Source of the DNA: Haliotis rubra
Lineage: Eukaryota
Reading direction: 5' to 3'
DNA length: 64,000 nucleotides
NCBI RefSeq assembly: GCF_003918875.1
Contig: NW_025767123.1
Span: 868,001 to 932,000 of the forward strand
Shown here: one piece after another, positions 1 through 64,000 of the stretch
Position numbering within the stretch: the stretch's first letter is position 1
How the letters are laid out: each line of letters starts with the position of its first letter
Translations under genes and position numbers: made by a program
The notes under the pieces: generated by a model
What the model was told of the DNA's origin: nothing
Databases searched by the model: none
Seen by the model: the letters and a program-made list of their open reading frames with translations, nothing else

Positions 1-555
1 TAAGAAAAGATCTTCTGTCTCGAGATGTTATATGGGTAAGATACAATAAAATTAGCTTTCGAAAATAGTGGGAGTTTGGGACCGACTAGTTTATATTCCA
101 GAGAGGGGGCAAGTGTCGACAAACAACAACCAAACCAAACAGTTTCATAAGGTAAAGTTTCATTTGGTGGTAAGAAAAGATCTTCTGTCTCGAGATGTTA
201 TATGGGTAAGATACAATAAAATTAGCTTTCGAAAATAGTGGGAGTTTGGGACCGACTAGTTTATATTCCAGAGAGGGGGCAAGTGTCGACAATATATTCC
301 AGAGAGGGGGCAAGTGTCGACAATATGTGCTCGGATCTGCACGGTGGCACCTGCACTTTTAAACGACAAAATACGAAATTTGCAAGTCTTGCGGACAATT
401 TCTTTTCTTATACAACAGGAGCACAAAAATCTTTTCAATTTACTTCTGGAGAATATTTTCGGAAAATTCAGCAGCATATTAGTTGTGAATGGGTCTTGAT
501 ATTTTTTTTTAATATACAGTGCATCACATAGGCGGATCCAGAAATTTTCAAAGCC

Positions 556-598
556 GTGTGTGTGTGTGTGTGTGTGTGAGTGTGTGTGTGTGTGTGTG
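556..598. repeat. (TG)n microsatellite
   Basis: Direct read. Shorter homologue at 41471-41486. Confidence 0.95.
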
Positions 599-645
599 TT
601 TCAAGGTTTTTTTGCCATTGCAAAACATTAACTTCAATGTGGTCT

Positions 646-2831
646 TTAGTCATTTTCAAAGCCTCCAATCAGGTTAAAGCGGTCTCCGAAAACGCCATCC
701 CCAGTGAACCCCGACACCGACAGCCGATACTCCGTGGCCTCGTCACCCACGGAGAAGGTGTTGTAAGATACTTGTCCGGGAGTGCTATCAAAATTCTTCA
801 ACGATATGTACAGCAAGTAAGCTCTGACGCTGGTCAGAGCATGCATCTTCTCCAGACCCAGCCACATGTAACAGTTGGAGTGGGTGAAACCAGACTTGTA
901 GTCGGCCCAGGGAACGTCGAGGTACGTCACGGGCTCAGCCTCACATCCACTGATGGTTTTGTCCCTGAACATGATCATGGCGGTGACTCCTTGACATTCC
1001 AAGTCAAACGGTTGTGCGGCTTTGGTCGGCCAGACAGTGTAGGTGCCAGTAGAATTACCAACGTACAGGGAAACGTCTGTACAGTCTGAAACAGTGACAT
1101 GATGACTGTCAAACACAGGTCAGTGATGGACAATGATGGACAAGAGCAATGAAGGAATCAACCAAGAACATCAATGTGTTAGTGACGTGACTGACCTAGA
1201 TGCATGTACAGTGACAACCTGAGAGTCGAAACCCACCGTCACAGGTTTCCTTCATGCCAAATGGACGCAGTTTCTATCTGGCGTTACCGAAGGAAAGTGA
1301 TATTCTTAACATGAACTCTTTCATCTTTTGCTTCGGTGAGGAGATCGTCATATAACTGAAGATTTACCTTCTATCCTGGTCTCACATATCCCTCCTGTAA
1401 AGGCAGGCAGACAGAGACAGGCATCAGCATCAAGGGTTCCTCCATTCTGGCAAGATGGCGAGGTCTAAAACAAAATAGGTGTTCAATGTAATAAAAAATA
1501 TAAAATATAGAAAGGAAAGCTTAACTGGAGGTTACAAGGTGAAGCGCTTGGGTAAGAGGCATAAGGACGAGTGTATTTCTTAAAAATGGATCTTCCACTA
1601 TATTTTGTATTGCAATATAGAAAAACTATTTATGTCGCCATTTGTGAATGCAACCTATCCACGATTACTCTTGTTTATTTTGGGTTTAAAGAAAAATGTA
1701 ACAATGAGCTAAATCATTTTTTAACATCAGGGGCGTTTAAGGTAGTGTGGTGCTTAAAGTGTTCGTTCGTCAAGCCGCCTCAAGATTCCCAACATGGGTC
1801 CAATATGTGAAGCTATAAGGATAGTTTAAGGATATATTATGTTCTTGTCACGATATTGGCGAAATACTTTATATTGTACTTCACTTACTCTCTGGAGGGA
1901 GGAGACCCAAAAATTGGTCTTCACACATCGTACCAATGCGGAGAGTCGAACCCGGGTCTTCGGCGTGACGAGCGAACGCTTTAACCACTGGGCTACCCCT
2001 GCAGCCCCCAACTCAGTGGAATGGCTTCAAGTTTCCAAAAGTTAACTGTCCCTTCATGTGGAGTAATATTCCACCAGTTCCAGATTTTGGTGTTCACATT
2101 TCTCAACTTTTTGAGGTACAGTCAGACATGCTCGTTGGATCACCATGTCAAAGAGCATCATTCGACTCTTGCTCAGAAGTTGTCTCATCAAGGTTAGGAC
2201 ACAAAATGCATGAGTTTTTATTGTAGACATGTGGCAGAAATTTCAAAATCTGGCACATCAGTGACAAAAGATGATCTCCGATGCAATTCCTTATTTTGAC
2301 TTTTACCCAACAGTCCCGATATTCTCAGGTGAACAATTTACTTGCCTATGTTTATGACACTGGTGGGGCAGGATACGCTAAGATCTGGTATCATCACTGT
2401 TTTTGTGCTGATTCATAATACATTCTCAAGACACAGATAGAATTGTACAATAGATTTCTTTTAGATGTGGAAAGGTGTCGCTCATATGCTTTGAATATAT
2501 TCAAATTAGAACTCACCTGACTGGAAGTGGGGAACTCAGTGAAAACCTTGCAGGTAAGGTTGGGAACACTGACAGGAACGACACGCTGCTCCATTGTCAA
2601 GACGGAGCATTTGTTGTCGTCGTTGCAGTAGATGAGACCGGTGCAGTTGGTGACGCCGTTGCAGGTGTTGGCACATTCGAGAGCCGAGGTTGTCTCTACG
2701 TAGTCGAAGACCATTGTTGCATCAATATGTGTCTGTTCTTCCTTGGAAAACCGCTGTGCAGAACACTGAGGTGAGCAGTTGACATTCACTGCTGTATAAA
2801 CAGTTACAAGCAAGAGTTGAAAACAAATCAT
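646..2831 (-). pseudogene. PAN/apple-EGF-fibrinogen-related gene copy A1, 3'-truncated in exon 3
   Basis: Exon 1 2831-2517 (MICFQ...SSQ|GTGAGT), exon 2 1464-1368 (TSPSCQNGGTLDADACLCLPAFTGGICETRIE, AG/GT ends), exon 3 from 1085 (DCTDVSLY...). Homology to paralogues stops at ~671 (GDRFNL), followed by unrelated IGGFEND* (stop 646-648). The FReD C-terminal part is missing relative to 41871-44091. Confidence 0.8.
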
Positions 2832-3574
2832 ATTTTGATTGCAGTGTAAGAAGAAGTTTCAAGATCGGCTCCAACAACCGTACCACTGTGATATGTGTGA
2901 CAGATCACCTGACTGTTTCCCTGGATGTCTGTGTTTGACTTTAACTATAACTGTGTTTGACCATTACCATGACTTCATGATATATCTGTATCCATAAAAT
3001 GAAAGTTTCCTTTTGTCTGACAGCATGGCACGCAATACTCAATTAAACGTGGTGATTCTTAATTCTACCTTATCTCAAAGAAGAACAAAACTAAGATCAG
3101 ATAATGATATTTAATTAAAGATATAGATTTTTTTCATTTTTTAACATTTGTTGTATACGCTGAGCATATTGACACTTCGTCACATTCACACTTGGGGTGA
3201 AAATATTGTTCTGCTTCAACACCTATTTTATTCCAACACAATTGTCTCTAAGTCATTAAGCGAAATTCGCGATATGGGTTTCGTTTGGATTCAAATCCCC
3301 ACAATGAAACGGTATATTTACACATTCTACACAGGGATTCAATGAGCTTTCAATTATTGGATGACTATTACTGACTTGTCTGAGGATCGTTCCTGCACAC
3401 TGTATAGCCTCGGGGTGCTAGTGTGAAGCAAAGAACTCTTGAAATACACAAAGATCGGTGGTCAACTTTGTATTTAATTGAAGAAACTTTAGGTCTAATT
3501 GTGTATCTTAGTAAACAAAACGAAGGTGAAATCTGTTTACTCATAAAATATACTGTCAATACAAACCCAAGTTT

Positions 3575-4400
3575 GAGCTACATACTGCCCTTGAGCAAGT
3601 TCATGATACAGCAACAGGGGCTGATGATAATCACTATCAGCTCCGAAAGCATTTGCCTGATTCATATCTGGAAACACTTCTAGATATGTTTGAAAAAATA
3701 TGGACATCAGAGAATTTTTCGCCCTCGTGGCGTAATGCCATTGTGGTCCCTATATCAAAACGTGGCCAAGATCATACTGATCCTTCTAATAACAGACCAA
3801 TATCTATAAAACCATGGAACGAGTGGTTAATAATAGATTATTTTGTACTTGGAAACCAATAACTTAATGAATAATATACAAAGTGGTTTCCGATGTAACA
3901 ATGATCATATGCCAGGTTAGAATCCTTTGTTAAAAATGCCATAGTATCTAAACAACATGTTCTCTCAATTTTCTTCGATCTTGAAAAAGCCTACGATACC
4001 ACTTGGAAGCACGGTATTCTGAAGGATGTACATGATATTGGTTTGAGAGCTCGTTTACCTCATTTTATCTCCAAATTTGTAACAGACAGGCATTTTCGCC
4101 CTGGGTCCACCCTGTCTGATCATTACAGTCAGGATCAGGGTGTTCAACAATTTGCCAGTATTTTGTCTTTCAGAGGTTTTAACTGATTCAGTTGATGGAT
4201 CACTTTTCGTGGATGATTATAATGTTTTTTGTCGTGGTGACAATAAATTTCTCAAATGGTCAATTGAAAATGGTTATAAATTTTCTAAATCAAATACAAA
4301 TTGTTATATCTGCATAAGGACCTAGAACTATTTTTAAATGGCACTCCCATCCAAGTTGTAAAGGAGGCCAATTCTTGCGACTTATCTTTGACTCTCATTT
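3575..4400 (+). mobile_element. Decayed non-LTR retrotransposon RT fragment (I/Nimb-like)
   Basis: WRNAIVVPISKRGQDHTDPSNNRPIS, QSGFR, FFDLEKAYDTTWKHGI, SLFVDDY in broken frames. Confidence 0.8.
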
Positions 4401-4863
4401 GATTGAGTGAGTGAGTTTAGTTTTACGCCGCACTCAGCACTATTACGGCTACATGGCGGCGGTCTGTAAATAATGCAGGTGTGCGAGGAAGGATGGAGAC
4501 GGCACAGCACAGGTAAATGAATCTATAACTTTGTCGGCACTTGCGCATCAGCATTGTGGGATGTCAAGGTCATTGGTGTCAAGGACACAGTATGATAACA
4601 ACAGCGAAGGAGACGTGTTTGATTGAGTGACTTGTCACGGTTTTACCTTTCTGCATAAAAGACAGACGTTGTGTGTACATATGTCACGGGGAACGTAATG
4701 TTCCATCACGTCAGCTACAGCCACAGAACCTCCAACAGCTGGTACATGCACTGCAGGGAGAATGTGTGAACATTCACCAGGCCACAATTCGCAATCTGAT
4801 TGGGTCATAGGGGCGACGATGCCAGTCAGTTCTCTACTCTTATGGGGGGACATACAAGATACT

Positions 4864-5019
4864 GAGTTTGGATTTACGCCGCTTTTAGCAATATTCCAGC
4901 AACATCACGGCGGGGCACACCAGAAATGGGCTTCACACATTGTACCCATGTGGGGATTCGAACCCGGGTCTTCGGTGTGACGAGCCAACGCTTTAACCAT
5001 TAGGCTGCCCTACCGCCCC
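4864..5019 (-). mobile_element. tRNA-derived SINE (family 1)
   Basis: Reverse complement has A-box TAATGGTTAAAGCG and B-box GGGTTCGAATCCC, plus the shared 3' GCTGGAATATTGCTAAAAGCGGCGTAA. Confidence 0.8.
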
Positions 5020-5534
5020 TGAAATTTAAACAATGTATTATTTATATTATACATAAAGTATACATCTGAAAACTAGTTTTGCGTTTATTTGTTTCTTCTT
5101 TCTTGGCAGACTATATTCCCTATTGAGAGCAGGTGACATAGCCATCAGGATATCTACATTTTGATTAGGACTGAGAACTCAGGGTGCACGTTCAGATATA
5201 CTACTGAAGGCTTAAATTTAACTACAGTTTTCATAATTGAAAGAGGTTAACATAATGACATAACATAATTTACATAAGTAGCAACAACAGAAGAATAGCA
5301 TTGCAACAACGTGATGGACAGGGTCCACATGATGAGGAGGCAAATCAAATGGGACTAATCATACAAGCGTGAGATGGAGCGATTCACTCAGGGGGAAGCA
5401 GACATGACTTAACAGACAGCGAATTCCACACACTCTGAATAGCAATGTCAATGCATCACAACTGAAATTATCCCAAGACTCCAAAACATCCAAGTCATAC
5501 TGAAGGTGGCCAAAGACGGTATTATAGACATTGT

Positions 5535-5540
5535 TTTATT
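5535..5540 (-). other. Candidate polyadenylation signal AATAAA for B1 (47144-47149 for B2)
   Basis: First AATAAA I found on the minus strand after the stop codon, lying beyond the short 44-bp array. Confidence 0.4.
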
Positions 5541-5574
5541 TTAGTTTTAATAAACCTCAGTGCTGTACATTCCC

Positions 5575-5725
5575 TTGCAAAAGTACCGCACATGTATAGT
5601 GCATATGTCGTGAAAGTTGTGTACGAGGACGGTACATGTATAGTGCATGTGTCATGAAAGTTATATGCCAGTACCGTACATGCATAGCTCATATGTCGTG
5701 AAGGCTATGTGCAAATGCCGTTTAC
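5575..5725. repeat. 44-bp minisatellite, short array (~3 units) downstream of B1
   Basis: Degenerate units of GTGTCGTGAAGGTTATGTGCAAGTACCGTGCATGTATAGTGAAT. Confidence 0.8.
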
Positions 5726-5752
5726 ATATCGTTAACCATTAGGGAGTCAGTG

Positions 5753-8721
5753 TTAGGCAGGATATATGAACATGTAGATGCTTTTGCATTCGGAAGGGGT
5801 GCCATCAGCAAGAATCCAATAAATGTCATATCGTTGGTGAGGATTCGTCTGACAGACATCCAACCTGTTCCACCAGGCTCCACGATGCCACTCAGCACAA
5901 GGGTTGACTGAGTTGTTGCAGTGATCCTTGGCACAGAAGTGACTACCATCCAGGGTTGACGCTGGATCCCCGAGGTTGAAGCGGTCTCCGAAAACGCCAT
6001 CCCCGGTGAACCCGGACACCGACAGCTGATACTCCGAAGCCTCGTCACCGACGGAGAAGGTGTTGTAAGCTACTTGTCCGGGAGTGTTATCAAATCTCTT
6101 CAGTGACATGTACAGCGAGTAAGATCTGACGCTGGTCAGAGCATGCATCTTCTCCAGACCCAGCCACATGTAACAGTTGGAGTGGGTGAAGCCAGACTTG
6201 TAGTCGGCCCAGGGAACGTCGAGGTACGTCACGGGCGCCGCCTCGCAGCCACTGATAGTTTTGTCCCTGAACATGATCATAGTAGTGACGCCTTGACATT
6301 CCAAGTCAAACGGTTGTGCGGCTTTGTTCGGCCAGACTGTGTAGGTTCCAGTAGAGTTACCAACGTACAGGGACACGTCTTTACAGTCTGAAACAGTAAA
6401 ACATTGACTCTCAAACATAGGACAATGGTGGACAAAAGCAAAAGTGTCATATATCAAGGGCATCAATGTGTTAGTGAGTTGGACATAAACCAACTTTGTA
6501 CAATATTCGAATTGGTTAAAACATAGACATGTTATGAATGAACTGTGACCCATCATACGAAGTAAGAGAGTCAACCCATTTTGAGCAGCATCGTCTATTA
6601 GCTTGACGACGAAACACTTTGGTGAAATTCATGAGCTTGGTTGGTGCCGACTGACCTGGAAGCATGTACAGTGACAACCTGAGGTTCGAACCCACCATCA
6701 CTGGTGTTTCTCGCGCCTAACTGACGCAACTTCTTTATGGCGGTACTGATGGAAGGTGATATTCTTAACAGGAATTCTTTAGGGATTCATCTTTTGCTTC
6801 CTTGCAGAGATCTTCACGATTGGTGAGTCCGGTTACACATACAAATGAAACTTCTGGGAAATGACCCTTACAAAACAGGATCACATAAATATGTCACGAT
6901 GCCAAAATATTCCAAATCTGTAACTGAAGGTTTACCTTCCATCCTGGTCTCACACTTCCCTCCTGTAAAGGCAGGCAGACAGAGACAGACAGCACCATCA
7001 AGGGTTCCTCCATTCTGGCATGATGGCGAAGTCTGAAACAAAACAGGTGCTGTTGGTTTTTCTCTAGTTCAAAACAAACAAAGGAAAGCTATACCAGATG
7101 TTTGCAGGTGGAAAACACTTTAAAGGAAGAACAACTGGCAGGTTTCTTTAAAATGCGATTTCCAATAGCTTACAATGCTGGCTTGTTATGCCGAAAGGTA
7201 CGGGTTCGATTCCCCTTATGGATATAATGTCTGAAGCCCATTTCTGGGGTTCCCCACAGTCAGATTCCTTTATTGCTCAAAACAAACATAGGAAAGCCAT
7301 ACCAGATGTTTGCACGGGGAAAACACTCAGAGGACTGACTGACTGACTGAGTTTGGTTTTTCGCCGCTTTTAGCAATATTCCAGCAATATCACGGCGGGG
7401 GACACCAGAAATGGTCTTCACTCATTGTACCCTTTTGGGATTCGAACCCAGGTCTTCGGCGTGACGAGCCAACGCTTTAACCACTAGACTACCCCACCGC
7501 CCCAACACTCAGAGGAAGAACAACTGACAGGTTTCTTCAAAATGCGATTTCCAATAGCTTACAGTGCTTGCTTGTTATGCCGAAAGGTACGGGTTCGATT
7601 CCCCTTATGGATATAATGTCTGAAGCCCATTTCTGGGGTTCCCCACAGTCAGATTCCTTTATTGCTGAAGGCGGAGTAAAACCAAACTCGTTTGCCCATT
7701 TTAACTTTACCCCAAAGAAAACAACGCAGTTACTACACATTTCTGGATTTCTCATATCAGTTGTAAAGACAAAATATGATATAATCTAGTTTATACAAGT
7801 TTTATATACAGTCTCTATGTGGAACTCGAACCAATATAAGTCTTTGTTATTTCAAAGAAGATATGATCTATGTACCTACAATTATACGTGCAACCTATCC
7901 ACTCAAAGTATTTGTTATGTCCTGTTAAGGAAAAGTGTCACAAGACTTGAGTATTTACACAAGCGGAATTCAATCAAGACAAACATGGATTTTCAACCTA
8001 AGAGGTGTTGGGGTAGCCTTGTGGTTACAGTGCTTCCTTGTTATGCCAGAAGGTACGGGTTCGATTCCCCTTTGGATATAATGTCTGAAGCCCATTTCTG
8101 GGGTTCCCCACAGTCAGATTCCTTCCAAACTCGTTTGCCCATTTTAACGTTACCCAAAAGAAAACAACAACGAATACTACACATTTCAGGATTTACAGTC
8201 TCATATTAGTTGTACACACAAAACATGACGTTATGTCAAACTCGTTAGGAAACGGGAATTTCACACGCTCAATTTGACAGAGTAGAAATCATGATGCGTT
8301 TTAGAGGGAGATGTCTGAAGCCAGTCATTGTATCTTTCATATTTAATTCTTTAATATCTTTAATTGATTTACAATTATCTCCCCTGAATATATTCAAATT
8401 TGAACTCACCTGACTGGAGGTCGTGACCTCTAAGAATGCCTTGCAGGTCGGGTAGGGAACGCTGACAGGAACGGAAGGCTGATCCAATGTCAACATGGAG
8501 CATCTGTTGTCGATGTTGCAGTAAATGAAACCGGTGCAGTTGGCGACGCCTTTGCAGGTGATGGCACATTGAGGGACTGACGTCGTCTGTATGTAGTCGA
8601 AAACCATTGCTGCGTCAACACCTGTCTGTACCTCCTGGTAAAAACTCGAAACGGTACATTGTGCACAAAGGATTGCAGTCAATCCTGCAAAACTAGTAAG
8701 TAAAAGGTGATACGATTTCAT
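5753..8721 (-). CDS. Secreted PAN/apple-EGF-fibrinogen C-terminal domain protein, copy B1 (347 aa, intact)
   Basis: Exons 8721-8410 (312 nt, phase 0), 7032-6936 (97 nt, TSPSCQNGGTLDGAVCLCLPAFTGGKCETRME) and 6387-5753 (635 nt) total 1044 nt in frame with canonical GT-AG. Hydrophobic signal peptide, CxxxC PAN pattern, FReD motifs WADYKSGF, WLGLEKMHALT, FSVGDEASEYQLSV, CAEWHRGAWW. Confidence 0.88.
7335..7503 (-). mobile_element. tRNA-derived SINE (family 1) with 13-bp TSD
   Basis: TSD AACACTCAGAGGA at 7322-7334 and 7504-7516. Empty site in B2 at ~48722. Confidence 0.88.
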
Positions 8722-8784
8722 AATTTCCTTCGTGAGATACTTATAGAAGTCTTTCAGTCCGAGCTACTTTCCTTCGACTGTCGC

Positions 8785-8865
8785 AGTGTGATGTGTGACA
8801 GAACTACTCTTGTCCCCCACGCTGTCTGTGTTTGGCCGTTACCATGACTACATTATATATCTGAC
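8785..8865 (-). promoter_or_regulatory. Conserved proximal upstream block (TATA-like) shared by A, B and C genes
   Basis: Plus-strand TTACCATGACTACAT(T/G)ATA(T/C)ATCT and TGTGAT..GTGACA motifs recur ~65-160 nt upstream of all six start codons (~2887-2990, 17443-17516, 44147-44247, 50117-50188, 59808-59881), although more distal flanks differ between A and B/C. Confidence 0.45.
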
Positions 8866-9674
8866 CACATGGCGAGGGTTGCATTGTGGTTCCACCTTCT
8901 TCATAATGATATGATAGAATGGTTGTTGACTTGTTTTGAGAGTATAGAGTTAATTATGTGGATTTAAGATACATTGCATATTGACTCATATTCATAATCC
9001 TCACTTTTGTCATTAAGTATGTAAGAATTCCCGTTCATATACAATAACGTTATTGTCCTTTCGTGTCATTAAAAGATATAAGCGACTAGTGTCTTAGTAT
9101 GACAGAGGTTAGATGACCTTTACACTGTGAGTTTTAACTACTATATTTCCCCGTTCAAACCTCGGGATCACAATTAAACGCCTGTATTCTTCCTGGCACA
9201 AATTTCGCCAATTTTATTCTTGCGATTACACACCTACAGTCTGGATTAAGTACTGGGGCCGGGACTCGTTAAACGTAGGTACTTTTGGCCACGAAATTCC
9301 TCTCGTTATTATTCTTGCAATGCTCCCTGGAGTTACGAGGAAATACGGAAGCATTCCATTGGTCAATGGATATTTGTAGCCTTATGTGTTGAAACTGTTA
9401 GTGTACGTATTCAAACATACTAAGAGTCCTTGTATGACACAAATACTTCAAGACGATTAAGTCGTTTGTATATATTGAATTTGAGAAAACCTTTCTCTGG
9501 TTTTGTTTCAAAGTCAGTTACGACAACATAATGCATGTGCATTCACCATAATCAAACATAATGACATGATACCAATACTTATTCCTGTTTCGGGCTAATA
9601 TTATATCATTAATGATGTGTTAATTAGTCACTTCAAAACTGATTTGCGTTTTGCGAAAGACTGTTCCTTTGACT

Positions 9675-10060
9675 GCCTCTACAAGAACAGTACTCTACAA
9701 GTCCCTCCCTTATCTAACGGAATTCTACAAATTCCCATTCTTATCTAACGGTACTCTACCACTTTCATCTAACAGTACTCCACAAGTTCCACCCTTATCA
9801 AACGGAACTCTACTCCCACCTTCATCCAACAGTTCCCAAGTTCTCACCCTTATCTAATGGTACTCTACAAGTTCCCAGCCTTATCTAATGGTACTCTACC
9901 AGTTCCCACCTTCATCTAACAGTACTCTACAAGTTCCCTTATTCCCGTATCTAACGGTGGTGCGACTCTATAAGTTTCCATCCTTGTCTAATGGTACTCT
10001 ATAAGTTTCCACCTTCATCTAACGGAATTCTGCAGGTTTCCCACTCTTATCTATCAGTAT
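9675..10060. repeat. 31-bp minisatellite upstream of B1
   Basis: Units of CTCTACAAGTTCCCACCCTTATCTAACGGTA. Confidence 0.88.
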
Positions 10061-10636
10061 GTTCCTTCCATCAATTTAACACTTCAGTTACCTTTCACAT
10101 TCATATGTGTTATTTATTTTACGGTGTGTAAAATATTGTTTTATCAACTTGTCTGCCACCCCACGGACGTAAAACAGACTGGTGACCGTCGATCCATGTT
10201 ATCAATATCGGTATTTACTGTGGTTTTAATGTAGCGAATTATTGATTCATTTGTGGAGCTGGAACAAGCCGCTAATGACTTGCGAGCTATAAACTGTTGT
10301 CAACTGAGGTAAGCCGAACGGAACAATCTCGCAATTTCAACCTCTGGAAACGAGCGAAATGTACTTAAAGTGCGAGAATGCGTGATCGCAAGAAATACCA
10401 CACAATCGTTTAGTTTATATCAAACACAGCAAGAGTTGGCAAAGAGATTGTTTTACCTACAACTTTGTAAACATGAACATAAAATACCGTGAATTAATAT
10501 GTATATGCCATGATGCATTGGTAATTTGCTGTAATACTCCTGGTTACATGCAGTTTGCTTCACCATACGGGAGAGTTGATACATAATGCAGCAACCAATC
10601 GAAAATAATATACTTGTAAGAGATTACTGAAAAAAC

Positions 10637-10796
10637 GGGGTAGTCTAGTGGTTAAAGAGTTCGCTTGTCACGCCGAAGACCCGGGTTCGATTCCCCATAT
10701 GGGTACAATGTGTGAAGCCAATTTCTGGTGTCCACGGCGGGATATTGCTGGAATATTGCTACAAGCGGCGTCAAACTAAAATCACTCACTCACTCA
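10637..10796 (+). mobile_element. tRNA-derived SINE (family 1)
   Basis: GGGGTAGTCTAGTGGTTAAAG...CCGGGTTCGATTCCC...(CACT)n tail. Duplicate at 53183-53342, degraded copies at ~1738-1815, ~1905-2010 and ~25081-25235. Confidence 0.82.
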
Positions 10797-12104
10797 ACAG
10801 TTCTTTTGTCATATGGCGGCGGTCTTTAAACAACGACGTCTTGACCAGACAACAACGTTCTCGATGACAAAGTCAGGCCAAGTATCCATATAACTAAACA
10901 CTGAGTGAGAATGAAAGTGATGAGAAATGTACCTATGACCTGTGATCGTATCTAGTCACTAATATGCAGTATGTCTTGTCTCAATCATAGCTGTGTCTAT
11001 AATGAATCAGAACACAGATTTCATTAGGATGTCTTCAGCAACCCATGCTTGTCGTAAGAGGCGACGAACGGGATCAGGTGGTCAGGCTCGCTTGGTTGAC
11101 TCACTGCATGTCATCGTATCCCAATTAGGTAGATCAATGCTCGTGCTGTTGATCGCTGGAATCCCCGGTCCAGACTCGATTATTTACAGACCGCTGCCAT
11201 AGCTGAGTGCGGCGTTAAACAACAACCAAATCAAAACAATGGGATGGCTTTTGAAACAACAAGCACGGGTACATATTTAATACATTTAAGCGGTTATAGC
11301 ATATCCATGTCCGAATACATTGAAGACATAGTCAAACAATCAGGGCATCAAAGATAATCTGGTATAATAAACTGGACAATATTTTGCACATAAAAGTGAA
11401 CGTTCAATTCTGACAATGTGTAACAGAAAATGTTTTCAAAAGAATCTACTAAAAGTAAATAAATAAACAAAACCTGGATCTGTGGCTTTTGTGTAATATT
11501 ACCAAAACTGTGAGGTGAGTGAATTTTATTCATGGCCGCTTAACAGAATGTCGTCAGGTGAAACCTGAACTTGACATGAAAAATGGCGCTGTTTAATGAC
11601 AGAATGTTGAACTGAGGAATCTGGGCGTGGTACACAAGTATGCTGCCGGTGACAGTTTAAATTGAATTACGGCTTACATACTTCAAAGAGGTTAATATAA
11701 CTGTGTTAACAACAGCAGGAGGATAATATTGCAACAACATATAAGACAGGTGTCTCGTGATGAGAAAACCAATTAAATAGGACTAAACATACATCCGAAC
11801 ACTTACGTAGACATGACTTCGAGGGCACAAGCTCCGAAAGCAACACATTCCAACTGAAACAAGCCCAAAGACTACAAAACATCCAAGTCATACTGAAGGT
11901 GGCTAAAGACGATATTGCAGACATTGTCTTATTATGGGATTTGAGTTTTAATTTACTTCTTTGCTGTAAATTCCCTTTCAGAACACATCTTGGTCTGAAT
12001 GTCCTTCTTGTGAATTTTCTTTTTCTGGCACAGTTTATGAACTGTGAAGTTTATGTAGATGTTCCATGCATTTATAGCATATATCTCGTGAAATTTATGT
12101 AATT

Positions 12105-13518
12105 ATGTACCGTGCATGTGTAGCGGATATGTCGTGAAGGTTGGCAGTACCGTGCAAGTACCTAGCAAGTATAACCGAATGTGTGGTGAAGGTTATGTGC
12201 AATGCACGTGCATGGTCCCGAAGGTGCATCGTGAAGGTTATGTGCAAGTACCGTGCATGTATAGTGACAATGTCGTGAAGGTTATGTGCATGTACCGTGC
12301 ATGTATAGTGAATGTGTCGGTTATGTGCCTGAAGGTTATAGCGCATGCAAGGGTGCGTGCAAGTACCGCATCGTGAAGGTTATGAAGGTTATGCAAGTAC
12401 CGTGCATGTATAGCGTCGTGAAGGTTATGTGCAAGTACCGTGCATGTCTTGAAGGTTATGTGCCAGTACCGTGCATGTATAGCGGATGTGTCGTGAAGGT
12501 TATGTGCAAGTACCGTGCATGTATAGTGAATGTGTCGTGAAGGTTATGTGCCAGTACCGTACATGTATAGTGAATGTGTCGTGAAGGTAATGTGCAAGTA
12601 CCGTGCATGAGGTCGTGCAAGATTGTATATGTGCAAGTTACCGTGCATAGGTCGTGAAGATTATGTGCAAGTACCGTGCATATATGTCGAATGTTATGCG
12701 CAAAGTGAAGGCATGTTAAGTGATGTGCGTGAAGGTTATGCGTAACCGTGCATGTATAGGAATGTGTCCGGAATGTGTCGTGAAGGTTATGTGCAAGTAC
12801 CGTGCATGTATAGTGTGTCGTGAAGGTTATGTGCAAGTACCGTGCAGGTATAGTGTTGTGATCGTGAAGGCGTGCAAGCACCGTGTGCAAGTACCGTGCA
12901 TGTATAGTGAATGTGTGTTATGCATAGTGAAGGTTATGTATGCATGTGTCGTGAAGGTACCCGTGCAAGTACCGTATAGTGTGATGTGTCGTGAAGGTTA
13001 TGTGCAAGTACCGTGTATATAGTGTTATGTGTAGTGATGTGTCGTGAAGGTTATGTGCAAGTATGTGCGTGCAGGTTATGTACCGTGCAAGTGAAAGTTA
13101 TGTGCAAGGTATAGTGCAAGTACCGTGCATGTATAGTATGTCGTGAAGGTTATGTGCAAGTACCGTGCATGTATAGTGGATGTGTCGTGCAGGTTATGTG
13201 TAAGTACCGTGCCTGTATAGTGAATGTGTCGTGAAGGTTATGTGCAAGTACCGTCCAGGTATAGTGAAGAGTGAAGGTTGTGCAAGCAAGTACCGTGCAT
13301 GTATAGTGGATGTGTCGTGAAGGTTATGTGCAAGTACCGTGCAGGTATAGTGAATGTGTCGTGAAGGTTATGTGCAAGTACCGTGTACGTATTGTCGATG
13401 TCGTGAAGGTTATGTGCAAGTACCGTGCATGTATAGTGAATGTGTCGTGAAGGTTATGTGCAAGTACCGTGCATGTATAGCGCATGTGTCGTGAAGGTTA
13501 TGTGCAAGTACCGTGCAT
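12105..13518. repeat. 44-bp minisatellite, long array downstream of C1
   Basis: Tandem 44-bp units with ~33-bp variants. The middle of the array is irregular. Confidence 0.93.
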
Positions 13519-13557
13519 ATTGTTTATGCCTACTGACATTTTAAGGGAGTTTGAGTA

Positions 13558-16500
13558 TTAGGCAGGATTTATGAACATATAGATGCTTTTACATTCGTGA
13601 GCGGTACCATCGTCAAGAACCCAGTAAATGTCATATTGTTGGTGAGGATTCGTCTGGCAGACATCTAGCCTGTTCCACCAGGCTCCACGATGCCACTCGG
13701 CACAAGGGTTGACTGAGTTGTTGCAGTGATCCTTGGCACAGAAGTGACTCCCATTCAGGGTTGTAGCTGGGTCCCCAGGTTGAAGCGGTCTCCGAAAACG
13801 CCATCCCCAGTGAACCCCGACACCGACAGCCGATACTCCGAGGCCTCGTCACCCACGGAGAAGGCGTTGTAAGATACTTGTCCGGGAGTGCTGTCAAACT
13901 TCTTCAAGGACATATGTAGAGCGTGTAAGGTCGGACACTGGTCAGAGCATACATCTTCTCCAGACCCAGCCACATGTAACAGTTGGAGTGGGTGAAACCA
14001 GACTTGTAGTCGGCCCAGGGAACGTCGAGGTACGTCACGGGCGCCGCCTCACAGCCACTGATGGTTTTGTCCCTGAACATGATCATGGTGGTGACTCCTT
14101 GACATTCCAAGTCAAACGGTTGTGCGGAGTTGGTCGGCCAGACAGTGTAGGTGCCAGTAGAGTTACCAACGTACAGGGACACGTCTGTACAGTCTGAAAC
14201 AGTGACATGATGACTGTCAAACACAGGTAAATGATGGACAATGATGGACAAAACCAATGAAGGAATCAACCAAGAACGCCAATGAGTTGGACAACCCATC
14301 TTTGAACAGTATTCGAATTGGTTAGAAATAGAGACTCTGTTATAACTGAACTGTGATTCACAATACGAAGTAAGAGAGTCAACTCGTTTTAAACAGCATT
14401 TCAACTACAGCACTGTCTGTCAGCTTGACCACGTGACACGTTGGTGAAACCCATGAGTTCGGTTGGTGCCGACTGACCTGGAAGCATGTACAGTGACAAC
14501 CTGAGGTTCGAACCCACCATCACTGGTGTCCCTCGCGCCTAACTGACGCAACTTCTATATGGCGGTACTGATGGAAGGTGATATTCTTAAAGGTCACATG
14601 CAACCGGAAAACATAATGAAAACACAATTATCACTTATTCATGACATATAATATACATTGCTGATTGTGTGAAAAACCAAATAAACAAAATTATAAGCGT
14701 ACAATCGCAAATCAAAAGTGTAATATTTTGTACTTGGGTTTACTTCCCTCGAAACGAAGCACCCGGGAGACCGAACCCAGTCAGAGCGAGTGGGCGTGCA
14801 CTCAAGTTTAACGAAGTCTCTCATTGGCTGGTTCATTTGTCAATACCCTGAGGGCTCATTGTGTGTGTGTATATATATAGAGATGATCTGTTTGATTGGC
14901 ATTTTAGAAGTATGGTGAGTAATAAGAAAGTAAGAGTGACAACGGTATAAGAATCCATACCGAAACGTCGCATCATATACAATAAAAGAAGTTGTTATCC
15001 ATATGGAATGTGTATAGAGATGTTGGGTTTTGTAAATATATGCTCTCTGCATTTGCGTTCGATCCAATCAACAAATGCTGAGATGGTGAACTACTGCGTG
15101 GCTGGAAACTGTAGTTCGTCTAAGCAGGGATAATCTACAACATATAGTCTTCCTGGTCAAAATACAAAGCAGGACTTGAAACTGACAATCTGAGTTTGCA
15201 CCGGTTTCCAACCGATCAGTCATCCGAGAAAAATGGATGCAGTTTTTTGCAACCCACAGACATCATAACATGTCATGTGTACCTATCTGTGTAATTACAT
15301 AATGTGACAGAGACAGAACTCAGGTGCAAGAGCCATCAATCAATGTATTTTGTTTATGGTGTATAGCCTGATAGGTGTTAAGTTCAAATTGAATGTGGTC
15401 AATGATTGAAGTTGTGTATTGCATATTGTCATTAGCAGACAGGCAGGCAGACACATAGGTGTCAATAAAACAGACATTGAGTTTTTTCTGTGACAGAGAC
15501 TGCTTATCACAATCAACATATTTTTCTATGTTTCCATAGACATGTATTAAAACATTCCAGTTTCAAGCTGAGCAATTTTTAACAATGAAATTAGTATTTC
15601 TAATTCTACACTTTCTTGAAAACTTGGTTTGCAACTTATGGGACCAGTGTATTTTATTACTGCAGACCCAAGATGCTTGTAATCACAAGAAACATCTCTT
15701 GTTCTCCAACTTCGACCACAGCGATAATCCTTGCACGCATCACTTGCTGTGTTTTTACGAGTCGCCTTCCCGGTTCAAGCCGCGCAAACCTAATCACTAG
15801 GCATGCGCTATGGGCGCAGCACAGCTGTTGAAACCACTTTTCACCCCAGCGCTGGGGTGAAATTAGTGAATCGTTTGAACTACGATTTCGCGGGGTTTTT
15901 TTCATCGCGTTATTTTTCAACTTTATAAGTTGAATTTGCATTTTTGATAATTTGTTACTGTAAGTCCATACCGAAAGGTATCAGAATCTGCAAAGTTGTG
16001 TTTTGCGTTGCATGTGACCTTTAACAGGAATTCTTTAGGAATTCGTCTTTTGCTTCCTTGCAGAGATCTTCACGATTGGTGAGTCCGGTTACATATACAA
16101 ATGAAACTTCTGGGAAATGACCCTTACACAAACAGGATCACATAAACATGTCATGATGCCAAAATATTCCATATCTGTAACTGAAGGTTTACCTTCTATC
16201 CTTGTCTCACAGTTCCCTCCTGTGAAGGCAGGTGGACACTGACAGGCAGCACCAAGAAAGCTTCCACCATTCTGGCATGATGACGAGGTCTAAAACAAAA
16301 CAGAGGTTGTTGTTTTTTCTCACATTTATACCAAGGAGGGCCACACCAGATGTTTGCACGGTGAAAGACCAAGGTAAGAAACATCACAACTGGCCAGTAT
16401 CTTCAAAATGCGATTTCAAAAATACTTCTTTCTTATCTCAAAGAAGAAATTGTTCTTGTACCTATAATGGTACGTGCAACCTATCCTCAAAGTATTCGTT

Positions 16501-17378
16501 GTGTCCTGTTTAAGAAAAGTGTCACAAGGCCTGAGCATTTACGCAAAAGAATTCAATCAAGGCAAAATGGATTTTCAACCTAACAAGTGTTGGGGTAGCC
16601 TTGTGGTTACAGTGCTCACTTGGTATGCCGAAAAGATACGGAATCGACTCCCCTTATGTATATATTGTCTGAAGGCCATTTCTAGTATTCCCCAAAGTCA
16701 CATTCCTTAATTGCTAAAGGTGGTGTAAAACCATACTCACTTGCCCATTTTAACATTATCCAAAATGCAACGACGAAGAATACTACACATTTCTGGATTT
16801 ACAGGTTTTATATACAGTTGTTGTGTCCAACTTGTGGGAGAAGCACATTCCACACGCTCAGTTTGACAGAGTAGAAATCATGATGAGTTATTGATGGTGA
16901 TTTCGGCACATTCAAGTAGGACACGATTTTCGACTGTTCTAATTGCTCAATATCGTCCAGTCACGATATAGCTGAAACCAGTCATTGTATCTTTCATATT
17001 TAATTCTTTAATATCTTTAATTGATTTACAATTATCTCCCCTGAATATATTCAAATTTGAACTCACCTGACTGGAGGTCGTGACCTCTAAGAATGCCTTG
17101 CAGGTCGGGTAGGGGACGCTGACAGGAACGGAAGGCTGATCCGATGTCAACATGGAGCATCTGTTGTCGATGTTGCAGTAGATGAAACCGGTGCAGTTGG
17201 CGACGCCGTTGCATGTGATGGCACACTGAAGAACCGTCGCCGTCTGTACGTAGTCGAAAACCATTGCTGCGTCAACACCTGTCTGTACCTCCTGGTAAAA
17301 ACTCGAAACGGTACATTGTGCACAAAGGATTGCAGTCAATCCTGCAAAACCAGTAAGTAAAAGGTGATACGATTTCAT
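13558..17378 (-). pseudogene. PAN/apple-EGF-FReD gene copy C1 with two frameshifts in exon 3
   Basis: Exons 17378-17067, 16289-16193 (TSSSCQNGGSFLGAACQCPPAFTGGNCETRIE) and 14193-13558 (636 nt vs 635). Versus copy C2 there is a +2 nt insertion at ~13912 and a -1 nt deletion at ~13776. These could be consensus errors. Confidence 0.72.
14591..16020 (+). mobile_element. Non-autonomous Kolobok-like DNA transposon in intron 2 of C1
   Basis: TTAA duplication, TIR AGGTCACATGCAAC. B genes show the empty site ATTCTTAACAGGAATTC. Internal THAP-like remnant MVNYCVAGNCSS at 15083. Confidence 0.8.
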
Positions 17379-18384
17379 AATTTCCTTCGTGAGATACTTA
17401 TAGAAGTCTTTCAGTCCGAGCTACTTTCCTTCGACTGTCTCAGTGTGATGCGTGACAGAACTTCTAACTCTGGTTCCTCTACGCGGCCTGCGTTACCATG
17501 ACTACATGATACATCTCACTACATGGCGAGGGTTGCATCATGGGTATTATTTCTCCTCAGTTGAACGAACAACCCACATAACAAATCGTATTCTACTTAA
17601 AATAAGTTAAGGATCAACCAGAACCTCTCCTGTTCAATAGTTGATCTGGTACGTCATTGACTTCAGTGATATGATGGAACCGGATTGTAAACCTGTTTTG
17701 AGCGGTATAGAGTTAATTATGTGGATTTGCGTTACATTGCATATTGACGCATGTTCATTATCTTCCCATTTGCCATTAAATATGTAATACTTTCCGTTCT
17801 TACAGAATAATTTTATTGTCCTTTCATGTCATTAAGAGCTATAACGACTGGTGTTCTAGTTTGATTTGGGTATGCACAACGTGAGATTACCTTTACCGTA
17901 TTTCCTCAACCAAACTTTGGGATCCAGATTAAACGCAACGTAATGTTTCTGCACAGAGTTCCAACAATATTATCTTTGCCATTGAACGCCTACAGTCTCG
18001 ATTAAGTACTGGGACGAAACTGGATTAAAAGAATTCCCCCCAAAATTCCCGAGATTTTATTATTCTTGCAATGGCTCCTAGAGTTGATCGAGGCAATTCG
18101 GTAGCATTCCATTTATCAATGAATATTTGTAACCTCAGCTAATGAAACCGTTAGTGTACGTCCTCAAACATACTGAGAGTCCGTGTATGACACAACTACT
18201 TCAAGAAAAAGATTAAGTAATTGTGACTGAATTTGAGGAAGTTTCTCTTTGTTTCAAAATCAGCAACGACTGCTTAATGTATGTACATCATAATGAAATT
18301 ACACCAATACAAAAATCCAGTTTCGGGATAATGATGTGTCAATTTGTAACTTCAAACTCTACAACTCAACAAGAACGGTATCTA

Positions 18385-19875
18385 TACTAGGCACATAAAG
18401 AAACTGGGCATACAAAAATTTAAAATCTACAGTTATCAAACCTGTGTAGACACATAAGGATTTAAACTCAGAGATTAGTGACATGTATCCAACATGCATG
18501 CACGTGCCACGTTCCGTGACGTCAGTGGGTTCGTCCTTGAGACGTGCAATACGTTGTTGCACGTGCATTCCTGGAAAGAGAAACAGAGCAAATGAATGCC
18601 ACACAATACTGTCACTTTGGAAAGCTCAACCCTTGCCCTTGCGAGCGTTCAAAAAATTAAACGGCTATTGAAACGCATAGCATGCCAAGGCTCACGTCTG
18701 CACAACGTCATGAGGCCATTGGGATGGTCCGTGGGGGGAATGTCTCAACGACAAGTGGCTGCACATTTCCACTGCCACCGGAACATCATTTCTGCACTGG
18801 TGAGACGCTACCAGAACACAAATGACGTCATCGATCGGCCACGTTCTGGACATCCACGTGTAACAACGCCAAGACAGGACAGATGGATAAGGGTGACCCA
18901 TCTTCGCCACAGGTTTCAGACTGCAGTGATGACTGCCCGAACCATCCCAGGACTTCGCCGTATCCACCCCAACACAGTCCGACAACGTTTACGTCATCAC
19001 GGGATCAGACCACGACGTCCTGCCATACGGCCTATCCTGACACAACGTCATCGACAAGCTCGCCGAATGTGCTGTCGAAATCATGTCCGCAGACCCTTGT
19101 TTTGGTGGAGAAATGTTGTTTTTACAGATGAGTCCAGGTTTCACATTTCCCATAGTGATGGACGTCAACGTGCCTATAGACGCGTGGGAGAACGTTATGC
19201 ACAGGCCTGTGTCTTGGAGAGGAATCGCTTTGGTGGTGGTTCCGTGATGATTTGGGGTGGAAAAACAGCACGCCAAAGAACTCCTTTGGTGATTGTTCAG
19301 GGCAACTTAACTGGTGTGGGCTACAGGGATCAGATTCTTCGACCTGTGGCAATTCCTTTTCTGCAACGTCATGGTCCTGGGTTAACATTCCAACAGGACA
19401 ATGCCCGCCCTCATACGGCAAGGGTTGCTATGGATTTCTTGCAACACCACAACGTTGACTTACTGCCTTGGCCTGCAAATTCACCGGATCTCTCCCCGAT
19501 AGAGCATGTTTGGGACGAGATGGATCGACGTCTACGCCGTCTTCCTCCTCCGCCAGATAACGTCCTTGACCTTGCAACAGAACTTGAGAGAATCTGGCGT
19601 GACATCCCACAAGCCTTTCTTGCACGTTTGATAGGCTCCATGCGTCGTCGATGCACTGCTGTTCTCAATGCCGATGGTGGACATACCCGTTATTGAGCTT
19701 GTGACATGGTCGTTTGACCCCTGTCCCGCTTGTGGACTCGTGACGTCGTTGTGATTGATTTTTCAATTGAAATTCTCCCGACTTGTTATGGTCTCCATTA
19801 AAGTTTATATGTACCTTTGACCTTATCAACTGGGATAATATTTTGACAGTGCACAGTTTCTTTATGTGGCTAGTA
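18385..19875 (+). mobile_element. Tc1/mariner DNA transposon (DD34E), full length
   Basis: TIRs TACTAG(G/C)CACATAAAGAAACTG(G/T)GCA with TA duplications at 18383-84 and 19876-77. Confidence 0.93.
18682..19696 (+). CDS. Tc1-like transposase (likely native start 18682, +1 frameshift in G6 run at 18733-18738)
   Basis: FTDESRF ... FQQDNARPH ... WPANSPDLSPIEH, with 34 residues between the second D and E. N-terminal HTH region with RPRSGHPR linker. Confidence 0.9.
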
Positions 19876-21354
19876 TATGCACAAGAACCGTCCTTTACGG
19901 TAAGTTCCCACCTTTATCTAACCGTAACGGTACTCAACAAGTTTCCACCCTTATCTAACGGAACATGCCATTTTCTTATGCGCATAACATTTTTATTATA
20001 CTAGTTAATTGATTTAATTGATTTTACGGTGTGTAAATATTGTTTTATTAACTTGTCTGCTATCGGACGGAAACAGAGACTGTTGACCATCGATCCGTGT
20101 TAATATCAATATCGGTATTTACTGTGGTTTTAATGTAGCGAATTATTGATTTTCCCCCTTTTATATTCATTTGTTGAGCTGGAACAAGCCGCTAATGACT
20201 TGCGAGCTATTAAGTGTTGTTATTTATATTTGATCTGTAATATGACAAACGATAAGAAAGACTGCAAGTTTCCAAGTTCATGTCCTAAAACAGAACCTGT
20301 GAATATACCTGTTATTTTATCTATCCACCGGTACCCATGCTAAGACTTGACATATTTGTGTGTACGCATGTAAGATCACATTTGTTGAGAACTAGTATTT
20401 ATAAAAATTCAAATGTACTTGTACGTAATAGACTTAATAGGAATTGAGTTTTCACATAGATATGTGCTTAATTTACGTAGATAAGCAGCTTATCTGTACC
20501 TCTGGAAATATTTCTCCAGTGATCGTGGAAAGGTTTTTTCATCAGTGTGTGTAAGAGCGTACTGGTAGATGGTATATGTCCATGTCTTCACCTATAATTT
20601 GTATACAGACGGTTCCCCAAGCCATGAAATGTCTAGTTTTACAAAAATGAGATCAGACAATCCAGTGATCAACATCATGAGCACCAATCTGCGCATTTGG
20701 GTTACAATAACACGTGTCAACCAAGTCAGCGAGCTTGACCACCCGATCCCGTGATCCCGTTAGTGCAATGGCAAGCATGTGTTGCTGAAGGTGAATAAAT
20801 GACAAAAAGCTGAAATATTACAGGACACCTCTCAGGTCAATATTGTTGAAGATTTGATTCCCATAATTATTATTACTATTTTGTATTATTAATATACGAT
20901 ATATTTATATAGCGCACATATCCACGTAACTAAAGTACTGTCGGAAATAGAAAAAAACTGTTTTTAGGCTGTTACTCTGTATCCCTAAAATTTACACAAC
21001 TGCAAATAGCATATGTCGAAATAACCCACTTCGGCCTTACTTGGCATTCAGTGGGATGCGTAATAGGATATCCGGAAAAGCATGTTTACTCGTAAAATCG
21101 GGCAAAACTTGCTGAAAACAATAGATCAGACTATAGATGGCAATTAGGTCGCTCAGCCAGGTATGACGACGGACCGTCGACTCACCTATAAAAAATGCAT
21201 ATGCTGCCTTACAGGCACAAGGGGTCATATCAAAGATATTTTGTGCTTTTTCATGTGTGCTGACTATGTCTCATCTATTGATTAACATCTTACGTGTCTT
21301 TCTTTCATAAAGTTTATGTAAAAGAGTATGATACCTGATAACCATAGAAACGCA

Positions 21355-23580
21355 TAGTATTACAAGTATGAAGAGGTGTCACAGGTCGTCAATAGGGTAA
21401 GGTGGGTGCCAACTGTTAACCATCATACGGAGTTTGTTTCTCTGAGTTGTTCAACATTAACCACAAAACCCATTAGTGAGAATTATTCTGGAGGTTAAAA
21501 TCTTTAAATTTGTAATGTTAATGTCATATTTTGTTATGCATATATTTTGTTTTGGAAATGCATTTAAAGAACACAGAAAGTATATTTACACTAAATCATT
21601 AATCGGACCACCTATGGTTAGAACTCAACAACTGTTAAAGCCCCGTTCCCTCGGACACAAGCACACACAATCATGCACACTCATTGAAGAAAAGATAGAA
21701 TGAAGACAAAAGTGTTATGTTTTGATGTCGTGCACATTCCAAATTAAGCAATGCATTTCTAAGAGCTTTCAGCATATAGATAGTTAATATTTATATTTTC
21801 ATGATAATTTATGTGAAATGAGTGTTTCATGTTACACTATAAGTCGTTGGAATTAGTGCTGTCATTGTTAAAAGAAGTTATATTTCTTTGAGCATATCTG
21901 GCTGGATACAATTATTATCTGTAAATATAATAACAGAATTAAACTTCATCAAGTTCACTCCATTCTTCAACAGAGGAGTCATCAGTGTCCAGACGAATGA
22001 CAACTGGATTAACTGTTTGCTCCTTCAAGCCATCTTTGAGCCAGTACTCTTTCTCCACCTTCTTGACATGTTCAACACATGCATGCCAGCATGCAATGTC
22101 AGTGTCACATATAGCAGTGTTGACAATGTGCTTGACATCATTCAACTTGAATCACATATTTTTCCGGACCACTGTACTTTTAAGGTCTTTCCAGATAAGT
22201 TCGATTGGGTTGAGATCACAGTGGTACGGTGGTTATCTCAAGACCTTATGGCCGTGTTGGCGTAGCATGTTGTCAATGTTATATGTGGGTGGAGGTTTGT
22301 TAGGTTTAATCAAAGAGTACAACAGTGGTTCAGTGGCCTTAATTGAAAATTGTATATTGTTATTTGTTAGCCATTGCTGCATATCTGACTTCTTTGTATT
22401 TGAAGTTGGGCACCTATTGTTTGGATCTCGAACACTGTGATAGGGAGCATTGTCCATGACAACAAGACTTTTGTAAGGCAGAGCTGGCAACAATTGTTCC
22501 TCAACACACTGTGTGAAAATCGTTGAGTTCATTTCTGTATGATAGTCCCTACCATCTGTGCTCTTTGACCGAAATACCAGATCACACCGAGGTAGGAATC
22601 CACGGTGGAACCAGCATGAAGAACGATTAAACGTTCACCTTTGCCTGTTGGTATTTTCCTACCATCATTGGGATCAGTGGGTAGCCACTGTCTGGCAGCA
22701 GTATGGTTTGCATTGACCCAGGTTTCATCCAGATATATAGGTTCGAACCCATCCTCTCTTGCCTGCTTAATTTCTCTCAGATAGTTACACCTTATTTTCA
22801 CAATATCAGATCTCTCACACATTGCAAGTTTCTGGTTTGCTACCTTCTTGTACTTGTATCCAAATTTGAGCAGTAGTTTGCTTAGCATAAACCTAGAAAC
22901 ATTAATGTCGTGATCCTCTGCAAGGATGTGTTTTAACTTTCTTGTGGACAGGTGTTCATTTCTAGCAAATAGCCGGCGAATGACATCTTTGATGACCATG
23001 ATGTCAAAAGAATCTAACTTTGGATGCCTACCTTTTTGTACAAGGTTTTGTTTCTTGGTTGTTGGTTTATTTTTCACAATTTTTAGCACGATGTTCTTTT
23101 TCATGCCAAGAGCAAAAGTTGTACGTTTCATGTAATCCGACACCTTATAAATCGGGTTGCTACGTTTGCTCTCTTTTAAAAAAAAATTAAACACATTTCT
23201 AATTAAACGTTTAGCATCATCTGAATAAGCTTTCATGGTGACAGCTAGTAGTAGTCAATGTGAATGATCCAAACGGTCTATCACTGTGCAGTGCACAGGT
23301 AACTATCATGAACTGCACGTGCATTGACCTTTATGACCCACCACTGCCGCTGTTACAGGTCATTGGCTCCCTCCCTCTGCAAGCAGTCGGCGTTCTGCTG
23401 TTTATTTTGTTGACAGTTATATAGACAGATTCTTTACTACAAATGCATAAAATCGGTGATTTACAATGTGATTAGGTTGTCTGACAAAACATCCACTTGC
23501 ACAGTTTGAGATCGATTGGATCATTGGATGAAGAGATATTTACAAAAAAATCGGGTCCACATGCATTTCATGCCAAACTA
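21355..23580 (-). mobile_element. Sailor-type transposon body
   Basis: The TIR at ~23465-23580 (...CATGCATTTCATGCCAAACTA|TA) matches the TIRs of the MITE at 42775-43241. The other TIR is eroded, though its inner part is visible in block 2 at ~63825-63861. Left boundary approximate. Confidence 0.65.
21939..23236 (-). pseudogene. Decayed IS630-Tc1-mariner transposase with long D-E spacing (Sailor/DD82E-like, here DD83E)
   Basis: YLDETWVN ... GKGERLIVLHAGS [frameshift ~22603] GFLP...DYHTEMNS ... VMDNAPYHS ... VLR*PPYHCDLNPIELIW. 83 positions between D and E, two in-frame stops. Confidence 0.85.
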
Positions 23581-24397
23581 TAGGTGGCATGACCAACCAA
23601 TCGCGAAGATCGACAGGACTGGATATTATTTGTAAATTGTTATCACATGCCGTGTACTTCCCCAGTATAATTGCCCTAAAGGATTATCTTATCTTAGCTG
23701 ATATCTCTACCCCCAGCCCGACCCTAACGATCGTCTGCGATACCCGTCCAGGTTTTGCTTTTGAGACGAACCCTCCTATCTGTTTCTTTTTATAGTGACA
23801 GTGAGACTCCATGGTAGCTACATCCTTTATAGTTTCAGCATGAAAGTTATTATTTTTACCTCAGCTATCGTTTATAATGAAGCTACGTCTAATTTCAAAA
23901 TGGGCATTTAAAAAGTGTCCTTTGTAATACAATATCGTCGCACACTAATTTGCATAAAGCCATGGTCTGTTCCAAATAAATCGTTTTGGACTTAGACAAA
24001 AATTCGCATTGCTCATTTCTGCACTAATAGCTCCTCAGTAAAGCCCTTTTTCTACGTTTCCTATGTCCCTACCACTGAGACTGTAGTTAGGCCGAACTTA
24101 GTTTAACATATATTTCACACTTGCACTTATCAACTACATAAATTGTAGAGATAAATGAGAAAATACAGTTTTTTTTCTATTTCCGACAGTACTTTTTTAC
24201 CTGCTCAAGGCCCAGGAGTGTTGATCAACGGATGTCTATTTTCTGGCATTCTTTTTGGCACCAACTCAACTCCATGGGGAATATTCAACTCATGCAGCCT
24301 GTTAGGTGCAGCGAGTTATCCCACAGCCTTATCCTCACAAGGTACCCAATTGCAGCTGGGTGAACTGGGACACATAGTCACATAGCCTTAGACTGCT

Positions 24398-24639
24398 CAG
24401 GGGAGGAAATAACTTTAAAATTGCTAGTGTACTCTGGTACAGTGGCACATGTAAAATCACTTGCCCTGATAATTTTTCCACTATACTGGCCGATTTTCTT
24501 GTTGATTTTTTTAAATAAACAACATAATTAACATTGGAGAGTCAAGTGGACACCGGTACAGTATGACATACAAATTTGCTAGCCCGACAGAAAAAAACAC
24601 TGGACTGGGGCGTCGGGCAATGGGTTATTTCCACCCCTG
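24398..24639. mobile_element. Short MITE
   Basis: TIRs CAGGGG(A/T)GGAAATAAC at both ends. TSD not clear. Confidence 0.6.
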
Positions 24640-26770
24640 CTGCTTGCCAACCTTTCCCCATGCACCTTCAATGCATTCAACACATCTGAATATATCACAT
24701 AAGGCACTGGTCATTTATTACAGAAAGGAAAAGTGCAAGATCCACAAAATAACATATTTATTATCCTTATTGTTCAGTATATTAGTCAATAAATGTCAAT
24801 TCATACGTAGCAGCCATAAAATTACCTCATACAATTTGAAACTAGAGACTTTCTGATGTTTGCTAGAAGTTTAATGCCACACTCCAGCTATATTTCCAGC
24901 TATATGATGGCAACATGTAAATAATTGATTTTGGATCAGACAATCTGATGATTAATATTGTCAGCAACGTACCATTCCATTAGGATAGGATGGCATGCAT
25001 CAACCATGTCACCAAAGCCAGACCACCCAGTCCCTTTGTTTGCCTCTTAGGTCCAGCATAAGTTGTGGATCAAGAACAGAGGGGTGGCCTAGTGGTTAAA
25101 GTGTTTGCTCACCATGCCGAAGTCCTGGGTTCATTTCCCACATGGGTACAATGTGTGTAGCCTATTTCTGATATCCCTGGACCTGATATTGCTGGAATAT
25201 TGCTAAAAGCGGCGTAAATCTTTACATAGTCACTGCTGTGGATCAGAGTGTCATTGTACAATGCGATCATAGCGCTAAAGTGACCATAACTCCCATACCT
25301 TAATATAGACTTAAGGTTGTCTTAGCGCTAAGGTTGTTTTGTACAACAGCTCCCTGTTCTAACTGTGAGTCCACACACTGGGTTCTGATATGAGATCACA
25401 AGCTTCGTCTACATGAGTAGAGAGGGTTATTCTGTCCACTTCCTGACAAACCATAGTCAACTTTGGATGATTCTATGTCGTGGTATGTACCTTCTTTCAT
25501 CATCAGAATCCCCATCATTGAAAGCCCTTCCTTTCTCTAAATAGGGTGCAGTTACTTTTCCTAAAACTTGATATGAACATACTCAGATAAATGTTGGACA
25601 CCAGTAGGGCATAAAATTCTTGTGGGATTTGAACCACTGATCTCATCTAAGGCTGGAGCCTTGTCAACATGGCCACTGAGGTTAACTCTGTGATGTCTTA
25701 TGTTGGGTGACGCTATCCCATGGTGCACATACCCATGATTGGAATCAAACCTGGATCCATGGCATGATAAACAAACACTTGAGCCACTAGCCTACCCAAC
25801 AACTTCACCATTGATGTACATGTACTGATAATTAACATAAACTTTAATTATTATTTGTACTGAGGGTCATGTGACCTTTTCCAAAAATAAACATCTTGTA
25901 TTGTGTACTAGTAATATATTGGCATCAGGACTTTCACGGCCATAAGTTCCACTGCATATTCTTTACATATTTGCTTTACAAAACTGACCTAAAAATGATG
26001 TAATTTTCTGAATAAAATTGATATTTCATACTTATCCTGACTCATGCTTAATTGCTTGTCTCCTCTTCCTCTTGCGAACGTTAGTGGAACATTTGTTTCT
26101 CCTATTGAAGCTCCCTTCAATAAGAACAGACGTAAAATCACTACTCACCAAGAGTTATCCCTTGTTCCGTTTTGGCGGGAAACTGTGGCGCCACCTTTCC
26201 CACATGCTTCACTCTCTCCGGATTATGAGCCAGACACTTAAATTTGCAGGGAAATCCAAAGTGTCTAGTGGGGAGGTTGGGAGAGGGCTTACCTCATGAG
26301 TCAGGATAAGTATAAAATATCAATTTTATTCAGAAAATTACATATTTTCCCTTATCCTGACTCATGCTTAATTGCTTGTAGAATCGGTCGGATTTGGTGG
26401 TGGGTCAAGCTACTTCTGGATTTCTTTTAGTGATTTACGTCAGATATACCCCCCCTATGGGAACTTCGTATTGGCACTTGCTAGTCTCTGCTACTGCTGC
26501 GACCCTGTACTTCCAGCTGCCTTTTGACGGGGGGGACCACAATATTTAACGTTTGGTCCTTTCTTCTGTTAACATTTTATGTGGATTTTGCGACTCCATT
26601 TCTTGATGCAAGCACCAAGTGGTGAAGCGACCCTTTCCTGTACGAGTATCCTTACAAGTACTGGGTCCTATCACTTATGCTTGTCCTTAGACGTGCATTT
26701 AGACTTTAAGCAGAACTCTCCGGAGTGTAGGCTTTTTTCAAGTCATGTGATAAAAGGGCGAGACTTCTTC

Positions 26771-27800
26771 TCAACGCCTTTGAGGGACTGTCAACTGTTG
26801 TGCTACAACCAGCGGGCCGAAATGGTGAATGCCGGAGACGTCCTCGGTGGCGATGTCCCTCAGGTAGTGGTTTGCAAACACCATGTCCGATTTCCAAAAG
26901 CAGCCCTCCATTATCGTCGTGATCGAGCAATTCCCATGTAGAACGAGTGTTGACGCCAGAGCTCTAACTTCGTGTGGGTTGGAGGCTTTTGGAGGATCAA
27001 GTCCTGCTGCTTTGTAGGCCCGTAGTATGACAGTTCTGATCCAGATTGATATCGTAGTGCGGGAGACCTCTCTCTGTGTCGCTGTTGATATCGGGATGAA
27101 GAGACGCTTGAATTACTGTCTCCTGATCCTGGATCTTTGTAGGTATACTTTCAATGCCCTTACTGGGCACAAGGATAGGTCCGTCGTATCTTGTGGTCCA
27201 AGGACGGATGATAATGCTGGGATCTGTCCGGTTGACCTGGCAGTTGATTCTTTGATATGAAGTCCCATCGCAGTCCCATATGCATGGTGTTTTGATTTTC
27301 ATCAAATCGTGTTCTCTCGAAGTCCAGAGCATGTATTTCCGACATCCTTGCTGCTGTTGCTAGGGCTAGCAGGAACAGCGTCTTATGTGTCGAGAATTCG
27401 AAGGATGTCCTCTCTAATGGTTCGTAGACGTCACTGGTGAGATGTCGTAGAACAACGTTGAGGTCCCACGCCGGAGCTTTAAATCTCTGTTGTTGGTCCT
27501 CCAATTTATAAGAGCGTAGTAAGGCCAGTAACTCTGGTACTTTCGTCAGCTTGGCACCTGTCCTCATGGTGATGACTGAGCTCAATGCCGCTAGGTATGT
27601 TGAGAGTGTTGACCCTTTTAATCGCTTTGTTTGCCGTAGGTGACAAAGGTAGTCCGCCACTTGAGGGTGTGTCGCTTTTATGGCTGTAAAACCGTTCCTC
27701 GCAGCGTATGTCTCGAAGCTATGCCACTAGTGTTACTGCTTTCGCTGCCCTGGCGGAATATCCTCTCTTGTTCAAGCACACCTTAATACAGTCCACACGT
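26771..27800 (-). pseudogene. DIRS tyrosine recombinase (frameshifted)
   Basis: KTLFLLALATAARMSEIHAL (catalytic R), CPVRALKVY, PHEVRALAST (HxxR), FWKSDMVFANHY (catalytic Y). Stop at 26771-26773. Confidence 0.88.
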
Positions 27801-29685
27801 GTAGTCGGAACACCCCTGGGTTGCCGTGCGCCTGCTTTGTGTGAGGATGTACTAGCAGATTCGTCCACTCTGGTAGTTGCAGTTGAGGTGGTCCTAGTTC
27901 TTGTATGAGAATGGGGAACCATATTATCGCTGGCCAGTAGGGCGCGACCAAAATCAGTTGGAGGTCCTTCGTCTGGCAACACCCTCGGACATAAGCGCTG
28001 GCGGTGGAAACGCGTTCCCAGGATACGCTTAGAGCGTCCGTTGCCCATGCTTGTGGATCTGGCACTGGTGAGACGAATGTTGTCAGTTGATTGTTGAATC
28101 TCGTGGCGAAGAGGTCTATTAGCAGTACTTCCATCTCTTTGATGATCTGCTTGAAGATCTCTGGATGTAGCATCCATTCTGTTGGAGATGGTTGCGTTGG
28201 ACGGGAGAGTGCGTCTGCTATCACATTCTTGGCTCCCAGAATGTGTCATGCTCTTATTTGGATGTTCAGATCGTCTGTTAGGTCGAACAGTTGAAAGCAG
28301 AGGTCCAGGAGGTTCGATGACCGTGTTGATCCTTGCTTGTTTATGTAGAACGCCACTGTGGAGTTGTCCGTGTGCACCATCAGATGAGCATTCTGTAGAA
28401 TGGTGGTCCAGCGGAGTATGGCGTTTACGACTGCTTTCATTTCCAGCATGTTGATGTGCAGACCTTTCTCCTCTTTGGTCCATGTCCCGGCCGACACGTC
28501 GTTGTCGAGGTGTGTTCCCCAACCTTGGAGTGATGCGTCCACGTACAGATGTGTCTTGCACTCCGGCTCTGTTAAATAGGTGCCTTCGCAGACATTCGAT
28601 CTCTGAGTCCACCATAGTAGATGTGGTCGTAGTGCGTCCGGGAATTCCGAAGGATTCTGGGTCATCTAGATGAGCATTGACGAAGACCTGTAGTGGGCGT
28701 AGTTGTAACCTTCCTCTGGCTGTCATGTTTTGCGCTGACGTGAGGAGACCCAACAGACTCTGCCATTGTCGTAGTGGCCACGGAGAGCTTGCGAGATTGT
28801 CTGTTGTATCTTGAGCCATCGGTCCTCTGGTACTACTATGCAGTTCTGCGTCGTGAGGAACCGGATTCCTAGGAACTGCAGGTCCTCTGTAGGTTCAAGG
28901 TCCGACTTGAGGAGATTCACTAGCCACCACAGTTGTGTAAGCAGTCTGATGGTGAAGTCCAGTTGTAGTCTGTAGTCTGAGATGCTTGGGATCTTGATGG
29001 ACTTGAATCCCGTCGTCTAGGTAGAATGCACTGCGTAGGCCTTGATGATGTAGACTATGGGCTTCGTCACCCTTGTAAACAACCAGGGGGCCAATGATAT
29101 TCCAAATGGCAGGACCTTCCATTGGTAGTGTCGTCCATCCAGTATAAACCTCAGGTACTTCCTTGAGTCCGGATGTACAGGAATATGCAGGTAGGCGTCC
29201 TGTAGATCTATGCTGGCCATGTAGTCCCTCGGACGGACGAGGTGGAGTAATTGAGGTAGATGTATCATGCTGAACTTGGGAGGCCTGCGTAGATAATCTC
29301 TGTTGAACGCCCTCATATTGTAGATGAGTCGGAACTTTTCTTTGGAGTTTTTCTTGGGTACTAGGAAAACTGGGGATTAGAAACCTGGTGTGATGTGGTC
29401 TTGATCCACTACTTCTATGGCTTTCTTTACTAGTAGAGATGTAACCGCCTCTCGTAGCCTCTCTGTCCGATGGGTCTTGAAGTCGAACTTTTGAGGGTCG
29501 ACTGTTAACAGCGGAGCTGCTTGTAGTTGTATGTGATATCCGTCTCTTAGGATGTTGGATACAAATGGACCTTGAAGTAGTCCCCAGTTCTCCCAGTATA
29601 GTTGAAGACGTCCACCCACTTGTGAAGGTTGTACGGGAACGGCTGGGGGGTGGAAGACTCCAGTCCTTCCGAACCCCTCTTTCAT
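27772..29685 (-). pseudogene. DIRS pol: reverse transcriptase, RNase H and methyltransferase-like domains (frameshifted)
   Basis: VGGRLQLYWENW, IDLQDAYLHIPV, LPFGISLAPWLFT, FYLDD; RNase H LYVDASLQGWG, HINMLEMKAV, HTDNSTV, ADALSR; MT-like IDLFATRFN. Confidence 0.88.
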
Positions 29686-31943
29686 CGTCGATGATCCCTG
29701 GCGCCTCTGGGTGCCCTGCCTCGTCCAGGTCGTCCTCTATAGTTGCCGGCTGGGCGACGAAAAGAGTCCTTCCCGCCCCTGGAGGTGCTCATTTTCTTGT
29801 CTCTTGCCTTCTGAAGACCGACGAACTTCGACTTGCCCGAGTAGCGCTGGGATGTCTGCCTGATGACACTGGCCAGTGTATCGATGGACTTTATCATGAG
29901 GACCTCCCTGGAGTCTTTGGTTACTTCCTTGGCGACGTCGTCAATCTCTCCAGCGAAGATGGATGGAGTCGACCATGGGGCTCTGTAGAGGGACTGAGTG
30001 AAGCGTTCACTCCAGTTGCAGTATGCGAGGAGACCTTGTCGTCTTGCCGAAGTCAAAGCTGCGGAGATGGACGATAGATGGTCCGTCATAAACTGCTGGT
30101 CCTTCTTCTGCATGAGTAACGCAGAGTAGATCATCCGGTCTTCTTCTGCAGTAGAGTCCCTGAACTTAGCGATGAGCGTCTCGTTTACTGTCCTGGATCT
30201 GTTGAGGCCGAAGAACATCCGCCTGGTCATCGTCTCAATTGGCGCCAACTTCTTGTCGTCGATCTTATAAGACTTGGTCTTGGAGTCGTTGATGACTTTG
30301 TAGTTATCGTCGATCTCCTACGCTTTCAGAAATGGGTCCATGTTGTCGAGCGAGAACTTCTTGGCATTGAACTGTGGAGGATGCGGTGCCTGAGATTTCG
30401 TGGCCTTCTTGAAGGCTGCATCTAAGTTCTCTGGAACCTCCGAGATAGGATCAATTGGTGGTAGAGTGATCGTGTCGACGTCATCGTCCTGCATCAGGTA
30501 AGTCTGAGCTGCATTCTCTTCCTTAGAGGGTGACGCTTAGTCCAGACCGTTGGCCATCCAGTATCTGATCTCCGAGTCCGAGAAGATGATCCCGCCGTCG
30601 TCCTCTGTGACAGGTGCGCTGATCTGGGAATGTTGATCCTCCTCCGATGTTGATCTGCGTGGTGACCTTCGCGGCTGCGGAGGCCTGCGTGGGGACCTGC
30701 GTGGAGACCTGCGTGGAGACCTTCGTGGAGACCTTCACGGAGACCTGCGCAGACCTGCGCCTGCACGGAGAGACCTGCGTGGAGATCGGCGTGGAGAGGA
30801 ACCCGGCGAACTGCGTCTGTAAGGCGACCTGCGTGGAGACCTGCGCGGAGGTGAGCGTCTCTGGGTTCGCAAATGCCTCGGTGAATCCCTCGACGATCTA
30901 TGCGATGTTGAAGATGTCCTTGAGGCTGTGTCAGAAGTCTTTCGCGAGTGCCTTCGCGAATGCTGATCATCTGATTCGGCATCTGGGGATAGGCGTGTCG
31001 ACCTTCACGCAGGCTGGTTGACGTCCTGAAGCGTAGCTCTGTTCCCAGTCGTCACGTTGCTGGAAGGCCTCTTCGAAGTCTCAGCTGCATTGGCACCTTC
31101 GCGAAGGTCTGGGTCCGCTCTGCGGTCTGGTTGTTGATCATGCGATGCCCTTTCCAGTGCGAAGCGCCTGTCCATCATCTCCATGATCTGCTGTGAGAAC
31201 TGCTGCATGAATTCCCCCGGGTTGAATGTCTGCGGTGAGAGATTAGCTGCCCTCTCAGCGTTGGTAGCGATATGGCAAAGGGATCGCTCATCTGTCGTCA
31301 GTGTAGATACCTCGGACTGCGTAGACAACTGCGCTGATGTTACTGTTGCTGAGGCCCGCTTCTTGCGGTGATGTATCTCATGGATGATGAGCGGCGGCTC
31401 ATCATAGAGTCCTCTTTCTGTCATCGGAACAATCTCGGCCAAGAAAGTTCTAGTAGTCTGCGCAGACGTCCCCGTAGAGTCGGTTGTCGTCTTAGGGTTG
31501 TGTAGCCTTCTCTGCGTAGAGGATGGCTTCTTTTTCTTAGTCTGCGATGATGGGATGTCCGGAGCGGCAGCCCTCTTCTTGGAGGTGGCGGACAACGTCC
31601 CACGCCCGTCCCCTGAGGAAATCTCCGGTGCATCACTTGAAGGAAGAGGGTCGTCTGACATCAGTTGACCCGTGAGGGACTCAGCCGGCTTATCCATGAC
31701 TTGACAAAGCCGTCTTGACCTGTCTGCAGCACGTCTAAGTACGCAAAGAAGGTATTTATTAAATGAAAAATTGGTTAAATGCTGACAATAAATGCAGCGC
31801 GAGCTGAAAGTACATGGCGTAGTGCAGCTAGGGCACAGTTGATGCGGGTCTGCAGCAGAGAATCTAAATCTACAACGAAAACAGGATTTCATGAAATGTA
31901 AACAACTGAACAAACACGGACAAACCGTGAATAAACAGTGCAA
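29682..31943 (-). pseudogene. DIRS gag-like ORF1 (interrupted)
   Basis: Cys-rich N-terminus CFRC...HQLCPSC...CTFSSRCIYC, RRSP-repeat middle, basic Arg/Gly-rich C-terminus. Interrupted by stops such as TGA at 31005-31007. Confidence 0.7.
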
Positions 31944-32295
31944 AATACGAATAAATATTAACCCATATTGTTGTAAGATACTTCCTAAACCTCTATAAAA
32001 GTAAAATAGACGGTAATAACTAATTAATGAAAGGATATAGTGCCGTATAGGAGACCCAGGCGCTCTCCCAACCGCTCACTAGGGCGAGGAAGGAGAGAGT
32101 GAAGCATTGGGAATGGTGGCGCCACAGTTTCCCGCCAAAACGGATCAACGGCTAACTCTTGGTGACTAGTGATTTTACGTCTGTTTTTATTGAAGGGAGC
32201 TTCAATAGGAGAAACAAGTGTTCCACTAACGTTCGCAAGAGGAAGGAGACAAGCAATTAAGCATGAGTAAGGATAAGGGAAAATAAATAATGAAT

Positions 32296-33990
32296 ATATG
32301 TACAAGTACCGTGCAGGGATAGTGGATTGGTCGTGAAGGTAATGTGCAAGTACCGTGATTGTATAGCGGATGTGTCGTGAAGGTTATATGCAGGTACCGT
32401 ACATAGGTCGTGAAGGTTATGTGCAAGTACCGTACATAGGTCGTGAAGGTTATGTGCAGGTACTGTGCATGTATAGTGAATGTATCGTTAAGGTTATGTG
32501 CAAGTACCGTGCAGGTATAGCGCATGTGTCGTGAAGGTTATGTGTAAGTACCGTCCAGGTATAGTGAATGTGTCGTGAAGGTTATGTGCAAGTACCGTGC
32601 ATGTATAGCGGATGTGTCGTGAAGGTTATGTGCAAGTACCGTGCATGTATAGTGAATGTGTCGTGAAGGTTATGTGCAAGTACCGTGCAGGTATAGTGAA
32701 GGTTATGAGTGAAGGTATATGTGCAAGTGTATGTGTCGTGAAGGTTATGTGCAAGTACCGTGCATGTATAGTGAATGTCGTTGTGAAGGTTATGTGCAAG
32801 TACCGTGCATGTATGGAATGTGTATAGTGAATGTGTCGTGAAGGTTATGTGCAAGTACCGTGCATGTATAGTGAATGTGTCGTGAAGGTTATGTGCAAGT
32901 ACCTTGCATGTATAGTGAATGTGTCGTGAAGGTTATGTGCAAGTACCGTGCATGTATAGTGAATGTGTCGTGAAGGTTATGTGCAAGTACCGTGTGTATA
33001 GTGAATGTGTCGTGAAGGTTATGTGCAAGTACCTTGCAGGTATATGAATGTGTCGTGAAGTTTATGTACCGCATGCAAGGTATAGTGCATGTATAGCGGA
33101 TGTGTCGTGAAGGTTATGTGCAAGTACCGTGCATGTATAGCGGATGTGTCGTGAACGTTATGTGCAAGTACCGTGCATGTATAGTGGATGTGTCGTGAAG
33201 GTTATGTGCAAGTACCGTGCATGTATAGTGGATGTGTCGTGAAGGTTATGTGTAAGTACCGTCAAGCTATAGTGAATGTGTCGTGAAGGTTATGTGCAAG
33301 TACCGTGCATGTATAACGGATTTGTCGTGAAGGTTATGTGCAAGTACCGTGCAGGTTTCGTGAAGTTTATGAGCAAGTACCGTGTATGTATAGTGAATGT
33401 ATCGGAAGGTTATGTGCAAGTACCGTGCAGGTATAGTGGATGTGTCGTCAAGGTTATGTGAATGTACCGTGCATGTATAACGGATGTGTCGTGAAGGTTA
33501 TGTGGAAGTACAGGGCATGTATAGCGCATGTGTCGTGAAGGTTATGTGGAAGAACCGTCCAGGTATAGTGAAGGTTATGTGCAAGTACCGTCCAGGTATA
33601 GTGAATGTGTCGTGAAGGATATGTGCAAGTACCGTGTATGCATAGTCGATGTGTAGTGAAGGTTATGTGCAAGTACCGTGCATGTATAGCGGATGTGTCG
33701 TGCGGGTTATGTGCAAGTACCGTGCATGTATAGTGAATGTGTCGTGAAGGTTATGTGCAAGTACCGTGCATGTATAGTGAATGTGTTGTGAACGTTATGT
33801 GCAAGTACCGTGCATGTATAGCGCATGTGTCGTGAACGTTATGTGCAAGTACCGTGCATGTATAGCGCATTTGTCGTGAACGTTATGTGCAAGTACCGTG
33901 CATGTATAGCGCATGTGTCATGAAGGTTATGTGCAAGTACCGTGCATGTATAGCGCATGTGTCGTGAACGTTATGTGCCAGTACCGTGCA
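32296..33990. repeat. 44-bp minisatellite, long array downstream of fragment D
   Basis: Regular 44-bp units, abutting the DIRS terminus. Confidence 0.93.
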
Positions 33991-34030
33991 TATTGTTTAT
34001 GCCTGCTGACTTTTTTAGGGAGTCTGAGTA

Positions 34031-34594
34031 TTAGGCAGGATCTATGAACATGTAGATGCTTTTACATTCGTGAGTGGTACCATCGTCAAGAGCCCAGTAA
34101 ATGTTATATTGTTGGTGAGGATTCGTCTGGCAGACGTCTAGCCTGTTCAACCAGGCTCCACGATGCCACTCAGCACATGGGTTGACTGAGTTGTTGCAGT
34201 GATCATTGGCACAGAAGTGAACCCCATCCAGGGATGATGCTGGGTACCCTAGGTTGAAGCGGTCTCCGAAAACGCCATCCCGAGTGAACTCGGACACCGA
34301 CAGTCGATACTCCGAGGCCTCGTCCCCCACGGAGAAGGGGTTGTAAGATACTTGTCCGGGAGTGGTATCAAATCTCTTCAGTGACATGTACAGCGTGTAA
34401 GGTCTGACGCTGGTCAGAGCATGTATCTTCTCCAGACCCAGCCACATGTAACAGTTGGAGTGGGTGAAACCAGACTTGTGGTCGGCCCAGGGAACGTCGA
34501 GGTACGTCACGGGCGCCGCCTCGCAGCCACTGATGGTTTTGTCCCTGAACATGATCATAGTAGTGACGCCTTGACATTCCAAGTCAAACGGTTG
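34031..34594 (-). pseudogene. Orphan FReD exon-3 fragment (copy D), 5'-truncated
   Basis: Reads QPFDLECQG...FIDPA*. Homology to paralogues ends abruptly at 34594 and the splice acceptor is gone. No exon 1 or exon 2 seen between 34.6 and 41.1 kb. GAWW is changed to GAWL. Confidence 0.8.
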
Positions 34595-35617
34595 ACGTTC
34601 ATGGCTAACACTGCTTTCATGAGGCCAGTTCAGCAAAGAAAGGATAGGGTGTATCGTGGACTGGACTTCGATACTGGAAATTATTCTGACGAAGAGTTAC
34701 ATACGAAACTGTAACTATACACTTCATAGGAACTAAAATACATGTTGTACAAGAACATGATGCCTACGTTTCATCTTTTATCACTTGTGTAAAGGTTTAT
34801 ATATGTTTTACTACACTAAATGTGTGAATTTCCTCTGTAAATATATTATTCAAACAAACACTTTCAAAGAATCAAACACATACACCCTATACCCACGTAT
34901 GATATGATATTGGACAAGACTAAATGTAAATAATTAAATTATTTTTATGAAAAAACATCCGAATGATTACATTATGATACTGAAAGTGTAATCGGCGGGA
35001 TATGGTGATTGTGTATACTCTTATTCTACCGACCTTCACCTCAGAGAAATTGCCAAATATGTACAACAATGTTGACGTATGACATCACTACCGTTGAGAT
35101 TTCTTAAAAAATGGCGGCAGACATGGGTTTTGCGAGGACCCTTCCTTTGATTCAGGGATCGTTTGTACATAAATATGAGATGTAAGTAATCAGAATGATT
35201 CTAACTATCTGTGTATTGTTACATGTTTTTTTCATTTTAAGAAAGAGAAGAAGCGGCCAGAAATGCCGATTATCACCGTTGTCGTTCTGCGTGATTTTGC
35301 GTCAGTCATGGCATCACGCTGCGCAGAAACTTGACAGTTTCGTATAAACACGTATCACATTCCTGTATTGCATCTATTTTTAATTTCCTATTTCTTGCTA
35401 CTATGCTCTTTCCATGCAAAAGGGTGTCTGAAAATTGAGAAAATGCAACACAGTATAAAGTCTGAAATTGTCTTTGTTTACATTTCAGACAGGTGTTGTC
35501 TTTCGAGCACGGCATTTGTTTCCACCTCCAATATCTTTCGTTTCAGTTTATCTAGACACTTGGTATTGGTGACAAAGACCAGTTGTAATTAGATTCTCAA
35601 ATGTATGAGGAATTCAG

Positions 35618-36811
35618 TAGGGCTGGGACGAGTAGGAAAAAAAGGGAATCGAGTACCCGCATGTACTTACCCGAATCGATATCGAGTACCCGGAAATGTA
35701 AGAAATACAATATTCGGGTCAACCTCTGAATATTCAATCACGATTTGACAGAGACTATTATAGAAAACTTGAAAAAGTGGTAATAAGACATTAAAACTCA
35801 CCTCAAGCTATTTAATTTACGTCTGTTTAACCAATATAGACAGTAACACCATTACTTACACTCCTCGTTATAACAACGAACGTTTCGTTCCTGTTGCTAC
35901 TGTAACTTAACTACTCACTGCTCATGCACAGATAAATTACAGTCATTAAAACTATGCTCCATTAATCGGACAATACCAATGATGTAAAAACCCGTGAATT
36001 TCCGGGTTAGAATATTTATCTTCAGTAACCCATGCTTGTCGTAAGAGGCGACTAACGGGATCGGGTGGTCAGACTCGCTAACTTGGTTGACACATGTCAT
36101 CGTATCCCAGTTGCGCACATCGATGCTCATATTGTTGATCACTGGATTGTCTGGTCCAGACTCGATTATTTACAGAGCGCCGCCATATAGCTGGAATATT
36201 TTTGAGTGCGGCGTAAACCTAAACTCACTCACTCAATGATGTAAATGTGTGGCATATTGTAACATCACACATTGATATTTAGGTAGATATAATACTAACC
36301 TATGAAATTAAACACAAATCAGGACATATGTGTGGGGTTAAAGTTGTTTTTAAGAGCCCGGGCCAAGCCGGACCGAAAGCATGACTGTGATGCTGTGTGG
36401 TTGTTGAGAATGTATAGAAAATAGGGCTTCACTTTAAGCAACGTGTTTGCTTCAAATACTACGCTTTGAGACTCTATAAAGACGTACTTAGGTAGATATA
36501 ACTCTATTCTAGAGATATAGACAGAAATAAGGATACATGTGTGAGGGTTAAGGTGTTTTTTGACAGCACGGGCCAAGTCGGGCTGAACAGAGACTGAAGA
36601 CTTTTCATTGAGGCTATATTGTGAATGGAGAGAGGAAAGGGCTTCATTTTAACGGAGCAGTTATCAACGAAAACGAAAAAAGACAAGCTATTGTCTGCCC
36701 TTGTCATTACAGAGCTCTCTCCCTTTCCGGGTACCCGTTTCCTAGAAATAGGACTCGATTCCAGCTGTACCCGACCCGGATTCGAGTACCGTAGTACCAG
36801 TCCCAGCCTTA
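35618..36811. mobile_element. Non-autonomous hAT-like element with nested SINE
   Basis: 8-bp TSD GAATTCAG (35610-35617, 36812-36819), TIR TA(G/A)GGCTGGGAC, subterminal CGAGTACC repeats. Confidence 0.8.
35989..36233 (+). mobile_element. SINE family 2 (GTCGTAAGAGGCGAC hairpin core)
   Basis: TSD CAATGATGTAAA and (CACT)n tail. Related copies at ~11025-11235, 20640-20790(-), 38951-39196(-), 40833-41085, 51926-52164, 53571-53780, 63060-63210(-). Confidence 0.8.
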
Positions 36812-38950
36812 GAATTCAGTGATGCATTTGTCGCCGCTGAATATGAAATATATGTGATGTAATTGGCATCTCAATACCGGCCTTCGCGAAACGTTGTGAG
36901 TTGTGAGTGATATGCAGGCCTACTTCCTAGTCACTTTGATTAAATTTTATATTTGAATATCGAAACCCTTTTTGTCACAGCGAACACAACACTATCTCTT
37001 GTCATATTACACGATAATGTTTCGAATTTTACATTTGTTTTATAACAATATCTGAATGCTAATGTTATACACTGATGTATTTTATATAAGTAATACAATG
37101 GCACAATAGTATTTCTCTGCCGAATCGTTGCAGCGTTCTATAATACTCTTATGAAATATAATACATGTTTTCTGTCCTTGAAGAAATTGAAAAGAACTAT
37201 CTATGCATTTTCTATAGTCACTTGTGAATTGAACTAAATGGAGGTTCATCTGATCAATGAGTATTGAGGAAATTATGTTCATCTATAAATTAGACGCAGC
37301 TCAATGTTTTCAAGACATCTTTCCGGAATATGCGTTTGTGAAGGCGTTCAGATAATGACGATATTGCACAGTTTTATTCATGAGATTCCTGTCAACAGTA
37401 AGGTCGAATAATAGATCGATTAAATTCAGCAGTGTTGGCCCTGGGGCCTATAGTACAATTACAGTTTGATTACTTGCACGTGGTGCTAGTAACATATTAA
37501 GTTTCTATTGGCATTGAATGCATATTTCAGATAAAAGCTAATGGTAATATTGTCACAACATCTCTTTGTTTGATGTTAAAAGATTTGGCAATGTGTGTTC
37601 ATACATTACTATTTTTGACAGACTTGGCAAGTAATTAATAAATGATATTGATAGCATCTTAATGACTTGGCCATACAGTCATGACAATTTAAGGAGTGAA
37701 AAGTGAGCGATAGGGCTTGTGGGAATTCAAAGATTCATTAAGACTGTAGCCGTCTAAGCGTGTGTAATATTTGTAAATATTCTATCCACTGAAAACATGC
37801 TTCTAGTATTAATATTACATGTATTTTCATGGATTCATCATATTTTATCTATAGCTGTGCTATAGTTTCTCATTAAAATGTCTTTTCTAAGTCCCACACA
37901 GAGCTGGGATCATAATGTCTTTGAAATATGTATGCAAACGTCTGGAACCTTGTGTTCCAATACAAGCGTTCGTAGCGCTACGACATTCGCATGCCTATGA
38001 TAAACTAAAGAGTTGGTCTCAACCATTGACTGGATTACAGCAAAGACATTTCGACTTCTCTTTTTCCTTGGGGTGCAGGCGACATTTCGCGATTCCATTT
38101 TTTGGTAATCCGGAAGTAAACAGAAAACGGAATTATGGGATATATGGAAGCTAACCAGTGACGTTAACCACACTGTTAAACTTTGACGGCGACGTTAGCT
38201 AACGGCATGACTAACCATGTTTGAACAACGCATATTTAACGTTCGGTTACCTAACGGCCGGTTAAGGATTTAACCGGGCCGTTAGGAGTTAACCGGCGGT
38301 TAAGATAACCGAGTGTTGAACAACCGGGCCCAGGTGGGCAGTATCTACATAAAGGTGTTCTTTCTGTCTTAAATCCAAAGATTATCACATGTCGTCATGA
38401 GAGCAGTGTCAAACTAGTCAGAGTCAATTGTTGCATCAATATCGGTCTAAAATTCATACTGTCTCATGTGAGATACCTGTATATTAGCATAAGCCTCTTT
38501 CCAAGACCTACTGTGATATGCGTTACATATCTTAAGGCTCTGGTCTCAATATTCCACTTTGACTGCACTTTATATTCCTTGTTGGAAAACGACAGCGAGA
38601 GTGTTCCTTTCATTGAGATCGGATTATGCTGTAAAATATTCTGTTAAACGTGGTGGTTCTTGCATCTGTTCAATCAATATTATCTCAATGAAAAGTTGAT
38701 GTAAAATGGAGGATATAAATGTTCATGCATACGCTCTACATTTTGACATTTAATTACTTTCAGGCGAGTGATGGAATCATTTACACATTTCCTCTCGAAA
38801 TACAGTTTCTGTAAATTCTTTGAAAGTCATTAGGCGAATTCCGTCACATTTGTTTCAGTTTGATCCAGATGTAGGCAAGTTATATTCACATTATCCGGAA
38901 TCGGAAGTTTTTAGTTTTAAATTGATTTCAGTATTACTAATTTACCTGAG

Positions 38951-39196
38951 GAGTGAGTGAATGAGTTTAGTTTTACGCCGCACTCAGCAATATTCCAGCT
39001 ATATGGCGGCGCTCTGTAAATAATCGAGTCTGGACCAGACAATCCAGTGATCAACAGCAGGAGCATCGATCTGCGCAATTGGGAACCGATGACATGTGTC
39101 AACCAAGTCAGCGAGTCTGACCACCCGATCCCGTTAGTCGCCTTTTACGACAAGAATGGGTTGCTGAAGACATATTCTACCCCGGATCTTCACGGG
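38951..39196 (-). mobile_element. SINE family 2
   Basis: Reverse complement of 35989-36233 over its full length. Confidence 0.8.
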
Positions 39197-39264
39197 TCAT
39201 ATACCGAGGAAATCGGTCCTGTACATAGTATAACAATCTTGGGCCCTAGTATAAGACAAAGAAC

Positions 39265-40080
39265 ACAAGAAATGCATAAATTTTGGTTGTCCAACAACGT
39301 CTTCAAAAACAGGACTGCAATGAAATAACTGTTGCTGACTCTAACATTAGGATTTCTTCTAGTGTAAAGAGTCTTGGTGTACTCATTGACTCCCACCTCA
39401 CTATGTATGAGCACGTGGACTACCTAGTTAGAACTTGTAACTACCACCTACGGCCCATTGGGAACATTCGCTGTCTCCTAATGACTGATGCTACCACAAC
39501 TCTGATTCAGGCCTTAATCATGTCTAGACTGGATTATGTTAATAGTCTCCTCTTTGGCATCAACCACGAGCTCCTTACACGCATTTAAAATATCCAAAAC
39601 ACTGCAGCAAGAATTGTCACCACGACGTCTAGACGATCACACTTCATCCCAGTTTTGAAAGACTTTCACTGGCTGCCCGTTGAGGCAAGGATCCACTTCA
39701 AAACATTGTAACTCGCCTATGGATGTCAGCATGACCTGGCCCCCAGCATATCTCAGGTGAGATCACAAGGCATTCTCCACCAACATGTCTTTTCTGTTCC
39801 AAGAACTAAACTGACACTAGTTGGTGAAAAGGCTTTCTGTGCATCAGACCCCATATTTTGGAACAATCTCCCTCATGCCATAAAGAGTTCACCAACCATT
39901 GACACATGTCTCAGTTAAAAACTCACTTCTTTGATCAATATTACTCAGACAGACTTCTTCCAGTTCTTTTAGGACGTTTTGTCTGTTTTGTACAGTATAT
40001 CAGTACAAAGTGTGTGACTTCCATAAGCGCTTTGAGCATGCATGCAGATGGGATGGACTATAACGCTATATCAATACCCA
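39265..40080 (+). mobile_element. 3' fragment of an L2/CR1-group LINE
   Basis: SVKSLGVLIDSHLTM...CNYHLR...ALIMSRLDYVNSLL...QNTAAR...HWLPV. The 3' end resembles GCGCTTTGAG...CGCTATA tails. Confidence 0.8.
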
Positions 40081-41564
40081 TAACATATACTACCCATATA
40101 TGTGCTATTAATAGGCCTAGTAATCCGTTCCTTTGTCACGTTAACTGTTTTGTTCAGGGAAAAGCCTATTTTGATGTCATATTTTCTCGAGGGAATGTCT
40201 CAAGATATAAAGGTCAACGAAACCGGATTGTCACGATCCACAGTCTGCCGAGTAAGGTGGGCCTAAAAGGCATGAATGGATTTAAAGCGACGAGACCAGG
40301 TGTTTGTCAAATTGGGAAAGCATGTTTTGCTCCAGTCACAAGTTTCGATATAATTATGTGTTTGTTGCCTAAGGCCGTACAGCAGTACTTCTGTGGGTAC
40401 CTGGATGGATGGGTTCACATACACAGACACATAGAATAGGTGTGACGATCGACACATCCGAACCTATCACTTACGTATCAATTTTCTAACGGTGTCGCCC
40501 GGTGTCGACGAATCGTGTGGCGACACACCCAAATGGCCCTTTCATAATACTCAGTAGCTCGCTGGTATTCATCTTGAATCAAGTCGAACACAATATCGGA
40601 GGTATTATTGGTGTAAATAACTTAGTTTTAATTGACTTCAGTGGTGGACTGTTCTTTGTTTAAATTCTCCTTGAGACACGATAAGTGACCTGTCGGTTGT
40701 CCTTGACGTTTCAGTTAGTACAGAACAATTGCTGCTTTTGTTGGTAACCTTTATTATTCGTTTATTAAACAATTTCTAACAGAATGTCCCGTTACATTAC
40801 AGTTTGGTTTGATACAACTTATAGTTGCTTAATCCGTGAAGATCCAGGTTAGAATTGGTCTTCAGCAACCCATGCTTGTCGTAAGACGACAAACGGGATC
40901 GGGTTGTCAGATCGGACTTGGTCAACGTATCCCAATTGTGTACTCGCTGACTGTTGATTACAGACTGTCAACGTGATCCGAGTGCAATTGTGTAGATCGA
41001 TGCTCAAGGCTGTTGATTATTTACAGACTGCCGTCATATAGCTGGAATATTGCCGAGTGCGGCGTTAAACAACAAGCAAACCAAACAGTGTCATAAAGTA
41101 AAGTTCCATTTGGTGGTAAGAAAAGATCTTCTGTCTCGAGATGTTATATGGGTAATATACAATAAAATTAGCTTTCGAAAATAGTGGGAGTTTGGGACCG
41201 ACTAGTTTATATTCCAGAGAGGGGCAAGTGTCGACAATATGTGTTCGGATCTGCACGGTGGCACCTGCACTTTTAAACGACAAAATAAGAAACTTGCAAG
41301 TCTTCCGGGCAATTTCATTTCTTATAGAACAGGAGCACAAAAATCTTTTCAATTTACTTCTGGAGAATATTTTCGGAAAATTCAGCAGCGTATTAGTGGT
41401 GAATGGGTCTTGATATTTGTTTGTTAATAGACAGTGCATCGCATAGTCGGATCAAGAAATTTTCAAAGCAGTGTGTGTGTGTGTGTCTTTTCAGGGTTTT
41501 TTACTGCGTATGTATGGTAAACATACTTTAAATGTATTCAAACTGGCAATTTACATGATCACAT

Positions 41565-41833
41565 TAGCATGTGTGATGAATGTTATGAGCATGTGAATGT
41601 GACGTGTATGTGTGGTGAATGTTAAGGGCATGTGTGGTGAATGTAATGAGCATGTGAATGTTACGTGTATGTGTGGTGAATGTTAAGGGCATGTGTGGTG
41701 AATGTTATGAGCATGTGAATGTTACGTGTATGTGTGGTGAATGTTAAGGGCATGTGTGGTGATTGTTATGAGCATGTATGGTGAATGTTAAGTGCATGTG
41801 TCGTGAATATTAAGTGCAAGTATCGTCCATGTA
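41565..41833. repeat. 61-bp-period minisatellite downstream of A2
   Basis: GAGCATGTGAATGT recurs at 61-bp spacing (C at 41590, 41651, 41712). Built from ~20-bp CATGTGTGGTGAATGTTA subunits. Confidence 0.8.
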
Positions 41834-41870
41834 CAATCATTGTCTTCTGATGTTTCAGGGAGTCACTCTA

Positions 41871-44091
41871 TTAGGCGGGACCTATTAACATATAAATACT
41901 TTTGCATTCGTGAGACATGCCATCAGCAAGAGGCCAGTAAATGTCACGTTGGTGATGAGGATTCGTCTGACAGACATCCAACCTGTTCCACCAGGCTCCA
42001 CGATGCCACTCGGCGCACGGGTTGACTGAGTTGTTGCAGTGATCCTTGGCACAGAAGTGACTCCCATCCAGGGTTGTAGCTGGGTCCCCTAGGTTGAAGC
42101 GGTCTCCGAAAACGCCATCCCCGGTAAACCCCGACACCGACAGCCGATACTCCGAGGCCTCGTCACCCACGGAGAAGGCGTTGTAAGACACTTGTCCGGG
42201 ACTGGTATCAAATCTCTTCAGTAACATGTACAGCGAGTAAGCTTTGACGCTAGTCAGAGCATACACCTTCTCCAGACCCAGCCACATGTAACAGTTGGAG
42301 TGGGTGAAACCAGACTTGTAGTCGGTCCAGGGAACGTCGAGGTACGTCACGGGCGCAGCCTCACAGCCACTGATGGTTTTGTCCCTGAACATGATCATAG
42401 TAGTGACGCCTTGACATTCCAAGTCAAACGGTTGTGCGGAGTTGGTCGGCCAGACAGTGTAGGTGCCAGTAGAATTACCAACGTACTGGGAAACGTCTGT
42501 ACAGTCTGAAACAGTGACATGATGACTGTCAGACACAGGTCAGTGATGGACAATGATTAACAAGAGCAATGAAGGAATCAACCAAGACCATCAATGTGTT
42601 AGTGACGTGACTGACCTAGATGCATGTACAGTGACAACCTGAGAGTCGAAACCCACCGTCACAGGTTTCCTTCATGCCAAATGGACGCAGTTTCTATCTG
42701 GCGTTACTGAACGAAAGTGATATTCTTAACATGAACTCTTTCATCTTAGGCTTCGTTGAGGAGATCGTCATATAAAGTTTGGCATGAAATGCATGTGGAC
42801 CCGTTTTTTTGTAAATATCTCTTCATCCAAAGACCCAATCGATCTCAAACTGTGCAAGTGGATGTTTTGTCAGACAACCTAATCACATGGGTCAGGGTCA
42901 TCAGAGATGTCATTCACCGGCTATTTGCTAGAAATGAACACCTCTTCATACCTGTCACGTGCATAGCTGACCTACATTGACGAACGTTGACCTTTATGAC
43001 CCACCACTGCCGCTGTTACAGGTCATTGGCTCCCTCCCTCTGCAAGTCGTCTGCGTTCTGCTGTTTATTTTGTTGACAGTTACATAGACAGATTCTTTAA
43101 TACAAATGCATAAAATCGGTGATTTACAATGTGATTAGGTTGTCTGACAAAACATCCACTTGCACAGTTTGAGATCGATTGGGTCATTGGATGAAGAGAT
43201 ATTTACAAAAAACGGGTCCACATGCATTTCATGCCAAACTATAACTGAAGATTTACCTTCTATCCTGGTCTCACAGATCCCTCCTGTAAAGACAGGCAGA
43301 CAGACACAGGCAGCAGCATCAAGGGTGCCTCCATTCTGGCATGATGTCGAGGTCTAAAACAAAACAGGTGTTCAATGTAATTAAAAATATAAAATATAAA
43401 ATAAAAAAGGAAAGCCTAACTGGAGTTAAGCTCAGAAGTTGTCTCATCAAGGTTAGGACACAAAATGCATGACTTTTTATTGTAGACATGTAGCAGAAAT
43501 TTCAAAATCTGGCACATCAGTGACAAAAGATGATCTCCGATGCAATTCCTTATTTTGACTTTTACCAAACAGTCCCGATATTGTTCATGTCAATAATTGA
43601 CTTGCCTATGTTTATGACACTGGTGGGGCAGGATACGCTAAGACCTGGTATCATCACTGTTTTAATGCTGATTCATAATACATTCTCAAGACACAGATAG
43701 AATTGTACAATGGATTTCTTTTAGATGTGGAAAGGTGTCGCTCATATGCTTTGAATATATTCAAATTTGAACTCACCTGACTGGAAGTGGGGAACTCTGT
43801 GAAAACCTTACAGGTAAGGTCGGGAACACTGACTGGAACGACACGCTGCTCCATTGTCAAGACGGAGCATTTGTTGTCGTCGTTGCAGTAGATGAGACCG
43901 GTGCAGTTGGTGACACCGTTGCAGGTGTTGGCACATTCGAGAGCCGAGGTTGTCTCTACATAGTCGAAGACCATTGTTGCATCAATATTTGTCTGTTCTT
44001 CCTTGTAAAACCGCTGTGCGGAACACTGAGGTGAGCAGTTGACATTCACTGCTGTATAAACAGTTACAAGCAAGAGTTGAAAACAAGTCAT
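41871..44091 (-). CDS. Secreted PAN/apple-EGF-FReD protein, copy A2 (348 aa, intact)
   Basis: Exons 44091-43777 (315 nt), 43353-43257 (97 nt, TSTSCQNGGTLDAAACVCLPVFTGGICETRIE) and 42505-41871 (635 nt). Canonical splice sites, open frame. Confidence 0.88.
42775..43241. mobile_element. MITE derived from the Sailor-type transposon, in intron 2 of copy A2
   Basis: ~112-bp TIRs and a TA duplication. The empty site GAGATCGTCATATAACTGAAG is at 1341-1361. Right half matches 23325-23580. Confidence 0.88.
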
Positions 44092-44874
44092 ATTTTGATT
44101 GCAGTGTAAGAAGAAGTTTCAAGATCAGCTCCAACAAACGTACCACTGTGATATGTGTGACAAATCACCTGACTGTTTCCCTGGCTGTCTGTGTTTGACT
44201 TTAACTATAACTGTGTTTGAGCATTACCATGACTACATGATATATCTGTCTCCATAAAATGAAAGTCTCCTTTTGTCTGACAGCATGTCATGCGGTCCTT
44301 TCACTGAGAACAGAATATACCACGCAATACTCAATTAAACGTGGTGATTTTTAATTCTGCCCAGTTGCATTATCTCAAAGAAGAACAAAACTAAGATCAG
44401 ATAATGATATTTAATTAAAGATATAGATTTTATTCATTTTATATTATTTGTTTTTGTATACGCTGAGCATATTGACACTTCGTCACATTCACACTTGGGG
44501 TAAAAATATCGTTCTGCTTCAACACCTATTTTATTCCAACACAATTGTCTCTAAGTCATTAAGCGAAATTCGCGATATGGGTTTCGTTTGGATTCAAAGC
44601 CGCACAATGTAACGGTATACTTACACTTTCTATACTGGGATTCAATGAGCTTTCAATTGTTTGATGACTATTACAGACTTGTCTGAGGATCGGTCCTGTA
44701 CATTGTACAGCCTCGGGGTGCTAGTGTGAAGCAAAGAACACAAGAAATACACAAAGATCGGTGGTCAACTTTGTATTTAATTGAAGAAACTTTATGTCTA
44801 ATTGTGTATCTTAGTAAACAAAACGAAGGTGAAATATGTTTACTCATCAAACATACTGTCAATACAAATCCAAG

Positions 44875-46000
44875 TTACCGTCAGATATTTTAAACTATCA
44901 ACATTGCTAAGAATCCGTTAATTGGCTACTTTTACTAAAATATGTTTTAATTTGTTAAAGATTTTTTAATTAATCGTGCTATTTTAAGGTCTTATATTAT
45001 GTCGTGGGATTGTCTTCAAACATTCTTCATCATTCAATTATGTCCCTGAGTTTTAAAAACACCAGAAACAACAGGAGAAGAAAAGAATCAATTTTAACTC
45101 AATGGTGAAGATTATAATGAAATATTTGTACTACATGAGCTACATACTGCCCTTGAGCAAGTTCATGATACAGCAACAGGGGCCGATGATAATCGCTATC
45201 TGCTCCGGAATCATTTGCCTTATTCATATCAGGAAACATTTCTAGATATGTTTGAAAAATATGGACATCAGAGAATTTTTCGCCCTCGTGGCGTAATGCC
45301 ATTGTGGTCCCTATATCAAAACTTGTCCGGGATCATACTGATCCTTCTAACAACAGACCAGTGTCTATAAAACCATGGAACGAATGGTTAATAATAGATT
45401 ATTTTGTATTTGGAAACCAATAACTTAATTAATAATATACAAAGTGGTTTCCGATGTAACAATGATCATGTGCTATGGTTAGAATCCTTTGTTAAAAATG
45501 CCATAGTATCTAAACAACACGTTGTCTCAATTTACTTCGATCTTGAAAAAGCCTAGGATACCACTTGAAAGCACGGTATTCTGAAGGATGTACATGATAT
45601 TGGTTTGAGAGCTCGTTTACCTCATTTTATCTCCAAATCTTTAACAGACAGGCATTTTCACCCTGGGTCCACCCTGTCTGACCATTACAGTCAGGATCAG
45701 GGTGTTCAACAATTTGCCAGTATTTTGTCTTTCAGGGGTTTTAACTGATTCAGTTGATGGATCACTTTTCGTGCATGATTATAATGTTTTTTGTAGTGGT
45801 GAAAATATGCATGCAATCGAGAGGCAGTTACAACTATGTCTCAATAAATTTCACAAATGGTCAACTGAAAATGGTTATAATTTTTCTAAATCAAAAACAA
45901 ATTGATATATCCGCATAAGGACCTAGAACTATTTTTAATGGCACATCCATCCATGTTGTAAAGGAGGCCAATTCTTGCGACTTATCTTCGACTCTCATTT
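44875..46000 (+). mobile_element. Decayed non-LTR retrotransposon RT fragment, block 2 copy (longer)
   Basis: Homologous to 3575-4400, retaining extra segments (e.g. MHAIERQLQLCLNK). Confidence 0.78.
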
Positions 46001-47184
46001 GATTGAGTGAGTGAGTTTAGTTTTACGCCGCGCTCAGCACCATTACGGCTACATGGCGGCGGTCTGTAAACAATCCAGGTGTGCGGGGAAGGATGGAGAC
46101 GGCACAGCACAGGTAAATGAATCTATAACTTTGTCGGCACTTGCGCATCAGCATTGTGGGGTGTCAAGGTCATTGGTGTCAAGGACACAGAGTATGATAA
46201 CAACAGCGAAGGAGACGTGTTTGATTGAGTGACTTGTCACGTTTTTTACCGTTCTGTATAAAAGACAGACGTTGTGTGTACATATGTCACAGAGAACGTA
46301 TGTTCCATCACGTCAGCAACAGCCACATGCACTGCAGGGAGAATGTGTGAACATTCACCAGGCCACAATTCGCAATCTGATTGAGTCAAAGGGGTAACGA
46401 TGCCAGTCAGTTCTCTACTCTTATGGGAGACATACAAGATATTGAGAAAAGGGATTCATTTACCTGTGCTGTTCTCCATCCTTCCTCCCACACCTGGATT
46501 ATTTACAGTCCGCCGCCAAGTAGCAGTAATAGTGCTGAGTGCGGCATAAAACTAAACTTACTCACTCATTCAGATGACCTTTACCTTGACATTCGATTGA
46601 TTCAGTGACAAGGACCTCTGAAATTTTGAACAATGTATTATTTATACTTTACATAAAGTATACATCTGAAAACTAGTTTTGCATTTATTTGTTTCTTCTT
46701 TCTTCGCAGACTATATACCCTATTGAGAGCAGGTGACATAGCCATCAGGATGTTTAAAATATCTACATTTTGATTAGGACTGAGAACTCAGGGTGCACGT
46801 TCAGATATACTACTGAAGGCTTAAATTTAACTACAGTTTTCATAATTGAAAGAGGTTAACATAATGACATAACATAATTAACATAATTAGCAACAACAGA
46901 AGAATAGCATTGCAACAACGTGATGGACAGGGTCCACATGATGAGGAGGCAAATTAAATAAGACTAATCATACAACCGTGAGATGGAGCGATTCACTCAG
47001 GGGGAAGCAGACATGACTTAACAGACAGCGAATTGCACAGACTCTGAATGGCAATGGCAATGCATCACAACTGAAATTATCCCAAGACTCCAAGACATCC
47101 AAGTCATACTGAAGGTGGCCAAAGAAGGTATTATAGACATTGTTTTATTTTAGTTTTAATACACCTCAGTGTTGTACATTCCCT

Positions 47185-47335
47185 TGCAAAAGTACCGCAC
47201 ATGTATAGTGCATATGTCGTGAAGGTTGTGTACAAGGACGGTACATGTATAGTGCATGTGTCGTGAAAGTTATATGCCAGTACCGTACATGCATAGCTCA
47301 TATGTCGTGAAGGCTATGTGCAAATGCCGTACATA
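47185..47335. repeat. 44-bp minisatellite, short array downstream of B2
   Basis: Homologous to 5575-5725. Confidence 0.8.
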
Positions 47336-47359
47336 TCGTTAACCATTAGGGAGTCAGTG

Positions 47360-50050
47360 TTAGGCAGGATCTATGAACATGTAGATGCTTTTACATTCGT
47401 GAGGGGTACCATCGTCAAGAATCCAATAAATGTCATATCGTTGGTGAGGATTCGTCTGGCAGACATCTAGCCTGTTCCACCAGGCTCCACGATGCCACTC
47501 GGCACAAGGGTTGACTGAGTTGTTGCAGTGATCCTTGGCACAGAAGTGACTCCCATCCAGGGTTGTAGCTGGGTCCCCGAGGTTGAAGCGGTCTCCGAAA
47601 ACGCCATCCCCAGTGAACCCCGACACCGACAGCCGATACTCCGAGGCCTCGTCACCCACGGAGAAGGCGTTGTAAGACACTTGTCCGGGAGTGCTATCAA
47701 ATGTCTTCAGTGACATGTACACCCAGTAAGCTCGGACGCTGGTCAGAGCATACACCTTCTCCAGACCCAGCCACATATAACAGTTGGAGTGGGTGAAACC
47801 AGACTTGTAGTCGGCCCAGGGAACGTCGAGGTACGTCACGGGCGCAGCCTCACAGCCACTGATGGTTTTGTCCCTGAACATGATCATAGTAGTGACGCCA
47901 TGGCATTCTATGTCAAACGGTTGTGCGGAGTTGGTCGGCCAGACTGTGTAGGTTCCAGTAGAGTTACCAAGGTACAGGGACACGTCTTTACAGTCTGAAA
48001 CAGTAAAACATTGACTGTCAAACATAGGACAATGGTGGACAAAAGCAAAAGTGTCATATATCAAGGGCATCAATGTGTTAGTGACTTGGACAAAAACCAA
48101 CTTTGTACAATATTCGAATTGGTTAAAACAAAGACAACTTGTTATGAATGAACTGTGACCCATCATACGCAGTAAGAGAGTCACCCCATTTTGAGCAGCA
48201 TCGTCTATCAGCTTGACGACGAGACACTTTGGTGAAACTCATGAGCTTGGTTGGTGCCGACTGACCTGGAAGCATGTACAGTGACAACCTGACGTTCGAA
48301 CCCACCATCACTGGTGTCCCTCGCGCCTAACTGACGCAACTTCTATATGGCGGTACTGTTGGAAGGTGATATTCTTAACAGGAATTCCTTAGGGATTCAT
48401 ATTTTGCTTCCTTGCAGAGATCTTCACGATTGGTGAGTCCGGTTACATATACAAATGAAACTTCTGGGAAATGACTCTTACAAAACAGGATCACATAAAT
48501 AGGTCATGATGCCAAACAGTCCATATCTGTAAGTGAAGGTTTACCTTCCATCCTGGTCTCACACTTCCCTCCTGTGAAGGCAGGCAGACAGAGACGGACA
48601 GCACCATCAAGGGTTCCTCCATTCTGGCATGATAGCGAAGTCTGAAACAAAACAGGTGCTGTTGGTTTTCTCTAGTTCAAAACAAACATAGGAAAGCCAT
48701 ACCAGATGTTTGCAGGGTGAAAACACTCAGAGGAAGAACAACTGGCAGGTTTCTTCAAAATGCGATTTCCAATAGCTTACAGTGCTTGCTTGTTATGCCG
48801 AAAGGTACGGGTTCGATTCCCCTTATGGATATAATGTCTGAAGCCCATTTCTCGGGTTCCCCACAGTCAGATTCCTTTATTGCTGAAGGCGGAGTAAAAC
48901 CAAACTCGTTTGCCCATTTTAAATTTACCCAATAGAAAACAACGAAGAATACGACACATTTCTGGATTTCTCATATCAGTTGTAAAGACAAAATATGATA
49001 TAATCTAGTTTATACAGGTTTTACATACAGTCTCTATGTGGAACTCGAACCAATATAACTCTTTGTTATTTCAAAGAAGATATGATCTATGTACCTACAA
49101 TGATACGTGCAACCTATCCACTCAAAGTATTCGTTATGTCCTGTTAAGGAAAAGTGTCACAAGACTTGAGCATTTACACAAACGGAATTCAATCAAGACA
49201 AACATGGATTTTCAACCTAAGCGGTGTTGGGGTAGCCTTGTGGTTACAGTGCTTGCTTGTTATGCCAGAAGGTACGGGTTCGATTCCCCTTATGGATATA
49301 ATGTCTGAAGCCCATTTCTGGGGTTCCCCACAGTCAGATTCCTTTATTGCTGAAGGCGGAGTAAAACCAAACTCGTTTGCCCATTTTAACTTTACCCAAA
49401 AGAAAACAACAAAGAATACACATTTCAGGATTTACAGTCTCATATTAGTTGTACCCACAAAACGCGACGTTATGTCAAACTCGTTAGGAAACGGGAATTT
49501 CACACGCTCAATTTGACAGAGAAGAAATCATGATGAGTTTTAGAAGGAATATGCGGGAACCCGAAGGTGAGTTCGGCACATTCAAGCACAACACGATATT
49601 CGACTGTTCTAATTGTTCAATATCGTCCAGTCACGATATAGCTGAAACCAGTCATTGTATATTTAAATATGTTATCCCACACATGTTCATTCAGGATATA
49701 CAAGTATCTCTCCTGAAAATATTCAAATTTGAACTCACCTGACTGGAGGTCGTGACTTCTAAGAATGCCTTGCAGGTCGAGTAGGGGACGCTGACAGGAA
49801 CGGAAGGCTGATCCGATGTCAAAATGGAGCATCTGTTGTCGATGTTGCAGTAGATGAAACCGGTGCAGTTGGCGACGCCGTTGCAGGTGATGGCACATTG
49901 AGGGACTGACGTCGTCTGTACGTAGTCGAAAACCATTGCTGCGTCAACACCTGTCTGTACCTTCTGGTAAAAACTCGAAACGGTACATTGTGCACAAAGG
50001 ATTGCAGTCAATCCTGCAAAACCTGTAAGTAAAAGGTGATACGATTTCAT
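47360..50050 (-). CDS. Secreted PAN/apple-EGF-FReD protein, copy B2 (347 aa, intact frame, EGF Cys->Arg)
   Basis: Exons 50050-49739, 48641-48545 (TSLSCQNGGTLDGAVRLCLPAFTGGKCETRME) and 47994-47360. Canonical splice sites. Confidence 0.87.
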
Positions 50051-50864
50051 AATTTCCTTCGTGAGATACTTATAGAAGTCTTTCAGTCCGAGCTACTTTC
50101 CTTCGACTGTCTCAGAGTGACGTGTGACAGAACTCTTGTCCCCCACGCTGTCTGTGTTTGACCGTTACCATGACTACATTATATATCTGACTACATGGCA
50201 AGGGTTGCATTGTGGTTCCAGCTTCTTCATAATGATATGATTGAATGGTTGTTGACTTGTTTTGAGAGTATAGAGTTAATTATGTGGATTAACGTTACAT
50301 TGCATATTGACTCATATTCATAATCCTCACATTTGCCATTAAGTATGTAAGAATTCCCGTTCATATACAATAACGTTAATGTCCCTTCGTGTCATTAAAA
50401 GATATAAGTGACTTGTGTCTTAGTATGACAGAGGTTAGATGACCTTTACACTGTGAGTTTTAACTACTATATTTTCCCGTTCAAACCTCGGGATCTCAAT
50501 TAAACGCCGGTATTCTTCCTGGAACAAATACGAGGAAATACGGAAGCATTCCATTGATCAATATCTATGTGTAACCTTATGTGTTGAAACCGTAAGTGTG
50601 CGTACTCAAACATACTGAGAGTCCTTGTATGACGCAAATACTTCAAGATAATTTTGTCATTTGTTAATTGTATTTGAGAAAACCTTTCTCTGATTTTGTT
50701 TCAATGTCAGCTGCGACGACATAATGCATGTGCATTTAATCATACCCAATCATAATGACATGATACCAATACTTATTCCAGTTTCGGGTTAATATTATAT
50801 CATTAACGATGTGTTAATTTGTAATTTCAAAAAATGCGTTTTGCGAAAGACCGTTCCTTCGACT

Positions 50865-51420
50865 GCCTCTACAAGAACAGTACTCTACAAGTTCCCACCC
50901 TTATCTAATGGTACTCTACAAGTTCCCACCCTTATCTAACGGTACTCTACCAGTTCCCACCTTCATCTAACAGTACTCTACAAGTTCCCACCCTTATCTA
51001 ACGGTAATCTACCAGTTCCCACCAGTATCTAACTGTACTCTACAAGTTCCCACCCTTATGTAATGGTACTCTACAAGTTCCCACCCTTATCTAACGGTAA
51101 TCTACAAGTTCCCACCCGTATCTAACGGTACTCTACCAGTTCCCACCAGTATCTAATGGTACTCTACAAGTTCCCACCCCTATCTATCGGTACTCTACAA
51201 GTTCCCACCCGTATCTAACGGTACTCTACCAGTTCCCACCCGTATCTAACTGTACTCTACAAGTTCTCACCCTTATGTAATGGTACTATACAAGTTCCCA
51301 CAAGTTCCCCCGTATCTAACGGTACTCTACAAGTTCCCACCCTTATCTAACGGTACTCTACAAGTTTCCACCTTTATCTAAGGGAATTCTGCAGATTCCC
51401 ACTCTTATCTAACAGTACCT
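50865..51420. repeat. 31-bp minisatellite upstream of B2
   Basis: Longer, more homogeneous array of the same unit. Short remnants at ~19890-19965 and ~62270-62335 upstream of the C genes. Confidence 0.9.
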
Positions 51421-51925
51421 GCCACTTTGTTATGCGCATCAGTTAACACAAGTTACCTTTCACATTCATATGTTTTGTTTATTTTACGGGGTGTATATAG
51501 TATTCTATCAACTTGTCTGCTATCGGACGTAAAGAGGGACTGGTGACCATCGATCCATGTTAATATCAATATTGGTATTTACTGGGGTTTTAATGTAGTG
51601 AATTATTGATTTTCCCCTCTTTTTATTCATTTATGGAGCTGGAACAAGACGCTGATGACTTCTCGTCAACTAATGTAATCTGTACTGAACAATCTCGCAA
51701 TTTCCACCTCTGGAAACGAGCGAAATATGCCTAAAGTGCGAGAATGCGTGATCGCAAGAAACACCACACAATCGTTTAGTTTATATCTTGACCAACAACA
51801 AAAAAGTTGATAAAGAGATAGTTTTACTAACGACGTTGTAAACATGTACAAAAGTACCATGAATTAACATGTACTTGCTACAATGACGCATTGGTAATTT
51901 GCTGTAACACTCCTGGTTCCATGCA

Positions 51926-52164
51926 CTCGTGAAGGTCCGGGATAGAATTGATCTTCAGTAACCTATGCTTGTCATAAGAGGCGACTAACGGGATCGGGTG
52001 GTCAGGCTCGCTAGCTTGCTAGACACATGTCATCGGTTCCCAATTATGCAGATCGATGCACAAGCTGTTGATCATATGACTGTCTGATCCAGACTCGATT
52101 ATTTACAGATCGCCGCTATGTAGCTGGAGTATTGCTGAGTGCGGCGTAAAACTGAAGTCACTCA
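51926..52164 (+). mobile_element. SINE family 2 with 16-bp TSD, private to block 2
   Basis: TSD CTCCTGGTT(C/A)CATGCA. Empty site at ~10537-10552. Confidence 0.85.
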
Positions 52165-52189
52165 CTCCTGGTTACATGCAGTTGCTTAA

Positions 52190-53099
52190 GAAATACAGTT
52201 CGCTCTACCACCATGTATAGTGTAATAAAGCACACTTTCGCCCTGAACTATTATAGTTAAAGTACGAGGACGCTTGTGTCCGAGTGCTTTAACGTTATAA
52301 TAGTTCAGGTCGAAAGTGTGCTTTATTACACTATACATGGTGGTAGAGCGATCTGTATTTCTTTTCTTAGATGCCAAATTTAATACTTTCTAAGGATAAT
52401 TACGATTAATTTAAGGCAGAAAACAAACGACGGTGTCAGTGACCTACATTAAGAATCCTTGCACAGGGCTAACTGGCGCGCTGTTCTATTGGTGTGTCTG
52501 CCCCCCATACGTTAAGACGAACGTTACCAGAAAAAAATTATAACAGTTTGATGCCGGTTTACGTTCGGATTAAATATCTTCTCTGAATTATTATTATTAC
52601 ATCTGTCATTAACGTAAACCATATGGGACAATATGAACGTCGCATTTCTACTACCAACGTAAGTTTAGATCAGTACATCCAGATGAAGCTTAGTAGTCAA
52701 GCGACATTCCACGGTTGCATTGTGGGAATGTAAACATTGCGAACCGTACCGTGTCGCTGCAAACTTGTGAATCGAAATGACACATTTTCACCGTCGTAAA
52801 AGATAAACGTAATGTTTCCACCAGTGATGTTAGCCGCGTGAAGCAACTGCAAACCAAGAAACGGGATGCAACGGAGTAGTTTACTGTAGGAGGCCGTACG
52901 AGGCGATGACAACTGACATGCATCGTGACGTCGCTTACATTGTGACGTCATGTAAAATGGTTCGATTACGAGGGGGCACACTAGAATGGCGCAATAACGG
53001 GATAACGTCATTCAATTGTTACGTCATCAAAAACCTATCCCTTTATTGTCTGATAATGTATTTTTTTTTCGATTGTTCTAACCGCTAGGCATCTTAGAA
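52190..53099. mobile_element. TTAA-flanked insertion with a ~175-bp terminal hairpin
   Basis: Absent from block 1 (site ~10557-10565). TTAA at 52186-89 and 53100-03. ~77-bp inverted arms at 52188-52264 and 52283-52363. Confidence 0.75.
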
Positions 53100-53182
53100 T
53101 TAAGCATACGGGAGAGTTGATACATAATGCAGCGACCAATCGAAAATAATATACTTGTAAGAGATTATACTAAAAAAAAACC

Positions 53183-53342
53183 GGGACAGTATAGTGGTTA
53201 AAGAGTTCGCTTGTCACGCCGAAGACCCGGGTTCGATTCCCCCTATGGGTACAATGTGTGAAGCCAGTTTCTGGTGTGCCCGGCGTGATATTGCTGGAAT
53301 ATTGCTACAAGCGGCGTCAAACTAAAATCACTCACTCACTCA
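53183..53342 (+). mobile_element. tRNA-derived SINE (family 1), block 2 copy
   Basis: Homologous to 10637-10796. Confidence 0.8.
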
Positions 53343-54554
53343 ACAGTTATTTTGTCATATGGCGGCGGTCTTTAAACAACGACGTCTTGACCAGACAACA
53401 ACGTTCTCGATGACAAAGTCAGGCCAAGTATCCATATAACTAAACACTGAGTGAGAATGAACGAGATGAGAAATGTACCCATGACCTGTGATCGTATCTA
53501 GTCACTAATATGCAGTATGTCTTGTCTCAATCATAGCTGTGTCTATAATGAATCAGAACACAGATTTCATTAGGATGTCTTCAGCAACCCATGCTTGTCG
53601 TAAGAGGCGACGAACGGGATCAGGTGGTCAGGCTCGCTTGGTTGACTCACTGCAAGTCATCGTATCCCAAATAGGTAGATCAATGCTCGTGCTGTTGATC
53701 GCTGGAATCCCCGGTCCAGACTCGATTATTTACAGACCGCTGCCATAGCTGAGTGCGGCGTTAAACAACAACCAAATCAAAACAATGGGATGGCTTTTGA
53801 AACAACAAGGGTACATATTTAATACATTTAAGCGGTTATAGCATATCCATGTCCGAATACATTGAAGACATAGTCAAACAATCAGGGCATCAAGATAATC
53901 TGGTATAATAAACTGGACAATACATGTATTTTGCACATAAAAGTGAACGTTCAATTCTGACAATGTGTAACAGAAAATGTTTTCAAAAGAATCTACTAAA
54001 AGTAAATAAATAAACAAAACCTGGATCTGTGGCTTTTGTGTAATATTACCAAAACTGTGAATGTCACGTCAGGTGAAACCTGAACTTGAAATGGCGCATG
54101 AAATTTCGCTCAGGAATGACAGAATGTTGAACTGAGGAATCTAGGCGTGGTACACAAGTATACTGCCGATGACAGTTTAAATTGAATTACGGAATTACGG
54201 AGTCTCGTGATGAGAAAACCAATTAAATAGGACTAAACATACATCCGAACACTTACGTAGACACGACTTCGAGGGGCACAAGCTCCGAAAGCAACACATA
54301 CCAACTGAAACAAGCCCAAAGACTACAAAACATCCAAGTCATACTGAAGGTGGCTAAAGACGATATTGCAGACATTGTCTTATTATGGGATTTAAGTTTT
54401 AATTTACTTCTTTGCTGTAAATTCCCCTTTCAGAACACATCTTGGTCTGAATGTCCTTCTTGTGAATTTTCTTTTCTGGCACAGTTTATGAACTGTGAAG
54501 TTTATGTAGATGTTCCATGCATTTATAGCATATATCTCGAGAAATTTATGTAAT

Positions 54555-55950
54555 TATGTACCGCGCATGTGTAGCGGATATGTCGTGAAGGTTATGTACA
54601 AGTACCTTGCAAGTATAGCGAATGCGTGGTGAAGGTTATGTGCATGTACCGTGCATAGGTCGTGAAGGTTATAACCAAGTACCGTGCATGTTTAGTGACA
54701 GTGTCGTCAAGGTTATGTGCATGTACCGTGCATGTATAGTGAATGTGTCGTAAAGGTTATGTGCAAGTATCGTGCAGAGGTCGTGAAGGTTATGTGCCAG
54801 TACCATGCATGTATAGTGAATGTGTCGTAAAGGTAATGTGCAAGTACCGTGCAGGTCTTGAAGGTTATGTGCCAGTACCGTGCATGTATAGCGGATGTGT
54901 CGTGAAGGTTATGTGCAAGTATCGTGCCTGTATAGCGGATGTGTCGGAAGGTTATGTGCCAGTACGGTACATGAACACCGAATGTGTCGTAAAAGTAATA
55001 TGCAAGTACCGTGCATAGGTCGTGAAGATTATGTGCAAGTACCGTGCATAGGTCGTGAAGATTATGTGCAAGTACCGTGCAAGTATAGCGAATGTGTGGT
55101 GAAGTTTATGTGCAAGTACCGTGCATGTATAGTGGATGTGTCGTGAAGGTTATGTGCAAGTACCGTGCAGATATAGTGAAGGTTATGCGCAAGTACCGTG
55201 CGTGTATAGTGGATGTGTCGTGAAGGTTATGTGCCAGTACCGTACCTGTATAGTGAATGTGTCGTGAAGGTTATGTGCAAGTACCGTGCAGGTATAGTGA
55301 AGGTTATGTGTAAGTACCGTGCCTGTATAGTGGATGTGTCGTGAAGGTTATGTGCAAGTACCGTGCAGGTATAGTGAAGGTTATGTGCAAGTACCGTGCC
55401 TGTATAGTGAAGGTTATGTGCAAGTACCGTGCAGGTATAGTGGATGTGTCGAGCAGGTTATGTGTAAGTACCGTGCCTGTATAGTGAATGTGTCGTGAAG
55501 GTTATGTGCAAGTACCGTCCAGGTATAGTGAAGGTTATGTGCAAGTACCGTGCCTGTATAGTGGATGTGTAGTGCAGGTTATGTGTAAGTACCGTGCAGG
55601 TATAGTGAATGTGTCGTGAAGGTTATGTGCAAGTACCGTGTACGTATTGTCGATGTGTCGTGCAGGTTATGTGCAAGTACCGTGCATGTATAGCGCATGT
55701 GTGGTCCAGGTTATGTGCAAGTACCGTGCCTGTATAGTGGATGTGTAGTGCAGGTTATGTGTAAGTACCGTGCAGGTATAGTGAATGTGTCGTGAAGGTT
55801 ATGTGCAAGTACCGTGTACGTATTGTCGATGTGTCGTGCAGGTTATGTGCAAGTACCGTGCATGTATAGCGCATGTGTGGTCCAGGTTATGTGCAAGTAC
55901 CCTGCATGTATAGCGCATGTGTCGAGAAGGTTATGTGCAAGTACCGTGCA
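54555..55950. repeat. 44-bp minisatellite, long array downstream of C2
   Basis: 44- and 33-bp units, with a 176-bp higher-order duplication near 55534-55886. Confidence 0.93.
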
Positions 55951-55990
55951 TATTGTTTATGCCTACTGACATTTTTAGGGAGTTTGAGTA

Positions 55991-58900
55991 TTAGGCAGGA
56001 TTTATGAACATATAGATGCTTTTACATTCGTGAACGGTACCATCGTCAAGAACCCAGTAAATGTCACGTTGTTGGTGAGGATTCGTCTGGCAGACATCTA
56101 GCCTGTTCCACCAGGCTCCACGATGCCACTCGGCACAAGGGTTGACTGAGTTGTTGCAGTGATCCTTGGCACAGAAATGACTCCCATTCAGGGTTGTAGC
56201 TGGGTCCCCGAGGTTGAAGCGGTCTCCGAAAACGCCATCCCCGGTGAACCCGGACACCGACAGTCGGTACTCCGAGGCCTCGTCACCCACGGAGAAGGCG
56301 TTGTAAGATACTTGTCCGGGAGTGCTATCAAACTTCTTCAAGGACATGTACAGCGTGTAAGGTCGGACACTGGTCAGAGCATACATCTTCTCCAGACCCA
56401 GCCACATGTAACAGTTGGAGTGGGTGAAACCAAACTTGTAGTCGGCCCAGGGAACGTCGAGGTACGTCACGGGCACCGACTCGCAGCCACTGATGGTTTT
56501 GTCCCTGAACATGATCATGGCGGTGACTCCTTCACATTCCAAGTCAAACGGTTGTGCGGCTTTGGTCGGCCAGACAGTGTAGGTGCCAGGAGAGTTCCCA
56601 ACGTACAGGGACACGTCTTTACAGTCTGAAACAGTGACATGATGACTGTCAAACACAGGTCACTGATGGACAATGATGGACAAGAGCAATGAAGGAATCA
56701 ACCAAGAACGCCAATGAGTTGGACAAACCATCTTTGAACAGTATTCGAATTGGTTAGAAATAGAGACTCTGTTATAACTCAACTGTGATTCTCAATACGA
56801 AATAAGAGAGTCAACTCGTTTTAAACAACATTTCAATTACAGCACTGTCTGTCAGCTTGACCACGTGACACGTTGGTGAAACCCATGAGTTCGGTTGGTG
56901 CCGACTGACCTGGAAGCATGTACAGTGACAACCTGAGGTTCGAACCCACCATCACTGGTGTCCCTCTTCTATATGGCAGTACTGATGGAAGGAGATATTC
57001 TTAAAGGTCACATGCAACCGGAAAACATAATGAAAACACAATTATCACTTATTCATGACATATAATATACATTGCTGATTGTGAAAAAAACCCAAATAAA
57101 CAAAATTATAAGCGTACAATCGCAAATCAAAAGAGTAATATTTTGTACTCGGGTTTACTTCCCTCGAAACGAAGCACCCGGGAGACCGAACCCAGTCAGA
57201 GCGAGTGGGCGTGCACTCAAGTTAAACGAAGTCTCTCATTGGCTGGTTCATTTGTCAATACCCTGAGGGCTCATTGTGTGTGTGTATATAGAGATGATCT
57301 GTTTGATTGGCATTTTAGAAGTATGGTGAGTAATAAGAAAGTAAGAGTGACAACGGTATAAGAATCCATACCGAAACGTCGCATCATATACAATAAAAGA
57401 AGTTGTTATCCATATGGAATGTGTATAGAGATGTTGGGTTTTGTAAATATATGCTCTCTGCATTGGCGTTCGATCCAATCAACAAATACTGAGATGGTGA
57501 ACAACTGCGTGGCTGGAAACTGTAGTTCGTCTAAGCAGGGATAATCTACAACATATAGTCTTCCTGGTCAAAGTACAAAGCAGGACTTGAAACTGACAAT
57601 GGATGCAGTTTGTTTGCAACCCACAGACATAATAACATGTCATGTGTACAAGTATCACACCTGCCTGTCTGTGTAATTACATAATGTGACAGAGACAGAA
57701 CTCAGGTGCAAGAGCCATCAATCAATGTATTTTGTTTATGGTGTATAGTCTGATAGGTGTTACGTTCAAATTGCATGTGGTCAATGATTGAAGTTGCGTA
57801 TTGCATATTGTCATTAGCAGACAGACAGGCAGACACATAGGTGTCAATAAAACAGACATTGAGTTTTTTCTGTGAAAGAGACTGCTTATCACAATCAACA
57901 TATTTTTCTATGTTTCCATAGACATGTATTAAAACATTCCAGTTTCAAGCTGAGCAATTTTTAACAATGAAATTAGTATTTCTAATTCTACACTTTCTTG
58001 AGAACTTATGGGACCAGTGTATTTTTATTACTGCAGACCCAAGATGCTTGTAATCACAAGAAACATCTATTGTTCTCCAATTTCGACCACAGCGATAATC
58101 CTTGCACGCGTCACTTGCTGTGTTTTTACGAGTCGCCTTCCCGGTTCAAGCCGCGCGAACCTAATCACTACGCATGCGCTATGGGCGCAGAACAGCTGTT
58201 GAAACCACTTTTCACCCCAGCGCTGGGGTGAAATTAGTGAATCGTTTGAACTACGATTTCGCGGGGTTTTTTTCATCGCGTTATTTTTCAACTTTATAAG
58301 TTGAATTTGCATTTTTGATAATTTGTTACTGTAAGTCCATACCGAAAGGTATCAGAATCTGCAAAGTTGTGTTTTGCGTTGCATGTGACCTTTAACAGGA
58401 ATTCTTTAGGAATTCGTCTTTTGCTTCCTTTCAGAGATCTTCACGATTGGTGAGTCCGGTTACATATACAAATGAAACTTCTGGGAAATGACCCTTACAA
58501 AACAGGATCACATAAATAGGTCATGATGCCAAAATAGTCCATATCTGTCACTGAAGGTTTACCTTTTATCCTTGTCTCACAGTTCCCTCCTGTGAAGGCA
58601 GATGGACACTGACAGGCAGCACCAAGAAAGCTTCCACCATTCTGGCAGGATGACGAGGTCTAAAACAAAACAGAGGTTGCTTTTCTCACATTTATACAAA
58701 GGAGGGCCACACCAGATGTTTGCACGGTGAAAGACCAAGGTAAGAAACATCACAACTGGCCAGTATCTTCAAAATGCGATTTCAAAAATACTTCTTTCTT
58801 ATCTCAAAGAAGAAATTGTTCTTGTACCTATAATGGTACGTGCAACCTATCCTCAAAGTACTCGTTGTGTCCTGTTTAAGAAAAGTGTCACAAGGCCTGA

Positions 58901-59743
58901 GCATTTACGCAAAAAGAATTCAATCAAGGCAAAAATGGATTTTCAACCTAAGAAGTGTTGGGGTAGCCTTGTGGTAACAGTGCTCACTTGGTATGCCAAA
59001 AGATACGGAATCGACTCCCCTTATGTATATGATGTCTGAAGGCCATTTCTAGTATTCCCCAAAGTCACATTCCTTTATTGCTAAAGGTGGTGTAAAACCA
59101 TACTCACTTGCCCATTTTAACATTATCCAAAATGCAACGACGAAGAATACTACACATTTCAGGATTTACAGGTTTTATATACAGTTGTTGTGTCCAACTT
59201 GTGGGAAGAAGCACATTCCACACGCTCAGTTTGACAGAGTAGAAATCATGATGAGTTATTGATGGTGATTTCGGCACATTCAAGTAGGACACGATTTTCG
59301 ACTGTTCTAATTGTTCAATATCGTCCAGTCACGATATGGCTGAAACCAGTCATTGTATCTTTCATATTTAATTCTTTAATATCTTTAATTGATTTACAAT
59401 TATCTCTGAATATATTCAAATTTGAACTCACCTGACTTGAGGTCGTGAGCTCTAAGAATGCCTTGCAGGTCGGGTAGGGGACGCCGACAGGAACGGAAGG
59501 CTGATCCGATGTCAACATGGAGCATCTGTTGTCGATGTTGCAGTAAATGAAAACGTTGCAGTTGGGGAAGCTGCTGCAAGTAATGGCACATTGAAGAACC
59601 GTCGCCGTCTCTACGTAGTCGAAAACCATTGCTGCGTCAACACCTGTCTGTACCTCCTGGTAAAAACTCGAAACGGTACATTGTGCACAAAGGATTGCAG
59701 TCAATCCTGCAAAACCAGTAAGTAAAAGGTGATACGATTTCAT
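55991..59743 (-). CDS. Secreted PAN/apple-EGF-FReD protein, copy C2 (347 aa, intact)
   Basis: Exons 59743-59432, 58659-58563 (TSSSCQNGGSFLGAACQCPSAFTGGNCETRIK) and 56625-55991. Canonical splice sites. Confidence 0.88.
57005..58391 (+). mobile_element. Non-autonomous Kolobok-like DNA transposon in intron 2 of C2
   Basis: Same TTAA site and TIRs as 14591-16020. Confidence 0.8.
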
Positions 59744-60752
59744 AATTTCTTTCGTGAGATACTTATAGAAGTCTTTCAGTCCGAGCCACTTTCCTTCGAC
59801 TGTCTCAGTGTGATGCGTGACAGAACTTCTAACTCTTGTTCCTCTACGCGGCCTGCGTTACCATGACTACATGATACATCTCACTACATGGCGAGGGTTG
59901 CATCATGGGTATTATTTCTCCTCAGTTGAACGAACAACCCACATAACAAATCGTATTCTACTTAAAATAAGTTAAGGATCAACCAGAACCTCTCCTGTTC
60001 AATAGTTGATCTGGTACGTCACTGACTTCAGTGATATGATGGAACCGGATTGGAAACCTGTTTTGAGCGGTATAGAGTTAATTATGTGGATTTGCGTTAC
60101 ATTGCATATTGACGCATGTTCATTATCTTCCCATTTGCCATTAAATATGTAATACTTTCCGTTCTTACAGAATAATTTTATTGTCCTTTCATGTCATTAA
60201 GAGCTATAACGACTGGTGTTCTAGTTTGATTTGGGTATGCACAACGTGAGATTACCTTTACCGTATTTCCTCAACCAAACTTTGGGATCCAGATTAAACG
60301 CAACGGTAATGTTTCTGCACGGAGTTCCAACAATATTATCTTTGCCATTGAACGCCTACAGTCTCGATTAAGTACTGGGACGAAACTGGATTAAAACATA
60401 ATTTTTGCCCAAAATTCCCAAGATTTTATTATTCTTGCAATGGCTCCTAGAGTTGATCGAGGCAATTCGGTAGCATTCCATTTATCAATGAATATTTGTA
60501 ACCTCAGCTAATGAAACCGTTAGTGTACGTCCTCAAACATACTGAGAGTCCGTGTATGACACAACTACTTCAAGAAAAGATTAAGTAATTGTGACTGAAT
60601 TTGAGGAAGTTTCTCTTTGTTTCAAAATCAACAACGACTGCTTAATGTATGTACATCATAATGAAATTACACCAATACAAAAATCCAGTTTCGGGATAAT
60701 GATGTGTCAATTTGTAACTTCAAACTCTACAACTCAACAAGAACGGTATCTA

Positions 60753-62253
60753 TACTAGGCACATAAAGAAACTGGGCATACAAAAATTTAAAATCTACAG
60801 TTATCAAACCTGTGTAGACACATAAGGATTTAAACTCAGAGATTAGTGACATGTATCCAACATGCATGCACGTGCCACGTTCCGTGACGTCAGTGGGTTC
60901 GTCCTTGAGACGTGCAATACGTTGTTGCACGTGCATTCCTGGAAAGAGAAACAGAGCAAATGAATGCCACACAATACTGTCACTTTGGAAAGCTCAACCC
61001 TTGCCCTTGCGAGCGTTCAAAAAATTAAACGGCTATTGAAACGCATAGCATGCCAAGGCTCACGTCTGCACAACGTCATGAGGCCATTGGGATGGTCCGT
61101 GGGGGGAATGTCTCAACGACAAGTGGCTGCACATTTCCACTGCCACCGGAACATCATTTCTGCACTGGTGAGACGCTACCAGAACACAAATGACGTCATC
61201 GATCGGCCACGTTCTGGACATCCACGTGTAACAACGCCAAGACAGGACAGATGGATAAGGGTGACCCATCTTCGCCACAGGTTTCAGACTGCAGTGATGA
61301 CTGCCCGAACCATCCCAGGACTTCGCCGTATCCACCCCAACACAGTCCGACAACGTTTACGTCATCACGGGATCAGACCACGACGTCCTGCCATACGGCC
61401 TATCCTGACACAACGTCATCGACAAGCTCGCCGAATGTGCTGCCGAAATCATGTCCGCAGACCCTTGTTTTGGTGGAGAAATGTTGTTTTTACAGATGAG
61501 TCCAGGTTTAACATTTCCCATAGTGATGGACGTCAACGTGCCTATAGACGCGTGGGAGAACGTTATGCACAGGCCTGTGTCTTGGAGAGGAATCGCTTTG
61601 GTGGTGGTTCCGTGATGATTTGGGGTGGAATAACAGCACGCCAAAGAACTCCTTTGGTGATTGTTCAGGGCAACTTAACTGGTGTGGGCTACAGGGATCA
61701 GATTCTTCGACCTGTGGCAATTCCTTTTCTGCAACGTCATGGTCCTGGGTTAACATTCCAACAGGACAATGCCCGCCCTCATACGGCAAGGGTTGCTATG
61801 GATTTCTTGCAACACCACAACGTTGACTTACTGCCTTGGCCTGCAAATTCACCGGATCTCTCCCCGATAGAGCATGTTTTGGACGAGATGGATCGACGTC
61901 TACGCCGTCTTCCTCCTCCGCCAGATAACGTCCTTGACCTTGCAACAGAACTTGAGAGAATCTGGCGTGACATCCCACAAGCCTTCCTTGCACGTTTGAT
62001 AGGCTCTATGCGTCGTCGATGCACTGCTGTTCTCAATGCCGATGGTGGACATACCCGTTATTGAGCTTGTGACATGGTCGTTTGACCCCTGTCCCGCTTG
62101 TGGACTCGTGACGTCGTTGTGGATTGATTTTTCAATTGAAATTCTCCCCTGACTTGTTATGGTCTCCATTAAAGTTTATATGTACCTTTGACATTGTTAT
62201 CAACTGGGATAATATTTTGACAGTGCACAGTTTCTTTATGTGGCTAGCTAGTA
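60753..62253 (+). mobile_element. Tc1/mariner DNA transposon (DD34E), duplicated copy
   Basis: Same insertion site and TIRs as 18385-19875. The right TIR has a 4-bp GCTA duplication. Confidence 0.93.
61050..62064 (+). CDS. Tc1-like transposase, second copy (same N-terminal frameshift)
   Basis: Differs from the first copy at three residues in the ORF track (H/N, K/I, W/L). Confidence 0.9.
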
Positions 62254-64000
62254 TATGCACAAGAACCGTCCTTTACGGTAAGTTCCCATCCTTATCTAAC
62301 GGTACTCAACAAATTTCCACCCTTATCTAACGGAACATGCCATTTTCTTATGCGCATAAGTTTTTTTATTATACTAGTTAAGTCTTTGGTATTACATTTA
62401 TGTGTTTAATTGATTTTACGGTGTGTAAATATTGATTTATTAACTTGTCTGCCATCGGACGTAAACAGAGACTGGTGACCATCGATCCATGTTAATATCA
62501 ATATCGGTATTTACTGTGGTTTTAATGTAGTGAATTATTGATTTTCCCCCATTTTTTTTATTCATTTGTAGAGCTGGAACAAGCCGCTAATGACTTGCGA
62601 GCTATTAAGTGTTGTTATTTATATTTGATCTGTAATATCAGAAAACGATTAAAAAGATTGCAAGTTGCCAAGTTCATGTCCTAAAATAGAACCTGTGAAT
62701 ATACCTGTTATTTTATCTATCCACCGGTACCCATGCTAAGACTTGACATATTTGTGTGTACGCATGTAAGATCACATTTATTGAGTACTAGTATTTATAA
62801 AAAATTCAAATGTACTTGTACGTAATAGACTTAATAGGAATTGAGTTTTCACATAGATATTTGCTTAATTTACGTAGATACGCAGCTTATCTGTACCTCT
62901 GGAAATATTTCTCCAGTGATCGTGGAAAGTTTTTCATCAGTGTGTAAGAGCGTACTGGTAGACTGTATATATAGGAATCCTCACGATTGTTTGTTTTGCA
63001 GGACCATGTCTCTCACCTATAATTTGTATACAGACGGTTCCCAAAACCATGAAATGTCTAGTTTTACAAAAAAGAGACCAGACAATCCAGTGATCAACAT
63101 CATGAGCACCAATCTGCGCATTTGGTTTACAATAACACGTGTCAACCAAGTCAGCGAGCTTGACCACCCGATCCCGTGATCCCGTTAGTGCAATGACAAG
63201 CATGGGTTGAAGGAGAATTCTCCAAGGCTTTTCAGGAGTCTTTTACAAAATAAATGACAAAAGCTGAAATATTACAGGATACCTCTCAGGTCAATATTGT
63301 TGAAGGTTTGATTCTCATAATTATTATTACTATTTTGTATTATTAATATACGATATATTTATATAGCGCACATATCCACGTAACTAAAGTACTGTCGGAA
63401 ATAGAAAAAACTGTTTTAGGCTGTTACTCTGTATCCCTAAAATTTACACAACTGCAAATAGCATATGTCGAAATAACCCACTTCGGCCTAACTTGGCATT
63501 CAGTGGGATGCGTAATACGATATCCGGAAAAGCATGTTTACTCGTAAAATCGAGCCAAACTTAGAACTACGAATGCTGCTGAAAACAATAGATCAGACTT
63601 TAGATGGCAATTAGGTCGCTCGGCCAGGTATGACGACGGACCGTCGACTCACCTATAAAAATGCATATGCTGCCTTACAGGCACAAGGGGTCATATCAAA
63701 GATATTTTGTGCTTTTCAGGTGTGCTGACTATGTCTCATCTATTGATTAACATCTTACGTGTCTTTCTTTCATAAAGTTTGTTGAGATAAAAAAGAGTAT
63801 GATACCTGATAACCATAGAAACGCATGTTTTGTCAGACAACCCAGAATCACATTGTAAATCAAGTATGAAGATGTGTCACAGGGTAAACAGTCAATAGGG
63901 TAAGGTGGGTGCCAACTGTTAACCATCATGCAGGTTTGTTTCTCTGAGTTGGATTTAACTGCCAACATTAACCACAAAACCCATTAGTGAGAATTATTCT

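Follow-up and report, generated by a model that had tools for sequence, protein, structure and literature searches.

A Haliotis rubra gene cluster of putative extracellular binding proteins from the molluscan PAN-EGF-FReD family, with an altered FReD

Organization of the locus

The minus strand of the 64-kb window (the whole stretch of Haliotis rubra DNA that was analysed, with no N anywhere in it) carries at 646-59743 seven copies (c1 to c7) of one small secreted-protein gene family, detected via seven FReD exons, which agrees with the seven paralogues announced in a preliminary description of this DNA. Gene models were built by splicing the homologous exons of each copy and the signal peptide was called by eye, without a predictor. 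The three-exon, one-domain-per-exon design that had been claimed for all copies (signal + PAN, EGF and FReD) is retained by six of them and does not extend to c4, a lone exon 3 for which a search for exons 1 and 2 found neither. The introns of the six spliced copies are all GT..AG, in phases 0 and 1, and the EGF exon (exon 2) measures exactly 97 nt in each of the six copies having it, as had been described. The exons, all on the minus strand, are the following:

2517..2831, minus strand: c1 exon 1, signal + PAN, type A (97% identical to c5 exon 1)
1368..1464, minus strand: c1 exon 2, EGF-like, 97 nt (splicing by homology)
671..1085, minus strand: c1 exon 3, FReD, 3'-truncated (homology ends at 671)
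8410..8721, minus strand: c2 exon 1, signal + PAN, type B (identical to P0005 residues 1-104)
6936..7032, minus strand: c2 exon 2, EGF-like (splicing by homology)
5753..6387, minus strand: c2 exon 3, FReD, intact (c2 product 347 aa)
17067..17378, minus strand: c3 exon 1, signal + PAN, type B (splicing by homology)
16193..16289, minus strand: c3 exon 2, EGF-like (splicing by homology)
13558..14193, minus strand: c3 exon 3, FReD, frameshifted (2-nt insertion and 1-nt deletion; stop after ...LYICP)
34031..34594, minus strand: c4, lone FReD exon without its first 71 nt (Fibrinogen_C E 3.8e-17, 63 bits)
43777..44091, minus strand: c5 exon 1, signal + PAN, type A (splicing by homology)
43257..43353, minus strand: c5 exon 2, EGF-like (splicing by homology)
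41871..42505, minus strand: c5 exon 3, FReD, intact (100% identical to P0001; c5 product 348 aa)
49739..50050, minus strand: c6 exon 1, signal + PAN, type B (splicing by homology)
48545..48641, minus strand: c6 exon 2, EGF-like, conserved Cys replaced by Arg (splicing and alignment)
47360..47994, minus strand: c6 exon 3, FReD, intact (splicing by homology)
59432..59743, minus strand: c7 exon 1, signal + PAN, type B (splicing by homology)
58563..58659, minus strand: c7 exon 2, EGF-like (splicing by homology)
55991..56625, minus strand: c7 exon 3, FReD, intact (c7 product 347 aa)

Reading frames are unbroken in c2, c5, c6 and c7, and the three remaining copies are broken in different ways: c1 by a 3' deletion (the final 220 nt of exon 3 are deleted and the ORF continues to a stop at 646), c3 by indels, and c4 as a 5'-cut FReD exon. 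The spliced frames thus bear out the earlier count of four intact and three broken copies, with the caveat that the open frame of c6 lacks one of the conserved EGF cysteines. The NCBI Gnomon proteins of Haliotis rubra show the same exon junctions as the spliced models: P0001 corresponds to c5 and P0002 to c6 (both encoded on a 940,783-bp contig), P0007 corresponds to c3 and ends at the same point as the frameshifted copy, and P0005 is a fusion of c2 exons 1-2 with c1 exon 3. The Gnomon models of c5 and c6 begin at Met39, and the start codon of the spliced models is a putative one.

Domain identification

The order signal/PAN-EGF-FReD, as previously claimed, is supported by profiles and predicted folds. 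In c5, c6 and the orthologue P0027, Pfam Fibrinogen_C (PF00147) recognises the FReD with an E-value of about 1e-21 and 73-79 bits, where the cut-off is 22. An AF2 model of P0027:137-471 (pLDDT 76) matches FIBCD1, M-ficolin, FGL1 and TL5A with E about 1e-16 and TM scores, normalised on the target, of 0.72-0.81 against known FReDs; the full-length structure model is that of the H. cracherodii orthologue, standing in for the window copies. Four FReD cysteines (Cys125, Cys154, Cys287 and Cys302) occupy both canonical disulfide positions, the N-terminal one and the one on either side of the ligand site, in all clade members and nearly all relatives.

The Pfam check, positive for the FReD, is divided for the N-terminal domain: PAN_1 scores 15.4-18.5 bits on the window copies, below its cut-off of 21.4, and is matched by 20 of the 28 colinear homologues (best E 3e-16). 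These sub-threshold scores made profile and fold routes necessary. The clade profile matches the TgMIC4 apple domains (E 5e-7) and SML-2, and when a PAN-EGF model (P0005:19-137, an exact match to c2; pLDDT 72.6) was searched against 48,161 chains, the best 15 matches were all PAN/apple (Z 5.9-8.5), among them plasminogen (8.5), the HGF N domain (7.7), the FXI/PK apple domain (7.2) and SML-2 (7.2), with 66-79 residues aligned within residues 6-84; the Foldseek list for this model was also dominated by PAN. For the EGF-like domain, factor VII EGF1 and Notch EGF were matched with E 5e-4 to 5e-3, and the EGF part of the model has a pLDDT of 84-89. It holds four cysteines of the six-cysteine EGF pattern, by eye C2, C4, C5 and C6, without C1 and C3. 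Cysteines are retained throughout the clade apart from the one in the c6 EGF, and the cluster copies comprise two PAN types and two EGF types. Pfam on the copies and their homologues returned no further family, with no Ig family match in any, and no long helix was found in the predicted secondary structure. Nothing but PAN and EGF stands before the FReD, which upholds the earlier statement that a stalk of the collagen, coiled-coil or Ig kind is missing.

A pan-molluscan family with an abalone branch

When the PAN-EGF part was used as query in a word-indexed search of proteins, only Haliotis proteins came back, and the wider family surfaced via an exhaustive profile search. Across Mollusca, where the preliminary description had proposed to look for this architecture, colinear PAN-EGF-FReD proteins of 310-400 aa were found in Nucella, Pomacea, Patella, Lottia, Babylonia, Potamilus/Sinanodonta and Argonauta, that is, in gastropods, unionid bivalves and one cephalopod. 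They align in single stretches across profile positions of about 4-280, with the PAN, EGF and FReD cysteines conserved. In the Lottia gene P0116 three exons are bounded as in the window genes, the Pomacea gene P0178 has four with a split FReD, and five family genes adjoin one another at one Pomacea locus (L003); the gene neighbourhoods looked up for members in Nucella and H. rufescens gave no result. The association of PAN with FReD was already published for Lottia and Biomphalaria (PMC7588048, 2020), the PAN-bearing Lottia FReDs being credited to Gorbushin et al. 2010, as cited there. The architecture is therefore pan-molluscan and NCBI-annotated and is not new: the idea of a new domain architecture was rejected, and with it the suggestion of an uncharacterised novelty, given the same exons in Lottia, the arrays in Pomacea and the published PAN/FReD pairing. 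In the literature searched there was no paper on abalone PAN-FReD proteins, and none of the papers found holds a ligand, tissue, function or binding data for any member of the PAN-EGF-FReD family.

In the family tree the stem of the Haliotis clade is 1.96 changes per site long (support 100/100), and intact full-length orthologues are present in H. asinina and H. cracherodii. The best explanation is that the abalone branch is a Haliotis-only, fast-evolved member of the pan-molluscan family and that its exon design and its arrangement in tandem predate it. What looks unusual is only the altered FReD of the abalone branch, the gene design itself being known.

The altered FReD site

In FIBCD1 the Ca2+ ligands are Asp393 and Asp395, and the S1 pocket is formed by Tyr405, His415 and Tyr431 (and Trp/Tyr443) (PMC3908420). 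In the family alignment, the Asp393 column holds Cys and the Asp395 column Asn in every member of the clade. Among the pocket equivalents, Tyr405 is replaced by His (in CAEWHRGAWW), His415 by Gln (after the second Cys) and Tyr431 by Leu (W-x-L-A/D-DG), so that three of the four side chains compared are replaced; the equivalent of position 443 is not placeable, the C-terminus being about 10 residues shorter. The FReD once portrayed as a lectin head is consequently without the residues that define binding in ficolins, TL5A and FIBCD1.

Five cysteines were gained in the FReD of this Haliotis-only clade, and Cys275 and Cys280 co-occur in this clade only. From this co-occurrence in sequence, a disulfide may have taken the place of calcium: the canonical Ca2+-supported acetyl pocket would have been abandoned, the loop would probably be held by the clade-specific disulfide, and the FReD would bind its partner independently of calcium, by another surface or another chemistry. 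In its full form the proposal is of a new way to construct a FReD binding site: a Cys275-Cys280 bridge would replace the calcium that holds the ligand loop, the acetyl pocket would be rebuilt with His, Gln and Leu for Tyr, His and Tyr, and the outcome would be a calcium-independent FReD with a new ligand class, joined to a PAN module acting as lectin within one small, stalk-less protein. With nine cysteines in the FReD, an odd one might also bridge domains or chains. This full form is unlikely.

Growth, decay and selection

Two segments of the window match each other in a colinear manner and with 88-95% identity, in introns and spacers too:

121..21000, no strand: segmental duplication block 1 (c1, c2, c3 and a Tc1/mariner element)
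41067..63452, no strand: segmental duplication block 2 (c5, c6, c7 and a Tc1/mariner element)

The array is mainly the product of one duplication of a roughly 21-kb three-gene block; seven independent duplications were rejected, one block duplication plus a fragment accounting for the copies. Together with the three broken copies, this block duplication bears out the birth-and-death evolution proposed earlier. Transposons are inserted between copies. Further family copies sit beyond the window, one of them with a gene model of 132 aa that has no PAN exon at its start and breaks off soon after entering the FReD. Divergence differs from exon to exon in a mosaic manner: between c2 and c3, dS is 0.09 in PAN vs 0.27 in FReD, and between c1 and c3 it is 0.52 in PAN vs 0.11 in FReD. 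In the proposed history, an ancestral block of three genes (types A, B1 and B2, with the Tc1/mariner element) would have been duplicated, sequence would then have been exchanged exon by exon among the copies, and c1, c3 and c4 would subsequently have decayed.

For whole genes dN/dS lies between 0.23 and 0.50, and for PAN and FReD taken separately between 0.16 and 0.75 (FReD alone 0.16-0.46); the young block pairs give 0.30 (c2-c6), 0.42 (c3-c7) and 0.37 (c1-c5). Values of 0.2-0.5 argue against domain-wide diversifying selection, so the label of a diversified recognition system finds no backing in selection, and a somatic or hyperdiversified repertoire like that of snail FREPs was rejected in view of the missing Ig domains and a dN/dS below 1. 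Two C-terminal loops close to the former pocket, NPH-x-x-x-D and W-x-L-x-DG-x-x-x-E, are among the positions that vary most; the loop surrounding the former Ca2+ site shows no variation in any copy.

Expression and possible function

Among the runs searched, none on record as RNA contains the locus, and no transcript-derived protein of this clade was found among 5.8 billion proteins. Four runs guessed to be RNA, few and small, were mapped to c5; they gave low-depth pieces on exon 3 (92-96% alike), heavy coverage of an intronic repeat, no exon-exon joints and nothing on exons 1 and 2, and they speak neither for nor against expression.

We lean, with somewhat better than even confidence, towards a lineage-specific Haliotis rubra cluster of extracellular binding proteins that belong to the pan-molluscan PAN-EGF-FReD family, carry an altered FReD and have grown in number by block duplication. 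Each product would be a protein of about 347 aa with a signal peptide, a PAN/apple domain, a four-cysteine EGF-like domain and a FReD, one domain per exon, and would offer two binding modules, PAN being the likelier of the two to bind glycans or proteins. A putative humoral or mucosal recognition role is plausible.

That the cluster is instead a decaying relic, its copies silent or nearly so, kept alike by gene conversion and devoid of present function, appears unlikely. Three of seven copies are broken, c6 is short of one EGF cysteine, a copy outside the window has only a partial 132-aa model, transposons lie between the copies, the exon-wise mosaic is compatible with gene conversion and the runs searched yielded no RNA evidence; however, dN/dS is well under 1 even in the young block pairs, full-length intact orthologues persist in H. 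asinina and H. cracherodii, the clade cysteines are all kept bar that one in c6, and the RNA runs were few, small and merely guessed as RNA. A non-immune extracellular role (matrix or mucus organisation, angiopoietin- or FGL1-like signalling, or a reproductive or larval task), with the fast stem reflecting a change of protein partner, is less likely again. Many FReDs with altered pockets bind proteins, and the fold matches include angiopoietins, FGL1 and tenascins; PAN and EGF modules often take part in protein-protein contacts (PMC7588048), the clade occurs in a single genus and has a very long branch, and the apparent absence of transcripts in commonly sequenced tissues would suit a narrow stage or tissue. 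Against this, no feature of the locus indicates a particular process, and multi-copy arrays rich in pseudogenes are seen more typically in genes that serve defence or face the environment. Ordinary lectins of the ficolin/tachylectin-5 kind, with a FReD binding acetylated sugars with calcium, PAN-EGF as stalk or adaptor and the array as a diversified immune repertoire, are the least credible alternative and a very improbable one, for although the fold is nearest to FIBCD1, M-ficolin, L-ficolin and TL5A, both canonical disulfide positions are present, tandem multi-copy arrays are typical of invertebrate immune lectins (snails reviewed in PMC7588048) and variable C-terminal loops lie close to the former pocket, the two acidic Ca2+ ligands have been substituted, as have three of four compared pocket side chains, FReD dN/dS is low and the former Ca2+-site loop is invariant across copies.

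FReD proteins are central in invertebrate immune recognition, and their study has centred on the Ig-bearing snail FREPs and bivalve FReDs. The abalone cluster opens no new category; its value is that of a way into an ignored family and of a possible case of a calcium site turned into a disulfide. The natural variants it offers form a compact and well-defined set, in which PAN and EGF each come in two types and the FReD has a changed metal/ligand site. For abalone aquaculture it is a candidate defence locus with copy-number dynamics.

Comparison with known systems

With FIBCD1, ficolins and tachylectin 5A the window clade shares the FReD fold and both canonical disulfide positions, but it is without a collagen, coiled-coil or membrane stalk, has all of Asp393, Asp395, Tyr405, His415 and Tyr431 replaced, and shows a shorter C-terminal segment of the P domain. 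Snail FREPs (IgSF + ICR + FBG) have in common with the window genes a C-terminal FBG behind variable N-terminal modules and an organization in multigene families (PMC7588048), and PAN or EGF adjoins the FBG in some members, as in Biomphalaria glabrata FREP1, which has a PAN/apple domain, and FReM, which is EGF + FBG (PMC7588048). The window genes differ by the lack of an IgSF domain and of a coiled-coil interceding region, and the high diversification reported for snail FREPs has no counterpart in them (dN/dS < 1). Apicomplexan TgMIC4 and Sarcocystis SML-2 are the best profile and fold matches to the N-terminal domain, and their PDB entries with galactose and lacto-N-biose complexes show that PAN modules can be lectins; however, they share only 12-25% identity with the window PAN, and neither the number of cysteines (7-8 in the window PAN) nor the domain context is the same.

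The molluscan PAN-EGF-FReD proteins themselves, for example LOTGIDRAFT_152462 of Lottia gigantea and XP_025107595 of Pomacea canaliculata, go by annotations such as 'fibrinogen-like protein 1', 'MFAP4-like' or 'fibroleukin-like', and like the window genes they have the order signal-PAN-EGF-FReD in about 350 aa. In Lottia the likeness extends to the intron placed immediately 5' of the 'DC' that opens the FReD, and in Pomacea to the tandem arrays. Compared with these relatives, the window clade shows an identity of only 21-28% besides its long stem, its own PAN falls under the Pfam cut-off, and its FReD has lost the DxDND calcium motif while gaining five cysteines.

Gene copies and domain composition

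The cluster belongs to a family found across molluscs and forms an abalone-specific branch of it that grew by block duplication and has partly decayed; its point of interest is a remodelled site in the fibrinogen-related domain (FReD). In the window, ORF listing and searches by exon homology revealed seven minus-strand fibrinogen-related exons, six of which are preceded upstream by a 97-nt exon and an ATG-starting exon of 312–315 nt. Splicing of the homologous pieces gave six three-exon models (signal plus PAN, EGF-like and FReD, respectively) whose introns have canonical GT..AG ends and lie in phases 0 and 1. Copies c2, c5 and c7 are intact (347–348 aa). In c6 the frame is intact and a conserved EGF cysteine is changed to arginine, which may be an early decay step in an otherwise intact gene; this cysteine (exon 2, 48545-48641) is kept in 36 of 37 family members. 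Exon 3 of c1 lacks its last 220 nt, a deletion having left about 100 bp where the sister copy has about 600 bp; exon 3 of c3 carries a 2-nt insertion and a 1-nt deletion, and c4 is a solitary exon 3 without its first 71 nt. The preliminary description had placed seven paralogues here, four intact and three broken, and the spliced models, the exon homology and a window free of N show the count and coordinates to be correct.

Its domain calls are likewise supported by profiles and predicted folds. The FReD scores 76–79 bits against Pfam Fibrinogen_C, and the H. cracherodii orthologue as modelled by AlphaFold2 (mean pLDDT 76) matched FIBCD1, M-ficolin, FGL1 and tachylectin 5A (Foldseek E ~1e-16). 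The PAN modules of the window copies alone reach 15–18 bits, below the Pfam cut-off of 21.4. However, the clade profile matches Toxoplasma MIC4 apple domains at E 5e-7 as well as SML-2, PAN_1 is matched in 20 of 28 colinear homologues (best E 3e-16), and the 15 best of 48,161 chains for the c2 PAN-EGF model (pLDDT 72.6) are all PAN/apple structures, with fold matches to plasminogen (Z 8.5), the HGF N domain (7.7), factor XI/prekallikrein apple (7.2) and SML-2 (7.2); the Foldseek list for this model also consists mostly of PAN structures. These profile, homologue and fold matches support the PAN call despite the low Pfam scores. The EGF exon (32 residues) matched factor VII EGF1 and Notch EGF at E ~5e-4 and has four of the usual six cysteines. 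A candidate signal peptide, recognized by eye, consists of a basic or polar start followed by 13–15 hydrophobic residues.

The remodelled FReD site

In the maximum-likelihood tree, H. rubra, H. asinina and H. cracherodii form a monophyletic clade (100/100 support) whose stem measures 1.96 changes per site, compared with 0.06–0.30 for its internal branches. FIBCD1 binds Ca2+ through Asp393 and Asp395 and the acetyl group in a pocket of Tyr405, His415, Tyr431 and Trp443 that is conserved in TL5A and ficolins (PMC3908420).

Residues of the FIBCD1 site and their counterparts in the abalone clade
Asp393, Ca2+ ligand: Cys
Asp395, Ca2+ ligand: Asn
Tyr405, acetyl pocket: His
His415, acetyl pocket: Gln
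Tyr431, acetyl pocket: Leu

The abalone FReD has five additional cysteines. Two of them, Cys275 and Cys280, lie on either side of the former Ca2+ site and in the family alignment co-occur only in this clade, which suggests that a disulfide between them could replace calcium in holding the loop. The FReD has 9 cysteines and the PAN module 7 or 8, according to the cleavage position of the signal peptide, so an inter-domain or inter-chain disulfide is possible. From what is known of the family, the product is most likely a secreted protein that binds through two modules: the FReD probably functions independently of the canonical Ca2+/acetyl site, and the PAN module may be a sugar- or protein-binding head.

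Origin of the array

Positions 121-21000 are colinear with 41067-63452 at 88–95% identity across exons, introns and spacers; the seven copies are thus a three-gene block (types A, B1 and B2) present twice, plus the c4 fragment, which adjoins a retroelement.

Features in and around the array
18596-19696 and 60964-62064, plus strand: full-length Tc1/mariner ORFs (366 aa; DDE_3, HTH_Tnp_Tc3_2)
~27160-31943, minus strand: retroelement remnant (RNase H-like RT domain at 28246-28665, E 3e-8)
12152-13518, 32297-33991 and 54558-55951: 44-bp minisatellite
41566-41818: related 22-bp array, at the same place after c5
11761-12772 and 20021-21323 of L001 (QXJH01000439.1 699069-721494, reversed): family copies outside the window

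The two Tc1/mariner copies are not independent insertions, because they were duplicated together with the block; their transposases are only a few residues apart. The retroelement remnant is located between the blocks, where GC content is higher (0.52), and holds several long ORFs without a Pfam match. The minisatellite (~31–40 copies) begins about 40 nt past the stop codons of c3, c4 and c7, its arrays are unequal in length between the duplicated blocks, and the region is gone from c1 through its deletion.

Additional family copies were found on the same contig beyond the window. One is represented only by a 132-aa gene model that has no PAN exon at its start and ends early in the FReD, and it is followed by exons 1-2 of another copy. 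The family copies in L001 are a type-A-like one (exons 2 and 3 only, with 94–96% identity to c1 and c5) followed by exons 1-2 of a type-B-like one, so at least a third, partial block is present. Additionally, dS differs by exon (c2-c3, 0.09 in PAN and 0.27 in FReD; c1-c3, 0.52 and 0.11), a mosaic consistent with gene conversion or exon-level recombination among paralogues.

Selection

By the Nei-Gojobori method, dN/dS was 0.23–0.50 for whole genes, 0.16–0.46 for FReD, 0.18–0.75 for PAN and 0.43–1.37 for EGF (32 codons). These values point to purifying selection that is somewhat relaxed, and domain-wide diversifying selection is absent. A wholly dead array is argued against because the young block pairs are still at 0.30–0.42. 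The former Ca2+ loop and its surroundings do not vary in any copy; variation occurs, among other places, in the C-terminal loops NPH-x-x-x-D and W-x-L-x-DG-x-x-x-E and in a strand near SV-R/K-x-Y.

Annotation and expression

The c5 FReD exon is 100% identical to the NCBI Haliotis rubra protein 'ryncolin-1-like', and the junctions of the spliced models recur exactly in the Gnomon models of c5, c6 and c3 and of a chimera of c2 and c1; existing annotation thus covers the genes, though only generically (fibrinogen-like labels, Pfam PF00147 alone). In two Gnomon models the start is an internal Met39, which leaves out the signal peptide and first PAN cysteine. The chimera (P0005) is an annotation artefact fusing exons 1-2 of c2 to exon 3 of c1; the H. 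cracherodii model (P0027) has a mariner transposase fragment at its N-terminus, and an H. asinina model (P0026) with two consecutive PAN modules either results from model merging or represents a genuine PAN-PAN-EGF-FReD gene.

Run searches found no RNA-recorded sequencing run with the locus. In contigs of four runs only guessed to be RNA, there were no exon-exon joints and no cover of exons 1-2 on c5, exon 3 was represented by low-depth pieces of 92–96% likeness only, and a repeat in c5 intron 2 was heavily covered. This inverted-repeat element (42800-43250; depth to ~140 in all four runs, flanking exons nearly uncovered) is likely a high-copy MITE-like repeat. No transcript-derived protein of the abalone clade was found in a large protein collection, whereas canonical members from other species have such entries.

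Comparison with other molluscan systems

When 1.84 billion representative proteins were searched exhaustively with the profile, 5,431 matches were obtained, and about 25 of the best 150 are proteins of 310–400 aa that are colinear over PAN, EGF and FReD; the cysteines of all three modules are conserved in the family alignment. These relatives come from three molluscan classes: gastropods (Nucella, Pomacea, Babylonia, Batillaria, Patella, Lottia and other Haliotis species), bivalves (the unionids Potamilus and Sinanodonta) and cephalopods (Argonauta). An extra PAN cysteine pair (columns Cys55 and Cys80 of family alignment A4) is present in Argonauta P0073, H. asinina P0099, Lottia P0116, P0174 and the window clade and absent from the remaining members, in agreement with the carriers' weak grouping in the tree; the pair may mark an old subfamily.

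The PAN-EGF-FReD family is already annotated yet functionally unstudied, and no ligand or function for any member was found in the literature searched. The architecture had been put forward as possibly uncharacterised, a view that is not upheld since it is pan-molluscan and annotated, and a survey of the FReDs of Biomphalaria published in 2020 refers to Gorbushin et al. (2010) for PAN/apple domains in some Lottia FReDs (PMC7588048). The same survey reports a PAN/apple domain in B. glabrata FREP1 and defines FReM as EGF plus FBG (PMC7588048). At the gene level, Lottia LOTGIDRAFT_152462 has three exons with the boundaries of the abalone copies, a Pomacea gene shares the first two exons and has its FReD split in two, and five Pomacea family genes lie adjacent to one another.

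What the first reader, a model, noticed from the sequence alone, without database searches (positions are those of the whole stretch)
671..56625. Exon-3 variants are shuffled across paralogue classes (gene-conversion signature)
Seen: introns and flanks pair the genes A1/A2, B1/B2 and C1/C2, but exon-3 motifs do not follow those pairs. KAAQ is in A1, B1, C2 and NSAQ in A2, B2, C1. EKMH..YNT is in A1+B1, EKVY..YNA in A2+B2 and EKMY in both C. VTAM is shared by A1 and C2, and QRDIYW by A2 and C2. Exon 1 of A is far more diverged from B/C than exon 3 is. Inference: recurrent ectopic conversion homogenises and recombines the FReD exon, producing mosaic variants.
Basis: partly seen in the sequence, partly recalled or inferred. 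Interest (0 to 1): 0.75.

Follow-up and report, generated by a model that had tools for sequence, protein, structure and literature searches.

The report
Abalone lectin genes swapping exon pieces
In a tandem cluster of blacklip abalone fibrinogen-type lectin genes, the exon for the recognition domain carries variants shuffled between non-matching gene copies, most likely by gene conversion, a well-known way for immune-type gene families to evolve.

Summary
The window is Haliotis rubra contig QXJH01000439.1, 868,001-932,000. It carries minus-strand, three-exon genes (signal peptide plus PAN-like domain, EGF-like domain, fibrinogen-related domain or FReD).

- **History kept by flanks.** Flanks, introns and exon 2 pair A1/A2, B1/B2 and C1/C2: 1-8% divergence within pairs against 20-57% between classes.
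- **Exon 3 differs.**
- **Recombination tests.** PHI p=0.001-0.02. About half of informative site pairs are incompatible. One 200-nt identical tract and several triplet mosaics survive multiple-test correction. 31 of 75 within-pair differences reuse states found in other classes (simulated null about 15, P=0.002-0.007).
- **Synonymous sites.** A versus B/C divergence is 0.11-0.24 in the first 411 nt of exon 3, against 0.59-0.75 in exon 1.

Caveats:
- The whole-exon tree is star-like and does not reject the pair topology (AU p=0.12-0.5).
- The last third of the exon stays class-specific in A.
- Only A2, B1, B2 and C2 are intact; A1, C1 and a seventh copy, D, are broken.
- Only short contigs were available, so a chimeric assembly is not excluded.

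Verdict: real, ordinary interlocus gene conversion; a new member of a known kind.

The parts
671..1085 (-). A1 exon 3 (FReD), 3'-truncated at 671 by a ~520-bp deletion relative to A2/A3, followed by a (CA)n run
   Evidence: Pfam Fibrinogen_C on paralogues
1368..1464 (-). A1 exon 2 (EGF-like, 97 nt)
2517..2831 (-). A1 exon 1 (signal peptide + PAN-like)
5753..6387 (-). B1 exon 3 (intact FReD)
6936..7032 (-). B1 exon 2
8410..8721 (-). B1 exon 1; the surrounding ~570 nt (8315-8884) are 93% identical to C1 although the flanks beyond are ~75%
13558..14193 (-). C1 exon 3, frameshifted (2-bp insertion, 1-bp deletion) in this assembly
16193..16289 (-). C1 exon 2
17067..17378 (-). C1 exon 1
34031..34594 (-). 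D: seventh exon-3 copy, 5'-truncated, with the C-type 44-bp minisatellite downstream
41871..42505 (-). A2 exon 3 (intact; NCBI protein P0001)
43257..43353 (-). A2 exon 2
43777..44091 (-). A2 exon 1
47360..47994 (-). B2 exon 3 (intact; P0002). Its 3' part (about 47390-47470) carries C-class states although both flanks are B-class
48545..48641 (-). B2 exon 2
49739..50050 (-). B2 exon 1
55991..56625 (-). C2 exon 3 (intact)
58563..58659 (-). C2 exon 2
59432..59743 (-). C2 exon 1
671..21489 (.). Duplicated block 1 (A1-B1-C1 plus a Tc1/mariner copy), colinear with block 2
42091..64000 (.). Duplicated block 2 (A2-B2-C2 plus a Tc1/mariner copy). Substitution divergence from block 1 is 4.4% (A segment), 4.9% (B) and 1.9% (C) outside exon 3

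Best explanation
**What it is.** The window holds part of a lineage-specific tandem array of secreted PAN-like/EGF-like/FReD lectin-type genes of Haliotis rubra. The array grew by segmental duplication of an A-B-C unit, and extra A-type copies lie nearby.

**What happened after duplication.** Short-tract, non-reciprocal exchange (interlocus gene conversion) moved pieces of the FReD exon between non-allelic copies. The affected stretch is mainly the first ~520 nt of exon 3 plus up to ~100 nt of the adjoining intron.

**Two effects.**
- Exon 3 stays far more alike between classes than exon 1, the introns or the flanks. This is concerted evolution.
- A limited set of pre-existing variants (KAAQ/NSAQ, VTAM/VTTM, MH/MY/VY, T/A, QRD/QRY/QQY) is re-dealt into new combinations, so that duplicated 'twins' differ by states borrowed from other classes.

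**Role of broken copies.** Broken copies (A1, C1 and D, plus A0 and A3 outside the window) take part alongside the four intact genes.

**Shown versus inferred.**
- Shown: the mosaic site patterns, the statistics, and the contrast between exon and flanks.
- Inferred: the mechanism itself, its direction, its germline timing and any benefit for ligand recognition.
For: **Identity of the genes.**
- The FReD identity is shown by Pfam PF00147 at E=6e-22.

**Flanks versus exon 3.**
- Flanks and introns diverge 1-8% within pairs and 20-57% between classes, while every exon-3 pair diverges 4-9%.
- A-C similarity (4-14%) runs about 100 nt into intron 2, while B differs there by 16-36%.

**Recombination tests.**
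- PHI gives p=0.0009-0.021. Between 40% and 52% of informative site pairs are incompatible, and Rm is at least 7-14. PHI on the four intact genes alone gives p=0.008.
- A3 and B2, about 200 kb apart, are identical over columns 320-519 (28 polymorphic sites; p=0.0002, Bonferroni-corrected 0.004).
- Triplet mosaics reach p=1.5e-5 to 1.9e-4, which is 0.003-0.04 after correction.

**Reuse of states.**
- Within-pair differences whose two states both recur in other classes number 13/29, 16/44 and 8/21, against about 12% expected (p=1.5e-5, 7.8e-6 and 1.9e-3). Of these, 6/11, 12/23 and 3/9 synonymous differences are of that kind.
- The pooled 31/75 compares with a simulated mean of about 15 on the pair tree with fitted extreme rate heterogeneity (P=0.002-0.007).

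**Synonymous divergence.**
- dS between A and B/C is 0.59-0.75 in exon 1, 0.11-0.24 in the 5' part of exon 3, and 0.38-0.48 in its 3' part.
- In the 3' part, B1-B2 dS is 0.273 while B2-C1 is 0.049. B2 nevertheless has B-type sequence on both sides of the exon, which points to a non-crossover event.

**Within-pair excess.** Exon-3 divergence within pairs exceeds that of the rest of each segment, and still does after removing CpG sites (4.4% versus 2.9%, p=0.003).

**Read support.** Short-read contigs from two samples cover exon 3 of A1 and B1. No alternative letters are listed at the discordant sites.
Against: - Whole-exon trees are star-like. The pair or class topology is not rejected (AU p=0.118, 0.30 and 0.48).
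- Among the six window genes alone, no single pairwise tract survives correction.
- Models fitted to the data want about 76% invariant sites, so some homoplasy can be recurrent mutation. CpG sites diverge about 3 times faster, and exon 3 is CpG-rich.
- Within-pair excess relative to exon 1 is only marginal (p=0.04-0.07).
- All copies come from one Nanopore-based, Racon/Pilon-polished, merged assembly (PMC6774278).
- The reads available here were 100-500-nt contigs, which cannot phase an exon.
Confidence: 0.7

Rival explanations
1. The assembly produced the mosaics. Polishing or merging of 93-97% identical paralogues, or of two haplotypes placed in tandem, could yield chimeric exon-3 consensus sequences, so that part of the 'shuffling' is not in the animal.
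For: - The assembly is wtdbg/DBG2OLC with Racon and Pilon polishing, QuickMerge and haplotig purging, on a genome with 1.3-1.4% heterozygosity (PMC6774278).
- Several copies carry 1-2-bp indels typical of uncorrected long-read errors.
- In one sample, the contigs over A1 exon 1 differ from the assembly at 5 sites.
- Contigs stop at branch points, e.g. just before columns 65-66.
Against: - Chimeric consensus cannot create the low between-class divergence of exon 3, which must be real for the copies to be confusable at all.
- At 5-9% divergence, 150-nt reads map to the right copy.
- Blocks 1 and 2 differ by 4-5% and by large indels, far above allelic heterozygosity.
- The array is irregular (A0, A1, D, A3), not a simple doubled haplotype.
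- Contigs from two samples match exon 3 of A1 and B1, with no alternative letters listed at discordant sites.
Confidence: 0.12
2. There was no exchange. Exon 3 is simply more constrained than exon 1, and a small set of hypervariable or CpG positions mutated repeatedly to the same few states, under diversifying selection or mutational bias.
For: - The AU tests do not reject the pair tree.
- Fitted models give 76% invariant sites or alpha 0.02.
- CpG sites diverge about 3-fold faster.
- Several of the same states also occur in H. asinina and H. cracherodii genes.
- From protein identities I estimated, without computing it, that exon 1 also diverges several-fold more than exon 3 between species.
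Against: - Even under that very permissive model, the reuse of states is twice the expectation (P=0.002-0.007).
- Incompatibility is spatially clustered (PHI).
- Adjacent changes travel together, at columns 65-66, 104-107 and 560-561.
- Half of the reused states are synonymous.
- Synonymous divergence drops 3-5-fold in the 5' part of exon 3 but not in its 3' part.
- The similarity runs into intron 2.
Confidence: 0.1
3. The hybrids arose by unequal crossing-over between misaligned paralogues during expansion of the array (reciprocal recombination creating chimeric genes), rather than by non-reciprocal conversion after duplication.
For: - The array is irregular, with extra A copies, a truncated D and blocks of unequal age: 1.9% for the C segment against 4.4-4.9% for A and B.
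- A shared breakpoint near columns 520-527 recurs in many triplets.
- A 44-bp minisatellite lies directly downstream of the C-type exons.
Against: - Both flanks of each exon 3 keep the same class. B2, for example, is B-type in intron 2 and in the 3' flank but C-like inside, which requires double exchanges.
- The mosaic is fine-scaled (Rm at least 7-14 within 635 nt).
Confidence: 0.08

Closest known systems
Biomphalaria glabrata FREPs (e.g. FREP3), diversified by gene conversion and point mutation
   Same: Both are molluscan fibrinogen-related recognition genes in multi-copy families. In both, variants derive from a limited set of germline source sequences by conversion plus point mutation (PMC7588048, PMC12074976).
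   Different: The snail FREPs carry IgSF domains upstream of the FBG domain, and their diversification was reported as somatic and centred on the IgSF exon. Here the upstream domains are PAN-like and EGF-like, the mosaic exon is the FReD itself, and only germline assembly sequence was examined.
Concerted evolution / interlocus gene conversion in tandem immune gene families (MHC class genes, sea-urchin Sp185/333)
   Same: Both show tandem paralogues, segmental duplications, nearby repeats and mosaic 'element' patterns. In both, flanks keep the history while the exon is shuffled (PMC5103432 and PMC1988830, listed).
   Different: The protein family is different. The scale here is small: 7 copies in the window and 9 seen in all. 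No evidence on expression or population diversity was obtained.
PAN/Apple-FReD and EGF-FReD ('FReM') architectures of other molluscs
   Same: The domain order is signal, PAN/Apple, EGF-like, FBG. PAN-FReDs are reported from Lottia, Crassostrea and one Biomphalaria gene (PMC7588048). The H. asinina and H. cracherodii homologues pass the Pfam PAN_1 threshold.
   Different: The H. rubra copies reach only 16-17 bits for PAN_1 against a cut-off of 21.4. The EGF-like exon is recognised only weakly.
Chicken immunoglobulin pseudogene-V conversion
   Same: Truncated or frameshifted copies sit next to intact genes and share sequence tracts with them.
   Different: The resemblance is one of layout only. 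No somatic process, no donor/acceptor direction and no enzyme dependence were tested here.

Membership tests
Fibrinogen-related domain (FReD) proteins, Pfam PF00147 | Fibrinogen_C domain above the Pfam gathering score | tested here: met
   The match scores 76-79 bits against a cut-off of 22. The best solved relative is FIBCD1, E=1.7e-15.
Fibrinogen-related domain (FReD) proteins, Pfam PF00147 | Canonical calcium/ligand pocket residues of the P subdomain | not tested
   The alignment to FIBCD1 covers the region, but individual residues were not evaluated. Another finding of the scan (s1-341761) deals with this.
Interlocus gene conversion / concerted evolution in a tandem array | Paralogues whose flanks record one history while an internal tract shows another (divergence contrast) | tested here: met
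   Synonymous divergence is 0.11-0.24 (exon 3, 5' part) against 0.59-0.75 (exon 1).
Interlocus gene conversion / concerted evolution in a tandem array | Significant recombination statistics (PHI, GENECONV-type tracts, triplet tests) | tested here: met
   PHI gives p=0.001-0.02. The A3-B2 tract has a corrected p of 0.004. Triplets have corrected p of 0.003-0.04.
Interlocus gene conversion / concerted evolution in a tandem array | Tree of the tract significantly incongruent with the tree of the flanks | tested here: not met
   AU p is 0.118 for columns 1-415, 0.30 for columns 416-637 and 0.48 for the full exon. The full-exon ML tree equals the class tree.
Interlocus gene conversion / concerted evolution in a tandem array | Non-crossover character (same class on both sides of the converted tract) | tested here: met
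   B2 has B-type intron 2 and a B-type 3' flank around a C-like 3' exon part.
Interlocus gene conversion / concerted evolution in a tandem array | Mosaics confirmed on single molecules | not testable with these tools
   Only Logan contigs of 100-500 nt were available.
Biomphalaria-type FREPs (IgSF + FBG, somatically diversified) | One or two IgSF domains upstream of the FBG domain | tested here: not met
   Pfam finds PAN_1 (weak) and an EGF-like hint, with no Ig-type domain.
Biomphalaria-type FREPs (IgSF + FBG, somatically diversified) | Variant sequences within one individual beyond the germline copies | not testable with these tools
   No raw reads and no RNA runs were available.

The most novel reading that the evidence does not exclude
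The array could work as a diversification device. In that reading, the truncated and frameshifted FReD exons (A1, C1 and D, plus A0 and A3 nearby) are kept as donor cassettes that feed short conversion tracts into the four intact genes. This might also happen somatically in haemocytes, as claimed for snail FREPs, and might be helped by the 44-bp minisatellite that abuts the C-type exons. A related possibility is cross-gene splicing, since NCBI model P0007 joins B1 exons 1-2 to A1 exon 3.
Probability: 0.08. Interest if true: 0.75.

Novelty: new member of a known kind. Interest (0 to 1): 0.38.

Why it matters
Fibrinogen-related lectins are among the most expanded candidate pattern-recognition families of molluscs. 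How their diversity arises is well studied only in the snail Biomphalaria.

This locus gives a compact germline example in a commercially important abalone. The duplication history is still readable in the introns, while the recognition-domain exon has been homogenised and re-assorted.

It also offers ready-made markers: class-specific introns combined with shuffled exon variants. These could be used in long-read amplicon tests of conversion rate, of somatic versus germline diversification, and of association with disease resistance.

There is a practical warning as well. Exon-based trees or orthology calls for these genes will mislead.

Tried and rejected
ML trees and AU tests do not reject the pair topology. 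I therefore dropped 'different tree' as the argument and used site-level tests.
- **Pairwise tracts among the six window genes.** None is significant after correction. Significance came only after adding A3 and D.
- **Within-pair excess divergence as strong proof.** It shrinks once CpG sites and exon-1 synonymous sites serve as controls, so I keep it only as supporting evidence.
- **Cross-species test of concerted evolution.** H. asinina has only two tandem genes plus one distant gene, and exon 1 is too diverged to assign orthology (35-56% protein identity). No decisive by-species versus by-class contrast was possible. The outgroups served only to polarise states.
- **The idea that A1's end at 671 marks the duplication boundary.** Rejected. 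A3, A2 and A0 show it is an internal deletion of about 520 bp.
- **Earlier scan notes by words.** These gave no earlier conversion finding.


Full report
**What is in the window**

The window has no N. Its exon-3 ORFs match annotated Haliotis rubra proteins at 99% identity (P0001, P0002). A look-up of model P0007 places the window at QXJH01000439.1, 868,001-932,000.

On the minus strand lie six three-exon genes:
- exon 1 is 312 or 315 nt and encodes a signal peptide plus a PAN-like module;
- exon 2 is 97 nt and is EGF-like;
- exon 3 is about 635 nt and encodes a fibrinogen-related domain (FReD).

Pfam Fibrinogen_C scores 76-79 bits against a cut-off of 22. The closest solved relative is FIBCD1. 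PAN_1 stays below threshold in the H. rubra copies but passes it in the H. asinina and H. cracherodii homologues.

Self-comparison shows two colinear blocks, 671-21489 and 42091-64000. Each holds A-B-C plus a Tc1/mariner copy. They are separated by a retroelement-rich stretch and by a seventh, 5'-truncated exon-3 copy, D (34031-34594).

Exons were analysed one by one, by reference. The 100 N of locus L001 were left as they are.

**State of the copies**

- A2, B1, B2 and C2 have intact exon 3.
- A1 stops at 671. Comparison with A2, A3 and A0 shows an internal deletion of about 520 bp, not a duplication boundary.
- C1 has a 2-bp insertion and a 1-bp deletion.
- D lacks its first ~70 nt.
- Outside the window, A0 lies about 6 kb downstream of A1 and has a 14-bp insertion. 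A3 lies about 150 kb away and has two 1-bp deletions. Both are further A-type copies.
- The small indels could be assembly errors (see caveats).

**Check of the observation**

Flanks and introns pair the genes. Within pairs, divergence is 1-8%. Between classes it is 20-57%, which is essentially unalignable. Trees of the upstream 300 nt, exon 2 and the end of intron 2 give the pairs with 89-100% support.

In exon 3 (columns 1-415) all pairs are 4-9% apart. A1-A2 and B1-B2 (7.0% each) are no closer than cross-class pairs. Exon 1 of A differs from B/C by 26-28%.

**Is it more than chance?**

- **Incompatibility.** Of 27 informative sites among the six genes, 48% of site pairs are incompatible, and at least 7 recombination events are needed.
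- **PHI.** It is significant for every taxon set: p=0.0096 for the six genes, 0.0009-0.003 with A3, A0 and D added, and 0.008 for the four intact genes alone.
- **Identical runs.** A Sawyer-type run test finds one globally significant tract: A3 and B2 are identical over columns 320-519 (p=0.0002, corrected 0.004). No pair among the six window genes survives correction.
- **Triplet tests.** Of the 3SEQ kind, these give corrected p of 0.003-0.04 for B2, C1 and A1 as mosaics. A recurrent breakpoint lies near columns 520-527 and another near 243-320.

**A direct test of borrowed variants**

If twins diverged by point mutation, the new state should usually be private to one copy. Instead, both states recur in other classes at 13 of 29 (A), 16 of 44 (B) and 8 of 21 (C) within-pair differences. 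About 12% would be expected even if every hit on an already polymorphic site counted. Half of these differences are synonymous.

I then simulated evolution on the pair tree, using models fitted to these same data (76% invariant sites, or gamma alpha 0.02). This is a deliberately permissive null. It gives about 15 such differences against 31 observed (P=0.002-0.007).

Adjacent changes also travel together, at columns 65-66, 104-107 and 560-561.

**Homogenisation versus constraint**

Synonymous divergence separates the two explanations.
- Between A and B/C, dS is 0.59-0.75 in exon 1 but 0.11-0.24 in the first 411 nt of exon 3. In the last 220 nt it is 0.38-0.48, as high as between species. The 5' two-thirds of exon 3 are therefore homogenised, while the 3' third of A keeps an old identity.
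- In that 3' third, B1-B2 dS is 0.273 while B2-C1 is 0.049. Yet B2 is B-type in intron 2 and in the 3' flank. This is the pattern of a non-crossover conversion.
- A-C similarity (4-14%) extends about 100 nt into intron 2, where B differs by 16-36%.
- Exon 1 of B and C is also nearly homogenised (4-7%; a 93%-identical stretch of about 570 nt sits inside ~75% flanks). Exon 2 instead groups A with B.
- At class level, the whole gene is therefore a patchwork.

**What weakens the case**

- Whole-exon trees are star-like. The full-exon ML tree recovers the classes, and AU tests do not reject the pair topology (p=0.118, 0.30 and 0.48).
- Exon-3 divergence within pairs is 1.5-1.8 times that of the rest of each segment, and synonymous sites diverge 2.7-3.5 times more than noncoding DNA. 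But CpG sites diverge about 3-fold faster, and exon 3 is CpG-rich. Without CpG sites the excess is 4.4% against 2.9% (p=0.003), and against exon 1 it is only marginal (p=0.07).
- Some shared states also occur in H. asinina and H. cracherodii genes. That fits either old variants being re-dealt or recurrent mutation.

**Assembly and reads**

The assembly combines wtdbg and DBG2OLC contigs. It was polished with Racon and Pilon, merged with QuickMerge, scaffolded with RNA-seq and purged of haplotigs. Genome heterozygosity is 1.3-1.4% (PMC6774278).

Ten public runs hold part of window 600-6500, and none is on record as RNA. Contigs of two samples of the same organism were laid at 97% likeness or better.
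- They cover exon 3 of A1 and B1.
- No alternative letters are listed at the discordant sites.
- They are only 100-500 nt long and end at branch points, so they cannot phase an exon.

Chimeric consensus therefore remains a live rival for the fine-scale mosaics. It does not threaten the low between-class divergence of exon 3.

**Comparison with what is known**

Gene conversion plus point mutation is the accepted source of diversity of Biomphalaria FREPs (PMC7588048, PMC12074976). Mosaic tandem families such as sea-urchin Sp185/333 are also described. PAN/Apple-FReD and EGF-FReD architectures are known from other molluscs.

My searches found no paper on conversion in abalone FReD genes. That is absence in the searched library only.

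The locus fails one defining FREP feature, the IgSF domains. It should be filed as a PAN/EGF-FReD family evolving by ordinary interlocus conversion.

**Verdict**

- The finding is a new member of a known kind and of moderate interest.

Noticed in passing
window 649-8721 (NCBI model P0007): The annotated 282-aa protein P0007 joins B1 exon 1 and exon 2 to the truncated A1 exon 3. It skips B1's own intact exon 3 and A1's exons 1-2. This is either a modelling artefact or read-through splicing between neighbouring paralogues.
   Followed up: partly
window 12044-13518, 32297-33991, 54495-55951: A 44-bp-period minisatellite begins a few tens of bases after the stop codon of the C-type exon 3 copies (C1, D, C2). 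A and B copies have only short versions. It is a possible recombination-prone neighbour of the converted exon.
   Followed up: partly
window 18596-19696 and 60964-62064: Two copies of a Tc1/mariner element with intact 366-aa transposase ORFs (DDE_3 and HTH domains) lie at the same place in both blocks. They were therefore copied with the block rather than inserted twice.
   Followed up: partly
window 27160-31943: A retroelement-rich stretch lies between the blocks. It has an RNase H-like ORF and long GC-rich minus-strand ORFs without Pfam hits, and may be a tyrosine-recombinase-type (DIRS-like) retroelement. It was only observed.
   Followed up: no
window 13520-21489 vs 55950-64000: The C segment of the two blocks differs by 1.9%, whereas the A and B segments differ by 4.4-4.9%. 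Either the blocks were not copied in one event, or a later long exchange reset the C side.
   Followed up: partly
window 6600-6790, 14400-14600, 48200-48390, 56800-56970 (intron 2): A ~120-nt intron stretch contains a tRNA-T-arm-like motif and may be SINE-derived. It is shared by all classes and is only 3-4% diverged between B and C, although neighbouring intron sequence differs by 22-36%.
   Followed up: no
L006:18722-28076 and L001:11500-22426: The array continues outside the window. An A-type pseudogene copy A0 lies ~6 kb downstream of A1. Copy A3, plus the first exons of a further, more diverged gene, lie ~150 kb away on the same contig. L001 contains a 100-N gap, which was not filled.
   Followed up: partly
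window 42776-43240 and 1534-2171: Pair-specific insertions occur in A-class introns: ~465 bp next to the exon-2 donor of A2, and ~640 bp in intron 1 of A1. The twins have therefore been separate long enough to collect their own insertions.
   Followed up: no

Follow-up and report, generated by a model that had tools for sequence, protein, structure and literature searches.

Few recognition domains have expanded in molluscs as much as FReDs, and functional reasoning about them is almost entirely borrowed from tachylectin-5A (TL5A) and the ficolins, that is, from calcium-dependent acetyl binding. In FReDs acting as acetyl lectins a cis-peptide bond precedes the second cysteine of the P subdomain, and backbone NH groups are presented to the acetyl oxygen. 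Other FReDs bind proteins, as the angiopoietins do with Tie2 and the fibrinogen hole with its peptide knob. Asp198 and Asp200 of TL5A we take to be the equivalents of the calcium ligands of FIBCD1. In FIBCD1 itself the carboxylate ligands are Asp393 and Asp395, and the acetyl (S1) pocket is formed by Tyr405, His415, Tyr431, Ala432 and Trp443 (PMC3908420). A calcium-free FReD has been solved in ANGPTL3, whose FST-like strand pairs with the WW strand in a hairpin and whose C-terminal strand packs between β3 and β4 (PMC5928061).

Gene structure and tandem array

Within the window, i.e. the whole stretch of 64,000 nucleotides of Haliotis rubra DNA analysed here, seven tandem gene copies (G1 to G7) are found, four of them intact and three broken, with canonical splice sites and a three-exon structure in six; all lie on the minus strand, to which the coordinates given below refer. 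The feature under study, exon 3 of copy G2 (5753..6387), encodes a complete FReD followed by a stop codon, as delineated by the open frame, the acceptor site, the Pfam match and the AlphaFold model. The 212-codon open frame extends over window positions 5756-6391 and is closed by a TAA stop at 5755-5753; the exon starts at 6387 in phase 1 with a ttt-cag acceptor upstream, and position 1 of the reading is intronic read-through. Exon 2 (6936..7032, boundaries cag/ACT...GAAG/gtaaac) encodes an EGF-like region with four cysteines (C-x10-C-x-C-x8-C), ends in phase 1 and is 100% identical to P0007 over residues 104-136 of the latter. Exon 1 (8404..8721), with its ATG at 8721 and a CAG/gtgagt donor, encodes a signal peptide, one N-terminal cysteine and a six-cysteine PAN/Apple-like domain.

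The PAN_1 profile scores 26.4 bits in the orthologue P0004 and 24.4 bits in P0005, above the cut-off of 21.4, and 16 bits, below the cut-off, in the G2-type sequence, and the EGF-like exon has four cysteines only and no Pfam EGF match; signal peptides and cleavage sites were judged by eye. Exon 3 of G2 thus closes a Haliotis gene of three exons, the predicted product of which starts with a signal peptide, followed by a PAN/Apple-like domain, a four-cysteine EGF-like region and the FReD. Among the proteins retrieved no annotated protein uses exon 3 of G2; the NCBI model P0007 fuses exons 1 and 2 of G2 with the FReD exon of the adjacent copy G1, which is truncated. In a search of sequencing runs, exon 3 of G2 was not found in any run recorded as RNA. 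Four small runs yield contigs which match the exon with 90-95% likeness, in its interior only and without crossing a splice joint, and say nothing firm about its expression.

Copies G5 (41874..44091; exons 44091-43771, about 43353-43257 and 42509-41874) and G7 (55994..59743) are likewise intact, the three exon matches of G5 corresponding to H. rubra P0002 and G7 being H. rubra P0171, and G6 (47363..50050, H. rubra P0001) has an intact FReD and an arginine in place of one EGF-like cysteine. In G1 (649..2813) exons 1 and 2 accompany a FReD exon whose match ends after residue 140. In G3 (13561..17378) exons 1 and 2 are open and the FReD exon is frameshifted twice, around residue 93 and around residue 138; it is matched by three tblastn pieces in different frames. 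G4 (34034..34627) is a FReD exon alone with its 5' end replaced, annotated as the 175-residue protein P0168; its exons 1 and 2 were not found in the window. Transposons and VNTRs are abundant throughout the array.

Overall structure

Pfam PF00147 (Fibrinogen_C) matches the FReD of G2 at E=3e-23 and 83.3 bits (cut-off 22), over residues 2-177 only. The AlphaFold model has a pLDDT of 86.5 and a pTM of 0.86, with the lowest confidence in the regions that matter (pLDDT 65 at residues 51-60 and 68-72 at residues 161-190). Superposition on TL5A and a ficolin, the comparison suggested along with the original prediction, depicts an ordinary FReD fold: M-ficolin, TL5A, FIBCD1 and fibrinogen gamma superpose with Z-scores of 22-23 for 192-199 of the 212 residues (2.4-2.6 Å rmsd), and Foldseek gives TM values of 0.74-0.80. 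In the model the three-subdomain arrangement (A, B and P) of the FReD fold is thus retained.

By alignment, both ancestral cysteine pairs, Cys3-Cys32 and Cys165-Cys180, are retained as positions. The latter is the canonical P-domain pair (5852..5899), located in invariant alignment columns with a helix and the WW strand between its members, and corresponds to Cys401-Cys414 of FIBCD1 (PMC3908420). The alignment further places the insertion of a loop of 6-7 residues after the first strand of the B-subdomain sheet on the stem of the Haliotis clade.

Nine cysteines and their distribution

The frame contains exactly nine cysteines, at positions 3, 32, 49, 73, 153, 158, 165, 180 and 202, in the contexts DC, LEC, SGC, SNC, HFC, DHC, NPC, DVC and SEC. 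These agree with the original prediction, as does their presence in all four intact copies (the other three frames being 41874-42509, 47363-47998 and 55994-56629); FCAKDHCNNSVNPCAEWHRGAWWNRLDVC and TNPH(Q/H), the stretch and the motif named there as altered, both read as given. Cys3, Cys32, Cys165 and Cys180 align with invariant or nearly invariant cysteine columns and represent the canonical set. The canonical FReD had been described as having four core cysteines and an FSTxDxDND loop, and this holds for the comparison set: its consensus reads FSTxDxDND...CA....G.WWY..C, and 143 of 193 units have the canonical four cysteines only.

The extra cysteines, gained on the stem of the Haliotis clade, are therefore 49, 73, 153, 158 and 202. 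In the segment from Cys49 to Cys73 (6173..6247), Cys49 resides inside the lineage-specific 6-7 residue insertion and Cys73 just ahead of the WLG strand, as judged from the alignment in a region where the model is weak (pLDDT 65 over residues 51-60). Cys153 and Cys158 belong to the former calcium loop described below. Cys202 (5786..5788), where the C-terminal strand begins, stands in place of the leucine of YSLK, a motif position occupied by leucine in 110 of 187 comparison units.

The comparison set of 193 FReD units was collected from the 150 nearest database clusters and word-search hits; 187 of them fall outside a group of seven formed by the query and six close Haliotis proteins, and the divergent Haliotis fragment P0013 is absent from the set. 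None of the 187 outside units has a cysteine at position 73, 153 or 158, and Cys49 and Cys202 occur in one unit each, as single, unpaired cases. The five extra cysteines together are thus confined, among the 193 units, to the Haliotis clade. All nine cysteines are kept in proteins of H. asinina, H. cracherodii and H. rufescens with 77-84% identity and also, together with two further cysteines, in the 70% identical H. asinina protein P0006. All five extra cysteines co-occur in every family member including the paralogue P0013 (49% identity), and no intermediate with a subset of them was found among the relatives examined. The conserved nine-cysteine pattern is not due to chance.

The Haliotis clade receives 100/100 support. 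Its stem is very long, at 2.1 substitutions per site, and its internal branches, P0013 excepted, measure 0-0.35. In a search of 50%-identity cluster representatives, identity to the G2 FReD outside Haliotis is at most 43%, and the next closest cluster is P0013 (49%), again from Haliotis. No account of this abalone family or of a nine-cysteine FReD was found in the literature searched. These observations are best explained by a gene family which is restricted to Haliotis and kept as a tandem array.

Possible disulfide pairing

Since nine is an odd number, at least one cysteine must be located outside any intradomain disulfide. Four of the five new cysteines would form two extra intradomain disulfides, which would make both the inserted loop and the former calcium loop more rigid, and the fifth may form an intrachain or interchain bond with the single odd N-terminal cysteine. 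Full-length P0004, P0005 and P0172 contain 20 cysteines each (11 N-terminal and 9 in the FReD) with the signal peptides cut where judged by eye; P0004 is devoid of the N-terminal cysteine but has a fifth cysteine in the EGF-like region. Counting by hand gives 20 cysteines for G2 and G7 likewise and 19 for G6, so that the parity argument is not universal.

Assignment of the pairs by co-occurrence across relatives was abandoned, the five extra cysteines always appearing together with no subset seen. The strand topology of ANGPTL3 makes several pairings possible, 49-73, 49-202, 153-158 and 153-202 among them, and the pairing 49-73 was consequently dropped as a given.

The former calcium loop and the acetyl pocket

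The segment F152-C165 (FCAKDHCNNSVNPC; 5897..5938), recognised as the former calcium loop when aligned with FIBCD1 and the FReD consensus, harbors the extra cysteines Cys153 and Cys158 and an N-glycosylation sequon, N159-N-S, kept in nine of ten family members. Cys153 occupies the position of the serine in FST, and Cys158 is at or adjoining the position of the bidentate calcium aspartate. The loop continues as D156-H-C-N-N-S-V-N-P-C165 with no aspartate or glutamate after Asp156, and H157-C158-N159-N160-S161 is without an acidic residue whichever way the one-residue length difference is placed in the alignment. Both carboxylate ligands are absent in all alignments, and the calcium site appears to have been rebuilt as the original prediction had proposed. 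Asp156 itself is kept and is near-invariant across the FReD family alignment. A cation could still be weakly bound via Asn160 and backbone carbonyls. FReDs without the calcium ligands are not uncommon: 23 of the 187 neighbouring units are likewise without an acidic residue at both calcium positions.

In the pocket, alignment to FIBCD1 pairs Tyr405 with His169, His415 with Gln181 and Trp443 (Trp/Tyr) with Thr198. The loop bearing Tyr431-Ala432 is 11 residues shorter, the alignment being ambiguous there, and Leu177 and Asp178 constitute a two-residue insertion just ahead of the second P-subdomain cysteine. Pocket residues are highly variable across the 187 comparison units. Of the proposal that the pocket has been remodelled for another ligand class, the replacement of pocket residues and the shortening of the loop are borne out by the alignment, and the interpretation as a whole is partly supported.

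Variation among the paralogues

Pairwise dN/dS values between the paralogues are 0.22-0.29. All four paralogues have the same amino acids at residues 149-185 despite synonymous change: within 148-185 eight codons differ by synonymous changes only and one is changed, versus 32 and 38 elsewhere (p=0.029). The adjoining residues 186-201 (5789..5836), which comprise the shortened pocket loop and a β-hairpin turn (strands 189-194 and 199-211 in the model), form the most variable stretch, with eight codons showing amino-acid variation and two synonymous-only changes (Fisher p=0.048); both Fisher tests are borderline and draw on few codons. By these codon comparisons, purifying selection has acted on the rebuilt region from the stem of the clade onwards.

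Proposed function of the rebuilt domain

The explanation that we consider probable is that the gene encodes a secreted abalone protein of PAN/Apple, EGF-like and FReD modules, the recognition domain of which was rebuilt on the clade stem to become independent of calcium and acetyl groups and stiffened by extra disulfides. The FReD would then operate independently of calcium and would not bind acetyl groups via the canonical S1 pocket. Its ligand, whether glycan or protein, may be read by the surface around the hairpin 186-201, proposed for this role because the paralogues differ there.

A more specific mechanism, in line with the suggestion that added disulfides replace calcium coordination, is conceivable though doubtful: Cys158 would staple the former calcium loop by a bond to Cys153 or Cys202, covalent bonds thereby taking the place of the metal, and the ninth cysteine would form an interdomain clamp or covalent oligomers with an N-terminal cysteine, resulting in a calcium-independent module with a new pocket and hairpin-diversified paralogues. 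If true, this would be a natural case of disulfides replacing a metal site and a stable scaffold worth solving.

It is also imaginable, if unlikely, that the domain is a protein-binding module rather than a glycan lectin and that the extra disulfides merely lend stability to a protein secreted into sea-water-like haemolymph or mucus. The loss of the acetyl pocket and the centring of paralogue variation on one hairpin are consistent with such a function, as is the P subdomain being the most variable part among FReD proteins with different ligands (PMC5928061), and the accompanying PAN/Apple and EGF-like domains are of kinds that typically mediate interactions between proteins or of proteins with carbohydrates (PMC7588048). 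This reading overlaps with the rebuilt, calcium-independent module favoured above, the ligand of which may be of either class.

That the domain is an ordinary calcium-dependent acetyl lectin, with its metal site rebuilt from Asp156, Asn159/Asn160 and backbone carbonyls and with His169 and Tyr188 in place of the pocket aromatics, is very unlikely. The near-invariant Asp156 is kept, an asparagine carbonyl oxygen can bind calcium, the placement of HQRY in the shortened loop is ambiguous such that Tyr188 could adjoin the Tyr431 position, and a histidine occupies the Tyr405 position in 27 of the 187 other units. Nevertheless, the bidentate and the axial aspartate are missing under every alignment, the former calcium loop carries a conserved N-glycosylation sequon, and in the pocket glutamine for the histidine after the second cysteine and threonine for Trp/Tyr443 are combined with the 11-residue shortening of the loop. 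Functionless degeneration of decaying duplicates under relaxed constraint is scarcely credible as the origin of the extra cysteines and loop changes: three of the seven copies are broken, RNA evidence was not found in the run search, G6 has lost an EGF-like cysteine and the array is rich in transposons and VNTRs, but four copies have open frames and intact splice sites, residues 149-185 are invariant, AlphaFold folds the domain confidently, and the pseudogene reading was rejected on the low dN/dS and on conservation of all nine cysteines across four Haliotis species.

Comparison with known systems

Current annotations of these proteins carry only borrowed names ("FIBCD1-like", "ryncolin-like", "techylectin-5A-like"), which would mislead ligand prediction and the reading of abalone immune transcriptomes, for the Haliotis clade retains the fold, under purifying selection, without the canonical calcium- and acetyl-site residues. 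With TL5A (PDB 1JC9), the ficolins and FIBCD1 (PDB 4M7F) the G2 FReD shares the three-subdomain fold, the two core cysteine pairs and the CA....G.WW...C framework joining the metal loop to the pocket. It differs from them by the missing acidic calcium ligands, the exchange of the pocket residues Tyr405/His415/Trp443 for His/Gln/Thr, the shorter Tyr431-Ala432 loop, the two-residue insertion before the second cysteine and the five extra cysteines.

ANGPTL3 resembles the Haliotis domain in that neither calcium aspartate is conserved, an ion is not observed and the P subdomain has been extensively reshaped (PMC5928061), whereas this vertebrate protein of other N-terminal architecture has only the two canonical disulfides, its former calcium loop being free of added cysteines. 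Angiopoietin-1 (C435-C437) and angiopoietin-2 (C433-C435) demonstrate that a further disulfide can lie within the calcium loop (PMC5928061). There, however, it belongs to a working calcium site with both aspartates kept, while in the Haliotis FReD the aspartates are gone and the extra cysteines are at other positions, namely where FST has its serine and at, or adjacent to, the first, bidentate aspartate.

Similar to the predicted module plan are the molluscan FReMs (EGF-like and FBG) and the PAN/Apple FReDs (Biomphalaria FREP1, Lottia, Crassostrea), which are secreted, possess a single C-terminal FBG and likewise form expanded, duplicated gene families (PMC7588048, PMC10075465); the five extra cysteines are absent from all neighbouring units compared. 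As both calcium-less FReDs and PAN-FReD architectures are already known, the Haliotis family is a real but fairly modest, lineage-specific variant within a very diverse family and not a new kind of system.

Organization of the G2 gene and its array

The fibrinogen-related domain (FReD) under study is encoded by exon 3 of G2, one of seven tandem minus-strand genes (G1–G7) with three coding exons each, whose structure was obtained by mapping full-length proteins back to the window. Exon 1 of G2 (8721-8404, minus strand) carries the start codon, the signal peptide, one N-terminal cysteine and a six-cysteine PAN/Apple-like domain, PAN_1 scoring above the Pfam cut-off in the orthologues P0004 and P0005 and below it in the G2-type sequence. 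Exon 2 (7032-6936, minus strand), placed by the same mapping, contains an EGF-like region with four cysteines, and exon 3 (6387-5753, minus strand) starts in phase 1 behind a ttt-cag acceptor, encodes the FReD and closes with the stop codon TAA at 5755-5753. Residues are numbered by the 212-codon read of 5756-6391 on the minus strand, position 1 being intronic read-through and position 2 an Asp whose codon is split across the splice junction.

Four of the seven copies (G2, G5, G6 and G7) are intact, while in G1 the similarity ends past residue 140, the FReD exon of G3 has two frameshifts and G4 is a lone FReD exon with a broken 5′ end. The H. rubra proteins P0002, P0001 and P0171 are nearly exact matches to the copies at 41874-44091, 47363-50050 and 55994-59743, respectively, which assigns the window to H. 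rubra or to a source almost indistinguishable from it. None of the retrieved annotated products includes G2 exon 3: the NCBI model XP_046581857.1 (P0007, window 649-8721) joins G2 exons 1 and 2 to the truncated exon 3 of G1 and skips the intact G2 FReD exon, likely through an annotation mis-join, although the join may represent a genuine read-through transcript. No sequencing run containing G2 exon 3 is recorded as RNA; the contigs from four small runs, whose type is uncertain, are confined to the exon at ~90-95% likeness and cross no intron.

Several repeats accompany the array. A 44-bp tandem repeat of 2.7 to ~40 units lies a short way past the FReD stop in most copies (5585-5702, 12152-13518, 32297-33991, 47190-47334 and 54640-55951), its place in G5 being taken by a 22/61-bp array at 41566-41818, and another minisatellite family, its unit 31 bp long, occurs upstream of G2 exon 1 (9740-10053) and G6 exon 1 (50876-51418). 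Within intron 1 of G2, a short interspersed repeat (about 7200-7740 and 7954-8167) with huge summed contig depth in the four runs examined, numerous rearranged joints in the contigs and open reading frames (ORFs) with the recurring peptide ...DIMSEAHFWGSPQSDSF... is probably a highly abundant SINE-like element. Three open ORFs of 366 amino acids each are found inside the array at 18596-19696 (+), 27719-28819 (-) and 60964-62064 (+), the first with DDE_3 endonuclease and Tc3-type transposase HTH domain matches, which points to a Tc1/mariner-like transposon of young age whose copies appear intact. In H. asinina (L001, 15790-18377), an 831-aa reverse-transcriptase ORF follows the orthologue P0004 within 4 kb, and with no further member of the family in the surrounding 10 kb the tandem arrangement may vary from species to species.

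Distribution of the nine cysteines

The exon 3 product matches Pfam Fibrinogen_C (E=3e-23, residues 2-177). The original observation of nine cysteines was borne out by its translation, which places them in exactly the listed contexts at positions 3, 32, 49, 73, 153, 158, 165, 180 and 202, with the stretch FCAKDHCNNSVNPCAEWHRGAWWNRLDVC and TNPH(Q/H) likewise as given there, and the comparison of paralogues finds all nine in the four intact copies. They also recur in H. asinina, H. cracherodii and H. rufescens proteins (77-84% identity), and P0006, an H. asinina paralogue of 70% identity, has eleven by virtue of an additional CxxC pair.

A word-based protein search returned Haliotis proteins only, and an exhaustive HMMER search against 1.84 billion cluster representatives retrieved 4567 FReD relatives. 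Identity to the G2 FReD falls steeply, from 83-91% in the close Haliotis clusters P0003 and P0007 to 49% in P0013, a divergent Haliotis fragment that likewise has cysteines at the extra positions, and <=43% thereafter. From the best 150 of the 4567 representatives and the first hits, 193 near-full FReD units were aligned to G2. In this set 143 of the 193 units have the canonical four cysteines only and seven, G2 included, have all nine; these seven are all from Haliotis. Outside this group, no unit among the best 150 of 4567 and the first hits has a cysteine at 73, 153 or 158, and positions 49 and 202 are each occupied in one unit; convergent cases may occur among relatives beyond the best 150. 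In a maximum-likelihood tree the nine-cysteine sequences form a single clade with 100/100 support, and its stem, at 2.1 substitutions per site, contrasts with internal branches of 0-0.35 (P0013 excepted), which indicates a burst of change with stasis afterwards.

Fold, calcium site and acetyl pocket

The AlphaFold2 model of the G2 FReD, built with a 48-row alignment, has a mean pLDDT of 86.5 and a pTM of 0.86, with lower confidence at residues 51-60 (65) and 161-190 (68-72). Foldseek ranks tachylectin-5A (TL5A), FIBCD1, M-ficolin and FGL1 on top (TM 0.75-0.80), and VIA-align superposes 192-199 of 212 residues at 2.4-2.6 Å (Z 22-23). The G2 domain is a complete FReD.

In FIBCD1, the numbering of which is used for site residues, the calcium ligands are Asp393 with both its oxygens, Asp395, two water molecules and the Ser397 and Asn399 carbonyls; TL5A and the ficolins have homologous sites (PMC3908420). 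The corresponding G2 loop reads F152-C-A-K-D156-H-C158-N-N160-S-V-N-P-C165. MAFFT aligns Cys158 to Asp393 and Asn160 to Asp395, whereas phmmer, which positions the one-residue length difference differently, pairs Asn159 with Asp395. Whichever placement is used, acidic residues are missing between Asp156 and Cys165; both carboxylate ligands are therefore lost and the calcium site, as had been proposed, is not conserved. A sequon, N159-N-S, lies within the former calcium loop in 9 of 10 family members. Loss of calcium ligands is not rare in the sequences of neighbouring FReDs: among the 187 units outside the nine-cysteine group (best 150 of 4567 representatives and first hits), both Asp are kept in 127 and neither position is acidic in 23.

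Tyr405, His415, Tyr431 and Trp443 line the S1 pocket of FIBCD1, Ala432 forms its base, and a cis peptide presents the main-chain NH groups of Cys414 and His415; the Trp443 position is Tyr in TL5A, L- and M-ficolin (PMC3908420). In G2, Tyr405, His415 and Trp443 are replaced by His169, Gln181 and Thr198, a mapping that is unambiguous because it is fixed by neighbouring cysteines and the C-terminal KxxxMxIxP anchor. From the second cysteine to the GxxW strand there are 12 residues in G2 versus 23 in FIBCD1; the loop with SNLNG and Tyr431-Ala432 is thus 11 residues shorter, the placement of HQRY inside it being ambiguous by alignment, and two residues, L177 and D178, are added ahead of the second cysteine. 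With these replacements and the shortened loop, the canonical acetyl pocket is not conserved, in agreement with the remodelling originally suggested. The pocket is variable elsewhere as well: of the 187 outside units (best 150 of 4567 and first hits), 51 have Tyr at position 405 and 34 have His at position 415.

Pairwise comparison of the four intact exons gives dN/dS of 0.22-0.29 at dS 0.18-0.28. The four paralogues show no amino-acid difference in residues 149-185, a stretch that spans the former calcium loop, helix, WW strand and TNPH. The block 148-185 has 8 synonymous-only codons versus 1 amino-acid-varying, compared with 32 versus 38 elsewhere in exon 3 (Fisher p=0.029), and residues 186-201, the shortened loop and hairpin turn, have 8 amino-acid-varying and 2 synonymous-only codons (p=0.048); owing to the small counts both block tests are no more than suggestive.

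Cysteine parity and disulfides

By homology, Cys3-Cys32 and Cys165-Cys180 are the ancestral pairs, and the published FReD topology permits several pairings of the extra cysteines (PMC5928061). In the 193-unit set (best 150 of 4567 representatives and first hits), relatives with only some of the five were not found. As nine is odd, at least one cysteine has to lie outside intradomain bonds. After removal of signal peptides by eye, P0004, P0005 and P0172 contain 20 cysteines, the N-terminal half contributing 11 and the FReD 9, P0004 lacking the N-terminal cysteine and having a fifth in the EGF-like region; by hand count G2 and G7 also total 20. G6 has 19, since one EGF-like cysteine is Arg (exon 2, 48546-48644, AVRLC vs AVCLC), an identical change being present in H. 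rubra P0001, and despite this odd count the gene is otherwise intact. The counts fit one link from the FReD to the N-terminal half, intra- or interchain. In TL5A, interchain bonds involve an N-terminal cysteine and a FReD cysteine. The proposal that disulfides stand in for the metal in the G2 FReD is unproven.

Comparison with known FReDs

PAN/Apple-FReD and EGF-FReD (FReM) architectures are on record in molluscs (PMC7588048; PMC10075465). A literature description of the combined Haliotis features was not found, namely cysteines that occupy the FST Ser position, the YSLK Leu position and the bidentate Asp position or its neighbour, a cysteine-bearing B-subdomain insertion and a pocket loop shorter by 11 residues, a combination that is fixed throughout the genus-wide Haliotis family. 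In the solved structure of ANGPTL3, a known calcium-less FReD, the two Asp are not conserved and an ion is not observed (PMC5928061). The angiopoietins have a third disulfide within the calcium loop, which there contributes to a functional site (PMC5928061).
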